A stretch of 64,000 nt of DNA. It comes from Wickerhamiella versatilis (lineage: Eukaryota). The notes under the pieces are model-generated. The model ran no database searches, had not been told where the DNA came from, and saw nothing but the letters and a program-made list of their open reading frames with translations. How positions within the stretch are numbered: position 1 is the first letter of the stretch; each line of letters begins with the position of its first letter. A program made the position numbers and the translations under genes. The DNA lies in NCBI GenBank assembly GCA_030867685.1, contig JAQOWU010000007.1, positions 744,001 through 808,000 of the forward strand, given 5' to 3'. Below are positions 1-64,000 of the stretch, in pieces.

Positions 1-1201
<1,201 letters not shown>

Positions 1202-1475
1202 ATATGCTTCTCTCTCCACAAAGTTGAGTATTATTCAGTAGCATTAGAACATTTTGCAGAAATACACCGGATAACGCCTCTGCCTGTGTGGATCGAAATC
1301 TCAAGTGTGGTTTTTAGCAGAGATAAATTTTTCCTTTGAGGTTTAAAATGACGATTGCTTTCTCTAAATTTATCTTATTAGTCTCCATACATATAATTTG
1401 TTGCTCTAACGGTATATCGTACACCCAACGGTCTTTATTTTTTATAGCCGTATCCTATCAGTCTGAGGCAAGTTT

Positions 1476-1512
1476 GTAAGCAACAAGTTGCTTGGGCACT
1501 AATTGGCCTCAG
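1476..1512 (+). other. Candidate 37-nt 5'-UTR intron of LAS17
   Basis: GTAAGC donor at 1476, CACTAAT branch at about 1497-1503, and CAG acceptor immediately before ATG 1513. Confidence 0.45.
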
Positions 1513-3768
1513 ATGTTCCATCTGGGAGGCAGTTTGTTGAAAGATGCAGATGAACGCAAAATCAAAAGAGAAGTGCCCAAGGCAACAAATAGAATTATTG
1601 ACAGCACCGTGGCACGCCTGTACGTGGCTTACCCTGACCCGACAAAATGGACTTATACGGGTCTCTCTGGAGCCATTTGCCTTGTTGATGACTTGGTAGG
1701 CCATACATTTTATCTTAAGCTCGTCGACATTGAAGGCAATAGAGGTGTCTTGTGGGATCAGGAACTATATGTTGGATTCCAGTACAATCAAGACCGAACG
1801 TACTTTCACAGTTTCGAGCTCGAGGACTGTCTGGCTGGTCTATTATTTGAGAGTAAGTCAGAGGCAGCTCATTTCCTAAAGAGAATGAATACTAGAAAGA
1901 AGCATGCATCAAAAGAAACTGCACATAATGATGCTGCTATTCCTCGTCAAAAAGCAGCTGGCTCTGCGGCAGGTCCGCCACCCCCAGCTCCACCCCCAGC
2001 TCCACACACATCTGGTGGAGCTCACCGTTTGAGAGGGAAGCAGATATATTATGATCAAGAGCCCCCAGTTGAGTGGCGGGGTCTCTACCGTGACTTGGCA
2101 AATATGGGTATAACTGAGGACATGATTGCTTCGAACACACAATTCATCAAGGACTTCATACGCAATCAAGGTGGTCCTTTAGTGGGATTGGAGCCCCCGT
2201 TGCCAATACGATATGCTCCTCATAATTATGGGGTTAAAGACGATCCAGGTTCTGTATCAACGGCTAGTGAAACGCGTAGGGCACCACCGCCTCCTCCTCC
2301 ACCTCCTGCTACGAATCCATCAATGCCCCCTGCACCCCCCTCTGCACCTACTGTCCCGCCTGTTGCTTCGCCTTTCGTTGACGGCGAGGCAGATGGCGAT
2401 GGTGACATTGACAGGACGAGTACACATGACCATAGCTCGGGTGGCTTTATCAGTCGGTTATTTGCCAAAGCTCAGCACGGTATGCCTGAGACAACTCAGC
2501 AAGAGGAACCAGAAGTCGAGGCTCCAACATCGCCAGCTAATCCTGTTCCTCCCTCAACGTCACGGACGTATAATGTACCACCAGCAGCTCCTTATGCAGG
2601 AACGAAGGTTTCAGAAGCTGTTAACTCGCCGAGTTCTGTTCGTCGGATGACGAGCCAGTCCTCTGGATTCGACGGTCAGTCTAAAGCCTCTACCCCAGCA
2701 CCAGTCCCTCCCAGGAGAGAGACTTCTAGACGTAATGTACCTCCTCCACCTCCTTCTAGGAAGGTACCGCCTCCACCTCCTGCACGACGAGAGACAGGAA
2801 GTAGTGTGCCCCCAGCTGCACCACCACGTCCTCCTAAAAGGCCATCTGAAGCCCCTTCGTCTGCTCATACACGAACACCATCTCAACCGCACGCACCTCC
2901 ACCTCCCTCAAGAGCACCTGAGGTGCCGCCTTTGCCTTCCAGATCTCCAGAAGGTCCGCCTTTACCTTCTAGAGCCCCTGGTGTGCCGCATTCTCCTTCT
3001 AACGCGCCCGAGGCTCCACCATTACCTTCTAGAGCTCCCGAGGTTCCACCATTGCCTCCGAAGGCTCCCGAAGTGCCCCCTCCGCCTTCCAGGACCCCAG
3101 CTGCACCGCCTTTGCCTTCCAGAGCACCTGAGGCTCCACCTCTACCCTCAAAGGCACCTGAGGCACCACCTCTACCCTCAAAGGCACCTGAAGCTCCACC
3201 TCTACCCACAAAGGCACCTGAGGCTCCGCCTTTACCTTCCAAGGCACCTGAAGCTCCACCTCTACCCACAAAGGCACCTGAGGCTCCGCCTTTACCTTCC
3301 AAGGCACCTGAGGCTCCTCCGCTTCCTTCGAGAGCACCGGAAGCTCCACCTCTACCACCAGCTGCCCCGCCTCTGCCAGGGCGTTCTGCACCATCTGCAC
3401 CATCTGCGCCTCCAGCACCTCCTTCAGCACCTCCTTCAGCGCCTCCTTCAGCGCCTCCGGCGCCTCCGGCGCCTCCATCATCTGGTGGAGCACCACCGCC
3501 CCCTGCTGCTGGCAATCCCGGAATGGGTGCCTTATTAGCTTCAATTCAGCAGTCAAATATTAGCCAGCTGAAGAAAGTTGACAAGTCTCATCTCGAAAAG
3601 CCTTCAGTAATGCTGCAAGAAGCAAAAGGGGAGCCAACTGCACCATCGTCGTCTGGTGGCGGTGACGCGGGTGGCATGGCTTCAGCTCTTGCGGCAGCGC
3701 TACAGTCCCGCAAAGGTAAAGTCCTCGGATCTGATGATGAAGATGAAGGAGATGATGATTGGGATTAA
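1513..3768 (+). CDS. LAS17: WASP homologue, Arp2/3 activator (WH1, proline-rich region, WH2, acidic tail)
   Basis: WH1 domain VARLYVAYPD...LWDQELY...QDRTYFHSFE; WH2-like ALLASIQ...LKKVDKS; C-terminal DDEDEGDDDWD. First ATG is at 1513 (the ORF track uses TTG 1492). Confidence 0.95.
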   Translation: MFHLGGSLLKDADERKIKREVPKATNRIIDSTVARLYVAYPDPTKWTYTGLSGAICLVDDLVGHTFYLKLVDIEGNRGVLWDQELYVGFQYNQDRTYFHSFELEDCLAGLLFESKSEAAHFLKRMNTRKKHASKETAHNDAAIPRQKAAGSAAGPPPPAPPPAPHTSGGAHRLRGKQIYYDQEPPVEWRGLYRDLANMGITEDMIASNTQFIKDFIRNQGGPLVGLEPPLPIRYAPHNYGVKDDPGSVSTASETRRAPPPPPPPPATNPSMPPAPPSAPTVPPVASPFVDGEADGDGDIDRTSTHDHSSGGFISRLFAKAQHGMPETTQQEEPEVEAPTSPANPVPPSTSRTYNVPPAAPYAGTKVSEAVNSPSSVRRMTSQSSGFDGQSKASTPAPVPPRRETSRRNVPPPPPSRKVPPPPPARRETGSSVPPAAPPRPPKRPSEAPSSAHTRTPSQPHAPPPPSRAPEVPPLPSRSPEGPPLPSRAPGVPHSPSNAPEAPPLPSRAPEVPPLPPKAPEVPPPPSRTPAAPPLPSRAPEAPPLPSKAPEAPPLPSKAPEAPPLPTKAPEAPPLPSKAPEAPPLPTKAPEAPPLPSKAPEAPPLPSRAPEAPPLPPAAPPLPGRSAPSAPSAPPAPPSAPPSAPPSAPPAPPAPPSSGGAPPPPAAGNPGMGALLASIQQSNISQLKKVDKSHLEKPSVMLQEAKGEPTAPSSSGGGDAGGMASALAAALQSRKGKVLGSDDEDEGDDDWD
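2914..3363 (+). repeat. Coding minisatellite, 15 x 30 bp (APEAPPLPS[RK])
   Basis: Decapeptide repeat visible in the translation; 3181-3240 and 3241-3300 are identical 60-nt blocks. Confidence 0.95.
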
Positions 3769-3858
3769 ATTTTATAGTATATTGATGTTAGCTTTGCATT
3801 GAGTTTGGCGAGATCTAGATAGAACCTATCTGTTGTAGTTGACTAATCATACTTGTGG

Positions 3859-5865
3859 ATGGACAAGAACCTCATCCGCACTGTTAACCAGCTTCAAGAT
3901 GCATTTGCGGCCTTAGGAGCCACTGCAAACCCGATTGACTTACCTCAGATTGCTGTCGTTGGTTCACAATCTAGCGGTAAGTCCTCCGTCCTTGAGAACA
4001 TCGTCGGCCGTGACTTCCTTCCTAGGGGTTCGGGAATCGTTACCAGAAGGCCTCTGGTGCTGCAGCTCACAAATGTTACACCAGGAAGGAAAGAACCAGA
4101 GGGTGGACTGAAACCTGGAGAGAGTGCTGATGAGTGGGGTGAGTTCTTACATTGCCCAGGTAAGAAATTCTATGACTTTTCAGCTATTAGAGATGAGATA
4201 GTGGCTGAGACTGACAGAAAGACGGGAAAGAATGTGGGTATTAGCCCTGATGCTATAAGCCTGCGGATATTCAGCCCCAATGTGCTCACACTCACGTTGG
4301 TAGATTTACCCGGTATGACGAAGGTGCCAGTTGGGGATCAGCCACCTGACATTGAAAGGCAAATCCGTGAAATGATCCTTCAATACATTTCAAAGCCAAA
4401 AACTATCATACTTTCTGTCAACGCAGCGAACACGGATCTAGCAAACTCAGATGGACTAAAACTGGCTCGTGAGGTAGACCCAAGGCTTCAGCGCACTATT
4501 GGTGTACTAACAAAGATTGACCTCATGGACCAAGGCACGGATGTTGTTGACATTTTGGCTCAAAGAGTAGTGAAGGTATGGCTAGGGTGGGTCCCGGTCA
4601 TTAACCGTGGTCAGAATGATATCAATAACAACAAGTCTATTCAGTCCGCGTTAGACTTCGAGAGAAATTATTTCGAAAATCACCCGGCTTATCGTGCTAA
4701 TGCGGCATACTGTGGCACCTCATTTCTCGCAAGAAAGCTGAATACGACGCTCATGAAACATATTGAGCGCTCCCTCCCGGAAACAAAGCTTAAAATCAGT
4801 GCTGCCCTTTCGCGTTACCGCGATGAGCTTGAAGAACTCGGAACAGATTTGGGGAACCCAGCTAATGCTCTCCTCGCTATCATTACAGACCTCACCAAGA
4901 ACTTCACGTCTCTTCTTGAGGGAACTAACGATGATTTATCCACGGTAGAACTTGCTGGTGGCGCCCGAGTTTCATTTGTCCTTCATGAGCTCTATTCTAA
5001 CGGCGTCAAGGCTATAGATCCATTTGAGCAGGTCAAGGATGTTGATATCAGAACAATTTTGTATAACTCATCTGGATCAACACCGTCGCTTTTCGTAGCT
5101 ACCAGTGGTTTTGAGGTCATTGTGAAGCAGCAAATCAGTAGATTCCAGGAACCCAGCCTGAGAGCAATCACTCTTGTATACGAGGAGCTTGTATCCATTC
5201 TTTCAATTGTTCTGAATGGGGCAGAATTCAAGAGATATCCACAGTTGAGGGACCACCTTCATATGGAGGCAATTGAGTACCTTCAAAGGCTCGTCAACCC
5301 CACTCGCAAACTAATCACCGATATGGTGGCGATGGAAGCTGCATATGTAAATACGGGTCACCCAGATTTTATTGATGGCCACCAGGCTATGGAAATAGTG
5401 TCTGAGAAATATAGACCTAAGGGGAACTCTTCAAAGACTGCTCCACCCCCAGCCACTACTGTAGAATCAGTGGATAAAGGATTCTTTGGTTCCTTTTTCT
5501 CTTCCAAGTCTTCCAAGCGTAAGATGGCTGCCATGGAAGCACCACCAGCCGTCCTTAAGGCCACGGGTCAGCTGAGCGAGCGTGAGTCAATGGAAACGGA
5601 TGTAATTAAACTTCTCATTCAATCTTACTTCAATATTGTGAAGCGTACTGCCACTGATATGGTTCCTAAGGCTATAATGTTGAATTTGGTTGAAAAATCA
5701 AAACGTGGACTGCAATCTGAGCTGTTGCAGAAGCTTTACGCATCAGGAGACTACGAAAATCTTATGAAGGAGTCCGATTTCTTCATTGAAAGGCGTAGAG
5801 AATGTCAAAAGATGGTTTCTACACTTGAGCGGGCTCAGGAAATAATTGCTGGTGTCCAAATGTAG
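3859..5865 (+). CDS. VPS1: Dynamin-like GTPase Vps1
   Basis: [16 protein letters not shown]..., [17 protein letters not shown] motifs and C-terminal GED. ATG at 3859. Confidence 0.95.
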
Positions 5866-6137
5866 GTTAGTGGCTATTTTTCATTATCGCCAAGCAAAAA
5901 TTCTCTTGGGGGTATACTCAAGTCCGTCTACAGTAAGTTCAAACTAGAATGGGCAGTGTTCACGATGATGTCCGGCCCTGCTAAGATCGTAATAGAAGTA
6001 AAACTGCATCTACTTGTTTCCATGGCGGGGAAACAGCAATTTCCATCACGTGATGAAAGGCGGCTTATATAGCAATAGATCATTGCCCATACCCATAAAT
6101 AACCGTCACTTCGCTTTGTTGCCCTCGAAAGTTTACA

Positions 6138-7607
6138 ATGGGACTGCGAAAATTGATACATGAGTTGTCCACAAATGATGTGACGCCTGCAGGTCCAGCA
6201 ATCTCTGAAAAGTCTCCCACTAAAAAGGAGCTGTACCAAAATAGAGAACAGTATGGGCCTAATTTTGGCGCCTTGTTCGTTCAGGAAAGATGGATTGACG
6301 ATTCGCTATTCACTGATAAAAGTGACGGAGGCTCTGAGCTTGCCGCACTTAAAGGTCAAGATGCTAGTGGAACTTCGCTTGACGACATGGCCAAAAAGTG
6401 GGAGAGTCACTGGGATAGCTTTATCTCAGATGACGACTGGAATAAACTGAAAGACTCTGGTGTAACTGCAATTAGGTTGCCGATTGGAGTTTGGAATCTT
6501 AGCGATCATAAATTTGTGAAAGGCCTTCCCTTTGAAAAGTATTCAAAAGTTTATGAAAATTCCTGGAAGGCTGTGCGTAAAATTATCGACAAGGCTCATG
6601 ATAACAGCATAGGCGTGCTTGTGGACTTCCACGGACTTCCTGGTGGTGCCAATGGTGACGAGCACTCTGGTTCGGATTCTGGAAAAGCTGAGCTATGGCA
6701 TTCTTCTAAGTATCGTGACCAGGCTATCGCTGCCTATGAGTTTGTCGCTAGTGAGCTCAAGGACGTTGAGAACATTGTGGGCATTCAGCTAGTCAACGAG
6801 GCACCATGGGGTGTTTCAAAGCTCAAATCTTTTTATCTGGAGGCTATTCATAAGATAAGAAAGATAGACTCCACCGTCCCCTTGATCATATCGGATGGTT
6901 GGGATCTAGGTACCTGGAGAGATACAGTGAAGGAACTCGATAACAGCGTGAAACCTTCCACAATTGGTGTCGTGATCGACACACATGTCTATCGTATGTT
7001 CAGTGACGACGATAAGCACAAGTCAGCCGATGAACATATAGAGAAAGCAACGCAATGCGTATCTCCTGATGATGATACCGATGTCATGGTGGGTGAGTGG
7101 TCTTGTGTTCTCAGCGAGGATTCATGGAATAACTGTTCTCAATCCCGAGAACAGGCAGAAATTGATTATGGCAAGCGACAACTCGCCTGCTACGAGTCTT
7201 GTGCACGCGCAGGGTCCTATTTCTGGACTTTCAAATTCGGACAAGGTGCCGGCGGTGCCTGGGATTTCCGTGTCATGAGTGAGAAGGGTGCCCTAAATTC
7301 GCCTACGGGGAAGCCTTCTGGTAGTCGAGATGAGAAGCTTTCCGCAGCATTCGAAAGTCACAAAAACTATTGGGACTCCCAAGACAATAGTCAGGACTGG
7401 GAACACTGGCGGTTCGAGGATGGGTTTACTCGAGGCTGGGAAGATGCTGATGAGTTTGCCAAATTCAATGAATCCCGTATTGGACGCCTTGCTGCTGTGA
7501 AAGCAGCTAGGACTTCCCAGCATGCTGATGAACGTGGCTCTTCCGACAAACTATGGGTGTTCAGCCACGCCTATGTCCAAGGGGTCAAAGCTTTCTATGA
7601 CCAATGA
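6138..7607 (+). CDS. Glycoside hydrolase family 5 (YBR056W-like cytosolic beta-glucosidase/glucanase)
   Basis: GPNFGALFVQERWI, DFHGLPGGANGDEHSG, acid/base NEA, DTHVYRMF and nucleophile VGEWS; no signal peptide. Confidence 0.85.
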   Translation: MGLRKLIHELSTNDVTPAGPAISEKSPTKKELYQNREQYGPNFGALFVQERWIDDSLFTDKSDGGSELAALKGQDASGTSLDDMAKKWESHWDSFISDDDWNKLKDSGVTAIRLPIGVWNLSDHKFVKGLPFEKYSKVYENSWKAVRKIIDKAHDNSIGVLVDFHGLPGGANGDEHSGSDSGKAELWHSSKYRDQAIAAYEFVASELKDVENIVGIQLVNEAPWGVSKLKSFYLEAIHKIRKIDSTVPLIISDGWDLGTWRDTVKELDNSVKPSTIGVVIDTHVYRMFSDDDKHKSADEHIEKATQCVSPDDDTDVMVGEWSCVLSEDSWNNCSQSREQAEIDYGKRQLACYESCARAGSYFWTFKFGQGAGGAWDFRVMSEKGALNSPTGKPSGSRDEKLSAAFESHKNYWDSQDNSQDWEHWRFEDGFTRGWEDADEFAKFNESRIGRLAAVKAARTSQHADERGSSDKLWVFSHAYVQGVKAFYDQ

Positions 7608-7717
7608 ATTGATTAGCGTTAGATACAGATATTCCTTTCCATCAAAATAGACGTCTTTTAAACTAAATATATCAATACAGTGTGGTGTCTCTTTATGTTA
7701 CATATTGAATTAAATTC

Positions 7718-9610
7718 TTATAGCAGATAAGACAGAAGTCCTAGAATTATAGTGGATAGAGCTCCAGCTTTTGCGCCAGGGACGGCAGCATCTGACGACC
7801 TCAAAGTCTTCTCTGCTGCAACTGCAGTTGAATGGGCTTGGTTTGAAACGGTGTTATTCTTACCATCCCGGCGAGAAGGTCCATTCGAGGTGTCCGAAAC
7901 TATCGATCCATCCCAGCAGTAATGATCGAAACACTTTTGGCACTGACTCGTCGGCTCTTCACCACGACGCTGCTGTTCTCTCAGAATAATAGCACACCCG
8001 AGGCAGGCGCGCCATTCAGAATCAATTGTACCGTTGTTCTGGGTCGTGGTTTCGTAGCCATTCTCAATCATTCCACCCAATTCATCCTCATCATAGCTCA
8101 ACTTAAATGTACCCTGATTGCTTGAATAGGAGTGATAGGAATTAGCAATATAAACAACAAGAGGAGGGTAATATCGTTCGCTTTCAGGAAGCGAATCAGA
8201 GAACAATGAGGTCAGATTTGTACGGTTGCAGCCGAAGAAGGTCGGCTGCTCAGTGAGCCCACCATACACGAAAGTGTTGTTGTCTGGAACGTAGGGGAAA
8301 ATGGTATTATTGCTCTGGTCACCAAATTGACGCTCATAGGAAGATATGAGCGAAGCACCGTTAGGCCACGAATCACCGGTATCTGCAGAGTTGTCGAAAG
8401 CGAGGATAACATCCACACCACGTTCAGGCTGAATGAGAGGCTGGAACGGAATGTTCTGGCCGTCCTCACCACCATCTACTAGAGTTAGAAGTTCCTCATC
8501 ATTCTGAGTGACATAAGACACGTCCTGGAAAGGATTATTGCTGTAAAGAGCAACGTCATCACCATCATTACCGAGATCCTGCAGAATGTCCTCAATGATG
8601 TCATAGGCCCATCCACCGATGCCAGTGCTATTAAGCTGCAAAATGAATTGGTTGAAAAGAGTAGCTGATGTTCCAACCATATATCCAGCGTTATCATAGC
8701 CAACAACACACTGGTTCGAATCAGGATCACCATCTGACACCTGGGAACCAATGTACTTGAGATCAGTGAAACTGTGAACACTAGGATCCCAAGAGCCAAG
8801 TTCGAATGGATTAAACTCAAAATTTGTGGAGTTGGTATCGATGATAGTCTGACCAATCTGTCGCTGGTCAGTTACATGAATCGGGAAAGGCATTTGGTGC
8901 GACTTGAATACATCATAGTCCCGAATGGCGACGTAGCTGAGGTTCTGACCACCTTCGCTAGCATTGAACAACTGGTAACCAAGTCCACGGCCCCAAAGGT
9001 CGGTCAAAGAGATGTTGAAACCAGCATCTTGCTTATCCTGAGCGTCGGTGACGATAGTATCCCAATAGTCAGCATCCGAGAATAGATTAAATCCACCAGG
9101 GTCGATAAGACTGTGGTCCAAATTCCAAAGATTCTTATCATGCTGCAGAGCCTCTACACTGGAGAAGTTATTCATCACTACTGACCCCACGAGCCAGTTA
9201 CCGCCACTAAGTCCAGCCAAGTAAGTGGTGGCCTGCAACAGTCCACCAAGGTGTCCAGTCTGATTCGACCCGGCGGTACGGTTGTCGAGGGCAGCTAGCT
9301 GCCCGGCACCAGCAAGCATTGCCCGGTAGCCACCACCACTGTAAGCCAGTCCAATTTTAATTGTTTGGTTGCTCAAGAATGATGAGGCATCGAAATCACT
9401 CATATTAGAGTGATTCAGCCAGTCAATAAGTAAAGGACGGGTGACCTGGTCACGGCTCTTTATCCATCTAGATTCTGAGCGTGAAAGCGAATCCGCATTA
9501 CGGGTGAAGCTTGCATTGTATGGGCAAGTCACATTCGTAGGAACGTAAGGACTCGGATCATCCGCTAGAACTAGTGAAAGCAAGGCCAAAGCAACTGTGT
9601 TGCCAAACAT
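7718..9610 (-). CDS. PLB1: Secreted/GPI-anchored lysophospholipase (phospholipase B)
   Basis: Signal peptide MFGNTVALALLSLVLA, SGGGYRAML, GLSGG and LVDGGED motifs, hydrophobic GPI-type C-terminus. ATG at 9610. Exact paralog uncertain. Confidence 0.9.
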   Translation of the reverse strand: MFGNTVALALLSLVLADDPSPYVPTNVTCPYNASFTRNADSLSRSESRWIKSRDQVTRPLLIDWLNHSNMSDFDASSFLSNQTIKIGLAYSGGGYRAMLAGAGQLAALDNRTAGSNQTGHLGGLLQATTYLAGLSGGNWLVGSVVMNNFSSVEALQHDKNLWNLDHSLIDPGGFNLFSDADYWDTIVTDAQDKQDAGFNISLTDLWGRGLGYQLFNASEGGQNLSYVAIRDYDVFKSHQMPFPIHVTDQRQIGQTIIDTNSTNFEFNPFELGSWDPSVHSFTDLKYIGSQVSDGDPDSNQCVVGYDNAGYMVGTSATLFNQFILQLNSTGIGGWAYDIIEDILQDLGNDGDDVALYSNNPFQDVSYVTQNDEELLTLVDGGEDGQNIPFQPLIQPERGVDVILAFDNSADTGDSWPNGASLISSYERQFGDQSNNTIFPYVPDNNTFVYGGLTEQPTFFGCNRTNLTSLFSDSLPESERYYPPLVVYIANSYHSYSSNQGTFKLSYDEDELGGMIENGYETTTQNNGTIDSEWRACLGCAIILREQQRRGEEPTSQCQKCFDHYCWDGSIVSDTSNGPSRRDGKNNTVSNQAHSTAVAAEKTLRSSDAAVPGAKAGALSTIILGLLSYLL

Positions 9611-10076
9611 TACCACCGCTGGTGAGTCTTTCCAATGGGATGCTTGACTAAATTTATATGTATGCCAGGTTAGTACACAAATATGACGTAAGTAGCCAAA
9701 CCCGAGACGAAAATCACGGGGAGTACAGTTCAAGTTTCCGATTTCCTGATGAGGTCTTCCTCCACATCACACCAATGCACCGGAATCTTTCTCCCCAGTT
9801 AGACCGAAATCTAACTTTTCAGCTAACTTTAGTTCGGAATTGGCTTCTCGATGTTAAATCCGGGTATAATTGGATCAGGGCAAGGGCTTCAAAAATTGGC
9901 AGCATTGCTCCGAGTGAATAAGTGACATAGACCTGTGTCAGTTGATACAACTTTATTTGCTATGCGCTGTAATACAGAACAATATCAATAACTACGATTA
10001 CTTAACACCATCAAACTAGCGTAGTGTAATTCTAAACTGTGGTATGTGTAGGTATTCAATTAGCGAATTGCGAATT

Positions 10077-11576
10077 TTACTTATGCACGGACCCCACCCG
10101 GGCCGGGGATGGCACTGTCGATCCGGCACTGGTTTGACGTCTTCTCCGTGGAGAGGGATTCGATGCTAGGCGGAATTGACGGGCGAAATGCACTTGTTGC
10201 GACTGTGGTGGGTCGTAATCAGTGACAATGCGTCTTTGACGTGGGACCCACACTTGCTCATTTTCCAGCTCGTCATCGCTATTAGTATCGGTGCAGGATG
10301 GAAGGGTTTGATAGCGGGATGCTGGTCGGGGTGCCGTGCTACGAGGGGATGGCGATTTCCGGGGCTGCCCGGGTGTCGGTACAGGCAGTGCCGATGTAGC
10401 GTTTGTCACAGTCCCTAAAATAGAGCGTTCAGGGGTTCGTGGTGGGGACGAGGACACCACATGGCTCTGGCGTCGGTGCGTTGGCGACAGCTGTCGCATT
10501 TCCCGCATGTACTCTCGCTCGGTGACCAGCGGCGAGTAGCCGGCAAGACTATCATCAGGAATTGTCCCAAGGCGCATGCTGCGGCGCCATTCCCGGAACG
10601 TATATTGGTGCTGGTATAGCCAATGCTGCTGGGGACCCACAACCATTCCTGGGCGGAGGAAACGCATGTATGCAATAACCTCCTGGGCTGTAAAGCCGTA
10701 GGTATAGATTAAATGGGCACCGATGAGACACCCCGTGCGGCCAAGACCGGCCCTACAATGGACAGCGACCTTGCCACCTTCACGCACAACACCCTCCACC
10801 GCTCCAAGGAAGCCCTGGACAAAGGACATAGTGGGGCATGTTCCGTCGTCAAAAATTAAATCTGCATGCTTTACACCATGACGCTCGAATTCTTCTGCTG
10901 GATAAAGATGGCTATTGAGGCGTATTACTAGCTTCACATTGTGGCGATGGAAGTATTGCAATACCTGGTCGAAGGCCCAGGGCAGCTCCTTGCCGTCAAC
11001 CTGTGGATCATACTGGGGACTCGCAAAAGCAACATAGTAGGGTGATATTGCACTAAGATCGCCATTTTCAACCAATTCATAATTTTCATACTCGTCTAAA
11101 TCGAACTGACGAATGTCTAGGAGACCGGCTTCCTTGGCCCGCCACAGGCCATAAACAACATCCTGGATGGTCAAAATAAAATCAGCCACACTATATCCAG
11201 CATCCCTGAACGGCATGAAAGGCGGCTCTGCTTGGGCAAGTGGCGCCAGCGCCGAATGAGGTGGCCACGACTGTACAAGGACCATATAGCACGCAAGTAA
11301 ACAAGCGGCATTAGCCCGTGAGCGAGCGTCCGTGCGGCTGTAAAAAACTACTGCCTTATTACCATTGGCCTGCAGAACTTCATGGAACATTACTGCAAAT
11401 CTATAACAGTGTGCAATATTCAACGGGCCAAAGTCATGGTGGAACGGGTTGTATTCGAGCTGCTCGTCAACTGTAAAAAATACCCGGTGGCGAGTATCCT
11501 CGGGCGTATAATCATAGGCTGCGAGATATACCTTGTCCCGCAGATATTCAATAACGGGAATACTGCCTCCCGGCAT
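10077..11576 (-). CDS. CDC14: Cdc14 dual-specificity phosphatase
   Basis: YNPFHHDFGPLNI, FRDAGYS, FDDGTCP, HCRAGLGRTG, RPGMVVGPQQ. Confidence 0.95.
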   Translation of the reverse strand: MPGGSIPVIEYLRDKVYLAAYDYTPEDTRHRVFFTVDEQLEYNPFHHDFGPLNIAHCYRFAVMFHEVLQANGNKAVVFYSRTDARSRANAACLLACYMVLVQSWPPHSALAPLAQAEPPFMPFRDAGYSVADFILTIQDVVYGLWRAKEAGLLDIRQFDLDEYENYELVENGDLSAISPYYVAFASPQYDPQVDGKELPWAFDQVLQYFHRHNVKLVIRLNSHLYPAEEFERHGVKHADLIFDDGTCPTMSFVQGFLGAVEGVVREGGKVAVHCRAGLGRTGCLIGAHLIYTYGFTAQEVIAYMRFLRPGMVVGPQQHWLYQHQYTFREWRRSMRLGTIPDDSLAGYSPLVTEREYMREMRQLSPTHRRQSHVVSSSPPRTPERSILGTVTNATSALPVPTPGQPRKSPSPRSTAPRPASRYQTLPSCTDTNSDDELENEQVWVPRQRRIVTDYDPPQSQQVHFARQFRLASNPSPRRRRQTSAGSTVPSPARVGSVHK

Positions 11577-12330
11577 TAACAGTGTTGACTATTTGTTTGT
11601 TGACGGTATCCGGGACTTGGGTATATTCTCTCAGGTTAGGGTTTACTAAGCTGAGTTTGAATCTGGAAATGTAAACAGAGATTGATAACATCTGCAAAAA
11701 GTGTCTGAAATTTGGCCCATAGTTCTATAATCCTATAAACGAATTGCATCTACTCACTATATGTGTAAAAATCAGGAATACATCTGTGGCAAGTACCAAA
11801 AATATAAGATTTGGTACGAAAGACTTTACCATACTGATGCCTAACTGTGGGATTTTCATAAAATTATAATGTACAGGGGAAAAAATCAAATTCAAGTCTC
11901 TTTGATTCTCTATGGTTAGTTATTTTCTGGTTTGCCTCACATGTTTACAACGGCTAAATTGGCTACGCATTCTCCACCATTACATGGCTTACACATAACA
12001 CATCTACATATATTGCCACGCATGGCAAACATGTTTGATAACAAAAATTCGAAACATGACCACAAAAATTAGCAATTAATCCTCACATACCTGGATTAAC
12101 ACTTTAAATTGAATTCTTAATACTATGTCATGTCATATCCTGCTACTTGCCTCCCTTTAACTAGAGCACTCATCAGTTCAGGCCTGCTAGATACATAACT
12201 GTTGTAGAGTGAGAAGATGTGCACGTTGCGCAGAGTGGTATACATTGGAATTGACCCACCTTGAGACCTGTCCACTACTGGAGCATTGCTTGACTAAACC
12301 TAACCTAACTTTCCTACTTACTCTAATTCA

Positions 12331-14226
12331 ATGTCTTCGCTTGAATTGGGCGCACTTGCTGCGTTGGGAACAGCGTACCTTGATGCGCGTCATGATATTG
12401 CCACTGATATACTCACTATCAGTAGATTTGCCTACTCAGTGATGGCCTGGCAAGTTGCTTTACGCAGAGGTCAAGCTAACTCTTACTATATCTTCGAGAA
12501 GTGGGCAAAAACTCAGCCAGATGCCCCTTTTTTGATATATCCAGAGCCTACTGGGGCTAATAATGGCGACTCCGAGGGTCAATTCATCTTGAAAACCTAC
12601 TCCTATGGCCAGGTATATGATTATGTGCTACGATATGCCAGCTTCCTTCGCGAGGAGATGAGAGTACACAAGGGCGATGTGGTCGCTATAGACTTCATGA
12701 ATAGACCAGAGTATATCATCGTATGGCTGGCGCTGTGGTCACTTGGTGCATGCCCCTCCCTTATAAACTACAATCTACGTGGCGGTGGGCTGATCCATTG
12801 TGCAAAAGTGTCGGGGTCAAAAGTTCTGCTCTGTGACGAGGATAGTGCAGCTGCAGGAGAGGAAGTGGCGAGTGAACTAGGAGAGAGTGGCATAAACTTT
12901 GTACTGGCGGATCGGCAGCACTTTGAGCGCGTATATACCCATCACTCCCCGTATCGGATTCGTGATAGTGACCGAGGCATTGCGAAGGCTGATGGAACCG
13001 CAGCGTATATATTCACGAGTGGAACTACGGGTTTACCGAAGGCGGCGATAATTTCGTGGGAGAAGTCGTGGTTTGGAGGGTTCACCTATGGCAGTGTCAA
13101 TGGATTCCAGAAATCCGATGTGATGTATTCTGCCATGCCCCTTTATCATTCCACGGCTTCGATACTTGGGTTTTCTCCTATTCTACAGGTGGGTGCTGCA
13201 TATGCGATAGGGCACAAGTTTTCCGCATCCACATTTTGGAAACAGGTATGTCTTTGCAACGCCACTCTTATCCAATACGTGGGCGAAACATGCCGCTATC
13301 TGCTTTCTAGTCGTCCTGGATCTTATGATAAAGCACACAAGGTGCGAATGGCCCTTGGAAATGGCATGCGACCTGACGTTTGGAAGAGATTTAAGGAGCG
13401 GTTTAATGTTCCTGTCATAGCAGAATTTTACGGTGCCACGGAGCTACCATTCATCCTCACAAACAAACAGATAGGTTCCAACGGTATTGGTGCTTGCGGC
13501 TCTTATGGCACACTGGTAACCACTTACTTGCAGCTCACGAAGTGGAGTATTGCTGCTATTGACCCAGATACCCTAGATTTATGGCGTGACCCCGTGACTG
13601 GATTATCACGGAGGACAGAGCCTGATGAACCCGGAGAATTTCTCTTCAAAGTCAATGCAAGCAGAACTCACAATGACTTTCAGGGATATGTGGGTAACTC
13701 CAAGGCAACCTCCAGCAAACTGGTATTCAATGTTTTCAGAAAGGGAGATGCCTGGGCTAGATCCGGAGATTTGTTAAAGATGGACAAAAATCATTGCGTC
13801 TACTTTGTTGATCGCCTCGGAGACACGTTTCGCTGGAAGTCAGAGAATGTGTCCACAACAGAGGTGGAAGAGGTATTTCACAGCATCCCAAGCGTCGAAC
13901 AGTGCGTTGTTGTGGGTGTACAGGTGCCTCGCCATGAGGGTAGGGCAGGTTTCGCGATAGTAAAGCCAGTGGAAAATGCACAGCCAGACTTGAAAGAGGT
14001 AGCACAGGCAGTGACTCGTAGTCTTCCTCGTTATGCAGTCCCACTCTTCTTGAAATTCTCTGAAGAAATCGCAACCACTGGCAATAACAAGGTTCAGAAG
14101 ACTAAGTTCAGAACACAACAAATTCCTTCACCAACAGAAACTATCTACTGGCTTGTTGATAACAATTATGTCCCTCTCACAACACAGGCATGGGCTTCTA
14201 TTGAAACAGGCAAACAAAAGTTATGA
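12331..14226 (+). CDS. FAT1: Very-long-chain acyl-CoA synthetase / fatty acid transporter (FATP family)
   Basis: YIFTSGTTGLPK, EFYGATE and DRLGDTFRWKSENVST motifs; ends in PTS1-like QKL. Confidence 0.9.
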   Translation: MSSLELGALAALGTAYLDARHDIATDILTISRFAYSVMAWQVALRRGQANSYYIFEKWAKTQPDAPFLIYPEPTGANNGDSEGQFILKTYSYGQVYDYVLRYASFLREEMRVHKGDVVAIDFMNRPEYIIVWLALWSLGACPSLINYNLRGGGLIHCAKVSGSKVLLCDEDSAAAGEEVASELGESGINFVLADRQHFERVYTHHSPYRIRDSDRGIAKADGTAAYIFTSGTTGLPKAAIISWEKSWFGGFTYGSVNGFQKSDVMYSAMPLYHSTASILGFSPILQVGAAYAIGHKFSASTFWKQVCLCNATLIQYVGETCRYLLSSRPGSYDKAHKVRMALGNGMRPDVWKRFKERFNVPVIAEFYGATELPFILTNKQIGSNGIGACGSYGTLVTTYLQLTKWSIAAIDPDTLDLWRDPVTGLSRRTEPDEPGEFLFKVNASRTHNDFQGYVGNSKATSSKLVFNVFRKGDAWARSGDLLKMDKNHCVYFVDRLGDTFRWKSENVSTTEVEEVFHSIPSVEQCVVVGVQVPRHEGRAGFAIVKPVENAQPDLKEVAQAVTRSLPRYAVPLFLKFSEEIATTGNNKVQKTKFRTQQIPSPTETIYWLVDNNYVPLTTQAWASIETGKQKL

Positions 14227-14422
14227 ATTTATATAAGAAATTTGAGGACATGATCAGTAAACTCGAATCTGAGTTTATAAGAATAAATGCATAAAATTTT
14301 ACATCAGTTGAGACCGCTCGGTTTCACCTGTACCCACTAGGCATAAGATAATATCATGTGAATTGCTTAATGGATTTGGATAAATGAATATATGGATGGA
14401 TTAGGGTTTATTTAGGTATGAT

Positions 14423-15694
14423 ATGCGTCAATTGCCATTGGAGATCTGGCGATACCATATTCTAAGTCGGGTTCAGCTCGAAGACTTATTGAACTTCGCT
14501 GATGCTAGCTCATCCTGTTTGAACACTGCTGAGCCATTGGTGTCGAGTGCCTACAAATCACGATTTGTCGATGACGCGTGTTTAGTGCCAGGAAATAATT
14601 GGTTTGAAAAGGCCAAAATAAGGCTAAGGTGCAGACTGGTGGCTTGGGGTGGTACTGATCACCCACATTTACCGCCAATTCTAGGTGGGGGACTGCCACG
14701 AGTCACTGCGCTTCCCGTAATGCTTCAGGGAGAATACAAGGAGCTTTGCACAGGGGACCCAGCTCGATTTACCGCAATATCAACCGGAAATGAGATTAAT
14801 GACTTTGGCGGTGAGAATGTGAGGTTATTAAAGCAAGAAACGACAAGCGGGCGCGTACTCTGCCTTCCCCGGCAAAGCAGTTACACTCTATGGGCAAGTT
14901 CTGAAAATGGTGAACTGCTATGTTGGCAGAAATATAGAGATACTCCTGTTATAGCTCACTGGTCCAAAAAAAGAGTTAAAAGCGTCGCATATGTGTTGAA
15001 TTGCCTCTACGTATTGAATAATGAGGGCCTATTGACTTTGCATACCAAGTCCTCATCGGAAATAATAGAAGTAAATACCTCTGTGAAAGGCATTTTTAGA
15101 CAGGGTACCTCAAGACTTATTATTATTCTGCAAAATGGCCAGCTCATGTACTTGAATGGGGGTTCGGCATCTTTGAACGCATGGCCGTTCACTACAGAGC
15201 TTCTCCCTGAAGGACAAGATTGGAAGAATATGAGTATCAGCCCATCTGGAGAACATGCCTTATTCTGTAATGAAAATGGTGATGTGTTCCATGGAGAATT
15301 TGACACAGGTAATTGGCAGATGACCGCATGTCGTAAAGTCACTCTATGTGATGCTGCCATAGACACAGCAGTTATAGACTTTGAAAGCCTATTTACTGGA
15401 AGTTCTGGCTATGTATGTTATATATTATCACAGAAGGGCTCTATTTATGTTTTTGGCGATCTAACCATTCCTGATCTGCCTAAGTTTGGGTTGGGCGATC
15501 GTGATCGCATAGAAAAAACCTCAGGCTGCGAATTAAAAAGTGGCCGTGTCATCATAAGTACCCCTCAATTGGTTCTTCAAGGCCCTGTTCTCAAATTAAG
15601 GGCATCGCGGGGCCATATAACCGTCTTGGTGCCACCAGAGACCATACAGAAACCAGACTCGGCTGAGCCAAGGGTGAAACGACGAAAAATTTAG
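14423..15694 (+). CDS. F-box protein with degenerate RCC1-like repeats (Saf1-like)
   Basis: N-terminal F-box-like LPLEIWRYHILSRV.LEDLLNF; AWGG, VFGD...FGLG and beta-propeller-like segments. Confidence 0.55.
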   Translation: MRQLPLEIWRYHILSRVQLEDLLNFADASSSCLNTAEPLVSSAYKSRFVDDACLVPGNNWFEKAKIRLRCRLVAWGGTDHPHLPPILGGGLPRVTALPVMLQGEYKELCTGDPARFTAISTGNEINDFGGENVRLLKQETTSGRVLCLPRQSSYTLWASSENGELLCWQKYRDTPVIAHWSKKRVKSVAYVLNCLYVLNNEGLLTLHTKSSSEIIEVNTSVKGIFRQGTSRLIIILQNGQLMYLNGGSASLNAWPFTTELLPEGQDWKNMSISPSGEHALFCNENGDVFHGEFDTGNWQMTACRKVTLCDAAIDTAVIDFESLFTGSSGYVCYILSQKGSIYVFGDLTIPDLPKFGLGDRDRIEKTSGCELKSGRVIISTPQLVLQGPVLKLRASRGHITVLVPPETIQKPDSAEPRVKRRKI

Positions 15695-15722
15695 TTTTGG
15701 CTCTCCTATGTACCTAGCAAAC

Positions 15723-16829
15723 CTAAGCCAAGAGCTTTGTGACTTCTTGGGCTATGGCGTCTCCGACTTGTTCAGTGGTGCTGTCTCCCCCGATGTCACC
15801 AGTTGAGATTCCTCGCTCAGTTACATTGCTTACTGCTTTCTCCAAGGCGTCAGCTTCCTCAGGAAGATTGAGTGATAGACGCAGCATCATTGCAGCTGAG
15901 AGAATCATAGCGATTGGATTGACCTTGTTGCGGGCAAGGTCAGGAGCAGAGCCGTGGCAAGGCTCATAAAGGCCGAATGCCCGGTTCTTATCAGGTAAAC
16001 TGTTAAGACTGGCACTTGGCAGTAGGCCAAGAGATCCAGGGATGACAGAGGCCTCATCACTTATGATATCACCGAACATATTAGTGGTGATAACAACGCC
16101 ATTAAGAGACCGAGGGTCCTTAATAATTTGCATAGCAGCGCTATCAATTAGCTGATGCTGCAGGCTGACTTCTGGGAACTCCTCCTTAAAGATACGGCTT
16201 ACTGTTTCCCGCCACAGTCTTGAGGTGGCTAGAACGTTAGCTTTGTCCAAACTCCACACCTTGTGAGGAGGGTTTGACTGACGGGCTAGGAATCCTGCCA
16301 TGCGTGCAATCCTCTCAATCTCAGGGACTGAGTATTTTTCAGTGTCCCAGGCGACCCCTTGATCGTCAGTCTCTTGGCGCTCGCCAAAATATATACCTCC
16401 AGTGAGTTCACGAACAATGACAAAGTCCGTTCCTCTTGCTTTGTCTTCCCTTAGGGGTGAGAGCTTTGCCAAACTATCGCAAACGAAGTTGCAGGGGCGC
16501 AAGTTTGCGTACAAGCCCAACTCCTTACGAATTTTCAAGAGTCCTTGCTCGGGGCGAACTTTGCCAGTGCCCCATTTTGGTCCACCTACAGCTCCCAAAA
16601 GCACAGCATCTGCTGCCTTGGCAGCACTGAGAGAATCGTCTGGCAGGGGGTTTCCAGTGGCATCGATAGCTGCACCGCCTATCTTATGTTCTTGGAAGTT
16701 GAAGGCAAATTTGCTGCGAACGCTTTCCACGGCTTTTAGTACTTTGATCGCTTCTTCGACGATTTCACTACCGACGTGGTCACCAGGAAGCACTACCACC
16801 TGGTAAGTGTGAGGTGTTGTAGTAGTCAT
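15723..16829 (-). CDS. LEU2: 3-isopropylmalate dehydrogenase
   Basis: [50 protein letters not shown]. Confidence 0.97.
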
Positions 16830-17019
16830 GATGACAACAAAATATCTTGTAAGCTTTGAAAAATACGTTCTGGCAATATACTATTAAACAAGTTTGCACA
16901 TAATTTACCTCCTGTTAGGCTTAGCTGGGTCTAATCATAGAGTATTAGGGAGTTGCGACGATCTTATTATCAAAAAATAGCTATGTCTCTCATCATCGTA
17001 ACGAGTACTGCCCTCTACT

Positions 17020-17028
17020 ATGAGTCAT
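17020..17028. promoter_or_regulatory. Perfect Gcn4/AP-1 site ATGAGTCAT about 190 bp upstream of LEU2
   Basis: Exact match to the Gcn4 consensus upstream of an amino-acid biosynthetic gene. Confidence 0.6.
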
Positions 17029-17184
17029 GTTTGATACATCGCATAAGGTGATAACCAAGATAGGCATGCAGTGACTTGTCGACAGACTTATCTTTTAGTA
17101 TTATACTTCTAAATATCGACGGACTGGATTGAAAATACAAATATAGTGAGCCAATGATCTCCCTGATTAGAGGAGGAGACCTGG

Positions 17185-17745
17185 CTAAGAAAATTGGCTA
17201 GATCCAATGTCAAGCTCAATATCATCATCATTAACAGCTGCCTTAGGCGAAACAATATTCTTGGGTCGTCGTAGATCTGACGGATCGAATTCGCGTTTAA
17301 CTGTTTTCACTTTGCGAACATGCATTTTAAATTCTTTGTCGTAAACACAATTGCCTAATGATTTTCCAAACATGCGCAGGGCCCTCTTTAATGCATCTGT
17401 TTGGGCTTCCTTGCGAGCTTTGTCCAGCGCCATTGCTCGTGACGGCGAATTCTCTGCTTTTCCCGTACCTATACCATCGTTTGAATTCCCCTCTCTGACA
17501 AGCGTAACGCGCGTAATACACTGGACCACGACAAGAAATCGACCATGATTTTCCTGGCTAATTACCGTTTCCATCTTAAGGATCTCGCTGGACCAACCAT
17601 CAAAACCAAAAATCTCATTTGCGAGGTCAATTACGCGATGCCCCTCAATATATATTTGATCGCCACTCCCGGGCTTTGTGGACAAATACTCCGGGCCCAG
17701 GTCACGCTGAAGCTCTGTGGCAATTGCATCACTAGAACGCTTCAT
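17185..17745 (-). CDS. RAD52: Rad52-family ssDNA annealing protein, N-terminal domain only (186 aa)
   Basis: LGPEYLS, YIEG..VIDLANEIFGFDGWSS, KARKEAQTDALKRALRMFG..LGNCVYDK. Confidence 0.85.
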   Translation of the reverse strand: MKRSSDAIATELQRDLGPEYLSTKPGSGDQIYIEGHRVIDLANEIFGFDGWSSEILKMETVISQENHGRFLVVVQCITRVTLVREGNSNDGIGTGKAENSPSRAMALDKARKEAQTDALKRALRMFGKSLGNCVYDKEFKMHVRKVKTVKREFDPSDLRRPKNIVSPKAAVNDDDIELDIGSSQFS

Positions 17746-17905
17746 CTACCGCGTGCCACCACCAAATTACTAATAAACACTTGATCCTAATGCACAATTA
17801 CACTACCTGATGCTGGTTGGACAATATGCTAGGCATTGTCAAAGGCCATAGTTGATGATTTGAGACAGCATTGCAAAAAAAATAAATTAGAAGAAAAAAA
17901 TCTAT

Positions 17906-18688
17906 CTAGTCACTAACAATAGAAAGCTGTCGCATTTGGCCTAAGGCTTGTTCGACGTAATTATCAAGCTGCCCACTGGCATACTCATCACGAACCTGCG
18001 GTTCTAAATACTGTTGAACCTCGGCAAGGCGTGTGTAAGATTCCTCGAAAATCCGTAATTGGATTTTTACCAGCGCTTCAAAGCTGGGATCCAAATAGGG
18101 GACTCTGAAATCAATTAGTTGAGGTAGCTCTGCCGTTAATTGTTCGTTAATCTGTTCATACGCCTCCTTGGCTTGCTTCAGTTCCTGTTCCGCCTGTGGT
18201 AGCTTCGTCACATCATCTGAGGGCTTGTCAACAAGCTTCGTCGTTTTGTGGCGGAGTTTATCGTAGTCTAACAGTTTGTGATGTCGCTTCTTAATGGCCT
18301 CCTCTATATCATTAAAGTAGGCACAGAACCGCGTCACTGGATCAAGTACTGCCTCACGATATGGCTCATCGAGTTCCTTGATTGTCTTAGTATCGAGTCC
18401 TTCGACTGCTTGAAGATAGTACTTTGAGACATTGTCTCTAGTACCAGATTCGCCGTAGAGTATGTCAATAGTCTCTGCAATCTTCATTTGAGCAGATGTA
18501 ACTGCGCGCAGCGTGTCCAGATACGCTTTGGCCTCACCGCGTAACTTGGTGACTAGCTGCTCCAAAACATGGTACCGTCGCTCCTCAGTCTCATATTCAC
18601 GGTCAATCGTGCGATCTATGTGACCAGTTTTCATCATAACCTGCGTTCCCGCACGGGACATGGCCTTTCTGAATCCCGTCCAACTCAT
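17906..18688 (-). CDS. RVS161: Amphiphysin/N-BAR protein Rvs161
   Basis: MSWTGFRKAMSRAGTQV..., LPQLIDFRVPYLDPSFEALVKIQ. Confidence 0.95.
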   Translation of the reverse strand: MSWTGFRKAMSRAGTQVMMKTGHIDRTIDREYETEERRYHVLEQLVTKLRGEAKAYLDTLRAVTSAQMKIAETIDILYGESGTRDNVSKYYLQAVEGLDTKTIKELDEPYREAVLDPVTRFCAYFNDIEEAIKKRHHKLLDYDKLRHKTTKLVDKPSDDVTKLPQAEQELKQAKEAYEQINEQLTAELPQLIDFRVPYLDPSFEALVKIQLRIFEESYTRLAEVQQYLEPQVRDEYASGQLDNYVEQALGQMRQLSIVSD

Positions 18689-18778
18689 TGCTCTACGCTG
18701 TTTGATTAGTAATAAGAGGCTTTCACGAAATAAATTTATATACTGTATACACTAACAAAGAAATACAAAAAACGAAAC

Positions 18779-20479
18779 CTATTTCTGGTTGTCATTGTCA
18801 TCATTGATTTTCAAGCCAGAAATACTTTCCTGCTGAAAGCCATCATTGGCTTGCTGAGGCGATTGAGCCTTCTGTCCCTGAGAATATAATGACTTTTCTC
18901 GGACTGATTGGTCACGGGTGGAAAGGTGAGAGAGTATTCCAGATGCTACTGATGGTCCTGGCTGCTGCTGGCTACCGGGCGAAACAGGAGTGTTCAACAC
19001 AGGAGGCTCGTCATAGCGCTGGCCCTCACCTGCAGGACAAACATGGATAGCACGGCCCCACTCTGAGTGCAGAATCTGTTTTGCCGTAAGGCGACGTGAT
19101 GGCACAGGATCCAGCACAGAGTAAATAACATTGCGACGTTGTGAATGTTCCAATTTTTCAATTGGCTCATATCCTTGCTGTGACTTCCGGCCGACCAGAT
19201 ACGAGTTGTAGAAATGATCCGACTGTTTGGCTTCATTCCATAAATGACGTCCAGTGCGCATTGCCAAATAAACGACACCTGCAGCCCATACATCCACCGC
19301 ACGTGGGTCGAAATTGGGTTTCGTATATTCTTCAGGCGCAATATACGGCCCTGAACCACAAACTCCCGACGAAAGATTCACATCATGCTCCCACGCCATA
19401 CGGAAACATTCTGCGACACCAAAGTCTGTGACTTTAACACATCCCCTGGACGTAAGCAGTAGGTTCTCAGGCTTAATATCTCTGTGGGCCACACCCATTT
19501 CGTGCATATATGCAATGGCGCGAACAAGCTGTTTGAAAAAGCAATCAGATTCTCCAGCCTCAAGTTTACCAGCAACAACAATCAGAGAATAAAGATCACC
19601 ACCTGCACAGTACTCCATGACTCCAGCATAGCGAGCTTTTCCACTTTGAAGCAAGTCTAGGGTTTGAATAATGTTAGGATGGCGCATCGAGCTAGCCAGA
19701 CAAAATTCACTAGCCAAGCGCTTCAAGAATGCTGCTTCAGATTCACTATTGTTAGGACGGTACTCTTTGACCGCATATACAAGTTTCTTCTTTTTGTCTT
19801 CTGGATTCGACTTTTGAGCTACACGGACAACTCCGTACGCGCCTTTACCTACAATCGAGCTTAACTCGCCATACTTGTCAGTTAAACTTGAGTTGCGACG
19901 ATGATTTAGATATTCTTCCAGTGCAACTCCAGGGTCTTTGTCGGATTGCCGCATACGCTTGGCCAGAAAATTCAATAAGGTGGGTGGTTGCAGCTTATCA
20001 CGATCTGAATTCGCCGTGGCTACGGCTACAGCATCACTCGCCTCCCGATCTTCCTCTTCACCAGTGGGTGCCTCGTGATGAGCTTTGAAGAGATCCTTGA
20101 GCATTCGGCCCAATTTTTCCTGACGTCGCGCAGGACGTAGCTGATGCATGTGCGGATTTCCTGGTATGTATCGTGGCGGTTGTTGTTGATGAGACTGGCC
20201 CCCTACCGAACCTGTCGGACTCAGAGGACGCTGGTGTGGAGGTTTGGACGCAAGACGTGCTGTTGAGCTTGTAGAAGCATTCTCAGAGGGTAGCACTTGC
20301 GTCGAAGCTCGGCTAGATGGACGACTGGGTGGACGACTGGGCGGACGACTGGGCGGACGACTGGACTGACGACTGGCTGGACGACTCGCTTGTTGGTCTA
20401 GCTGACGGCTAGACAAACCACTAGACGGCAATTCACCGACTAGCGGTGAGCTGCTCTTATTATTATTTCCCTCCGCCAT
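18779..20479 (-). CDS. SAT4: Hal4/Sat4 (Npr/Hal5 family) Ser/Thr kinase
   Basis: GKGAYG, KRLASEFC, MEYCAGGDL, HRDIKPEN, DFGVAECFRMAWE. Confidence 0.85.
   Translation of the reverse strand: MAEGNNNKSSSPLVGELPSSGLSSRQLDQQASRPASRQSSRPPSRPPSRPPSRPSSRASTQVLPSENASTSSTARLASKPPHQRPLSPTGSVGGQSHQQQPPRYIPGNPHMHQLRPARRQEKLGRMLKDLFKAHHEAPTGEEEDREASDAVAVATANSDRDKLQPPTLLNFLAKRMRQSDKDPGVALEEYLNHRRNSSLTDKYGELSSIVGKGAYGVVRVAQKSNPEDKKKKLVYAVKEYRPNNSESEAAFLKRLASEFCLASSMRHPNIIQTLDLLQSGKARYAGVMEYCAGGDLYSLIVVAGKLEAGESDCFFKQLVRAIAYMHEMGVAHRDIKPENLLLTSRGCVKVTDFGVAECFRMAWEHDVNLSSGVCGSGPYIAPEEYTKPNFDPRAVDVWAAGVVYLAMRTGRHLWNEAKQSDHFYNSYLVGRKSQQGYEPIEKLEHSQRRNVIYSVLDPVPSRRLTAKQILHSEWGRAIHVCPAGEGQRYDEPPVLNTPVSPGSQQQPGPSVASGILSHLSTRDQSVREKSLYSQGQKAQSPQQANDGFQQESISGLKINDDNDNQK
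20319..20386 (-). repeat. 12-bp coding repeat (SRPP/SRPA/SRQS) in kinase N-terminus
   Basis: About 6 imperfect GGACGACTGGGC units on the + strand. Confidence 0.8.
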
Positions 20480-20723
20480 AGAGGCAGGGCTATCAGTTGA
20501 AATCCCGCTTCTGAAAGACTAAGGTATGAATTGAGGTAAGCGAACCCTTAGTCAGGTTGCGGTCTTGGTTGTTGACTGCTTGCGTGGTAGGATAATACAT
20601 TGGCGGTCCGATTAAGCGTGGATTGTTCTAGTTTTTATTTCAAAGACTTAAACTATTTCGAACTTGGTGCTTTCGGAAGCTTTCATAGCTGCCAAATTTT
20701 CAAGTTAGTCAGGAAGTTTCACT

Positions 20724-21095
20724 ATGGATGATGATATTTGGGCGGACTCAGAGCCGGGTCAAATGACCGGAGTGAAGCGGGAACATACCAACGCTGGTTT
20801 TGTGGCAGGCATGACGGTTGCGAAAAACGAAACGCTTCAAACTAGCTTTGATGAGGGCTTCACTGAAGGTGCACAGTTAGGGCTGGAGACTGGTCAGATT
20901 ATTGGCTTTTTCCAAGGGTTGGGCCTTTATGATTTAGAGAAGGCAGCAGAAAATGAATTATCACCTTCAAACCTATTTGCGACGGAATTTTATGATGGTG
21001 AAATGCGACCTAAATTTGGCAGCACCCATCCCCTTATTGCCAAGTGGACATTACGTAGTGATGCGTTCAAGACGAGTGATGATAGTAGACGATAA
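20724..21095 (+). CDS. YAE1: Yae1 (deca-GX3 adaptor for Rli1 Fe-S maturation)
   Basis: MDDDIWADSE..H..AGF.AG....K...LQ..FDEGF..GA..G...G.IIG pattern. Confidence 0.8.
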   Translation: MDDDIWADSEPGQMTGVKREHTNAGFVAGMTVAKNETLQTSFDEGFTEGAQLGLETGQIIGFFQGLGLYDLEKAAENELSPSNLFATEFYDGEMRPKFGSTHPLIAKWTLRSDAFKTSDDSRR

Positions 21096-21195
21096 TCGAA
21101 TCTAATAATTATTTAATAGGGAAGATAGTATACAGTGAGGATAACTATGCACCAACTCAGTTTCATATACATATCTGATACGGAGTAGATATCTG

Positions 21196-22836
21196 ATGTC
21201 AGCAACCATGGGGGAGTTGCCTTTCGTTTTCCCCTTGGTGCAACCAAAAGGCCCCTATGAGAGAGATGCGTTGGATATAGTGATGACCAAGGGTTTAGCG
21301 CTATGGCCAAAACTTGATAGACAAAGTGCACAAACTGCATTATCCACAGATTTCAGTGCAGGTGATGCCGGCCGTGCTATCACACTATTGCAATTTTGGT
21401 TGGATGCCACTCATGGATATATATCTAGGCCTCAGCCTTTGCCGTTGCGTGGGGCGTGCAATTTCAATGGCATTTCCTGCTACGCTGATTCCTTGCTCAT
21501 GGCAATGTTCAGTCGCATGAACAACTTTGAGCCGTTACTCTACCAACAGCAGTTCGATGAATATCCTACAGAGGTTTTTGCGACCTGGCTAAGGCTATTT
21601 GTAAATCTACTGAGAAATGGAGAGCTTCTTACGTCGGACATAGTTCGAGGATTATTGGAGGCTGCCAAGAAGGCAGGATGGTATGACGTAGATCATCAGC
21701 AAGACACGGCCGAATTCTTCGGATTCATCACGGAAAAACTTCGCATGCCTCTCTTAAATCTAAAGGTTAACATTGCCCATGGAGGTAGGGAAGATGCAGA
21801 GGATGACCATAAGTCCGTCCTAGAACAGCTGCTCTATCTGCCTGTACCTGGCGGCTCCAACGATCCACCATTACCTTTGGAGGCATGCCTCGAAGAGTAT
21901 TTTTCAGATACTGTGTCTGTGTCACGAAACTTGGATCCTATCCAAGGCCCCTCACAGAGTGCTGGCCCATCTAAGCCGGCAAAAAGAAGCCGCAGTTATT
22001 CCATTGTATCAACAACAACCCCATCGCTACCTGGACGCCGATCAATGGCGAATTTGGAAAAAGGTGATGAGCTTCCAACGTATACAGCACTATATGGCAC
22101 TGAATCACCGGCTTTAGATGTAAAAAGGTCTTTGTGGACACCAGAAAATGAGATGAATTTGCCCGCTTGGATGTTCTTACAGCTAATGCCCTTTTACGCT
22201 GAGAACCAGGACTCAACTGTAAACAACTTAGAAGCTCAGCAGGTAGCACAGCATTTCAGAAAAGCGCGTCCCATTTTAGGGCTATGCTTGAAGCGTTACA
22301 GCTGGGACCTTAACGGCGAGGCGATTCGTAACTCGCGCCGCATTGTTGTTCCTGAGAATATATATCTTCCCAGCTTTGTTGCCGATGATAGTGATCGAGA
22401 CCAGGTATTTGGAAACTTTAAGCTGGAGCTGGAATCCGCTATCTTCCATCGAGGTAAGGACATTCACTCAGGACATTATGTGGCTGTTGTCGGTGAAACC
22501 CCCAAGCCCAATCGGCGAAGCACGTGGATGGGATCCCAACCAACTAGTCCCGAACTTAGTGGCCTGGAAAGTGGGACCCGTCAATGGCTCTTGTTTGATG
22601 ATATGGCACCAGTAGGTGAGAAAGTCAAGCCCCAATCTTTTTCTGATGTATTTGACAATGAATGCCCATACCTTCTGTTTTATCGTATGGTGGCCTTAGA
22701 CGAACCTCCTCCCGAACCTTTAACAAAGCCAGCAAATTCGAAGCCAAAGAAAAAGAAAAATTTTTTCCGACGTACCCATAAAGACGATCATGATTATGCG
22801 GAATACTATCGCCAGGAAAAATGTACATTGCAGTAA
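21196..22836 (+). CDS. USP-family ubiquitin-specific protease with C-terminal polybasic region and CaaX box
   Basis: Cys box NGISCYADSLL, QQDTAEFF, His box HRGKDIHSGHY, WLLFDD; ends KKKKNFFRR...EKCTLQ. Start may instead be ATG 21208. Confidence 0.8.
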   Translation: MSATMGELPFVFPLVQPKGPYERDALDIVMTKGLALWPKLDRQSAQTALSTDFSAGDAGRAITLLQFWLDATHGYISRPQPLPLRGACNFNGISCYADSLLMAMFSRMNNFEPLLYQQQFDEYPTEVFATWLRLFVNLLRNGELLTSDIVRGLLEAAKKAGWYDVDHQQDTAEFFGFITEKLRMPLLNLKVNIAHGGREDAEDDHKSVLEQLLYLPVPGGSNDPPLPLEACLEEYFSDTVSVSRNLDPIQGPSQSAGPSKPAKRSRSYSIVSTTTPSLPGRRSMANLEKGDELPTYTALYGTESPALDVKRSLWTPENEMNLPAWMFLQLMPFYAENQDSTVNNLEAQQVAQHFRKARPILGLCLKRYSWDLNGEAIRNSRRIVVPENIYLPSFVADDSDRDQVFGNFKLELESAIFHRGKDIHSGHYVAVVGETPKPNRRSTWMGSQPTSPELSGLESGTRQWLLFDDMAPVGEKVKPQSFSDVFDNECPYLLFYRMVALDEPPPEPLTKPANSKPKKKKNFFRRTHKDDHDYAEYYRQEKCTLQ

Positions 22837-22986
22837 TTGCAGTAAACACTTCATATATCCATATTTATTGTATCATCTCGATGTTTTCGTCTTTTATTAT
22901 CCCCAATATAATTGTATAATCCTAGAATTATCAGTAGATAATATTTAAAAAAAAAGATACATGGTTAAAAGACATCTTCGCGATTT

Positions 22987-24858
22987 CTAAAAATCTTCAC
23001 TATCATTCCACATACGTTGGTAGGCATAGTCATGATCCATGGAAAGTAAGTCCTCATCCTCAAATGCATTTAGGGCCGGAAACGACCCCTCCACACTTGG
23101 AAGTAGCGGACCAATTGAATCTAAATCACTGGGATTCGGTCCCAGAGTGTTGAATACTTCAGGTGAAATCGCATCCTGAAGAATATTATCGGTCCATGTA
23201 GAATTTCGAGCTGACGCTTTATCGTCATCCTTCTCAGAGGGTGTACCTCCTTCAGAATTATTGTGTGAAGGTACGTCAGAGGGACTTAACTGATTAGCAA
23301 TTGTTTGAAGCAACGACGCATAACCATCGTTCAGCATCGTCATTCCAGGCCTGTAAATTTTCAAAAACTCAGCTCCCTTACGAAGTAATTCAATAAGAGA
23401 AGCTTGACTTCTGCAATTATCGGGCAAGGGGGAAAATAAAATTGCTTTGGAAATAAATACAGATGCGTGCACCAGTCGAACTTGCCAACGTATTGGGGCA
23501 CAAGATGGTAATGCAGGATTTTTAGAATCGATAATATATTCGATAACATTCGCTGCGGCCTCAATAGCCATTGATAAATATTTCCAAGAGTTGGGAACAC
23601 TCAGGAGTTTTGCGCTCGACGGCCGTGTGTATTGATGTGACATTAGTGCCAACGAGAATACGTATAAAGTGGCATGGTTGAATTCAAACATAATTGATCT
23701 CATTGACCAGTCGTCAGATTCAGCAATATGCCGGTAATCAATTAACCACTTTTGAACGTTCTGATTCATCAATTCTAGCAGTGTCATATACCTTCCTGAA
23801 TCAATTAAGGTGCGTGTGGCTTGACGTGAAGAGTATAATGTATGAAAACCGACATGTAAAATTGAAGAGATACCCAGACGTGCTTTTTCGGAAATGGTAA
23901 GATTTTCAGGCCACTGTTCACGAACCGTAGGATTCATAACTGGCGTTCTCCCTAGTCTACAAGAAACAACATGTTCGAGTGTCTGTAAAGCAACGTAGAC
24001 ATTATGATCTGAATAAACCAGACCTGTGTCTTCAGCAAGCTTGGCTGCTTCTCCTAGTAGGAGCCACGACATACGTGCATTTTGTCTCAACAATCGCGGC
24101 CACAAACGTTTATCACCCTTAGGCCAACCTTGGATCAGTTCATCAGACAAAGCGTCAGGTAGCCACTCAACTAAAAGCAGTAATGCGAATATTGCACCAC
24201 GTACCGGCCTGATTCCATCCCACCATTTTGGTGTTTGCTGTTTGCATTGCTCAAACATTGCAAGGTGGATTGCTTGTAGCCTTTCCGTGCTCATATTAGC
24301 GTCTGGTATATAACGCTGCGATGCTATGCAGAGAACAGCAGGAAGAAGCATTCTTTCTGATGCAATTGTGTCGAGTGGTAAAAAAGGAACATACCAGGAC
24401 ATGTTCTCAGCAAAAAATACCACAAGAGACCTGATTTCGGCTGGCTGAACAAGACCTCCATCGACTATAAGGGTTTCGCCTATGACAAGGTCTCCAGAAT
24501 TGTCAAATTCGTCTTCAGTAGCCCCGTCATCGCCTTTCGAGCTCCTAGCTGCCCTTGATAAGATTTCCAGTGCATCCATGATGCTGTACAGTTCCTTCCG
24601 TAACGCGGCGACTTCTGGTGATTTTGATGCTATTTCTCGACGCAGAAGGTCTCGCTTTCTCTGCTTCTCGCGTCCAGCTAAAACATTTCGGATCCCTCCT
24701 CGCCTCGAGATCTTAGGGACTTCGCAAGTCACTTTTTCCCGGACACATCGAACACATGGTCCATTAGGTTCCGACTCTGGTGTGAATACGCAACGAATTT
24801 TGCGCTTACGGCAATTGAGACATGCCTTGTGACTACGCCTGTGATCCTCTGAAGGCAT
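22987..24858 (-). CDS. ARO80: Zn(II)2Cys6 transcription factor, Aro80-like
   Basis: ACLNCRKRKIRC...PCVRCVREKVTC; LLLVEW, MSWLLLG.A..LAED and APIRW..R motifs resemble Aro80. First ATG at 24858. Confidence 0.65.
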   Translation of the reverse strand: MPSEDHRRSHKACLNCRKRKIRCVFTPESEPNGPCVRCVREKVTCEVPKISRRGGIRNVLAGREKQRKRDLLRREIASKSPEVAALRKELYSIMDALEILSRAARSSKGDDGATEDEFDNSGDLVIGETLIVDGGLVQPAEIRSLVVFFAENMSWYVPFLPLDTIASERMLLPAVLCIASQRYIPDANMSTERLQAIHLAMFEQCKQQTPKWWDGIRPVRGAIFALLLLVEWLPDALSDELIQGWPKGDKRLWPRLLRQNARMSWLLLGEAAKLAEDTGLVYSDHNVYVALQTLEHVVSCRLGRTPVMNPTVREQWPENLTISEKARLGISSILHVGFHTLYSSRQATRTLIDSGRYMTLLELMNQNVQKWLIDYRHIAESDDWSMRSIMFEFNHATLYVFSLALMSHQYTRPSSAKLLSVPNSWKYLSMAIEAAANVIEYIIDSKNPALPSCAPIRWQVRLVHASVFISKAILFSPLPDNCRSQASLIELLRKGAEFLKIYRPGMTMLNDGYASLLQTIANQLSPSDVPSHNNSEGGTPSEKDDDKASARNSTWTDNILQDAISPEVFNTLGPNPSDLDSIGPLLPSVEGSFPALNAFEDEDLLSMDHDYAYQRMWNDSEDF

Positions 24859-25032
24859 ATCTCCACTTACATAACAAGACACGATAGTTGGTCTATATAC
24901 ATACTTTAGTTGTTGTCTTCGAACGAGTCATTTGAATCATTTTTAAGGATATGGAAACAAAAAAAAAGGTCTATAAATCTATAATTCTCAACGTCAAGTC
25001 ATATAACGAGAAAACGAATGTGTCAAGTAAGG

Positions 25033-26382
25033 CTAATGAGCATCCCATTGGATCGTATTGAGATCAATGCCATCCTGGTACATATCCCACAACGGTGAAA
25101 GATCTCTGAGATGATTTACTTTGCCAACAACAGTGTCTATGACAAAATCGATTTCAGCATCGGTGGTGAACCGGCCGATACCAAATCTTATCGAGGAGTG
25201 TGCAAGCGCATCATCAGCACCCAAGGCATGCAGCACATATGATGGTTCCAATGATGCTGACGTGCATGCAGACCCCGAACTGAGAGCAATATCTTTGAGC
25301 GCCATAAGAAGCGATTCACCCTCTACATATGCAAAGCTGATGTTCACACATCCCTCGAAAGTGTGTTTTGGATCACCATTGAGGAAAGTTTCAGGAATGG
25401 ATAAGATACTGTCCTTGAGTCGTTTAGACAACCTGCTAATGTGGGCATGATCGTATGCCATATCCCTTTTAGCTATACGTGCAGCTTCACCAAATCCGCA
25501 TACAAGTGGCGCAGCGAGAGTACCAGACCTCAGACCTCGCTCCTGGCCACCGCCCGAAATCATAGGCTCGAGACGCACACGCGGGCGACGACGTACAAAA
25601 GCAGCACCAATTCCCATGGGACCGTAAAGCTTGTGAGCCGAGATAGACATAGCATCTATGTTTAGCTTGTTGACGTCAATCGGGATCTTTCCGTACGCCT
25701 GAGCGGCATCAGTATGGAAAAAAACTTTTTTCTGACGGCAAATCTTGCCAATTTCCTCTATAGGTTGGATCACTCCTATCTCATTGTTCACGAACATTGT
25801 ACTGACAACAGCAGTGTCGGGTCTAATCGATTCCTCGAGCTGCTTGACATCAATGATTCCATTTGCCTGCACCGGTAGATAAGTTACATCAAAACCTTCT
25901 TGCTCCAAATGACGGCATGTGTCTAAGATGCACTTGTGTTCAATTTGGGTTGTTATGATGTGCTTCTTGGTGCGCTTGTAGAACCTAGCAATGCCCTTAA
26001 TGATCATGTTGTTAGTTTCAGTAGCACCGGAAGTGAAAATTATCTCTTTAGGGTCTGCACCTGCGAGTTCCGCCACCGAGGCTCGAGCCGCTTCAACGGC
26101 TTTATCGGTCTCCCATCCGTATTGATGGGTACGAGAATGTGGATTTCCGTACTGTCCAGTATAAAACTGAAGCATGTAGTCCAATACCCGTGGATCAGTG
26201 GGTGTCGTGGCCTGTGCATCGAGGTATACAGGTCTTCCACCTTTGACTTCAGAGAGCGCCGACAAGTCTAGCCTCATCGGATCAAGGTGTCGATGCTTGC
26301 GAGCTAAGTCACAGAGCAGGTTCGCTGAACGAAGGCTCTTAGGACATTCTTTAACCGTTGACAGCCTGCGCACGAATAACAT
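25033..26382 (-). CDS. NFS1: Mitochondrial cysteine desulfurase
   Basis: [38 protein letters not shown]. Confidence 0.97.
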
Positions 26383-26426
26383 GAAAGTGGCAAGACCAGT
26401 TTGTCAATGATGAGATAATTTAGCAG

Positions 26427-27224
26427 ATGGATCCTGTAATCCAATCTCTTCTGGCAGGTGGTGCCGCCGGTACCTGTACTGATATATTTTTTTTCCCTAT
26501 AGACACTTTGAAAACAAGACTTCAAGCTTCAGGTGGGTTTTTTGCTAATGGTGGATGGCGAGGTGTCTATCGAGGTTTAGGAAGCGCCGTTGTAGCGTCC
26601 GCCCCAGGAGCATCACTCTTTTTTATATGTTATGACCAAGGTAAGCGCTTTCTTCCAGACCTTGGGTTCTCAAATACATTGAGCCATATGATATCCGCGT
26701 CTATAGGCGAGGTTGCAGCATGCTCCGTACGAGTCCCTTCAGAGTTGGTTAAACAACGTGTGCAGGCTGGTCAGCATTCTCGGAGTTTCCATGCGTTGAA
26801 AGCTATTTTGTCCAATTTTTCAGGTGAGGGGTCTATTAGAGGGTTATATAGAGGTTATGGGACTACTATACTGAGAGAAATACCTTTTACAGCGATACAG
26901 TTTCCATTGTACGAGCAACTCAAAGTAAAATGGGCTCAGAATATTGGCGTTGACAAAATTGGACTCGCGGAAGGAGCTGTTTGTGGATCAATGGCGGGCG
27001 GTGTAGCGGCAGCGGCAACTACTCCTTTAGATGTATTGAAAACACGCATAATGCTAAAGTCACAGAGAATTTCCGTATTGTCTGCAGCTCGCGAAATTGC
27101 AGACGAAGGAATGGGTGCATTCTTTCGTGGCATAGTCCCAAGAACTTTGTGGATTAGTGCAGGTGGTTCTGTTTTCTTGGGTATGTATGAAGTTACAGCC
27201 CATCTGCTCAAAATGGGTCTCTAG
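26427..27224 (+). CDS. PET8: Mitochondrial S-adenosylmethionine carrier
   Basis: FFPIDTLKTRLQ, RVPSELVKQR, REIPFTAIQFPLYE, TTPLDVLKTR (Pet8/Sam5 signature). Confidence 0.9.
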   Translation: MDPVIQSLLAGGAAGTCTDIFFFPIDTLKTRLQASGGFFANGGWRGVYRGLGSAVVASAPGASLFFICYDQGKRFLPDLGFSNTLSHMISASIGEVAACSVRVPSELVKQRVQAGQHSRSFHALKAILSNFSGEGSIRGLYRGYGTTILREIPFTAIQFPLYEQLKVKWAQNIGVDKIGLAEGAVCGSMAGGVAAAATTPLDVLKTRIMLKSQRISVLSAAREIADEGMGAFFRGIVPRTLWISAGGSVFLGMYEVTAHLLKMGL

Positions 27225-27423
27225 CTCTGTATATAGATTTTTTGTGACCTGGAGAGACTCGTGACAAGTAAAAAGCTTGAGAAAAAAATAGTATTCTAAT
27301 GTTTCTCGATTCTAGTAGAAAAAAAGGGTGGTCGACACAGGACCTCAAGCCCAAGGGCAATTTTCCGTAAAAGACTTGAAGTTAGTTTAACGGCTAATAA
27401 ATAGTGAGCTAGAATACATATTG

Positions 27424-28410
27424 CTAAGAACGCTTCGTGATTAAAATCTCACCGTTTCGTTTTGTCCGACGCGCATATTTCAATATCCAGGAATCAAGTT
27501 TCGCATTTGATGGGACGAGATCGCGAATAAAAGGTGCAATTTCGTCGAGTTCCCACTGGTGTTTAATGGAGAATATCTGTCTAAAGCGACCTCTGGGATC
27601 AGGGTGCAACGTTGATGAATCAAAATATCGAACATAACCAGGGGAAGCCTCAACCATACAATCTTCTAATGATGCAAGATCCAAATCTACTTTCAATGGT
27701 AAAGATTGAGACCATTCCTTAATGAATTCTGCTTTACTGGTGACATCAGTATGGGAGGCCAGCAGAAACCTGCCTATCCACGGGTTGATTATGCTGATAT
27801 CCAAACCTTCGCCATCTGGGAGTGAGAATTTGGCATAGACCGCTCGGACAACCCGATCAGGTATATCAGGAAGATCTACTACTTTCAAAGCTTCATCAAT
27901 AGATGCATTAAGGTCATCTCTAGTACTAATTAGAGATGTGATGAGGTCAATCAGGACGAGATGCACGGTTTCCGGAGAGACCACATACACGTGACCATCA
28001 ATTTCAACACCAGGCTTTCTGACCCAAAGGTCATCGAATTCTGAAGAGGAACATGGCGAATGCAATCGAAGGTCAAAAATTGTCTTTTCGCTCTTTCCTG
28101 TAGTCCAAGCTGGTATACCTGTCCAATCGATCGCACCCTTACCTTGAGATGGTTCTAGCAGACTGGTAGCTGAGCCAAATATGACAGTTTCATCGTCATT
28201 AGGAGTGGATAACAATAAAGAATTGGACTGATTCAATTTTTTTAGGTGAAACGTTTTATGTTCAGTGCACACAACAACTGCTTTATGATCCTGCCCAGAT
28301 TTGATTTTCAATTCGCCTTTTTCTAATGCTTCCGCTAATACGGGTGTAAGTTCGAGCAGCCCATACTTCTTCTGGTTATTGATAGCCGCTTTTAACGGCC
28401 GACGCGTCAT
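27424..28410 (-). CDS. DCC1: Dcc1 subunit of the Ctf18-RFC complex
   Basis: YGLLELTP.L, V.CTE.KTF.LK..NQSNSLLL, C-terminal DPRGRFRQIF..K..W..DEI.PFI. Confidence 0.8.
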   Translation of the reverse strand: MTRRPLKAAINNQKKYGLLELTPVLAEALEKGELKIKSGQDHKAVVVCTEHKTFHLKKLNQSNSLLLSTPNDDETVIFGSATSLLEPSQGKGAIDWTGIPAWTTGKSEKTIFDLRLHSPCSSSEFDDLWVRKPGVEIDGHVYVVSPETVHLVLIDLITSLISTRDDLNASIDEALKVVDLPDIPDRVVRAVYAKFSLPDGEGLDISIINPWIGRFLLASHTDVTSKAEFIKEWSQSLPLKVDLDLASLEDCMVEASPGYVRYFDSSTLHPDPRGRFRQIFSIKHQWELDEIAPFIRDLVPSNAKLDSWILKYARRTKRNGEILITKRS

Positions 28411-28509
28411 CCGAGATATACGGTTATGACTAATAAACGCGACCTGGTCGATCCCATTAAGGGTTAGGAGTCTGTGCTTCTCTCTCCTTCACAGTTGGCG
28501 GAGTCGCAG

Positions 28510-31500
28510 ATGAGCATCACAATAGATTCCAATGCCCCGTATACCACGGAGTTACCGGTAGACAGGCTTGGAACTGCGGTATACATGTCTGCTAAGGATG
28601 ATGTTTTGGGTACTCTATTTGCTGTGGTATATCGAGCGAACCCAAGTTCTCCTAAATTGAGTGTACTGTTGGTTGGTGCCCATGGAACTTCCGGCTATAC
28701 CAATATGACCTTGGATCAGAGGTCTAGATACTGGGGTGCGTGCAGAGCACTTGCTCCAGCACATGCAAACTCTCCCGTCCGTCGAGCTTTGGCAATAGCG
28801 GTGCTACGGACCTGGGCGACTATGGACCGTCCACTTAGAAGACAACTGCTCCTAGACTATGGCCAGGAAATGCGCCATTGGGACGAGGCAGCTGCTGGTG
28901 CTCTGGGATCCAAGTTCGCATTGCTCCATGGGAAGTATCCGGCAAACATAGGGCGCCATTTACTAGACTCTGGTCTCATCACCCCGAAACATGTTCCTAC
29001 AACAGTTGTTGATGTTGTGTATGAAGATTCTGATGATACAATCAATGATAATAATCAATTGGCTTATTTACTTGGTGATCAGCTTGAGCAGCTGTTTGAC
29101 CCTTTATCGGAATATAACCCTGAGCCTACCGAGAAGCTATATCAGCCCCCTGCCCAACCGAGTATCAATGATGATACCAAAACTGTAAGAGATATATGTG
29201 AAGAACTTTTCGCCTTGGTGAGCCATGTACAGGAAGACCTGGCGCATTTTTTGCAAACGTTCATTGTGCCCATGCGGATACAACTACTACGAGGAAACAG
29301 CAGTCTATCTATTGAAAGGCTTAATACAGTGTTTGCTCCAACAATCGATGAGCTTTATCGCGTTAACACGTTACTGCATGACGCACTCCAGCAGGCCATG
29401 AGCTTTGGAAGTGTGGAGGTGATGAAAGCCTGTGGAACAACAATTCCTTATTTCTATCGTGCCTGCATGCGCCACGAAGCAGCAATGCGTGATTTTGAAC
29501 CCAAGCTTGCCGAAATTGAGCCACAGTTACCGTTGCAATATTCAAAAGCTCGTATGAATTCTGTATTACAGAATTCCCTTAATCTCACAAAACTGCGACT
29601 TATATTGCAACGCCTGTATAAGTCAAGAAGCTGGCCTACTGAGGCGAAGGAGGCGTACGACGTATCTGTATCCACAATAGACAATTTTGCGCGCTCCGAA
29701 CCACAAAGCTACCAACGCACTTTCACGCCAACAGGAAAGCTCCTGGTGGAGATTACTGACGGATGGCCTGCTGAACTCGAACTTGGGTCGATGAGTCGTA
29801 GAGTTGTTACAGTGGTTGATGCAGTGGATATTCTTGAGCCAAATAATCATTTGCGAGCACTACACCATATTATTATTATTTTTACAGACGCAGTTGTTAT
29901 TTTACAGCCATTTGAGCCTATTCCTACCAAGAGCTCTAGTGGATATCATCTTCCAAGTGTCGGGGATGTTTTGTTACATGCAATGTTAAATGAGGTGCCA
30001 CTGGTGAGCTCGAACGTTCCGCCATTAAGAGTTGTAATGTGGGCTCCAATCCTCGATGTGACTTTTGCTTCCTTTGGTAAACGTTCTTTACAAGTCATTT
30101 CCCAGCCGGAACCATGGAAATGTTCTCAGGGAGGTACTGATGTCTATTCGCGTGTGTATGAACTTGTACAACCTGACAGCAACTCCTCCAAACTAATAGA
30201 GCTGCTCGCTAAAGCTAAGATGACAACTAAAACGCAGCCTTTCCATCTGTTCCGACTCCACGGAGAAGATATGACGACATTTTATTCCACTGTTCAAGAA
30301 CTCCACGGATATCGCGAAGAGGTTAATCGCACATCGGTGGCGATTTTTCTAAGCACACAAATATCTCGTGAAATGCTTAGCGCCTATGACCTAACAGCTG
30401 CAGTTTCTCTTCGCTGCGAAGGCTCCCATGTGGTTGTGAATATTATAAGTCGCGTTGGCTACTCATCGAAAGAACGGATACCTAAAGAAAATCTTCGAAG
30501 ACATATAATAGGCGAAGTCTCTTATCTTATTACACTGTCTCTGTCGTCACAAAATCGTTCTGCTCTCAGTTCAATCTTGTCATGGAATCGAGACTTTTCG
30601 CAAGCAATGGTCAAATGGGCTAAGTTACCAGAACCCAAGAAGACTCACAATCACCAAGAATCCCATAAACATGCTGCTGAGAATCTAGGGCTGTCTGTTA
30701 GCAAACAAAGAGGCAATTCCACGCCTAATATTATGGGAGGACTTCCATCATCTTCTAGAGACCAGTCTCAGTCTTCGAAGGAACAGTCCATGAAGGAACA
30801 GTCATTAAAGGCTCATTCATCAAGGGATCTATCCTCAAGAGATGTTTCCTCCAATTATTCCGACCATATTGTGCCATTGCACTTGCGTAAGCGACAAGAC
30901 ACCATACCTCCTAGACCAGATCATGATTCTGAGGCCGGTACGATTGACAATCCTCCTGAGGAATTAGAATACAGGAAGTCAAGTCTCTGGACCGAAAATA
31001 CGGATGAAGATGAGGCTGAGCAACGTGATGTAGACGCGTGGTATTATCAGCTTCAACAAGACAATGAAAGTAGTTTGAGCAGCGGTCTCTCTGAGCCACC
31101 GTCCCTTGCACCTGACACAATCCAAATTGGTGGCTTTTTAACCCATAGTGCCTCTCAGCTTTATAATTCGTGTGCAGGGCGCGCATTTCCAGCGCTCTCA
31201 TCGTCTGGTGAATTTAGTGATGCAGCGACTGAACATTCTGTAGAAACAGAAACAAATGATGAAGACTTTTCATATCTTGCTGGTTTAGTAGATGTTGGTA
31301 CCGATGTCTCTCAATCTCCATCATTAGATTCGAAAGTTTATCCTGATCTGCGGGAGACATCATTTGTCCGCCTTGGAAGCTTCATTTTGCATGGAGATAA
31401 GTCAAAGGCCGAGATACTTTCTCATTTAAATTCACAGAGGTCCTTTAAGCCACCAATACCAGAGGAACTTGAGACTCAGGATAAGGTTTCCGAAGATCAG

Positions 31501-32385
31501 ATTCTCCAGGATCAGGCACATCAGGGTTGGACACCTCAGGATAAGGCTCTTGATAGTGACCTAGAAGACCTGAGCTTCGCTGAAGAGGGTCTTGAAGATA
31601 CATTAGCAAGTGATCCAGGAGAGCCCGGTGCGGAAGCCACTGCTAGCTCACCAGATGAAGATAATACTGACTTTGACTTTTTCCCAGATTATCCAAAGGA
31701 TTTTGTAAGTGATAATGAGGACAATGGTTCCAATCATTCTGTTGATCAGGAGGACAATGCTGGTACAATTGACGAGGAACATGAAAACGATAAGCAGGCA
31801 AGTGATCAAGAAACAGTCAAAGCAGATAATAGAAATGAAATCCTTCCTAATTTTTCGCCTGTGAAAGTTGATGAGGCTGAGGCTGAGGATGAGGATGCGA
31901 TGGACAATTGGCTGATTTGGGATCGAAGAAAGTCAATAGCGTCACTTGCGCCATCCAGGGGGTCCGTTATTCTCTCTCCAGTAGAGAAGAGACAGTCTTA
32001 TAGACTTGTGCCATCAAAAAGTGAGGCTAGTTTCCGAAAAATGGTAATGTCTTCGAGCTTAAATAGTCTTCAGCTTGCCAGTTTCGTCGTACAAGTAGAG
32101 CAGAAGTTACACTCTGTTCCTAGCCCAGTTGCGAGTGAGCTTAAATCAATCATCGATCTCACAAGCGAAATGTTCAAATCCACCGAAACCGGTGTCGAGC
32201 TCGAGAATCTCAGAAGAAGACAGGTTGCGTCAATGACCTGGATTCTAGTCGATCTTGGGTATCCCTCCCTTGTAAAAGGGTTGCTAGACATAGAGTGGAT
32301 AAGGAGATCACGGATACATGAACATTTCGATTTTCTTAAGAAAGGAGATGCTCTTGTACCACAAGACTTGTGGAAAGTAAGTTAG
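28510..32385 (+). CDS. BUD3: Bud3-like DH-domain bud-site selection protein
   Basis: LGDQLEQLFDPLSEYNPEPTE, F.PTIDE..RVN, GTTIPYFY.A..RHEAA, FTPTGKLLVE; head-to-head with DCC1. First ATG at 28510. Confidence 0.8.
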   Translation: MSITIDSNAPYTTELPVDRLGTAVYMSAKDDVLGTLFAVVYRANPSSPKLSVLLVGAHGTSGYTNMTLDQRSRYWGACRALAPAHANSPVRRALAIAVLRTWATMDRPLRRQLLLDYGQEMRHWDEAAAGALGSKFALLHGKYPANIGRHLLDSGLITPKHVPTTVVDVVYEDSDDTINDNNQLAYLLGDQLEQLFDPLSEYNPEPTEKLYQPPAQPSINDDTKTVRDICEELFALVSHVQEDLAHFLQTFIVPMRIQLLRGNSSLSIERLNTVFAPTIDELYRVNTLLHDALQQAMSFGSVEVMKACGTTIPYFYRACMRHEAAMRDFEPKLAEIEPQLPLQYSKARMNSVLQNSLNLTKLRLILQRLYKSRSWPTEAKEAYDVSVSTIDNFARSEPQSYQRTFTPTGKLLVEITDGWPAELELGSMSRRVVTVVDAVDILEPNNHLRALHHIIIIFTDAVVILQPFEPIPTKSSSGYHLPSVGDVLLHAMLNEVPLVSSNVPPLRVVMWAPILDVTFASFGKRSLQVISQPEPWKCSQGGTDVYSRVYELVQPDSNSSKLIELLAKAKMTTKTQPFHLFRLHGEDMTTFYSTVQELHGYREEVNRTSVAIFLSTQISREMLSAYDLTAAVSLRCEGSHVVVNIISRVGYSSKERIPKENLRRHIIGEVSYLITLSLSSQNRSALSSILSWNRDFSQAMVKWAKLPEPKKTHNHQESHKHAAENLGLSVSKQRGNSTPNIMGGLPSSSRDQSQSSKEQSMKEQSLKAHSSRDLSSRDVSSNYSDHIVPLHLRKRQDTIPPRPDHDSEAGTIDNPPEELEYRKSSLWTENTDEDEAEQRDVDAWYYQLQQDNESSLSSGLSEPPSLAPDTIQIGGFLTHSASQLYNSCAGRAFPALSSSGEFSDAATEHSVETETNDEDFSYLAGLVDVGTDVSQSPSLDSKVYPDLRETSFVRLGSFILHGDKSKAEILSHLNSQRSFKPPIPEELETQDKVSEDQILQDQAHQGWTPQDKALDSDLEDLSFAEEGLEDTLASDPGEPGAEATASSPDEDNTDFDFFPDYPKDFVSDNEDNGSNHSVDQEDNAGTIDEEHENDKQASDQETVKADNRNEILPNFSPVKVDEAEAEDEDAMDNWLIWDRRKSIASLAPSRGSVILSPVEKRQSYRLVPSKSEASFRKMVMSSSLNSLQLASFVVQVEQKLHSVPSPVASELKSIIDLTSEMFKSTETGVELENLRRRQVASMTWILVDLGYPSLVKGLLDIEWIRRSRIHEHFDFLKKGDALVPQDLWKVS

Positions 32386-32671
32386 GTGGGTCATTTTTTA
32401 TTTTTGAATTTTGTTTAATACCAAAAACCATTTTGTAGACTAGTATAAACAACGCTATAATAATATTTTTACTCTATGATAGGTGAAGAAGCTAGTTTTC
32501 AAAGTATAAGTATATCAAATGCGACATTTTCAGCCAGACACTCGCTTAGTGACTCTCGAAAGAGGAATTGGTAATAGAGTTCTGACAATGGAATAAAAGC
32601 TACATGAGTATACGCTTGCATTCACAGAAAATCCAAAGTTATTACATAGTTTTAGTGGTGACAACAATAAA

Positions 32672-33817
32672 TTAGGAGGTCGAAGAAATACTTTCAGCCT
32701 TTTTTGAGTGACGGCGCACTTGCCGCAATCGTGACTGCATTCTTGCATAGGTACCGCGTCGTACAATAATTTCAAGCGTTTTTTTTGAATAGCGGTATTG
32801 TCTTACTGTTTGGCGATGAAGCTCATCAATGATACGCCGGCGAAGATCTTCATCAGTATCCCTAATCCAAGTCCGATGACCGACTTCGAATCCTTCACGC
32901 CGTACAATGTTCATAATACGCTCCTCACGGGATTTCGCCTCCTCGTGATCATTAGCGAGTCCCATTCTTGAATAAAGATCGGATAGAGGCATCTTCGATA
33001 TCGACCTATTACGACCATGACCTAGACCTGCTGCAAAAGCTCTAGCAGAACTACCTGACTGTGCATCACCGCTCGAAACGGAAGGTGAAGCATCTGGAGG
33101 CGGAAAGTCACCACGAAGGCCCATTGGCAACATAATTTGTGGTTGTGGGGCTATTAGCCCAGGATCCTGAGGTAAAGGAGGCCCCAATGTAGATCTTGAT
33201 CCGCTCTCGCCATTATGTGGATTAGACTGATTGAGTCCTGAAATGGGTGGGAAACGATACTGAACCCAAGAGCCATCGTCCGTTTGAATAGGCCTCGTAT
33301 TTGCATTGGGACCTTGATGATGTGTTTCGACTGGATCTGAACGATGGTTATCGGTAGTATGTGAGGTTGAGACAGAAATATTAGATTGACTACGTCCCCA
33401 CTGATCTACTATGCCAAGTCCAAAGTCGAGCCAGGGCAGGTCAGTTGTAGAGGCCTGAGTTGAAGTGGAGGTTTCTGTGCTGTAATATTCAAGTGGAGTG
33501 TAGGTGAACGGGGAATTCCATCCGGCAGCGTTCGATACACGTGCAGATCCGACGCCTGATCCGAGAAAGGCTTGCTCCGAGCACGGGTTGAGGTGCTCCC
33601 CTGGGTCCTGATCTGGCAGTACCAACTCATCACTAGGACCACTCATTGCACTAGCACCATGGGTACGCAGAACAGCCGCGCCAGCGCAATTCTGATCTGC
33701 CAACAGTCTAGCAGTGTCGACGTTTCCCTGGTCGTCCATGTCCGTATGTTCCATGTTTATCCAGGACATCATGGACTCCATAGGGTCCGCCGCTAACATG
33801 TGATCCATATCATTCAT
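32672..33817 (-). CDS. Uncharacterised protein with conserved basic C-terminal domain (YBL029W-like, possibly DNA-binding)
   Basis: Low-complexity N-terminus; C-terminal LEIIVRRGTYARMQSRLRQVRR recalls YBL029W (from memory). Confidence 0.55.
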   Translation of the reverse strand: MNDMDHMLAADPMESMMSWINMEHTDMDDQGNVDTARLLADQNCAGAAVLRTHGASAMSGPSDELVLPDQDPGEHLNPCSEQAFLGSGVGSARVSNAAGWNSPFTYTPLEYYSTETSTSTQASTTDLPWLDFGLGIVDQWGRSQSNISVSTSHTTDNHRSDPVETHHQGPNANTRPIQTDDGSWVQYRFPPISGLNQSNPHNGESGSRSTLGPPLPQDPGLIAPQPQIMLPMGLRGDFPPPDASPSVSSGDAQSGSSARAFAAGLGHGRNRSISKMPLSDLYSRMGLANDHEEAKSREERIMNIVRREGFEVGHRTWIRDTDEDLRRRIIDELHRQTVRQYRYSKKTLEIIVRRGTYARMQSRLRQVRRHSKKAESISSTS

Positions 33818-34092
33818 TGCATCGATAAACGAGGGACGGGACTAAACGACGACAGGATCCAACTTAGTCTCTTTTCATTACATATAGTCTTTATTAGTAC
33901 CATCTTGGCATAAGCTTTGGCTGCACCAGTTTGGGTTCGGGTTCCCTCCACGCTTGCCAGATAGAGCAGGTATTAATTAAAAGGCGGCCAGGTGGATATC
34001 CAGCACAAGAAGCAGCAAAAATTTATAGTTGCTTCGGAAGGAAGGCTCTGGGAAAATTGATGTAGAGATTATAAGCTCACCCAGCTAAAAGC

Positions 34093-35148
34093 TTAATCTT
34101 TTTTTTCTTCGCTATGGGTGGGGAGTATTCTCTCATAGAGGTCCCTTAATTCGGACGGACTATCAAGGTACCCAAAACTTCGAAAGTCCTTCAACCTTTG
34201 GACTTTAGTCGATATCGAAGCGTCACAGCTAAGAAGGGCTGCCAATGGCTTAGCCAAAATTTCAAAGTATCTTTGGGACGGAACAAATTTCCCATCGGCT
34301 GTTAGCAAAGTTTCTGGGTTCACTTTGGGCATTTTATTACCATTTTTAAAGTAGTTGAAGCCCTCCCCTTCATGAAGCCATACGCCTATAGGCTTCTCGA
34401 GAAGTCCAAGCCTGTACGCCTTTACCACCCCACCCACACGCTCGATACGGTGCTCACGGTACTTAAAAGGCCAATCCTCACGTGCAAGCCGTCGGGAAGA
34501 TGTCCATCCGAGATCGCTAAGCTCCTGTGTAGTGGGCATAGACGGCATTTTACTGTTACCTGGAATCACAGAGAACGGGTTGACGAATCCGATATAGAAT
34601 GCTCCATAAATACCAAGGACCTTCAAAATATGGAGTACAAAGAAAATTATCTGAAACCATTTTGTGCTGAAGATATTGTCGTCAGGAAAAGTCAAGAATC
34701 CAGGTACCATATAACGAAGCAGTTTCAACACGAGAACAGAAGGTGCTACGCCTGGAGTGGGGGTCAGGAACTCAGGAATATCAAGATATAACCATATTGT
34801 GAGTACAGTCAGGAATAATATATGGCGCTCATTGTTCCAGCGCCACTTTGGTATGTACAGCATGCTTTCACAGCCAACCTCGGACACCTTAGTCGTATCG
34901 TCCAGCCAGCGGATCCATTTGGGATCGTCTGCCTCTTCACCAAAAAGCAATGTCCCCTCCTCAGTGAGATAGCCTGGATGCACTGAGACACCCCATCCTT
35001 CGGGATAACGATCGTAGAACCAAGATGGTCGCAATACCACAGGTAAGCGATGCGCGATTTTGTTAAAGTGGTCGACTGTCGCGTCCAGCGGCAAGTTGAA
35101 GCAATAGTCTGACTCTGTGTCTCCTTTAAAACGAATATACACGTCCAT
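34093..35148 (-). CDS. GSF2: ER membrane glucose signalling factor 2
   Basis: MDVYIRF...DYCF, LRPS.F, PGYLTEEG.LLF, WLYLDIP...TPTPG, L..GEGF. Confidence 0.9.
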   Translation of the reverse strand: MDVYIRFKGDTESDYCFNLPLDATVDHFNKIAHRLPVVLRPSWFYDRYPEGWGVSVHPGYLTEEGTLLFGEEADDPKWIRWLDDTTKVSEVGCESMLYIPKWRWNNERHILFLTVLTIWLYLDIPEFLTPTPGVAPSVLVLKLLRYMVPGFLTFPDDNIFSTKWFQIIFFVLHILKVLGIYGAFYIGFVNPFSVIPGNSKMPSMPTTQELSDLGWTSSRRLAREDWPFKYREHRIERVGGVVKAYRLGLLEKPIGVWLHEGEGFNYFKNGNKMPKVNPETLLTADGKFVPSQRYFEILAKPLAALLSCDASISTKVQRLKDFRSFGYLDSPSELRDLYERILPTHSEEKKD

Positions 35149-35405
35149 GACCGTTCTTGAAATTATCTATAATATATTTGTCAGCTGATGAAAACCCCGC
35201 TTTTACCTATGGTATGTTATGTTATTTTGTCTTGCCTTGTCTTGCATTGTTTTGCTTCATAGCAAAAACATAGAATCTTGTATAATATTAGCAGATACGG
35301 TCTAAACTTAGGTGGTTCATAGATCCATAATTAACACGAAGCCACTTATGGAAAGAACGTGAAATAAAGATGTTACCATGGTGAACCTGAATGAATAAAT
35401 AAATA

Positions 35406-36551
35406 TTACTGTATCTTCTCTTGCTTTGGGCCAGAGACATGCTCAAGGTAGGTGGATGGTACATATCCAGTGCGTCCATCTCGTGAACTCACCCTCCACC
35501 ATTGACTGGGCTTTCCGGATGGGTCAGTTGTGGCAAGAACGGCTACCACTTGACCGGTTTTGAGCTCAAGCTCGATATGTGGGTTTTCTGGCACGAAGTT
35601 GTGTGTTGCCTTGCAAAACTGGAGATTGGCAGGGTCTATTTGCAGTACCTGGTCGCCTGCGCCGACTGGCTGTGATTGCTCTGCCATAGCCTTAATGACT
35701 TTCCCTAATATGTACGGTAGTCCCACCACTGCACTGAGGAATATCACTAGAGGCTTAAGTGAAGGTCTTGCGCCGCGATGGCCCTGGCTTTGGAATTTGG
35801 CGAACTGACCCGGCGTCAAACCATGCTTACGCTCAACAGGCTGCCCTTTGATCTTTGCTAACAGGACTCTCCACCACCGCAGCACTGCAAAAATACCCAG
35901 TATTGATCCCAGGCTTTCTTTCAAATGTCCAAACTGCTCTGCGACGCTCATCATTGCAAAAAAGCTGGATTGGGTCGCGAAGTAGGTGGATCCCAGCATT
36001 TGTGAAAATCCTTCAAAAGCTCCAACAATGGATTCGATCATTTGGAACGTCTGCGCGGTTGAGTTCTGTATGGACGACATGTTTGGGTTTTGCATTGATC
36101 CACCCATGCCAAGTCTATTATATCCGCCACCGAGACCACCATATCCGCCTAAACCACCATATCCTCCAAAGCCACCGTAGCCACCGTATCCACCGTAGCC
36201 GCCATAACCACCGTAGCTACCATAGCCACTGTATCCGCCACCTCCCAATCCGCCGTAGCCACCGTACCCACCACCATAGGGATTGCCAAAGCCGCCTAAA
36301 CCGCCTGAAGCTCCTAATGAGCTTGAAACTGGGTTATAGGAATTCTGCATGCTATCCTCCAGGAACGAAGGCCGAGCAGGGAGGTTTTGCACGCTGGAAT
36401 TGGTTGTGTCCTCGGAATGGCTCAAACCCGAGCCGGATGTATCTCCGGTTGTGGCATTGCTTTGTGCCACCAAGGAAGAGCTGTTCACAGTCGACGGAGC
36501 TGCTCCTTGGCTTTGTGTGGCTTCCCACGGTTTCAACCGAGCGGGGGCCAT
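35406..36551 (-). CDS. PEX13: Peroxin 13
   Basis: KPWE N-terminus, GGY repeats, TFQMIESIVGAF.GF.QML.STY.AT.SSFFAM, C-terminal SH3. Confidence 0.95.
   Translation of the reverse strand: MAPARLKPWEATQSQGAAPSTVNSSSLVAQSNATTGDTSGSGLSHSEDTTNSSVQNLPARPSFLEDSMQNSYNPVSSSLGASGGLGGFGNPYGGGYGGYGGLGGGGYSGYGSYGGYGGYGGYGGYGGFGGYGGLGGYGGLGGGYNRLGMGGSMQNPNMSSIQNSTAQTFQMIESIVGAFEGFSQMLGSTYFATQSSFFAMMSVAEQFGHLKESLGSILGIFAVLRWWRVLLAKIKGQPVERKHGLTPGQFAKFQSQGHRGARPSLKPLVIFLSAVVGLPYILGKVIKAMAEQSQPVGAGDQVLQIDPANLQFCKATHNFVPENPHIELELKTGQVVAVLATTDPSGKPSQWWRVSSRDGRTGYVPSTYLEHVSGPKQEKIQ
36120..36305 (-). repeat. GGY/GGF low-complexity repeat (Pex13 YG domain)
   Basis: 9-bp CCACCGTAG-type units encoding GGY. Confidence 0.85.
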
Positions 36552-36833
36552 GACAAGACTAGAATAAGTTTACGTAATGAAAGTGTTTCTCACAAAACAG
36601 ACCAGATCGACATCACAGACAATATATGTCACGCCAATCCCAGTATCCGCTATAATAAACGATCTAAATTTTTTTGGTGCTGTTATAAGTATTAAATGTT
36701 GGCAGAAATAGCCTAGTTGTCGCGTAACACGACTACACCTGAATTATCCAAGTCTGACATGAAAGCTCGGCAAACTGCCGATGTTTAATCTACATTTAAT
36801 TAAAAAAAGGAATAAAGCACGCATGGAAGCGGC

Positions 36834-37094
36834 TTAGAGGAGACCAGCTACAACGGCAGCGAGACCAGCAGCAGCGGCAACAGAACCCTGCTGGGCGCCG
36901 TTAATGGGAGCAGTGGAGTTGTGATGCTTGCTCACAGATGTGGCTGCCGAAGAGCTGGCAACGTGGGATGTGGTAGGCTTGGCCTTCTTGCCGGCCTTGG
37001 TAACCATCATGACAAGCTCGTCCTCCTCGCGAAGAAAAGCATCCTCAAGGGCATAAGTGGAAGCAACAAGGGCAACAATTCCAGCGAACTTCAT
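36834..37094 (-). CDS. Small (86 aa) secreted GPI-anchored cell-wall protein
   Basis: Signal peptide MKFAGIVALVASTYA, S/T/A-rich middle, NG omega-like site and hydrophobic tail AAAAGLAAVVAGLL. ATG at 37094. Confidence 0.75.
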   Translation of the reverse strand: MKFAGIVALVASTYALEDAFLREEDELVMMVTKAGKKAKPTTSHVASSSAATSVSKHHNSTAPINGAQQGSVAAAAGLAAVVAGLL

Positions 37095-37728
37095 ATTTGG
37101 CGATTTTAAAATGAATAAGCCTAGAGAGGGCTCGCAAAATTTATACTGCTCAAATTGCAGGATGGTGGTAAGGGTTGTGTACGTCAAATTTTTATGCTTG
37201 CTGCTCACCGTTTACAATCCTCTGGTCTATTAAAAAATGAATTGATGAGAGCAAAAAAGATCGCTTAGGGTTTTCACAACTTTTGAAGATCCTGCACGTG
37301 TTCCTGCTCATCCACCATCTAGACGCGGTCCTCTTCCGCTCCTAACCCCATCCCTTCGAGCCCAGTTTACTAAAAAACGCTTTACATTCAGGTACGAGAA
37401 GTCTCTGAAAATCCATAATATTCCTAGGTAAAAAGTTGACATGGCTAGGAATAGGCCTTTTTATTGTGCTGATATATATGTTTTATAGGCTATAATCCTA
37501 GTAGACGCCAGACCAGATGAAATCCTGAACCGTCGCATCATAAGAAATAGCAACGATAGGAATTGAATTATTTTCCAAGCGTGGAAAAGCAAACATCGCC
37601 AGCCAGGTCGCCGGTGTTTACACACAGGTCCAAACTAATTGAGATGGCCGTTATGAGAAAAAACGCCGGTACAATGATTAAGGCTTGTTGTGCCTATCCA
37701 ATCTCCCTGACTAACTCAACACCGTATA

Positions 37729-38391
37729 ATGTCGGCAGCTAGTTGGAAACAGTTGTTTACCGGTATCACGCTTGTGATTTCTGGATTTATTCTGGGAACA
37801 GTGTATAACAACTGGTCTTACGATTACCATCTGTTGTGGGAGCATGGCTCAGATCCCAGCTGGGTTACTGCAGCCCTGTCGCACTATAAGATAAAGGCAG
37901 AGCAACCGTTGTTTCTCCACCATGTTCTCCACACTGTCTTCTTCCTCGGAATTTTCTCGCTCATTCTAAAGCTCTACAAGCCGAATGAGTCGAATTATCT
38001 GTTTGATGGTGCATCCTTGCTTCTGTTCAGCATTGGCGTCATTTTTTACATCACGAACCTGCGACCGGCATCTTATTCTTTAAAGACGGGCAACTGGAAT
38101 GACATCGATGAACAAACCGGTGCTATGTTCATTGCGGCGTCACAGGTGCTGATCGTTATGGCAATTGCTGGTGTACTTGCTCTCCAGGCCGGACAGTGGT
38201 ATGCTGAGGCAGAGACGGCTAGACGTATCGCTGCTGCTCAAAAGGCTGAAGCCTCTAGTGCCCCTGCAACTGCAACCGCAACTGAAGCAACATCCCCTCA
38301 AGCAGAACCTCCTACCCCAGAGACAACTGCGGAGTCGTCGGCCACCCCTACGATAGAAAAGGCCACCAAGCGCAAAAGCAAAAAGACTTAG
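37729..38391 (+). CDS. SHR3: ER packaging chaperone for amino-acid permeases
   Basis: YDYHLLW, KLYKP.ESNYLFDGASL, G.W..IDE, GVL.LQAG.WYA. Confidence 0.9.
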   Translation: MSAASWKQLFTGITLVISGFILGTVYNNWSYDYHLLWEHGSDPSWVTAALSHYKIKAEQPLFLHHVLHTVFFLGIFSLILKLYKPNESNYLFDGASLLLFSIGVIFYITNLRPASYSLKTGNWNDIDEQTGAMFIAASQVLIVMAIAGVLALQAGQWYAEAETARRIAAAQKAEASSAPATATATEATSPQAEPPTPETTAESSATPTIEKATKRKSKKT

Positions 38392-38540
38392 ATTAAAGGG
38401 ACGGAAAATATCGAACACTATCATTATGGTCTTTAGAGGAGTCTCTTAATTTACTACAATTTTTCATAACATGCTACATGCGATCCCAATACGTCTGGAT
38501 CCCGTATGCAATAAATAAGGAAGTTTATAGATTGGACTTT

Positions 38541-40214
38541 TTAAGTAGCCACCTGCGTTCCAGACAATTCGTTTGCACTCGTAGTCGTGACAGGCTCCGT
38601 GGGTGTTTTTATGTCCTTGCGCCAAGCCTCCAAGTCATTCATATCGTCGTGCTGACGGCCGAATACCTGATACCACCATTTAGGCTGATCAGGGGGAATC
38701 AGCGCTTCAGACGTTTGCTCATAGTTTGGATTAATGAACTGCTGCCTGCGGGCGAGGAAATAGTCCCATACACTTCGGGTTCTCTCCATTAGTTTGAGCT
38801 CAGCTCGCTCCTTCTCAGAATTAGAAATGAAAGATCCGTATTGACAGGCATAGACATGATATAACAACCTACGCAGGAATCGTTCATTGAACTCAAATGC
38901 ATTAGGATATTTTTGCTGGATTTGGAATGTGCAGTCTAAAAATTGTTGAAATATAGGCCCGGTTTGCTTGCCTTTTATTGCTTCAGGCCAGAGTGAGGTT
39001 ACATTGCTCAGCAATGTCGACTGACCATCATTAGTTGCATCGATGAATGGCTTGTTGACCATGGCCCCATTTCTCGTGATGAACTTATGCCCGAAACTCA
39101 ACCATTCCTTTTCGATCAGGACGGCAAATCCTTCGAGCGTTCGATAATAGCCATCCAGACAGAGCATGCTCAGGCTCGTAACCTGCGGCGTACGGTCCCA
39201 TCCATCAGAACAGTGAATTACGACGTGCGAACACTTGAAATGAACTTGATGCACAACTGTGCGGGCGCATGATAGAAGTAGCTGTGTATGATGCAGCCAT
39301 TGACTCCGTTCAAGACTTGTGGGGTTGGGTGAATTTGAAGAGACGTCGGAGTGCCTAAGAGCATCAAATACACGGCCCAATGAGTCCCTCATTACATGCA
39401 AGTTATCGATTCCCATATAAAACTTACGTGCAGGTGGATAGCGATCAATATTTTCAGTGCCGCCACCCAAGGCCGTTTGTGCGATCGCAGTCGTTTGTGG
39501 CCTTAAATCGACAATGCTATTATCTGCAGACGACCCCCTAAATCCTTCAGGAGGCATAGTTGTTGCAAATACTGCCAGGATAAGCGCTTCATCCTGCGGC
39601 GATCTTTGCTGCTTGAGCCCCACCAGTGGTTGAGAGCAGCGGACAATTGTACATTTATTAAATGCATGGTAATAAGACAAGACAGGTAAACGACCTTGAG
39701 AGCGAAATTTTGCGGCGTGACTCAAGACAGAGTCGCTAATTGATGCCGGGACCACGAGATACCGTGGATATGTTGTGCAAAGCTGGTAGTCAAAATTGGC
39801 CTTGCTAACTCGCCAAAGATTCCAGTCTACCTGCTGACGGTTCATCTCCTCCGCAGCATTATATATATTCCAGCTGCTGAATCCACTTTCTGCAGCAGCC
39901 GGGGAGTATGTAAAACAATAGAGCTGCTGCAAGCTGCGGGGATGGCACAGGCCCTCCAATGACTTGTAGACATCCTCGCAGTTTTTTTGAGACTGGAATT
40001 CAAATGTAAGAAACATGAAGTCTTGGCAGATAATGCGTAAGGCCTTCCCTTCGGGGCGACGAATTGCCTCCGCTATAATTGGGTAGCATATCCAGACCTC
40101 GCGGTCATTGGTGCGGAATATCATGTGGTTCCGCGTCAGGTGGAGCGTTCCAGGCAGGCTTTGGCCCATTCGCACGATGGTGGCCGGCACCTGGGTGACC
40201 CTAATGACTTCCAT
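38541..40214 (-). CDS. YMR1: Myotubularin PI3P phosphatase
   Basis: HCSDGWDRT catalytic motif, EKEWLSFGHKF, FEFNERFL; MEVIRV start at ATG 40214. Confidence 0.92.
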   Translation of the reverse strand: MEVIRVTQVPATIVRMGQSLPGTLHLTRNHMIFRTNDREVWICYPIIAEAIRRPEGKALRIICQDFMFLTFEFQSQKNCEDVYKSLEGLCHPRSLQQLYCFTYSPAAAESGFSSWNIYNAAEEMNRQQVDWNLWRVSKANFDYQLCTTYPRYLVVPASISDSVLSHAAKFRSQGRLPVLSYYHAFNKCTIVRCSQPLVGLKQQRSPQDEALILAVFATTMPPEGFRGSSADNSIVDLRPQTTAIAQTALGGGTENIDRYPPARKFYMGIDNLHVMRDSLGRVFDALRHSDVSSNSPNPTSLERSQWLHHTQLLLSCARTVVHQVHFKCSHVVIHCSDGWDRTPQVTSLSMLCLDGYYRTLEGFAVLIEKEWLSFGHKFITRNGAMVNKPFIDATNDGQSTLLSNVTSLWPEAIKGKQTGPIFQQFLDCTFQIQQKYPNAFEFNERFLRRLLYHVYACQYGSFISNSEKERAELKLMERTRSVWDYFLARRQQFINPNYEQTSEALIPPDQPKWWYQVFGRQHDDMNDLEAWRKDIKTPTEPVTTTSANELSGTQVAT

Positions 40215-40411
40215 TGGCCAACCCTGTGTCAAGTGAGTTAGGTAATACGGCGGTATCTGGAAAATAAGAGCACGACGTCTTTCGAAATGTTTGACAATTT
40301 AGAAATAGATAGCGGCATATTTTTCTACCAGTCGATAGTACTAAGTTATACCGCCAAACCACCTTTCTATACGGTCTTCGGTCAGCGGTGATTACCTTTA
40401 CTCAGCACCCA

Positions 40412-40645
40412 ATGACAAGCTCAGCGCCTGCTTTCTGGTCACAGCCTCTCAAGTTCTTGCGCTATTCGTCCCATAAAAACCCTCACATCGTACTTTCATT
40501 CATTCTGGGGATCACTGGACCCTTGGCGGCAGTAACATTGTACTCCACACGTGAGAAATACCTGTTTCCAGATGCGGCACCCATTCCAGCGGCCTACCCG
40601 CTCCCAGAGAAACGTAACCCTGACTTGAAAGGCTTTGACGACTAA
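40412..40645 (+). CDS. Complex I accessory subunit NI9M / 9.5 kDa (NDUFA3-like)
   Basis: FWSQPLKFLRY.SH..P...S..LG..GP, PIP..YPLP..R...L.GFDD. ATG at 40412. Confidence 0.8.
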   Translation: MTSSAPAFWSQPLKFLRYSSHKNPHIVLSFILGITGPLAAVTLYSTREKYLFPDAAPIPAAYPLPEKRNPDLKGFDD

Positions 40646-40972
40646 ACATTCTGAATGCTCGGTCATTCCTGCCCGTGGAAGTGTCTCTACTTGTTGTGAT
40701 TTTTACATGTGGCTACGTGATATTTTATGTAGAAACCGTGGAGGATTAGGCTTGCTTTTGCTACCTGTGACTATCCCAAAAACAATTTAAAGTGTTAATT
40801 ATTACAGGTACCTCACCATTTTTGCTAGTTGGTGGCTCTTTTCAGTACTCGTAGCGTCTTTCCCTGCACCACTGGACGGATCGTTCCTGGCAACAAGCTA
40901 CAAGAGTAGCAATTTCACAATATAGCGTTATAAACTATCTAAAGAGACATATATATACATTTGTTGTCCGCA

Positions 40973-41764
40973 TTACCATTTGTAGTCCGCTGTTTGAACA
41001 TAATCCTCTTTGATTTTCCAGTTCCGAAGGGGGAACCACAACTTGCGATCCAAACGTTCCTTCATCCAGCCTTGCCGCTGTTCAAGCACGGAAATGTCCT
41101 TCAAAATGGCCTTCACATGAACGTTGGGATGTGTAATTACGCCGGTTCGACCACGACCCTTGGATTGCATCCGCTTCCTATCACTGCCATCTTTTCCAAC
41201 CCATATTTGATCCACAACCATGCGCTCTGGCTGAAGTCCAAGCGTTATGGCATCCTTGCGTCCTCTTTCAAGGGTCTCAGCAATATCGCGAGCCATACGC
41301 TTGCCGCTGAAGTGACACTGCGTGATTGCATCGTCAAGAGGCATACGCCTGAACATACGAAGGAACATATACATCTTCTTCCAAGAACTTTTTATCCGGT
41401 AAGAGCTCACGTACACAGTAGGTTCAAGCGCTCGTTGCTCATCGCGAGAAAGATTCAGTTTGTACTGTTTTCCCTCATGAGAAACCAGCTGCTTATTTTG
41501 GTACTGGCCATGCTCCTCTATAACCTTGCTGTATAATGCATACTTCAAAGGGCTCAGCAAGTCCTTGCGCGTCTTCTGAGGCGTAGGGAATAGTTTTTCC
41601 CGCACGTACGGGTGACTCTGAAGGTCTTTATTCGTGGCATAATCCCGCTCTTCTGATTGTTCCTGAGTGGCAGCTGCATCATCCTTGAAGAAAGCACCAG
41701 CACCACCAGAGCTCTGATAGCGCCGAGCAGCGAGAGGCCTAAATACTCTCAAAGCTCGTCGCAT
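40973..41764 (-). CDS. MRPL22: Mitochondrial ribosomal protein uL22m
   Basis: LEPT.Y..S.RIKSS.KK, AITQCHFS.KR.A, QIWVG.DG, KGRGR.G. Confidence 0.92.
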   Translation of the reverse strand: MRRALRVFRPLAARRYQSSGGAGAFFKDDAAATQEQSEERDYATNKDLQSHPYVREKLFPTPQKTRKDLLSPLKYALYSKVIEEHGQYQNKQLVSHEGKQYKLNLSRDEQRALEPTVYVSSYRIKSSWKKMYMFLRMFRRMPLDDAITQCHFSGKRMARDIAETLERGRKDAITLGLQPERMVVDQIWVGKDGSDRKRMQSKGRGRTGVITHPNVHVKAILKDISVLEQRQGWMKERLDRKLWFPLRNWKIKEDYVQTADYKW

Positions 41765-41791
41765 GAAATATGATCCTGGTTACGTAATCGA

Positions 41792-41953
41792 CTGATGTTA
41801 GCTAGTAGGAAATAAGGCTTGATTCGTGCCAGCGGCTGGCCTGGCGGCTCTGAGGCGCAAAACCTAATGAAGATAGCAGTAATCGAGCATTCACAAGGTC
41901 GCAGTCGCTGTTTGACACAAATTGCATTATGCAATACGGTAGTAATGGCTTAC
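41792..41953 (-). other. Candidate 5'-UTR intron of MRPL22 (162 nt)
   Basis: Minus strand: GTAAGC at 41953, GCTAAC-AT-CAG ending at 41792, 27 nt before the ATG. Confidence 0.45.
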
Positions 41954-42202
41954 TTGCTTGTAATCCGACGGGGGGGTGCGAAGTACACGGCTAATTAAGA
42001 TTTCCGACATAAGTGCAATTGATCCAATGTGTCACTAAATACTTAAGGGCATTTGTTTGACTTCCGTTCCCGGATGGGTGAGGGTTTATCTACACCAAGA
42101 GCCACAATGGGAAAGGGTTAATATACCAGGTGACGGTACCGACTTAGGGTCTTTATATCTCCCATCACCCATCTGTTGAGTCAATTGGGCCGTTCGTCCG
42201 TA

Positions 42203-42541
42203 ATGGGGGTGCCATGCAAATGCTATCTGCCAGAAACACGTCTGTATGCGTGCGGGAATTGCTCCACACATCTTGCTCGTTGCACTGACCTGCTTTCTGA
42301 TGGTTTCCGGGGGTCTACGGGAGATGCCTGCCTGTTTGATGTGGCAATTAATGTTTCTCGACAGCCTCCAGAGGATACCCTCATGACATCAGGAAAGTTT
42401 ACTGTACAGTATATCCACTGTAAGTATTGTGACGAGTACTTGGGCTGGACATATGTTAGAGCTCTCAGTGCATCGCAGATATACAAAGAGGGTAAGTTCA
42501 TTCTGGAAAATAGCGCAGTTCGCACAATTACCTATACATGA
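42203..42541 (+). CDS. MOH1: Yippee/Mis18-family zinc-binding protein
   Basis: YACGNCSTHL, FRGSTGDA.LF, MTSG, IHCKYC...LGW.Y, YKEGKFILE. ATG at 42203. Confidence 0.85.
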   Translation: MGVPCKCYLPETRLYACGNCSTHLARCTDLLSDGFRGSTGDACLFDVAINVSRQPPEDTLMTSGKFTVQYIHCKYCDEYLGWTYVRALSASQIYKEGKFILENSAVRTITYT

Positions 42542-43067
42542 TGCTCTCGGATCCAGTTAGAAATATAGTTATTTATAGTCAATAAGTTAAGTTATTTTAC
42601 AATTTCGCGCTAGTTTTGCTTTATGAAGGATTTACCAACTTGATACTCTAAAACTTGCTGGTATCATGAACCTGCTCCGCAGACTGAAGGCAGAAGGGAA
42701 GAGACGATGGTCCAATCTCGCAATAGCAACGAGTACACAGCAACCCACGTCATACAGTCACCTAACACATATGTTTTAGGTTTATAAAATCACCAGTCTT
42801 TTTGGGGACTACTAGCTGCGAAATCGAATAATTGATTATATGGTTTCGAAAGACATTATCGATATTGATATTGATATTCAGTTCATCCGCCATAGCCTCA
42901 CTTTAGGTCATGTGCAATTCAACGCGGGCTCATAGATTCACTTTTGAATCAGAATAGAAGGATTTTTTTTAATTGAGGAATGTATTATAAGCTACAGTAG
43001 CAGGGGAGGTCATCCTTACAGTCAGTGATGGTTCCACTGTTGCAGTAGCAAACGTAAGCGTGTAAGC

Positions 43068-46000
43068 ATGCCAAGGGCCGACCCCGACGAATTTCTGCGA
43101 GATGTTCGCGAATTAGACGACCGCATTTCGCGAGAAGACAGGGATCGAGCACGTAGATTGGAGAAATCCGTTCGTGGTCAATCTTCGCGATACGCAGATG
43201 ACGAGGAGGAGGAGTACGACAGGCCTCGTCCCGAGCGCCGGCATAGACCTCGACCTCGTAGCAGGGAAAGGACCCGTAGTAGGGACAGGTCACATCACAG
43301 ACAACGTTCCCGTAGCAGAGAACGTCAGCATAATAGTGAGCGATTGCCACGTGAGCATAGGGAGAAGGTGAAGAAAGAAAAGATGTACAGGGAGAGCGGT
43401 ATAGAGGATCCTGAAGAGTTTGAGAGGAAATATGGTGGTAATACACACAATGGACTGCTACGAAGAGTGGTCCGTGGTTCTCATAAAGGTAACTCGGAAC
43501 CTCTACTATCATTTATGTTTAGTGACAAGGAACGCGCAGAGCGTGAGGCACGTGAGGCAGAGGAAATGCATCGAAGAAAACAGCACAGTAGGCGTCCTGA
43601 CCGACAGGAATCCAGGAGCGGTTCTAGTTCACGTCATCGCGATGACGACCGTAATAGCAAACCATCACGTTCAATGGCTCGTTATATAGATGAAGACGAC
43701 GAGCCGGACGATGATGATGCGCCGCCACGTCACAGTGGTAAACGTGATCCACGAAGAATTGCTGAAGATCGTCCAACCTCAGGTAATTGGCGTGAAAGCA
43801 GACTGGACCGTGTGCGACGATTGAAAGAAGTTCAAAATGCACACAAAGCTCAAAAAGCGTCAATGGATCGCTCACATGTTAATGATGATGATGATGCACC
43901 AGAGCTTCCTCGCAAGTCTCGTCAATCTGACCGTGATAATCACAGGGAGGATATGGAGGATGCGGACGCTCCACCTCGAAGACCTCGTAGAAACGAGCTG
44001 GTCGATGAATTCGAATCAAGACGTTCAAAACATAATGACGAACAAGCATCGCCGGCCTCACGTCGTAGTGCTCGAAGAGCAGATTCTCCACGCGGCCATC
44101 AGTCTGAACTCTCAAGCAGCTCCAATGATTCTCGTTATAAGGAAAGAGATGAGGCAGCGAGACCACGTAGGTCACGAATGGACACTCGCTATGATTACGA
44201 TGAAGAAGAGGACGATGTAGATCAGCCCCCTCCTATGCCGCGACGAGAACGGCCGCAAGATGTAGAAGACACACGGCCTCCACCAATGCCTCGAAAACAG
44301 CGTCCTGTGGACGATATACAGCCCCCACAGGTACCTCGACGGGGACGCAGAGACATAGCGGAGGATGAGGAAGATGCACCTCCAAGTCTCCCCAGAAAAC
44401 CAGGACTTCCTCCAAGAGAAGACGAGTCCAGGTATAGCGATAGGAGAAAGAGGGATTCAGACAGACGGGAGAGTCCTGTCAGTACACGTTCACCCGCAAG
44501 GCGCTATGATTCTGAGCGTGACTCAATGGATTCTGATAGCGATCATGATGTCCAGGAGAGAAGCCGACGTCCACTTTCCCGAGCAGATCGCTATAGCAGA
44601 GGAGGAGACTCTGAAGATGAGGAGTATGAAGGTGGAGAAAGTGAGCACAGCATAACACCAAGTCGTAAGGGTGATCTGATTTCAAGTGTTCTTAAACGGC
44701 CACCAGCAGTGCCGCCAAAACGTGATTCACCTGAACCTACGTTACGGCGCTCGCCATCACCACCTGCACCTAAAGGCGATCTTATATCCAGCGTTCGCAA
44801 CCGGCCACCAGCGGTGCCGCCAAAACGTGATTCGCCCGACCCTACGTTACGGCGCTCACCATCACCACCTGCACCGAAAAGTGATCTTATATCTAGTGTT
44901 CGCAACCGACCCCCAGCAGTACCACCAAAGCGAGAGTCCTCGGGATCGCCTAGACCAGATGATTTATCAACGTCAACGCCTCCTTTGCCAAAACCACGAA
45001 ATCTTGTCTCGAGCGCCATGAATAAGGAAAAGGCCAAACCAGCACCACCTGCTTCTAGGACTGATTCTTCCGATCATGAGGTCACCAAACTACCTAAGCC
45101 TAAACCGAGGATAGGGAAGCCAACTGAGTTACCTCCTCGCCCTCGTGAAGATGAGGAACCAGAATGGGCTAGGCCGCAGTTCAAGTTAAGACAAGTCCAG
45201 CCAGAGCCAGTCGGTACGGCTAGCAGTGAGGATTCCTTGCCAGTTCCTCAGCTGAAACAAGCTGCGACCTCGAAGCCGAAGCCTGCACCGAAACCTAAGC
45301 CGAGTCCGGAAGCCTTTGATAGACTACATGATCTACGAAAGCCAACTGTGAAACCCCATCGGGATCCAAGTATTCCTGAGGCATTAAAACAAAAATCCAC
45401 GCTAAAGCCGGCAAGGCAGCTAGATGCTGATGAAGAGCCACCTCTCGAAGCTGTGAAGAGGCTCCAGAATCTTCGCCTGCGAAGCTCAGTTGAACCAGTG
45501 GCAGAAAATGAGCCTGAAGCGGCTCAAACATTACGGAACCTGAGACCAGGCTCACCCATGCAAAAGCAAGAAGAGGCTGAGGCCGAGGCGGCGGCAAGAA
45601 GGCGAAATCTCCGCCCAGGATCGCCTGTTCGTGAAAAGAAGGAGGAAGAACCTGAAGCCAAAGTAGCATTGAGAGGACTGAAACCACGTACATCAGAACC
45701 CGTACAGCGCGAAGATGGCACCATAGACTTCGCCAGTGTTCTTTCGAAGCACATAAGTAGGGGAAGGGCAGATAGTCCTTCTAGATCCCACGATTCGGGT
45801 ACGAACGATCATAGTCACACTGGTACGCCAGCGTCCCGCGTGCCCTCCAATTCAAGCGAAGATTCTCTTAGCCACGTTACGAAAAGCCGTCCCCGAGGCC
45901 CGAAACGTCGTCTTCCGAATGAGTCCTCTTTCGATTCCGCAGTCAACGAAGAAAATGAAGCGTCAGACCATGGCTCAGTTGGTGCAGCTCCGCTGAAGCC

Positions 46001-46082
46001 TAAGCCGAAACCCAAGCCAGAGGCTCTTCGATCATTGGCTAGCAAAAAAGCACCGCCTCCCCCGAGGCCCATTAAGGATTAA
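43068..46082 (+). CDS. Large disordered actin-patch adaptor with capping-protein-interaction motif (Bsp1/Aim21-like)
   Basis: Many PPxPxR/K motifs, repeated PEA..L..LR segments, and C-terminal LSHVTKSRPRGPKRRLP (CPI-type motif, 45867-45917). Confidence 0.65.
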   Translation: MPRADPDEFLRDVRELDDRISREDRDRARRLEKSVRGQSSRYADDEEEEYDRPRPERRHRPRPRSRERTRSRDRSHHRQRSRSRERQHNSERLPREHREKVKKEKMYRESGIEDPEEFERKYGGNTHNGLLRRVVRGSHKGNSEPLLSFMFSDKERAEREAREAEEMHRRKQHSRRPDRQESRSGSSSRHRDDDRNSKPSRSMARYIDEDDEPDDDDAPPRHSGKRDPRRIAEDRPTSGNWRESRLDRVRRLKEVQNAHKAQKASMDRSHVNDDDDAPELPRKSRQSDRDNHREDMEDADAPPRRPRRNELVDEFESRRSKHNDEQASPASRRSARRADSPRGHQSELSSSSNDSRYKERDEAARPRRSRMDTRYDYDEEEDDVDQPPPMPRRERPQDVEDTRPPPMPRKQRPVDDIQPPQVPRRGRRDIAEDEEDAPPSLPRKPGLPPREDESRYSDRRKRDSDRRESPVSTRSPARRYDSERDSMDSDSDHDVQERSRRPLSRADRYSRGGDSEDEEYEGGESEHSITPSRKGDLISSVLKRPPAVPPKRDSPEPTLRRSPSPPAPKGDLISSVRNRPPAVPPKRDSPDPTLRRSPSPPAPKSDLISSVRNRPPAVPPKRESSGSPRPDDLSTSTPPLPKPRNLVSSAMNKEKAKPAPPASRTDSSDHEVTKLPKPKPRIGKPTELPPRPREDEEPEWARPQFKLRQVQPEPVGTASSEDSLPVPQLKQAATSKPKPAPKPKPSPEAFDRLHDLRKPTVKPHRDPSIPEALKQKSTLKPARQLDADEEPPLEAVKRLQNLRLRSSVEPVAENEPEAAQTLRNLRPGSPMQKQEEAEAEAAARRRNLRPGSPVREKKEEEPEAKVALRGLKPRTSEPVQREDGTIDFASVLSKHISRGRADSPSRSHDSGTNDHSHTGTPASRVPSNSSEDSLSHVTKSRPRGPKRRLPNESSFDSAVNEENEASDHGSVGAAPLKPKPKPKPEALRSLASKKAPPPPRPIKD
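44667..44939 (+). repeat. About 2.6 x 105-bp coding repeat (KGDLISSV..RPPAVPPKRDSP.PTLRRSPSPPAP)
   Basis: Units start at 44667, 44772 and 44877. Confidence 0.9.
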
Positions 46083-47377
46083 GAACTAACTAGTTGTATT
46101 TGAACATTATCACCTGACCCCAAAAATGCTGCCACTTGTGCACCTATGCCTTCCCAAATTCGTTCGAGAACGCCACCAGCTTCCATTACCCATATCTCAC
46201 TTTTTTCAGGTGATGAAACAGCTAGAGCCCTGCCTAATTCATGCCATGTAAGATTTCCAGTAGTTTCGAATATCGTTGGCGGGTCGTCTTTGCGTAAGTC
46301 AACTATTGCAACGCTTGCTGGCGTAGCTAATGCAACAAGATACCCATTTGGTGAGGCCCGTATTTGATTGACATCTTTGATGTCCAATTCAAGTTTATTT
46401 TGCTTTTCTATTAAAGACCAGAATTTCACCCTCTCATCATCTGCATATATAATGTATTCTCCATCCGGATGAACGTCGATGGCTCTGGCCTCGAGATTGA
46501 GCTCGAAAGTCTCGCCCTCAGTTGATATAGCATATACAGCACCGTGCCTTAATACCACCAAGTTATTACTAGGATGCCATCTAACATCTTGAATCCCATC
46601 CATTCGTAGCTTCAATATATGACCCCAAACTACCTGGGTTTTTGTCCAATATAGCCATTCATCACCAGCCCAATCCCCCTTCAATGCAACCGTGCGGCCA
46701 GTGGAAACCTTTTCACCATTCAACTGCACAGAACCATTACTGTTGATTAATAAAGAATTATCCTGATGAGACGCTACCCAGCGGCCTTTTAACATATTTG
46801 AAGATGCAACATTCCAGTTAAGGTGCTTAGCCGCTGCATTGAGTTTTTTTCTTTCTTTATGAAGCTGTGACTTTAAAGAACCCAGTTTTTCAGGTGAAAA
46901 ATCCGTGGGTACCGGATGAGGTGTAACATCCTCTGAGATTGTAGGTTCGCTAACCGAGTCAACTGGTCGACTTTCTACCTCTTGTGATTTCAACGTCAAT
47001 TGAGCCGATCCTCCGGATTGGAGCCGAGCTATTACGCGTAATGATGCGTCGTTCCGCTCTCGCTCCTCTGCCAACTGAATCTCGGTATCACGAAGTTGCT
47101 TTCTCAGCGTATAAGATTCTAATACAAGCCCAGTATATTCTGATTGTAGAGCTTTCATCAGGGCTGGAATTGAGGCCAACTCGGGGGTACGCGATGCCCC
47201 TGGCCCCAGCTGGGGCGTGACCGAAATCAAATCAGTAGACTCAAGAGGATCTCCATTTATTGGATCCTGGTGGTTTTCCTGCACATACGCCTCTATAATA
47301 GATCTCTCAAATATACATCCGCTACGTGGGCTAACGACAGGCTCACTGGGGACCTGTCCGCTGAGAGCACATAACAT
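46079..47377 (-). CDS. PRP19: Prp19 U-box/WD40 splicing factor
   Basis: MLCALSGQVP.EPVVSP.SG.IFER..IE.YV....DPI; SIP.L...LQ.EY..LVLE; DA..RVIARL. ATG at 47377. Confidence 0.88.
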   Translation of the reverse strand: MLCALSGQVPSEPVVSPRSGCIFERSIIEAYVQENHQDPINGDPLESTDLISVTPQLGPGASRTPELASIPALMKALQSEYTGLVLESYTLRKQLRDTEIQLAEERERNDASLRVIARLQSGGSAQLTLKSQEVESRPVDSVSEPTISEDVTPHPVPTDFSPEKLGSLKSQLHKERKKLNAAAKHLNWNVASSNMLKGRWVASHQDNSLLINSNGSVQLNGEKVSTGRTVALKGDWAGDEWLYWTKTQVVWGHILKLRMDGIQDVRWHPSNNLVVLRHGAVYAISTEGETFELNLEARAIDVHPDGEYIIYADDERVKFWSLIEKQNKLELDIKDVNQIRASPNGYLVALATPASVAIVDLRKDDPPTIFETTGNLTWHELGRALAVSSPEKSEIWVMEAGGVLERIWEGIGAQVAAFLGSGDNVQIQLVSS

Positions 47378-47935
47378 TACGTCACGACATCGTGACAGGC
47401 AGGAGTCCAGAAATGCTCCTCGGAACGATAGGCAGCCAGCTCCGGAGCTGGAAAGCAAGTATTCATTGGTATTGCGTACTTCTATAGTAATTTAGTCTAT
47501 ACAATATAAGTTGATGTCATAGCACGATCCAGTATTGTGAAATGTGTGTTGTTTACAAATCGCCATAATTTCATACCCCCTTGATGGAAAAAGATCGCCG
47601 GATTAATGATTCAACAAGTATGATCTGTATTTGATCAAAGTAAAGCAAAAAGCCATATTCACTCAGTATCATTATTTGTCTATGAACAAAATATAGGAAG
47701 ATAAAAATAGGAGTAAAAGTCTATAAATCCTAACCTCAATCATAACAGAAGGAGACTAGGGCTTATAAACTATGGTCGAAAGGTTAGCTGAAGTTTAAGA
47801 AGCAAGTGAAATCTGTAATAGTTGGGCCGAACCTAGAAATTTAGCTCCTATTGCTTTTTACTGTTTTTAAATTTCGTCATCTATTGTCTGATTAATAATA
47901 AACTCTAAACACCAGACAATCCGACTGGCGCTCGA

Positions 47936-49180
47936 ATGAGCGAACTTCCTGTCACCAAGCAGCAGCCTTTTAGCCCACGTAGGCGAAGGAGAAGCCGCTT
48001 AGTGGTATTTATATTGCTTGCCTGCTTGTCGCTGGTCTCATTTTTATTCTTCCCTTCCCTTCGGGACTTTCTCTCCACTGATATTTTACGCCGACATGTT
48101 CTGAAGCCTTGGGATGCACAAGACACATATGTTTATGATCTTTCCTTTGCTGAAGCTACAGATCGTGGCTGGGAACGTAATGAGCGGGTATTGTACCTAG
48201 TGCCACTGCGGGATGCAGAAAACCACATGGATATGTTCTTTGGTCACATGGAAAACTTGACATATCCCCATAATCTCATTGACCTGGCTTTTCTACTATC
48301 AGATACAAAGGATAATACACTTCAAGTACTCACGACCAGGCTTGATGCTCTTCAACAAAATGAAGACCCTTCGCAACGATTTGGTGCCATTAGGATCTTC
48401 GAGCGCGACTTTGGTCAAGCAATAGGTCAAGGATTCTCTGATCGCCACTCATTTGAGGCACAGGGACCCCGTCGAAAGCTCATGGCCAGAGCGAGAAATT
48501 GGCTGTTAAGTGTTGCATTGGAGCCGTATCATTCATGGGTCTATTGGCGTGATGCAGACGTGGAGGTTGTACCTCCGTCCATTTTGGAAGACCTAATGTC
48601 TCATGATAAGGATGTCATTGTCCCGAATGTCTGGAGACCGCTGCCGGACTGGCTAGGCTACGAGCAACCGTACGATCTTAATTCATGGAAAGAGTCTGAG
48701 ACATCATATCAGCTTGCGAACGACCTGGGAGAGGATTCGGTCATCGTCGAGGGCTATGCGGAGTATGCGACGTGGCGTGCTCATCTTGCATATCTTCGAG
48801 ACCCCTCTGGTGATCCTAACGTCGAGATGGAGCTGGATGGCATAGGTGGTGTGTCTATTCTATCAAAAGCTGCAGTCTTCCGCCATGGTGCACTTTTCCC
48901 GGCATTCTCTTTCGAAAAACACGCCGAAACGGAAGGTTTTGGCAAGCTCTGTCGACGAATGGGTTTTTCTGTTGTAGGACTTCCCCACTACGTTATCTGG
49001 CATATATACGAACCGTCAAGTGATGACTTGAAGCATATGGAATGGATGGCTCGTGAGGAGGAACGGATTAAGAACGAAAAGCTCATGAAGGAGGCATTTG
49101 ATCGCAACTTTGCGGCAGGTTATATGGATGTAAATGACGAATGGCACCAGGAACGTGCTGAGTTATTTGAGGATATGTAG
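47936..49180 (+). CDS. ANP1: GT62 alpha-1,6-mannosyltransferase complex subunit Anp1
   Basis: Type II TM anchor; AQGPRRKLMARARNWL, WRDADVE, YEPSSDDLKHM.WMA.EE (closer to Anp1 than Van1). Confidence 0.85.
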   Translation: MSELPVTKQQPFSPRRRRRSRLVVFILLACLSLVSFLFFPSLRDFLSTDILRRHVLKPWDAQDTYVYDLSFAEATDRGWERNERVLYLVPLRDAENHMDMFFGHMENLTYPHNLIDLAFLLSDTKDNTLQVLTTRLDALQQNEDPSQRFGAIRIFERDFGQAIGQGFSDRHSFEAQGPRRKLMARARNWLLSVALEPYHSWVYWRDADVEVVPPSILEDLMSHDKDVIVPNVWRPLPDWLGYEQPYDLNSWKESETSYQLANDLGEDSVIVEGYAEYATWRAHLAYLRDPSGDPNVEMELDGIGGVSILSKAAVFRHGALFPAFSFEKHAETEGFGKLCRRMGFSVVGLPHYVIWHIYEPSSDDLKHMEWMAREEERIKNEKLMKEAFDRNFAAGYMDVNDEWHQERAELFEDM

Positions 49181-49411
49181 ACTTTAGACTTAATATATAC
49201 TTATCACTTTCCTTATGCTTAGGATCTTGGCCGTCTTCTTTATTTTTCTTCGTCTACGGTGGGTTTCAGAAGTAGAGCGTTTTCCTATGTTCTCCTTTAC
49301 TCGACAACTACTCAGAAGCCGTCGCATATGCAAAATATGGCTATGAATATAATATTTTTAATAGACATAGCAAGGCAGATCTGTGACATTACTTTTACTC
49401 AGTCACAAATA

Positions 49412-50431
49412 TCATGCGGCTACTGAAAATATTGATGAAGCTGGTGATCGCGATCGCTGAGGACTGACACACGGGGTGGCTTGTTTTTCGACATCCTGCC
49501 ACTCTTCATAAAGAGCATTTGCTGTGGACATAATCCGCTCGATGTCCTTGGATTGCGGTAAGCGACTTAAAAACTGGCGGATTTCCGACTGGTCTAACTC
49601 CAGGAGACGCGTACTGTGCGATTTCATAACAGCTAAGGCACAGAAGACGTGATGAACGGAAGGTTCGACACCCTCGCCTTCACGCCAACTGAGGTAGCAA
49701 TCGAAGAGGCGAGCAACGTCGTGCCAATCCCATTGGCGTAGTCCATACCATCTAATCCATCCGGAGAGCCATTCATCACCGCCCATCGCACTCAACACGT
49801 CCTCACGATCAAAATGCTGGGACACGCCGGGGACCAGGGTGCGAAGGGCAGAAATAAATAGGGGAATATGGGTTCCATCATAGCCCATAAACAACATCAA
49901 ATGTTCATATGTCGTGTGATCAATATCAGACGTTCCAAACACCTTGGAGAGGAAAAATGCCGCCCACACATGCATTGGTTCAAACCAGTTCCACCGCTCA
50001 CAGAAATGCCAAATAGCAGGGAAAAGTCTGTCAGGGTCGGTACCTTCAATATCTTGAGGAGCAGCTCGCTGGATTTTTTGTTTAAGGCGGCGAAGCTCAC
50101 CCCGGACACGTTTTTCACTAGGTTTCTCGGCGTGTTCGGGGACCTTGAGGTCGGAGTTTATGACATATGGGTGAGATTTCAGGAGCAGCGGCCAAGCTTC
50201 CCGACGCAGCTTAGGAGGGAGGCCTCGTCTACGGCTAAGCGCGGTTAGTGCACTAACGTCCCCTGACTCCAGAAACCGCTGGGCAGCCTCTACAAGACCA
50301 GGGGAGTCAAGCACGGTTGGTTGATGATAATGTTTGAAGCGGCCAACAGATATTTCCCCCGATGACAGTGAGCTCGAATCACCATCATCAGGGCTGTAGG
50401 TCACTGGAGATTCGCTCAAAACGGCGCTCAT
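49412..50431 (-). CDS. OCA5: Oca5-like TBC-domain protein
   Basis: GLPPKLRREAWPLLL..HP, F..E.VL...GGDEWL..WI.W.G, LLELDQSEIRQFL.RLP. Confidence 0.75.
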   Translation of the reverse strand: MSAVLSESPVTYSPDDGDSSSLSSGEISVGRFKHYHQPTVLDSPGLVEAAQRFLESGDVSALTALSRRRGLPPKLRREAWPLLLKSHPYVINSDLKVPEHAEKPSEKRVRGELRRLKQKIQRAAPQDIEGTDPDRLFPAIWHFCERWNWFEPMHVWAAFFLSKVFGTSDIDHTTYEHLMLFMGYDGTHIPLFISALRTLVPGVSQHFDREDVLSAMGGDEWLSGWIRWYGLRQWDWHDVARLFDCYLSWREGEGVEPSVHHVFCALAVMKSHSTRLLELDQSEIRQFLSRLPQSKDIERIMSTANALYEEWQDVEKQATPCVSPQRSRSPASSIFSVAA

Positions 50432-50436
50432 ACGCG

Positions 50437-50501
50437 CTGGCCCAAAGGAGGGGTTAGCAACGTACTTCGGGGAAAATCCAACAAATCTCTCTAATGCTTA
50501 C
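50437..50501 (-). other. Candidate 65-nt 5'-UTR intron of OCA5
   Basis: Minus strand: GTAAGC at 50501, TGCTAAC branch, pyrimidine tract, CAG ending at 50437. Confidence 0.5.
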
Positions 50502-50681
50502 GAGCATTTAGGCTTGATGCGATGACCCTAGCCCCGGGCTTCCATGCAGAACCATTGGTGGCGCCGGTTAACAATGGTCCTGCTAGAATTTTCCAAATAG
50601 TAAAAAAAAATTTTTACCCGATCACAACTTTTTTAACAGCAAATGTCGCGTGAGTTGATCACACGAGCAAGTCATATGAGG

Positions 50682-50715
50682 TCACGTGCACATGTTTGAT
50701 GGTGCCATCACGTGG
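50682..50715. promoter_or_regulatory. Two RTCACGTG (Cbf1-type E-box) sites in the OCA5-ECM29 divergent promoter
   Basis: gtcacgtg at about 50682 and atcacgtg at about 50707; a similar ATCACGTGAT lies at about 6045 upstream of the GH5 gene. Confidence 0.4.
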
Positions 50716-51108
50716 TGGTGACGAAGTAGTAGTCAGACCCCATCTAAACATGGATCAATCAGCCGGCGCACTCCGAAGGACCTGTTGCTCCAATGGATCC
50801 AACTAGGTGCTGCATACCTCTAGCAAGTAGTCTAAGAAGCTCTCGTCCTGTATTTACGTATTTGTTTTGTTGTCTGTATGCACTGAGTGATCGATCGGTT
50901 GGGAAGTTGGGGTAGAGTTTCCGTATAATTTCGTGTAGGTCATCAAACTAAAAAGATAGAAAAAGCAAAGTCTAACCGGAATGAGTATGACCGAAAGATT
51001 CTGGTTAAACACTTCAGCTGTCCTAAGCATATTCATTTATCTCTGTGTTTAAATCGAACACATGGTGTGAGGTTGAGCTTACTTAGCGTTGGGCATAGAG
51101 GGAGAGAG

Positions 51109-54100
51109 ATGAATGAACAAGAGGTGATAGCACGGGTGGAGCTTCGCCTCCTCATGGCCAACGATGATTCCGCCTTCTCAAAATCACTTAGCCTTTATCT
51201 CGTCCCATTAATTCAAAAACTAGTCACGCCACATACCGACATTGTACGTCGAATTCTTGATGTCTTAGCACATGTCAGCCGCCGGATAGATACGTCTGAA
51301 AAGGTGGAATTGCCGACTGATAAGCTTTATGATTTATTCTATTCTAAAGCTGGCTCGCATGAGCTGAATGAATTGCGTGTCCTCACGCAGTGCCTTACTT
51401 TTTTTGGTAAAGCATTGTACCGAACACCTAGCCCGCGAAATTATGTCTCGGGATTGGTTCATGGCCTTGTAATAAGACGAGAGGCCACTGACTTTGAGAA
51501 GTATGCAGTCGCGGAGCAATTCTCGTTATTCTTATGGGCCCTCAGGGATTGGGTCCGGCAGGAAGACCTAAAGCCATTGGCCTTGCGGGATGATGAACGT
51601 CACTTCGTTGTCCGCTACTTGACTAGGTTTATAATGTTCGATCCGGCTCATTATCCACCAGAGGCACATCCCGGGATGTCAAAGGATGATGTGTCCTTTT
51701 TCATCCCTGCCTGTTCGAAGGTAGGTTTGATGCTTCCCCGTCCTGATGAGCGTGAATTTGCCGAGACCCGGCGGGCTGTTGTCAAGTTATCCACAATTGA
51801 AGGATGGTTTTTGCCGCTGGTTGCTGCTGCTGCTGATCGAGTTCACGATATCGCCCGAGTAGGGATAAGCGAGTCGCTTCGTATGGCGCCAGACTGGTCC
51901 ACGACACAATTGCATCAGTTGGTTGCTTTATCTATGGGCGCCAATGGGGCCCGTGGTGCGTCACTGGAGCTAAAAGCAGTAATTCTAGAGTGCCTAGCGC
52001 GAGCACATGCCTCACTGGATCTACTCAATCCCTTAATTGAACATGCATTTGAATCTGGAAAGGAGATCCTGAGGGCGCCAGCCCTCTCATTTCTTCTCCA
52101 CTGTGATCTTGGAAAAAATTCGGATCGGTTTGTTGGCCCAATACACCAGTATATTATAGATGGAGGCTGGCCCACCCACGTGGCCACGCAACCCCGAAGG
52201 TCACAAGCATATCAAGTCCTCGGCAGGCTGATTGCTAACAGCACTAATCAGGATATCTCAATGATCAACTTTCTGTTTCGCTCGCTGGAACAAGACTCCG
52301 TGGAATATGCTCCGGCAATTCAGCATGCTCTGACGGAAATCCTACAGTCATGTGGGACTTCAACGGCGACAGTCGGCTTGGCACGCAACCTCATGTATTA
52401 CATGCTAACTGCTGATGCTGACCGAACCAAATTGGTGGTTGTGAAGTGGGCTGTGCGTACCCTCCCTTTTGATGCCGCTGATGGTCGTCTCATCTGCTTG
52501 TTAGGACTTGATAGAACACGATCTGACGTCATTGACGAGGCAAGCCGGGGTCTCAATCCGTATAGCTTCTCCCTACTTAACACAAATGCAGATTCGTCTC
52601 ATATTATGTTTCCCCAGTTTTTGCAGATGCTGCGTGCAATAAAATCGCAGTGGGAAATTTTTACGCCAATTACGCGAGATGCTGCCATCCGATTTCTCTG
52701 GGGATGTTTGGTGCCAATGCCACATACCGACAATTGGAAAACATCCGTGGAGACTGCCGTTCGATATGACCCGAAAATTCGGCATGACTTGGTAGAAAAT
52801 ATGGGTGAGCACGCAGATGAAGTGGCGGAACTGTGCTATAGCGTCATCAACTCCACCACGGAATACTTTGACGCTCCCGTCGAAACATGGCGGTTACTTC
52901 TAGAACACAGAAAAATTCCTGCAGTACCAGAAGATTTGAGCTCCATCCTTGAAAATCCTGTATATGCAAGGATTGGCGCAGAAACTCTCGCTGTTCTTTC
53001 ACCGGGTTGTGAAACAGTGATACCCACAGGTCCAGGATCAGCGCTGGCGTTGGCCTGGGCGGGCTCAGAGATGACTGGTCTTGTTGAATACTGCGTGGAA
53101 AATCGGCTAACCGATGCGTTAATAGCAATGGGATTCGGTGGTCGATTGCCAAAAACTCCTGAGGTGGAGGGTATTCTTAAAACCCCCATTGGCATTGCCG
53201 CTCTGGCGATGAGCTGTCCTGATTTGCGCCATAATTATTTAGATTCACTGTTGAACCACACTGAGAAATCTTTTGACTCACTTGTGGCCACCGGTGAGGC
53301 GATCTCAGTTATAGTTTCTGGCTGGGACTCCAAATGGCTACAGCTCAACTATTCGCTTCTGGTGAGTTCTCGTGAGGTTTCCCAATCTGCTGATCTCGCC
53401 TTGGTGGCGCTTAAAAAGATATCAGAGGCCATTCGAGGCTCTCCAGTGCAGAGGCGGCTTGCCAGTGTCTGGCTTCTGTGTTTGATTCAGTACTCCTCAA
53501 GTATCTTACCCCTTCAGTCTGTACAAAATGGATTGATGGCTCTTTTGGCTGACCAGGACGAAGTTACTCAGGAGAGTGCAGCACGTGCATTGGCAGCACT
53601 TTATGATTCGGGTTCAAGTGGTCAAAAGCAATCTTTGGTTGACTCACTGGTCGCTGGTATCACTGGACAAGGTGCGAGCGCGAAAACCCAAACTGTAACT
53701 GAATCCACCCAGCTTTTTCCTCCAGGTATGCTTTCTACTGGTGACGGTTCTGTTTCGACATATAAAGATGTCCTCAGTCTTGCGTCTGAAGTGGGTGATA
53801 CTTCTTTAGTTTACAAATTCATGGCATTAGCTTCGAACTCTGCATTGTGGAGTGGCCGTCGTGGAATGGCTTTTAGTCTCAATGCTATATTGTCACGGGC
53901 AGAGCTGCCTGCGGAAACTCAGTCGCGCCTGATCCCCAAGTTGTTCAGGTTCCTTCATGATCCAAGTGAGAATGCTCGCAGGGCAATGACCCAAATTTGG
54001 TTAGCCTTGGTCAAGGAACCGAGACTTGCGATCACCGAAAATTTGTCGGCGATCCTCGCTGAGCTCTTTGCGGGTGTGGTTGATCGTGAGTGGCGGACCA

Positions 54101-55797
54101 GACAAGCCTCCGCAGCTGGGTTGGCTGAACTGGTTATCTCTCAACCCTACGATTCCATGGAACCCTATCAAGAACGGCTTTGGGAACTTGCGGTTCGTTC
54201 CGTGGACGATATCAAAGAAAGTGTACGTGGGGCTGGGACAGAGTTAACCCAAGCACTGGCAAGTTCGATTGTACGAAGACTGGAGGGTTCTAAGCCCGTC
54301 AATTTAGAAGTTGTTATTTCATTCCTACTAGGTACCAAGGGACTCCAAAGTCAGGCTGATGAAGTGCGGGAATTCTCGTTGACTACGTTAACCAAGATAA
54401 TCCGATCTTGTAGCGACTCCTTTGAACCCTACGCTCTGAGAGTTTTGGAGGAGTTAGGTTACTCCTTGAGCTCCTTAGAGCCGCAAGCAATGAACTATCT
54501 AGCATTACATGCTTCAGATGCTGTGGATGCTTCGCGAGCAGCAACTTTGACTTCGTCGCCTGTAATGGATTCCTTGCAATCTATTGTAGAACGGCTGCCG
54601 ATCCATTTGATGACGACTCTGATTGAAGAAGTTCTTCCTCGTCTCGTTAAGCAAGCTGTGGGTGTGCCTTCGAACCTAGCTGCTGCGCGACTAACAATTC
54701 TTGCTTGTTTACGATACACTGAAAGCCCTAGTTTCTCATCATTGATGCAAGCTTGTCTTTCTAGGCTCCAGAATCACAACGCCACGGTTGCTCAAGCTTA
54801 TGCTGGTGCCATAGGATACGTTTCTCGGCATTGCTCAGTCTCCGATAATGCAAAATTAGGCGAGAAGATTCGCACTCTGTACCTCACGGAGGAAGGACCT
54901 CATTTGGCGGCTGCCCTTGCCGCTAAGTCAGTAGCCAATGTTGCCACTGATCAATATTATGCTGAGGGTATAATACCACTTGCTGCAGTAGGGCGTTTTG
55001 ACGAAGATGATGCGGTCGCCCAAGGATGGAATGATGTTTGGAGCTCCTCGCCAGGGGCTCTTAGGCTCTTTAGAGATGAAATTGTTTCTCTGACACTCCC
55101 ACTGCTAACTGTATCGTCTTATGCTACAAGAAGAGCTGCAGCTAGGGCTATCTCAGATGTCGCATCGTTAAAATCTGATTTTACTCTATTGACCGGTCTC
55201 GCCGCGGCTCTAGATGGCCGCGCATGGAGTGGAAAGCATTTAGTATTCCATGCATTTAGTCTGGCAGCGATTGCTACCGAAACTGAGGAATCATCGCCAG
55301 TTGTTTTACCACGGGCCTTAAGCGAAATCCGAAGACGTCGAATCGAATATAAATTACTTATATTGCCCGATGTGGGGTCGATACTTTCAGACTACCACAA
55401 TGAGGAGCTTGCTGTAGAGTTTTTCAGTCAAGCCTCTGAATTGCTTGACGATGAAACTGTCGCCGAAGATTCGAAGGTCCAACTTTTGTCCAGTGCTGAG
55501 AACATAAAAAATTACGAACAACGTTCTGCATCTTTGATAAGATTTCCAACTTGGCAGTTACGTGTGGCTTCGTGCAATCTTCTGGCTGCTCTTGGTCGAC
55601 GGAATTTCTTCAGTCAACAGTGCTGGAAGGACATTTGCACGTATTGTGCGCAAGACAACGGACACGAAATTGTTAGACTGGCTTGGGCACGCTGCGCGGT
55701 CACGTTGAAACCCTTCGACGGAGTCAGCCAAGAAGCATATCAACTGGCACGAAATGAAGTTTCTTCTCAGGTAAAAGAAGAGCTCACAAAACTTTGA
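51109..55797 (+). CDS. ECM29: Proteasome adaptor Ecm29 (HEAT repeats)
   Basis: E.E.I.RVELRL..A..D..F...L..YL.P, STYKDVLSLASEVGD.SLVYKFM.LA, EWRTRQAS, DDIKESVR. ATG at 51109. Confidence 0.92.
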   Translation: MNEQEVIARVELRLLMANDDSAFSKSLSLYLVPLIQKLVTPHTDIVRRILDVLAHVSRRIDTSEKVELPTDKLYDLFYSKAGSHELNELRVLTQCLTFFGKALYRTPSPRNYVSGLVHGLVIRREATDFEKYAVAEQFSLFLWALRDWVRQEDLKPLALRDDERHFVVRYLTRFIMFDPAHYPPEAHPGMSKDDVSFFIPACSKVGLMLPRPDEREFAETRRAVVKLSTIEGWFLPLVAAAADRVHDIARVGISESLRMAPDWSTTQLHQLVALSMGANGARGASLELKAVILECLARAHASLDLLNPLIEHAFESGKEILRAPALSFLLHCDLGKNSDRFVGPIHQYIIDGGWPTHVATQPRRSQAYQVLGRLIANSTNQDISMINFLFRSLEQDSVEYAPAIQHALTEILQSCGTSTATVGLARNLMYYMLTADADRTKLVVVKWAVRTLPFDAADGRLICLLGLDRTRSDVIDEASRGLNPYSFSLLNTNADSSHIMFPQFLQMLRAIKSQWEIFTPITRDAAIRFLWGCLVPMPHTDNWKTSVETAVRYDPKIRHDLVENMGEHADEVAELCYSVINSTTEYFDAPVETWRLLLEHRKIPAVPEDLSSILENPVYARIGAETLAVLSPGCETVIPTGPGSALALAWAGSEMTGLVEYCVENRLTDALIAMGFGGRLPKTPEVEGILKTPIGIAALAMSCPDLRHNYLDSLLNHTEKSFDSLVATGEAISVIVSGWDSKWLQLNYSLLVSSREVSQSADLALVALKKISEAIRGSPVQRRLASVWLLCLIQYSSSILPLQSVQNGLMALLADQDEVTQESAARALAALYDSGSSGQKQSLVDSLVAGITGQGASAKTQTVTESTQLFPPGMLSTGDGSVSTYKDVLSLASEVGDTSLVYKFMALASNSALWSGRRGMAFSLNAILSRAELPAETQSRLIPKLFRFLHDPSENARRAMTQIWLALVKEPRLAITENLSAILAELFAGVVDREWRTRQASAAGLAELVISQPYDSMEPYQERLWELAVRSVDDIKESVRGAGTELTQALASSIVRRLEGSKPVNLEVVISFLLGTKGLQSQADEVREFSLTTLTKIIRSCSDSFEPYALRVLEELGYSLSSLEPQAMNYLALHASDAVDASRAATLTSSPVMDSLQSIVERLPIHLMTTLIEEVLPRLVKQAVGVPSNLAAARLTILACLRYTESPSFSSLMQACLSRLQNHNATVAQAYAGAIGYVSRHCSVSDNAKLGEKIRTLYLTEEGPHLAAALAAKSVANVATDQYYAEGIIPLAAVGRFDEDDAVAQGWNDVWSSSPGALRLFRDEIVSLTLPLLTVSSYATRRAAARAISDVASLKSDFTLLTGLAAALDGRAWSGKHLVFHAFSLAAIATETEESSPVVLPRALSEIRRRRIEYKLLILPDVGSILSDYHNEELAVEFFSQASELLDDETVAEDSKVQLLSSAENIKNYEQRSASLIRFPTWQLRVASCNLLAALGRRNFFSQQCWKDICTYCAQDNGHEIVRLAWARCAVTLKPFDGVSQEAYQLARNEVSSQVKEELTKL

Positions 55798-56027
55798 ATG
55801 TTCAAAATGGTTAGGCTATGAACCCGAGTAAGTAACCGGAAAAAAAAGAATATTTTAATTTCTGTCTAAATATAACATTTAGTACCACTGTAATTTCAAA
55901 AGAATCATAAGCAGTAAAACTTTCTTTGCAGGTGGCCGATCTTAGCTATCTTGCACGCTCTCGGCTACTTTCCCCATCTAGCTACCTTTGATTTGTCAGC
56001 GAACGAAGCTAGCCGTACCACTGGGCT

Positions 56028-59000
56028 ATGTCGAGCGAATCCATGGTCCTTGTGACCATTTTTTCGGCGTTGCGCAGCCCTGACAAACTCAAGAAGCTTC
56101 AGGGTGCACGGGAGCTTCGGGATACGGTCTCTTCAGTCTCGAGAGAAAGCCCAAAGAACTCTACACGGTTGAATCAAGATGTTAACAAGCACATCTTTGA
56201 ACTCATCCGATCCCCGGATGCAGGCCAGCGTCTCGGAGGAATCCTAGCAATTGATCAACTCATACAATGTGATCCAGCAGGGGATAATTCTGATTTTAAC
56301 GCAACGAGGTTTGCTCATTATTTAAGACAAGTCTTGTTGACTCCAGATATTGAAGTCATCAAAGCTGCTGCAAGTGCGATTGGTCGTCTAACAAAGTCTG
56401 GCTCGCTTGCAGGTGACCTTGTAGAGTATGAGGTTAAGAGATGCGTAGAATGGTTGACACTGGACCGGCAAGAAATTAGGCGGCACGCGGCCGCATTAGA
56501 GCTCAAAGCAATCGCTCTCAACTCTCCAACCCTGATATTTACTTTCATGACAAGTATTATTGAGGCGCTTTGGTTCGGTATCCGTGACCAGAAGCTGGCT
56601 ATTCGCCAAGATTCCGTGAAGGCACTCGGCGTATGTCTTGAGATAGTTGTTCGTCGTGATAAAGCCATTCAGGACCAAATATTTAGTTTTGTATGGCGGG
56701 AAGCTACTTTTGGTGTCACAGCTGGTCAGGTGGAGTCTATGCAGGGCTCCTTGCTTGTCTTCAGAGAACTTGTCAGGCATGCAGGTAACTTTATGCGAGG
56801 GGGACAGCGTTATTCTGAATCAATGTCGTGGTATCTGAAGCTCAGAGATCACAAAGATCATCAAATTCGTCGAACGGTTGTCGAGGCCATGCCTGACTTT
56901 GCTAGCTATAATTCTTATGAGTTCGGTAAGCATTACCTGGGCGATGTAATGCAACACATGTCATTGCTGCTACAGCGAGAAAAGGGCCCTGATAAAGCCA
57001 TAGTTTTCTTGGCTGTGGGGCAAATATCGCTTAGTGTGAAAGCTGTAATGGCACCGTATCTTGATATCATTCTGGCGCAAATTAAGGAGACATTAAGTGC
57101 AAAGACCCGAGTGAGAAGGGAGCAGGAATCAGCAATATTTCGCTGTTTAGGAATGTTTGCCGCTGCTTTCGGTCAGGCTTTCACAAAGCATTTAGACCGC
57201 TCATTGCTTGCATTGATTTTCAACTGTGGTTTCACAAAAGCCTTATACGAATGTCTCAGTTCTTTGTTTGTGAACATTCCTGCACTGCGTGAGGATATAA
57301 GTGATTGGTTGCTCGATATTATCAGTCACGGCCTATGTGGTTACTCTTTTAGACCACCCGGTGGGCCCAGTGAACAGCCGCAACGAGTCTCGGAGACAAT
57401 TGCTCATGAATATAGAGAAACAATGCTTGCAAAAATGCCTGGAGAGGCAGACGATCAGGGCTTGGTAACGGCATTCCTTACTATATTGATTGAGTTCGAT
57501 TTCCAAAACCGAATTCTCGCGCCGTTTTGCCGAGATTGTGTCATGAAGTACACTGATAACCCTGATCCGTCTATCAGAAAAGCTGCGGCTTTGAGTTGTG
57601 CTGCTGTATTTGTTAGGGAACCTGTATGCCAGTTGACAAGCACTCATTCGCTAGAAATGGTTCAACAAGTTCTACAAAGACTTTTGATAATCGGTGTGAC
57701 TGATTCGCAGTATGACATACGACTCGACGTTCTACGAGCCCTCGATCCAAAAGAAGATGCACACCTAAGTCAGCCTGAAAACACTCGGCTTTTATTTATG
57801 GCGATAAATGATGAGGTCTTTGCTATCCGTCAAGTAGCCCTTGGAATACTCGGGAGGTTATCCAGAGTTAACCCCGCATATGTTGTTCCACAACTACGAA
57901 AGACTATGATAGACTTATTGACTGATCTTGAGTATTCCTCTAACACACGAGGAAAAGAGGAAAGTGCACGCTTGCTGGGTGTTCTAATGAAGGAATCAAG
58001 TAATTTAGTGCAACCTTATGTGGATCCTATTCTGAAGGTGTTGGTTCCAACGGCACGAAGTGCAGTTAGTACAGTATCTGCAAGTGTCATGGATGCTGCT
58101 GGTGATCTTTGTAATGCTGCTAGTGGTAAGTTGATGCTGAAACACATTCCTGAGCTGATGCCAATAATTGTAGATATGTTGCAAGACCAGGCATCAGTTG
58201 TGCGTCGTGATACTGCTTTACAGACTCTTGGAAAATTGGCATCCAATTGCGAATACGTGATTGACCCATACTACCAATATCCAAACCTACTCTCTGTCTT
58301 GATTAAAATATTGGTCTCGGACCCTAATCAGACAATTCAACGGGAGACGGTGAGATTGCTCGGAATTCTTGGTGCACTGGATCCGTACAAGGCTCGTGAT
58401 CTTTCTGCTGATGATGTTGATGATGGACAGCAGGCTGTTCCTATAGATGTCAAGATTGTCCTCAAGGGTACACCACCATCCTCTGAAGATTATAATCCTA
58501 CTGTTGTAGTTTCAAGTCTTATGGCTCTGCTAAAGGATCCAGCTATGGCTGCCAATCATACGCGTATTGTTCAAGCCATTCTGCGTATATTTGAGAGCCT
58601 TGGTTTGAAGTGTGTCTTGTTCCTTGATGAGGTGATTCCTGGTCTCATTCAAAGCATGAATCCAGACTCCCTTCCTATGGTCGATCTTCTTTTCCGCCAA
58701 ATTTCCACATTAACTTCCGTGGTTAAACAACATATCAGGCCTTTTCTGAATCAAATCTTTGGAGTTGCCAACACATACTTCAAGTATACTGAGTTGCACC
58801 CGGCGATTCTGACTATGATTGAAAGCGTAGCTAAGGCCCTCGATGGGGAATTCAAAATGTACATGCCAAGTTTTCTACCATCTATAATCGGTATATTACA
58901 AAGTGACGATTCAGACTCAATTCCTAGTAAGATCCGGGTTCTTGATTCCCTGTATACTTTTGGCTCCAACCTTGAGGAATATTTGCACCTTATCGTGCCC

Positions 59001-62000
59001 AATGTTGTTGGTTTGTTCTATTTTTCTCCTTTGAATCTGAGGCTTGCTGCTTTACGGTGTATTTCTGATCTATGCCAGCTCCTAGATTTGAGTGACATGA
59101 CATCTCGTATTGTTCATCCTTTGATTAGAATTCTCAACAACAGCAACGAAGACCAGGTCCGCCAGACTTGTATTGAGACTTTAAGTAACGTTGCCTACCA
59201 ACTTGGTTCGGATTATGCCGTCTTCATCGAAAGCGTGCACCCGTCAATACAACGAGTACGTGGACAACTGAATGTGGCAACATACGAAAAAATTGTTTCT
59301 CGTATCCTTAAGAGTGAACCACTTCCACCGCACTTGAACCCGTACACGCCACATAAGAATACTGGTCCTGAGGCCACTCCAAGTGAACAGAATGCGCGTT
59401 TGCAAATGAACCAAAACCTGCTGAAGATAACTTGGGATACAACAGGCCGTTCGACACGGGACGATTGGTCTGAGTGGTTCAGACGGCTTTCTGTCGAATT
59501 TTTAAAGCAAAGCCCATCACCAGCAATGCGTGCTTGTGCGGATATAGCCGTTGTTTCTCCCACGTTGGCTCGCGATCTATTCAACCCTAGCTTTTATACT
59601 GTGTGGACGCAAATTTTCGACGAGTACAAGGAAGATCTTCTGCGTAATGTGCAAACTGCTATGGCTTCGCAAAATATTCCACCAGAAGTTTTGCAAACAC
59701 TTTTGACTCTTGCTGAATTCATGGAGAGGGATGATAAGCCCTTCCCTCTGCCTGCCAGGATACTTGCCGGATATGCTCAAAAGTGTCATGCGTATGCGAA
59801 GGCTCTCCATTACAAGGAGATGGAATTCATAAGCGATCCGTCCTCAGCCACCATTGAATCATTGATCAGTATCAACAACCAGTTGCAACAGTCAGATGCT
59901 GCCATCGGTATTTTGAAGCATGCTCAGCACCATCACTCTCTCCAGTTGAAGGAGACATGGTACGAGAAACTTCAAAGGTGGGAAGAAGCCTTAGCAGCTT
60001 ACCGTGAACGTGAGAAATATGAGCCGGACTCAATGGAGGTTGTGATGGGTAAGATGAGATGTCTTCATGCCTTGGGCGAGTGGGACCAATTAGCGAATAT
60101 TGCTAAGGATAAATGGCGCAGCTCTTCGATGGAGGCAAGGCGCGTCGTGGCACCGTTAGCTGCTGCTGCTGCTTGGGGCTTAGGTGAGTGGGAACAAATG
60201 GATACGTATGTTGCAGTAATAAAGGCGGATTCTCCGGATAGGTCGTTTTTCAACTCCATCTTGTCTCTGCATCGCGCTGACGTTGAACAAACCGCTAAGC
60301 AGATTCAAAGGGCTCGCGACCAGTTAATTCCAGAGCTAACTGCTCTGGTAAGTGAGAGTTACAACCGTGCATATGGTGTGATAGTCCGTGTTCAAATGCT
60401 CGCTGAGCTCGAGGAAATTATGCGCTACAAAATGCTGCCCGAGTCTGCGCGGGATGAACGTGCAAACCTCCGCAGGACGTGGGAAAAGCGTTTAATGGGG
60501 TGCCAGCACAATGTTGATATTTGGCAGCGTATCCTGAACATTCGAACTTTGGTATTGGAGCCTAAACAAAATATGAAAACATGGATCAAATTTGCTAACT
60601 TGTGTCGCAAAAGCAATCGTATCGGTCTTGCCGAGAAATCTTTGAATATGCTGCTTGATCACGACCAGCATGCCACGCGGGCTCCGCCTCAGGTTGTATA
60701 CGCCCAATTGAAGTTCATGTGGGCCACAGGCAACCAGCAAGATGCTCTGCGGTATCTAGTGGACTTCACCACACGTATGTCGCATGACCTTAATTTAAGC
60801 GGCTCGGATGACCTTATTTCGCAACCTTTGCCTTGGGAAGCACCTGGAAGTGCACCTGAGATCAAGGATTATACGAAATTGCTTGCAAGATGTTTCTTAA
60901 AGCAGGGAGAGTGGCAAATTGCTTTGAACGCCCGATGGAAAGCAGAGCCAGAGCGCAAGGCCTCGATTATGGGCTCATATCTGCTGGCAACGCATTTCGA
61001 TAGGGCTTGGTATAAAGCATGGCATAACTGGGCCATCGCAAACTTTGAGGTTGTATCCGTCTATGAAAAGCAGCGGCTCAATGATGAGCAGATCGCGGCG
61101 TATGTGATCCCGGCAATAAGGGGATTCTTCCATTCAATTACGCTGGCCAACAAGTCCGCTCTGCAGGATACATTGCGGTTGTTGACGTTGTGGTTCAAGT
61201 ATGGTGGCACAAATGAAACAGCGAAGGCTATTCAGGATGGCTTCCAAATGGTTCAAATTGAGAACTGGCTGGAAGTTGTACCCCAGTTAATCAGTCGGAT
61301 ACATCAGACAAACCCTGTGGTACGCGAATCTTTGCATGGTCTTCTCACAGACCTTGGTAAAAAGCACCCGCAAGCATTGGTTTACCCACTACAGGTTTCC
61401 ATAAAGAGTGAAAACGAGTTCCGCAAGCATGCTGCACAGCGTATCCTTGACCAAATGAAACTCTACTCTGCACGAAGTTCGGTGCTTGTTGAGCAAGCAG
61501 AACTCGTAAGCCATGAGCTTATCCGTGTTGCAGTGCTGTGGGATGAGCAGTGGTATGAGGGTCTAGAGGATGCTTCGCGTTGTTACTTCGTGGACAAGAA
61601 CATTCCAAAAATGTTCACTATTCTAGATAGCTTACATCAAACGTTGGCAGACGGTCCCACCACTCTACGTGAAATGAGTTTCCAGAACTTATTCGGGCGC
61701 GACCTAAACGAGGCTTGGGAGTGGGACCAAACATACAAGCGTACGCATGATGAGGCTCATCTCAACCAGGCGTGGGATTTATACTATAACGTGTTCAGGC
61801 GGCTCACGCGACAACTCACCCAATCTGCACGCCTGCCACTCGACCTTCAGTATGTTTCGCCAAGGCTGCAACAAGCACGCAACCTGCGGCTTGTGGTGCC
61901 AGGGACATATGAGCCCGGAAAGCCAGAGGTTACTATCACAAGCTTTGACCCGACATTTTACTTCATTAGTTCCAAGCAGTGGCCGCGTCGGTTCAAAATT

Positions 62001-63038
62001 CATGGCTCTGATGGTAAGGACTATCAATATCTGCTCAAGGGTCATGAAGATCTGCGTCAAGATTCTCTTGTTATGCAGCTATTTGGCTTGGTCAACACGC
62101 TTCTTGCCTCGAATCCTGAATGCTTTAAGCGCCATCTTGCCATCCGGCGGTACGCTGTCATTCCTTTGTCTCCAAAAGCTGGGTTACTTGGCTGGGTCCA
62201 GAACTCAGACACCCTTAATTATTTGATCAAGGAGTACAGAGAAGGACGCTCTCTCACATCCATCGAAACTCGAATTATGATGCAGATGGCTCAAGATTAT
62301 GACAGCCTCACACATTTGCAGAAAATTGAGGTTTTCACATACGCCTTGGATAACACAAAGGGACAGGACCTATACCGCATTCTTTGGCTCAAATCTCGTT
62401 CTTCCGAGGCTTGGCTGAACCGTCGTACCGAATATACTCGCTCACTTGCGGTAATGTCTATGGTGGGTTACATCCTTGGTTTGGGAGATCGGCATCCCTC
62501 CAATCTGATGCTGGATCGAATTACAGGAACTATAGTCCACATCGATTTCGGTGATTGTTTTGAGGCCGCAATATTGCGAGAGAAATTCCCAGAGAAAGTG
62601 CCGTTCCGGTTGACCCGAATGTTAACATACGCTATGGAGGTAAGTGGCGTTGAGGGCTCGTTCCGCATTACCTCTGAACATGTTATGTCTCTCCTTCGGG
62701 CAAATTCTGAGTCTCTAATGGCTATCCTCGAGGCTTTTGCAAATGACCCACTCATAAATTGGGGATTTGATATTCCTCGTCGCAGTGATAACGATGACTC
62801 CCTTTCGCCTGCGCTTTTGGCCCAACCAGTGGGTACTTCCGAGGACCAAGGTGATGCTGAGCATCGGTCACTTCGTGCTCAGCTGGTGCTACACCGTATT
62901 AGCGACAAGCTTACAGGTAACGACATACGGCATCGCAAAAACCTCAATGTACCTGACCAGGTCGACTTACTTATTCAAGAGGCTACGAACATTGAGAACC
63001 TTTGCTTGCACTTTGTAGGCTGGTGTGCATTCTGGTAG
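56028..63038 (+). CDS. TOR: Target of rapamycin PIKK kinase
   Basis: HEAT and FAT regions, FRB (WYEGLEDASR), LLKGHEDLRQD, GLGDRHPSN, HIDFGDCFE, FATC GWCAFW. Confidence 0.97.
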   Translation: MSSESMVLVTIFSALRSPDKLKKLQGARELRDTVSSVSRESPKNSTRLNQDVNKHIFELIRSPDAGQRLGGILAIDQLIQCDPAGDNSDFNATRFAHYLRQVLLTPDIEVIKAAASAIGRLTKSGSLAGDLVEYEVKRCVEWLTLDRQEIRRHAAALELKAIALNSPTLIFTFMTSIIEALWFGIRDQKLAIRQDSVKALGVCLEIVVRRDKAIQDQIFSFVWREATFGVTAGQVESMQGSLLVFRELVRHAGNFMRGGQRYSESMSWYLKLRDHKDHQIRRTVVEAMPDFASYNSYEFGKHYLGDVMQHMSLLLQREKGPDKAIVFLAVGQISLSVKAVMAPYLDIILAQIKETLSAKTRVRREQESAIFRCLGMFAAAFGQAFTKHLDRSLLALIFNCGFTKALYECLSSLFVNIPALREDISDWLLDIISHGLCGYSFRPPGGPSEQPQRVSETIAHEYRETMLAKMPGEADDQGLVTAFLTILIEFDFQNRILAPFCRDCVMKYTDNPDPSIRKAAALSCAAVFVREPVCQLTSTHSLEMVQQVLQRLLIIGVTDSQYDIRLDVLRALDPKEDAHLSQPENTRLLFMAINDEVFAIRQVALGILGRLSRVNPAYVVPQLRKTMIDLLTDLEYSSNTRGKEESARLLGVLMKESSNLVQPYVDPILKVLVPTARSAVSTVSASVMDAAGDLCNAASGKLMLKHIPELMPIIVDMLQDQASVVRRDTALQTLGKLASNCEYVIDPYYQYPNLLSVLIKILVSDPNQTIQRETVRLLGILGALDPYKARDLSADDVDDGQQAVPIDVKIVLKGTPPSSEDYNPTVVVSSLMALLKDPAMAANHTRIVQAILRIFESLGLKCVLFLDEVIPGLIQSMNPDSLPMVDLLFRQISTLTSVVKQHIRPFLNQIFGVANTYFKYTELHPAILTMIESVAKALDGEFKMYMPSFLPSIIGILQSDDSDSIPSKIRVLDSLYTFGSNLEEYLHLIVPNVVGLFYFSPLNLRLAALRCISDLCQLLDLSDMTSRIVHPLIRILNNSNEDQVRQTCIETLSNVAYQLGSDYAVFIESVHPSIQRVRGQLNVATYEKIVSRILKSEPLPPHLNPYTPHKNTGPEATPSEQNARLQMNQNLLKITWDTTGRSTRDDWSEWFRRLSVEFLKQSPSPAMRACADIAVVSPTLARDLFNPSFYTVWTQIFDEYKEDLLRNVQTAMASQNIPPEVLQTLLTLAEFMERDDKPFPLPARILAGYAQKCHAYAKALHYKEMEFISDPSSATIESLISINNQLQQSDAAIGILKHAQHHHSLQLKETWYEKLQRWEEALAAYREREKYEPDSMEVVMGKMRCLHALGEWDQLANIAKDKWRSSSMEARRVVAPLAAAAAWGLGEWEQMDTYVAVIKADSPDRSFFNSILSLHRADVEQTAKQIQRARDQLIPELTALVSESYNRAYGVIVRVQMLAELEEIMRYKMLPESARDERANLRRTWEKRLMGCQHNVDIWQRILNIRTLVLEPKQNMKTWIKFANLCRKSNRIGLAEKSLNMLLDHDQHATRAPPQVVYAQLKFMWATGNQQDALRYLVDFTTRMSHDLNLSGSDDLISQPLPWEAPGSAPEIKDYTKLLARCFLKQGEWQIALNARWKAEPERKASIMGSYLLATHFDRAWYKAWHNWAIANFEVVSVYEKQRLNDEQIAAYVIPAIRGFFHSITLANKSALQDTLRLLTLWFKYGGTNETAKAIQDGFQMVQIENWLEVVPQLISRIHQTNPVVRESLHGLLTDLGKKHPQALVYPLQVSIKSENEFRKHAAQRILDQMKLYSARSSVLVEQAELVSHELIRVAVLWDEQWYEGLEDASRCYFVDKNIPKMFTILDSLHQTLADGPTTLREMSFQNLFGRDLNEAWEWDQTYKRTHDEAHLNQAWDLYYNVFRRLTRQLTQSARLPLDLQYVSPRLQQARNLRLVVPGTYEPGKPEVTITSFDPTFYFISSKQWPRRFKIHGSDGKDYQYLLKGHEDLRQDSLVMQLFGLVNTLLASNPECFKRHLAIRRYAVIPLSPKAGLLGWVQNSDTLNYLIKEYREGRSLTSIETRIMMQMAQDYDSLTHLQKIEVFTYALDNTKGQDLYRILWLKSRSSEAWLNRRTEYTRSLAVMSMVGYILGLGDRHPSNLMLDRITGTIVHIDFGDCFEAAILREKFPEKVPFRLTRMLTYAMEVSGVEGSFRITSEHVMSLLRANSESLMAILEAFANDPLINWGFDIPRRSDNDDSLSPALLAQPVGTSEDQGDAEHRSLRAQLVLHRISDKLTGNDIRHRKNLNVPDQVDLLIQEATNIENLCLHFVGWCAFW

Positions 63039-63078
63039 AATGAATGGTATTTTAGTTATGGTTATGAAAGAAGTATGG

Positions 63079-63097
63079 TTATATATATATATATATA
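63079..63097. repeat. (TA)n microsatellite / likely poly(A) efficiency element between convergent TOR and COA3
   Basis: tatatatatatatatata run. Confidence 0.6.
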
Positions 63098-63232
63098 CTT
63101 GATCATCTTAAGAGCTCTCATATACATCTCATGAAATGTTCTTAAGATTACTCCAGCGTTAAAACCTATATACAGAGTATTCACGGCGAAGAGAGTGGAG
63201 ATATGCGTCAGATGTAGCCTCTAGTCAGCCAC

Positions 63233-63523
63233 TCAGCGTTGATCTAATCTTGCGCCGTGTTTCTTGCGGAGCTCTTCAAGCTCAGCCTCTGGGATATCAG
63301 GTATCCCAATGTCACCGAAGTCATCTGGCGTCAGAGCACGGTAAGTCCACCAGTAACAAAATCCGGCAAAAGTGGCGAACCCTGCACCAAGGAACATGTT
63401 ACGCACAAAGAACGGACGTCGTGCCCTAATTGCTGCTGCGGTCATCGTTCCATCTGAATTACGATACTTGCCACGAAGATTCACGGTCCTTACGCCTGAT
63501 GGCCGAACTGGTGAATTGGCCAT
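63233..63523 (-). CDS. COA3: Cytochrome c oxidase assembly factor 3
   Basis: MT.A..RARRPFFVRN, TM helix, DDF.DI.IP.I...ELE.L.K. Likely start is ATG 63523. Confidence 0.85.
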   Translation of the reverse strand: MANSPVRPSGVRTVNLRGKYRNSDGTMTAAAIRARRPFFVRNMFLGAGFATFAGFCYWWTYRALTPDDFGDIGIPDIPEAELEELRKKHGARLDQR

Positions 63524-63598
63524 CTGAAAATTCTTCTGACTAATCGCAGACGACGACCGCGACGTTACGTTCATCAACCCGTTGAATCCCCGGGTCGA

Positions 63599-63808
63599 AT
63601 GCCGCCCTTAGTGGATTATAGCTCAGACGACTCGGAGGACTGCGGTTGTGAAAATTTCAAATGGAGCATTGTGCCCAGCTCGCCACTAAAATGTCACATT
63701 CATGGTCATGACTTGATAGCATTATACCACTATCAGCAGCAGCTAACACAGGGTAAACGTTCGGTAAACCACGGGGTTGCCAACCCGCAAAAAAAGCGAC
63801 GAAGATAA
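63599..63808 (+). CDS. Small hypothetical protein (69 aa)
   Basis: MPPLVDYSSDDSED N-terminus, Cys/His cluster, NLS-like KKRRR tail; divergent from COA3. Confidence 0.4.
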   Translation: MPPLVDYSSDDSEDCGCENFKWSIVPSSPLKCHIHGHDLIALYHYQQQLTQGKRSVNHGVANPQKKRRR

Positions 63809-64000
63809 AGGTCCACTGTTGCATATACCAGCATACACCGTTCGGCGTCCACCTGGGTTTGTTCATGTTCCAATGTGCTGTTTGGTCATCTTGATTGGAG
63901 ATACATCGCATTAAGTCAATTTAAGTTGTCTAGAACTAGGTAAATGCTAGTTTGCTTCTCTATGTCTATTGTGTGTCTTCTATACGACTACTATGTAAGT

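Follow-up and report, generated by a model that had tools for sequence, protein, structure and literature searches.

Sequence words at fungal promoters and start sites

The fungal AP-1-like bZIP proteins recognise Yap sites, which are described as YRE-O, TTA(C/G)TAA or MTKASTMA, YRE-A, TTACGTAA, and T(T/G)ACAAA (PMC3111461; bioRxiv 10.1101/2020.05.31.125989). Core-promoter elements are a separate group of signals. The initiator (Inr) is given as YYA+1NWYY or BBCA+1BW in human and as PyPyPu+1N(A/C)(A/C) in S. pombe, where nmt1 has ATCA+1ATTG (PMC8871863), and the HomolD box of fission yeast (CAGTCACA) is a Rrn7-bound core promoter element of ribosomal protein genes (PMC10253590; PMC5769750). 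In Microsporidia, a CCC-like motif is reported together with 5' UTRs of <7 nt and is useful for calling start codons (PMC2803860). Transcription starts have been mapped by CAGE in 12 yeasts, none of which, in the cited part of that report, comes from the Wickerhamiella/Starmerella clade (PMC7849388).

The sample studied here, called the window, is one 64-kb stretch from the very compact genome of a budding yeast of that clade, with 36 start codons, each taken as the first ATG of its ORF. The original prediction had noticed an AP-1-like motif just upstream of many of them. The motif family was defined as T[GT]A[CG]T[AC]A, i.e. heptamers of the form T(T/G)A(C/G)T(A/C)A, on both strands, and a wider Yap-type union adds TKACGTMA and TKACAAA, following the published Yap1/Cap1/Pap1 binding spectrum. 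The mRNA 5' ends are loose read ends carrying the SMARTer template-switch label, as identified in Bookend (PMC9245221), from four RNA runs (X13 and X14 among them) covering region 3000-22999 of the window. The 5' ends of five genes are those among the loose-end rows listed, beside which 168 further rows exist. The RNA is from a strain with ~97% identity to the window, and the motif letters are read from the window, not from that strain.

Enrichment near start codons and avoidance in coding sequence

The heptamer family is concentrated immediately upstream of start codons. In an unbiased scan of positions -40..-1 of the 36 starts, TGACTAA/TTAGTCA ranked first of 8151 canonical heptamers, with 6 of its 8 window copies in these zones and 0.15 expected (Poisson P 1.6e-8, ~1e-4 after correction for the 8151 heptamers). 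TGACAAA and its reverse complement ranked second, and this rank was obtained before the published list of Yap sites was looked up. At -45..-1, 11 of the 36 zones hold the family, compared with 3/36 at -90..-46, 0/36 at -135..-91, 1/36 in 3' flanks and 0/36 in the first 45 nt of the CDS; dinucleotide-preserving shuffles gave a mean of 1.18 and a maximum of 6, and none of 1000 reached 11. The Yap-type union is found in 18/36 zones, a count also reached by 0/1000 dinucleotide shuffles, and control zones overall, for family and union, hold 0-4/36. Octamers, which have the same half-sites one base further apart, occur near the ATG in 2/36 zones against 0.09 expected, a count reached by 5/1000 shuffles. 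Half of the genes in the window have no exact site. The sites outside the set with mapped or inferred starts are as follows.

12291..12297, + strand: FAT1-like AMP-binding gene, TGACTAA, 33 nt before the ATG; RNA depth low
28427..28433, - strand: DCC1, sense TTAGTCA, 16 nt before the ATG; the divergent intergenic region is 99 nt long
37708..37714, + strand: SHR3, TGACTAA, 14 nt before the ATG
40398..40404, + strand: 77-aa ORF, putative NI9M, TTACTCA, 7 nt before the ORF
42177..42183, + strand: MOH1 (Yippee), TGAGTCA, 19 nt before the ATG
63537..63543, - strand: Coa3-like ORF (COA3), sense TTAGTCA, 13 nt before the ATG at 63523
36570..36577, unstranded: PEX13, TTACGTAA, 8-bp adjacent half-sites, 18 nt before the ATG
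41780..41787, unstranded: MRPL22, TTACGTAA, 15 nt before the ATG
47377..47384, - strand: PRP19, sense TGACGTAA, one-base overlap with the A of the ATG
24867..24874, - strand: Zn-cluster gene (ARO80-like), sense TTATGTAA, degenerate octamer, 8 nt before the ATG; the weakest member
26400..26406, unstranded: divergent pair, TTTGTCA/TGACAAA at the centre of 44 nt of intergenic sequence, with 17 and 20 nt to the ATGs; candidate shared, two-way start element
35177..35183, - strand: sense TGACAAA, 28 nt before the ATG at 35148
55992..55998, + strand: TTTGTCA, 29 nt before the ATG at 56028
1473..1479, + strand: TTTGTAA, 33 nt before the ATG at 1513
20548..20554, - strand: sense TGACTAA, 68 nt before the ATG at 20479; the sole TGACTAA/TTAGTCA copy in the window more than 45 nt from any start codon

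Both orientations are used: the sense strand reads TGACTAA at VPS1, FAT1 and SHR3 and TTAGTCA at PLB, YAE1, DCC1 and COA3, and the hybrid TGACTAA is commoner than the symmetric sites. Where a divergent region is long, the two genes have separate sites, each beside the respective ATG. All eleven heptamers, four octamers and four near matches (CDC14 11586, YMR1 40238, OCA5 50454, YBL029W-like 33839) lie at the + strand coordinates that the original prediction had given, and its gaps to the ATG agree for the heptamers (12, 34, 33, 21, 17, 12, 16, 14, 7, 19 and 13 nt) and for three octamers (8, 18 and 15 nt). The fourth, at PRP19, is correctly located and had been described as touching the ATG, which it in fact overlaps. 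The gene names that had been assigned fit Pfam, save NI9M, for which no Pfam match was found, and COA3, whose match to Coa3_cc is weak (E 3.3e-4, below the Pfam cut-off) and whose ORF has no in-frame stop as far as 63574. Scan, shuffles and Pfam together bear out the claim that a real motif lies near the start codons of unrelated housekeeping genes and is used in both orientations.

In coding sequence the family is avoided. Six copies were observed against 22.0 +/- 4.6 expected under codon shuffling, with 0/500 shuffles as low, and the seen/expected ratio is 0.27 compared with 0.93 +/- 0.21 in control sets of heptamers with matching TpA and G+C, of which a fraction of 0.0003 are as low. TAA-bearing forms are absent from the CDS in both orientations (0 vs 4.4 and 0 vs 4.7 expected), and avoidance was not found there for AP-1-type TGASTCA, TKACAAA or octamers. 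Coincidence combined with choice of the motif after the event might be suspected, as the family was picked with the data in view and a single window was sampled. This explanation is highly improbable given the corrected P of the leading heptamer, the shuffles that never reach the observed count, and the agreement of two independent signals, CDS avoidance and coincidence with mRNA 5' ends.

Mapped mRNA 5' ends

The motif overlaps mapped transcription starts. The sites with mapped or inferred starts are listed below, a hyphen within a word standing before the +1 base.

3840..3846, + strand: VPS1 (dynamin), TGACTAA, 12 nt before the ATG at 3859
9645..9651, - strand: PLB upstream site, sense TTAGTCA, 34 nt before the ATG, directly after a TATAAAT box
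9623..9629, - strand: PLB start heptamer, sense aGACTC-A, one mismatch; its last A (9623) is the mapped 5' end
16832..16838, - strand: Iso_dh gene, sense gTTGTC-A, one mismatch from TTTGTCA; 5' end at the A at 16832 (74 + 81 reads), 3-nt leader
17767..17773, - strand: Rad52-family gene (RAD52), sense TTAGT-AA, 21 nt before the ATG; 5' end at 17768, heptamer position 6 (42 reads, X13), 23-nt leader
18706..18712, - strand: RVS161 (BAR), sense TTACT-AA, 17 nt before the ATG; main 5' end at 18707, heptamer position 6 (60 + 42 reads), minor start at 18710 (29 reads)
20705..20711, + strand: YAE1, TTAGTC-A, 12 nt before the ATG; 5' end at 20711, heptamer position 7 (34 + 25 reads), 13-nt leader

Among the five template-switch 5' ends listed, three fall at position 6 or 7 of an exact heptamer (RAD52, RVS161 and YAE1) and the other two at equivalent positions of one-mismatch heptamers (PLB and Iso_dh). 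All are sharp single-base piles, and every mapped start is a pyrimidine(-1)/A(+1) step. The -60..-1 zones contain 302 pyrimidine-A steps; exact heptamers have 14 of them at position 6 or 7, and heptamers with at most one mismatch have 32, giving P 9e-4 for at least 3/5 starts in exact heptamers and 1.3e-5 for 5/5 within one mismatch. The extremely short 5' UTRs that had been anticipated were found in 5/5 genes with a listed pile (3, 13, 13, 19 and 23 nt), and the motif overlaps +1, so a downstream promoter element, which had been put forward as the alternative to short leaders, is not needed. PLB and RVS161 each have a TATA box beginning at -35 relative to the mapped start, and that of RVS161 is TATATAAA.

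For PLB, the template-switch pile ends at 9618 with 5 mismatching bases, which puts the start at ~9623 (102 + 227 reads in X13 and X14, 13-nt leader). The site at 9645..9651 lies 22-28 nt upstream of this mapped start and was rejected as a start site. For VPS1, the 5' boundary of random-primed fragments is at 3864; in two other genes, boundaries of this type sit 13-23 nt inward of the template-switch start, and by this offset VPS1 would start at ~3841-3851, and we infer a start at or near TGACT-A. For at least one gene, with its ATG at 6138, the inferred 5' boundary falls in heptamer-free sequence. The proposal of a start-site element holds in that the motif coincides with mapped 5' ends, and fails for the PLB 9645-51 copy.

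Could the words be branch points (TACTAAC-like) belonging to short introns that interrupt or precede the start codon? They contain CTAA, and a few are followed by AG, e.g. RVS161 TTACTAATCAAACAG. No splice joint was found in 3000-22999 in the four RNA runs, the only listed joint being one that 'goes back 81' in PLB; the sites in these 20 kb are therefore not branch points, a reading refuted for the six originally predicted sites there, which have no spliced reads. Moreover, of the 7 TGACTAA/TTAGTCA copies close to a start codon, 4 run antisense to their gene, the N-termini match Pfam profiles from residues 1-16, and mRNA 5' ends lie inside the motif. The sense-strand bias with downstream AG named beforehand as the mark of branch points was not what was found, and this explanation can be practically dismissed.

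Ordinary regulatory Yap1/Gcn4-type upstream activating sites would account for sequences that are textbook Yap sites; they would adjoin the ATG because promoters are tiny (intergenic regions are very short, many of 44-270 nt), start overlap being a by-product of TA and CA steps, and the PLB site upstream of its start is placed like a normal promoter site. Against this, sites still hug the ATG where 438-1177 nt of intergenic sequence are available (FAT1, SHR3, PEX13, MRPL22 and MOH1), the family thins out at once further upstream, 18/36 genes of unrelated function are many more than a stress or amino-acid regulon could explain, and starts at position 6 or 7 are far above the pyrimidine-A chance rate. 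We consider this explanation improbable.

A probable start-site element and its possible reader

The best reading of the evidence, which comprises one window and five mapped starts, is that the heptamer family is probably an initiator-type core-promoter element. T(T/G)A(C/G)T(A/C)A, with the variants TKACAAA and TKACGTMA, would overlap the transcription start site, and RNA polymerase II would start at the A after a pyrimidine in its downstream half, at position 6 if that position is A and at position 7 if position 6 is C, with mRNA leaders of ~3-35 nt as the expected result. Either orientation would function, about half of the window genes having an element at most 45 nt from their own ATG, and some promoters would combine it with a TATA box ~35 nt upstream, like the non-scanning 'classic' mode reported for Yarrowia. 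A dimeric Yap/Pap1-type bZIP at +1 may read the two-fold symmetric site and position the initiation complex. Such a dimer is a plausible reader, as a candidate only, with somewhat short of an even chance of being the right one, and the whole explanation, reader included, is held equally tentatively; the original interpretation as a whole is partly supported, a nucleosome-positioning role and a lineage-wide or lineage-specific distribution being possibilities only.

Some observations count against this explanation. A bZIP clamp on +1 would have to leave before promoter melting, and a simple homodimer would not be expected to give a predominance of hybrid over symmetric sites. Coding sequence shows no avoidance of TGASTCA, TKACAAA or the octamers, only three of the five listed 5' ends are in exact heptamers, one PLB copy is off the start, and further counterpoints are the genes with no exact site, the heptamer-free boundary at the gene with its ATG at 6138 and the difference between the RNA strain and the window.

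An extended initiator with a lineage-specific consensus, read by the general machinery (TFIID/TFIIB/Pol II), would make the bZIP likeness and the near-palindrome incidental. The element overlaps +1 at pyrimidine/A starts, several sites fit the YYA(+1)NWYY consensus quoted in PMC8871863 (CTAATCA at VPS1 and RVS161, CTAAACC at FAT1), about half of unrelated genes have it, as a general element should, and sense TTAGTC is slightly commoner than antisense (6 genes vs 3). However, the top sense forms TGACTAA and TTAGTCA are mutual reverse complements that align by motif and not by +1 register (start at position 6 vs 7), the enrichment of octamers near the ATG is unfit for a fixed register, and the CAGE maps of 12 yeasts report, in the part cited, only a pyrimidine-purine step at starts, with an additional -8A or A-rich tract in scanning species (PMC7849388). 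A general-machinery initiator is rather unlikely on this balance.

Comparison with known systems

Classic (non-scanning) initiation in Yarrowia lipolytica and fission yeasts resembles the window in the TATA box at -35 (PLB, RVS161) and in sharp starts, but the cited part of PMC7849388 gives only a pyrimidine-purine preference and no leaders this short. The microsporidian CCC-like motif is likewise a short signal adjoining the start codon in a compact fungal-lineage genome with strongly reduced leaders; it differs as a C triplet without palindrome in obligate parasites, whereas the host here is a free-living budding yeast, judged by its nearest named relatives. HomolD is also a sequence-specific word replacing TATA in a yeast, and an AGTCA core is common to both, but HomolD lies upstream of the start (e.g. 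-64 to -57 in nc-tgp1), mainly at ribosomal protein genes, whereas the window word overlaps +1 at genes of all kinds.

The Inr shares the start-site overlap, the pyrimidine at -1 and the A at +1, and occurs with or without TATA ~30-35 nt upstream. The window element differs in having 3-4 extra conserved bases upstream of the YA step, two-fold symmetry, use in both orientations and octamer variants. The Yap response elements of Yap1, Cap1 and Pap1 have identical words, in 7-bp and 8-bp forms and with the TKACAAA variant, and are likewise pseudo-palindromic and used in both orientations. The known ones are upstream activating sites on stress regulons, while those of the window overlap +1 at about half of a set of unrelated genes, favour the hybrid TGACTAA, show avoidance in coding sequence and have only a putative bZIP reader. 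A word that normally binds stress factors would here mark the place where many unrelated genes begin transcription, giving almost leaderless mRNAs.

A symmetric heptamer at start codons

A bZIP/AP-1-like motif had been proposed 0-35 nt upstream of about 15 unrelated start codons, and every site of this original prediction was found in the sequence, with the predicted distance to its ATG. The heptamer family is T[GT]A[CG]T[AC]A (positions 1 to 7 in gene sense), with TGACTAA/TTAGTCA as its main word. The claim of either orientation holds as the occurrence of both forms rather than as function, with sense TGACTAA at VPS1, FAT1 and SHR3 and sense TTAGTCA at PLB, YAE1, DCC1 and COA3 (3 vs 4 genes). 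When 8151 canonical heptamers were ranked in the -40..-1 zones of 36 start codons, ignoring the proposed family, TGACTAA/TTAGTCA came first, with six of its eight window copies in the zones against 0.15 expected (P 1.6e-8), and TGACAAA/TTTGTCA came second, with four of eight copies. All eight copies of the main word lie outside coding sequence, where shuffles of the non-coding sequence would give 1.85 (P 0.001).

The family is present in 11/36 zones at -45..-1, compared with 3/36 at -90..-46, 0/36 at -135..-91, 1/36 in 3' flanks and 0/36 at the start of the coding sequence; dinucleotide shuffles of the -45..-1 zones gave a mean of 1.18, and 0/1000 reached 11. Together with the strict octamer TKACGTMA and TKACAAA or its reverse complement, the union set occupies 18/36 zones (shuffle mean 1.88, maximum 6) and 4/36, 0/36, 1/36, 0/36 and 0/36 of five control zones. 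The tally in or at the -45..-1 zones is 11 heptamers, two to three strict octamers and five copies of TKACAAA or its reverse complement. Checked against shuffles and 3' flanks on the window's 36 start codons, the predicted motif peak lies at -45..-1, and chance or cherry-picking is ruled out by the unbiased scan and the dinucleotide shuffles. The scope of these findings is one 64-kb window and five mapped starts.

In long divergent regions (438-1177 nt) the site of each gene still adjoins its own ATG, and in a 44-nt divergent region TTTGTCA (26400-26406) stands at the centre, with the flanking ATGs 17 and 20 nt away. In 14 genes no ATG intervenes between the motif and the start codon, nor does any occur in windows of the same size further upstream.

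Other words were observed in the same regions:
37721 (+), 28417 (-) and 40368 (-): the three window copies of ACCGTATA, all in promoter regions, two of them within the predicted SHR3 and DCC1 leaders, directly 3' of the heptamer.
~14395-14415: GATTAGGGTTTATTTAGG upstream of the gene at 14423, with a TTAGGG word, presumably telomere-repeat/Tbf1-like, in place of the heptamer.
Sense-strand CGTA is the top enriched 4-mer at -45..-1 (12/36 genes vs 3.4 expected, P 7.5e-5 uncorrected), and TTACGTAA octamers account for only part of this enrichment.

Avoidance in coding sequence

The 54.4 kb of coding sequence contain six copies of the family, against 22.0 +/- 4.6 expected, and none of 500 codon-order shuffles gave a count as low. 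The ratio of seen to expected is 0.27 for the family, 0.97 +/- 0.22 for random four-heptamer sets and 0.93 +/- 0.21 for sets matched in TpA and G+C, the fraction of control sets as low as 0.27 being 0.0002-0.0003. TAA-bearing forms are missing altogether (0 vs 4.4 and 0 vs 4.7 expected in the two orientations), while no significant depletion of TGASTCA, TKACAAA or the octamers was found by the codon-shuffle test in the same 54.4 kb. Enrichment in the zones and depletion in coding sequence together describe a word that clusters where genes begin and has been cleared from their interiors.

Mapped RNA 5' ends

Four RNA runs labelled as the same species, two poly(A) single-end and two random-primed, were aligned to 3000-22999. 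The reads are ~97% identical to the window (most 95-99%), with hundreds of fixed differences in all four runs, and thus come from another strain of the species. In many reads of the poly(A) runs a loose end matches the 3' portion of the SMARTer template-switch oligo exactly, and this sequence is used as an RNA 5'-end label in the accessible part of the Bookend paper (PMC9245221). The mapped 5' ends are those of five genes among the piles listed, FAT1 not being one of them; 168 more loose-end rows exist for 3000-22999.

Mapped RNA 5' ends, with the position of +1 in the heptamer and the leader length
17768: Rad52-family gene, sense TTAGTAA, +1 at position 6 of an exact heptamer, leader 23 nt
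18707 (minor 18710): RVS161, sense TTACTAA, +1 at position 6 of an exact heptamer, leader 19 nt
20711: YAE1, sense TTAGTCA, +1 at position 7 of an exact heptamer, leader 13 nt
16832: Iso_dh gene, sense gTTGTCA, +1 at position 7 of a one-mismatch heptamer, leader 3 nt
~9623 (pile at 9618 plus five mismatching bases): PLB, aGACTCA, +1 at position 7 of a one-mismatch heptamer, leader 13 nt

Among the piles listed, 5/5 starts fall at position 6 or 7 of a heptamer, exact in three and with one mismatch in two, and in these five starts the position used varies with the base at position 6. The -60..-1 zones hold 302 pyrimidine-A steps, with 14 at position 6/7 of an exact heptamer and 32 at that of a heptamer with at most one mismatch, which gives P 9e-4 for at least 3/5 exact and 1.3e-5 for 5/5 within one mismatch. 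A pyrimidine at -1 and A at +1 are found at all six mapped positions, the minor RVS161 start included. Of the four predicted sites whose genes have a mapped 5' end, three include +1, and the fourth, the PLB heptamer proposed originally, abuts a TATA box instead. TATA-type boxes begin at -35 in PLB (TATAAAT) and RVS161 (TATATAAA).

The leaders of the five mapped genes (3, 13, 13, 19 and 23 nt) are as extremely short as had been predicted, and an A-rich -3 region is absent from the window's start-codon contexts. In the random-primed runs, fragment boundaries fall short of the labelled starts by 13-23 nt (16813/16819 vs 16832; 18684 vs 18707), and the same offset applied to the VPS1 boundary at 3864 would place its start at ~3841-3851, at the heptamer 3840-3846; by this offset the gene at 6138 would start in a stretch without a heptamer.

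Two further observations concern individual genes:
15723..16829 (-): Iso_dh gene, 5' end 3 nt before the ATG (window 16827-16832; 74 and 81 labelled reads), its mRNA being thus nearly leaderless.
8027-8107: the only joint listed in the 20 kb, going back 81 within PLB in a few reads of runs X10 and X11; it may stem from an artefact or from tandem duplication in the strain that gave the RNA.

Several readings of the motif can be set aside on these data. An intron branch point, which the original prediction had itself named as a refuting alternative, is ruled out by the occurrence of both orientations, with strict sense bias not seen, and by the lack of splice joints in the 20 kb of 3000-22999 in the four RNA runs. 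An RNA-level leader motif is likewise ruled out, since only one or two heptamer bases get transcribed. Strand invasion during template switching produces artefacts where the sequence resembles the terminal GGG of the oligo; what precedes each of the five junctions is unlike it, and this artefact is unlikely. An upstream activating site acting on a coherent regulon does not describe the sites, which overlap mapped starts, nor their genes, which are unrelated (dynamin, BAR, Rad52, Yae1, Dcc1, Shr3, Pex13, L22, Prp19 and others).

Genes and compactness of the window

The window has a G+C content of 46.6%, and ORFs of at least 90 codons cover 82% of its 64 kb. Tandem intergenic gaps are ~90 nt, divergent gaps of 20, 44 and 99 nt occur, and convergent genes are separated by 28 nt in one case (15695-15722) and overlap by 4 nt in another (46079-46082). 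That the words are ordinary regulatory sites squeezed by genome compaction is improbable. Gene 3' ends in the window are no less compact than 5' ends. Neither tRNA genes nor Rfam matches were found in the window, intergenic gaps included, nor was a bZIP gene within its 64 kb.

The nearest named relatives of the window dynamin are from Starmerella bacillaris (69%), Sugiyamaella and Trichomonascus, which places the yeast in the Wickerhamiella/Starmerella branch of the Dipodascales. Most of the gene names proposed originally agree with Pfam matches: dynamin, PLA2_B, AMP-binding, Rad52, BAR, Yae1, Dcc1, Shr3, Yippee, Zn-cluster, Pex13, L22, Prp19, Cdc14 and myotubularin, and a TBC domain for 'OCA5'. 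'COA3' has a weak match, and none was found for 'NI9M' or the 'YBL029W-like' ORF. In most named genes, including 5/5 with a mapped 5' end, the profile alignment starts at residue 16 or earlier, so the ATGs of those genes are credible.

Further features of the gaps are as follows:
15705: coordinate at which many poly(A)-run reads begin, in the 28-nt convergent gap, 18 nt beyond the stop of the minus-strand gene.
987-1006: gap of a divergent pair, an ORF of 328+ aa and a 64-aa ORF that we take to be TMA7-like, with ATGs 20 nt apart; the exact heptamer is absent, and CGTAATCA there is similar to ACTAATCA of VPS1 and RVS161.
36834-37094 (-): unannotated 86-aa ORF in the 1177-nt PEX13-SHR3 gap, whose start resembles a signal peptide and whose tail is rich in Ser/Ala; the heptamer is absent from its nearest 45 nt.

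Proposed mechanism and putative reader of the word

As a promoter element, the word belongs to the start-codon region, is present in both orientations, is avoided elsewhere and contains the start where starts were mapped. The main inference of the original prediction, that of a start-site element with extremely short leaders, stands on the enrichment, the position and the mapped 5' ends, and we consider it likely that the word acts as such an element. The initiation complex would be positioned on the word, and the polymerase would begin at the first pyrimidine-A step in its downstream half; at TATA-bearing promoters this would agree with the fixed ~30 bp spacing of the non-scanning mode of Yarrowia, as described in the accessible part of PMC7849388.

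The word may be read by a bZIP dimer, a candidate drawn from sequence features and given slightly less than an even chance. What favours such a dimeric reader is that the two main sense forms are each other's reverse complements, that they align on the motif rather than on the +1 register, that octamers built from the same half-sites are enriched as well, and that the enriched words match the Yap spectrum. Recognition by the general machinery is the less probable reading. It is favoured by the location of the word at +1, by the agreement of several sites with YYA+1NWYY, by hybrid sites being in excess and by how many genes have the word. Extending the bZIP reading to the whole clade, a constitutively bound Yap/Pap1-type dimer might serve as a general start-site selector, its symmetric site over +1 firing both ways; this would allow divergent genes to share promoters down to 44 bp in length, yield mRNAs almost without a leader (3-23 nt) and explain the purge of the site from coding sequence. 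This wider proposal is speculative and, taken as a whole, rather unlikely.

Significance

Budding-yeast core promoters are thought to have little start-site sequence information beyond a pyrimidine-purine step, according to the accessible text of PMC7849388. If the reading as a start-site element is true, half of the genes would have at +1 a two-fold symmetric word of seven bases, which in yeasts would amount to a new type of core promoter. It would open a route to understanding how divergent genes are packed 44-99 bp apart in a free-living yeast, and the question would arise how ribosomes use leaders of 3-23 nt. It would also provide a simple rule to call start codons and start sites in such genomes, and the engineering of Starmerella/Wickerhamiella production strains would gain defined promoters of very small size. 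Were a Yap-type bZIP the reader, a factor dedicated to one regulon would clearly have become a general initiation factor, and the clade-wide selector, if true, would be a core-promoter system built upon a stress-factor fold.

Comparison with known systems

In the literature searched, where subscription papers are thinly covered, no work was found that treats the word as a core promoter or maps starts or leaders in Starmerella/Wickerhamiella. The accessible part of a CAGE survey of 12 yeasts (PMC7849388), which includes no species from this clade, describes starts with a pyrimidine-purine step only, to which scanning species add -8A or an A-rich tract. A metagenome search with RVS161 found no relatives, and that with VPS1 gave 80 loci with identities no higher than 64%, which thus belong to other fungi. 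As a one-gene outgroup control, a site was present in -100..-1 at 0/14 usable VPS1 starts, 14 of the 28 candidates having been dropped for a non-ATG inferred position or one too near a contig end.

Among known elements, the Yap1p/Cap1p consensus is MTKASTMA, with 7-bp overlapping and 8-bp adjacent forms, both bound by Pap1, in the portion of PMC3111461 available. The window's words agree with the Yap/AP-1-type consensus in its forms MTKASTMA (7 bp), TTACGTAA (8 bp) and T(T/G)ACAAA, and the enriched words are those of the Yap binding spectrum, TGACAAA having ranked second in the unbiased scan without reference to the published list. The words are thus like those of Yap response elements, whereas their place and gene set differ. 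The HomolD box of fission yeast, in the partial sources seen, is also a sequence-specific core element with AGTCA, but it lies upstream of the start, unlike the window word at +1, and is tied to ribosomal-protein genes. In microsporidia a CCC-like motif accompanies leaders shorter than 7 nt (PMC2803860, in the part accessible). With the initiator the word shares its place, overlapping +1 with a pyrimidine-A step, while its consensus is different and symmetric.
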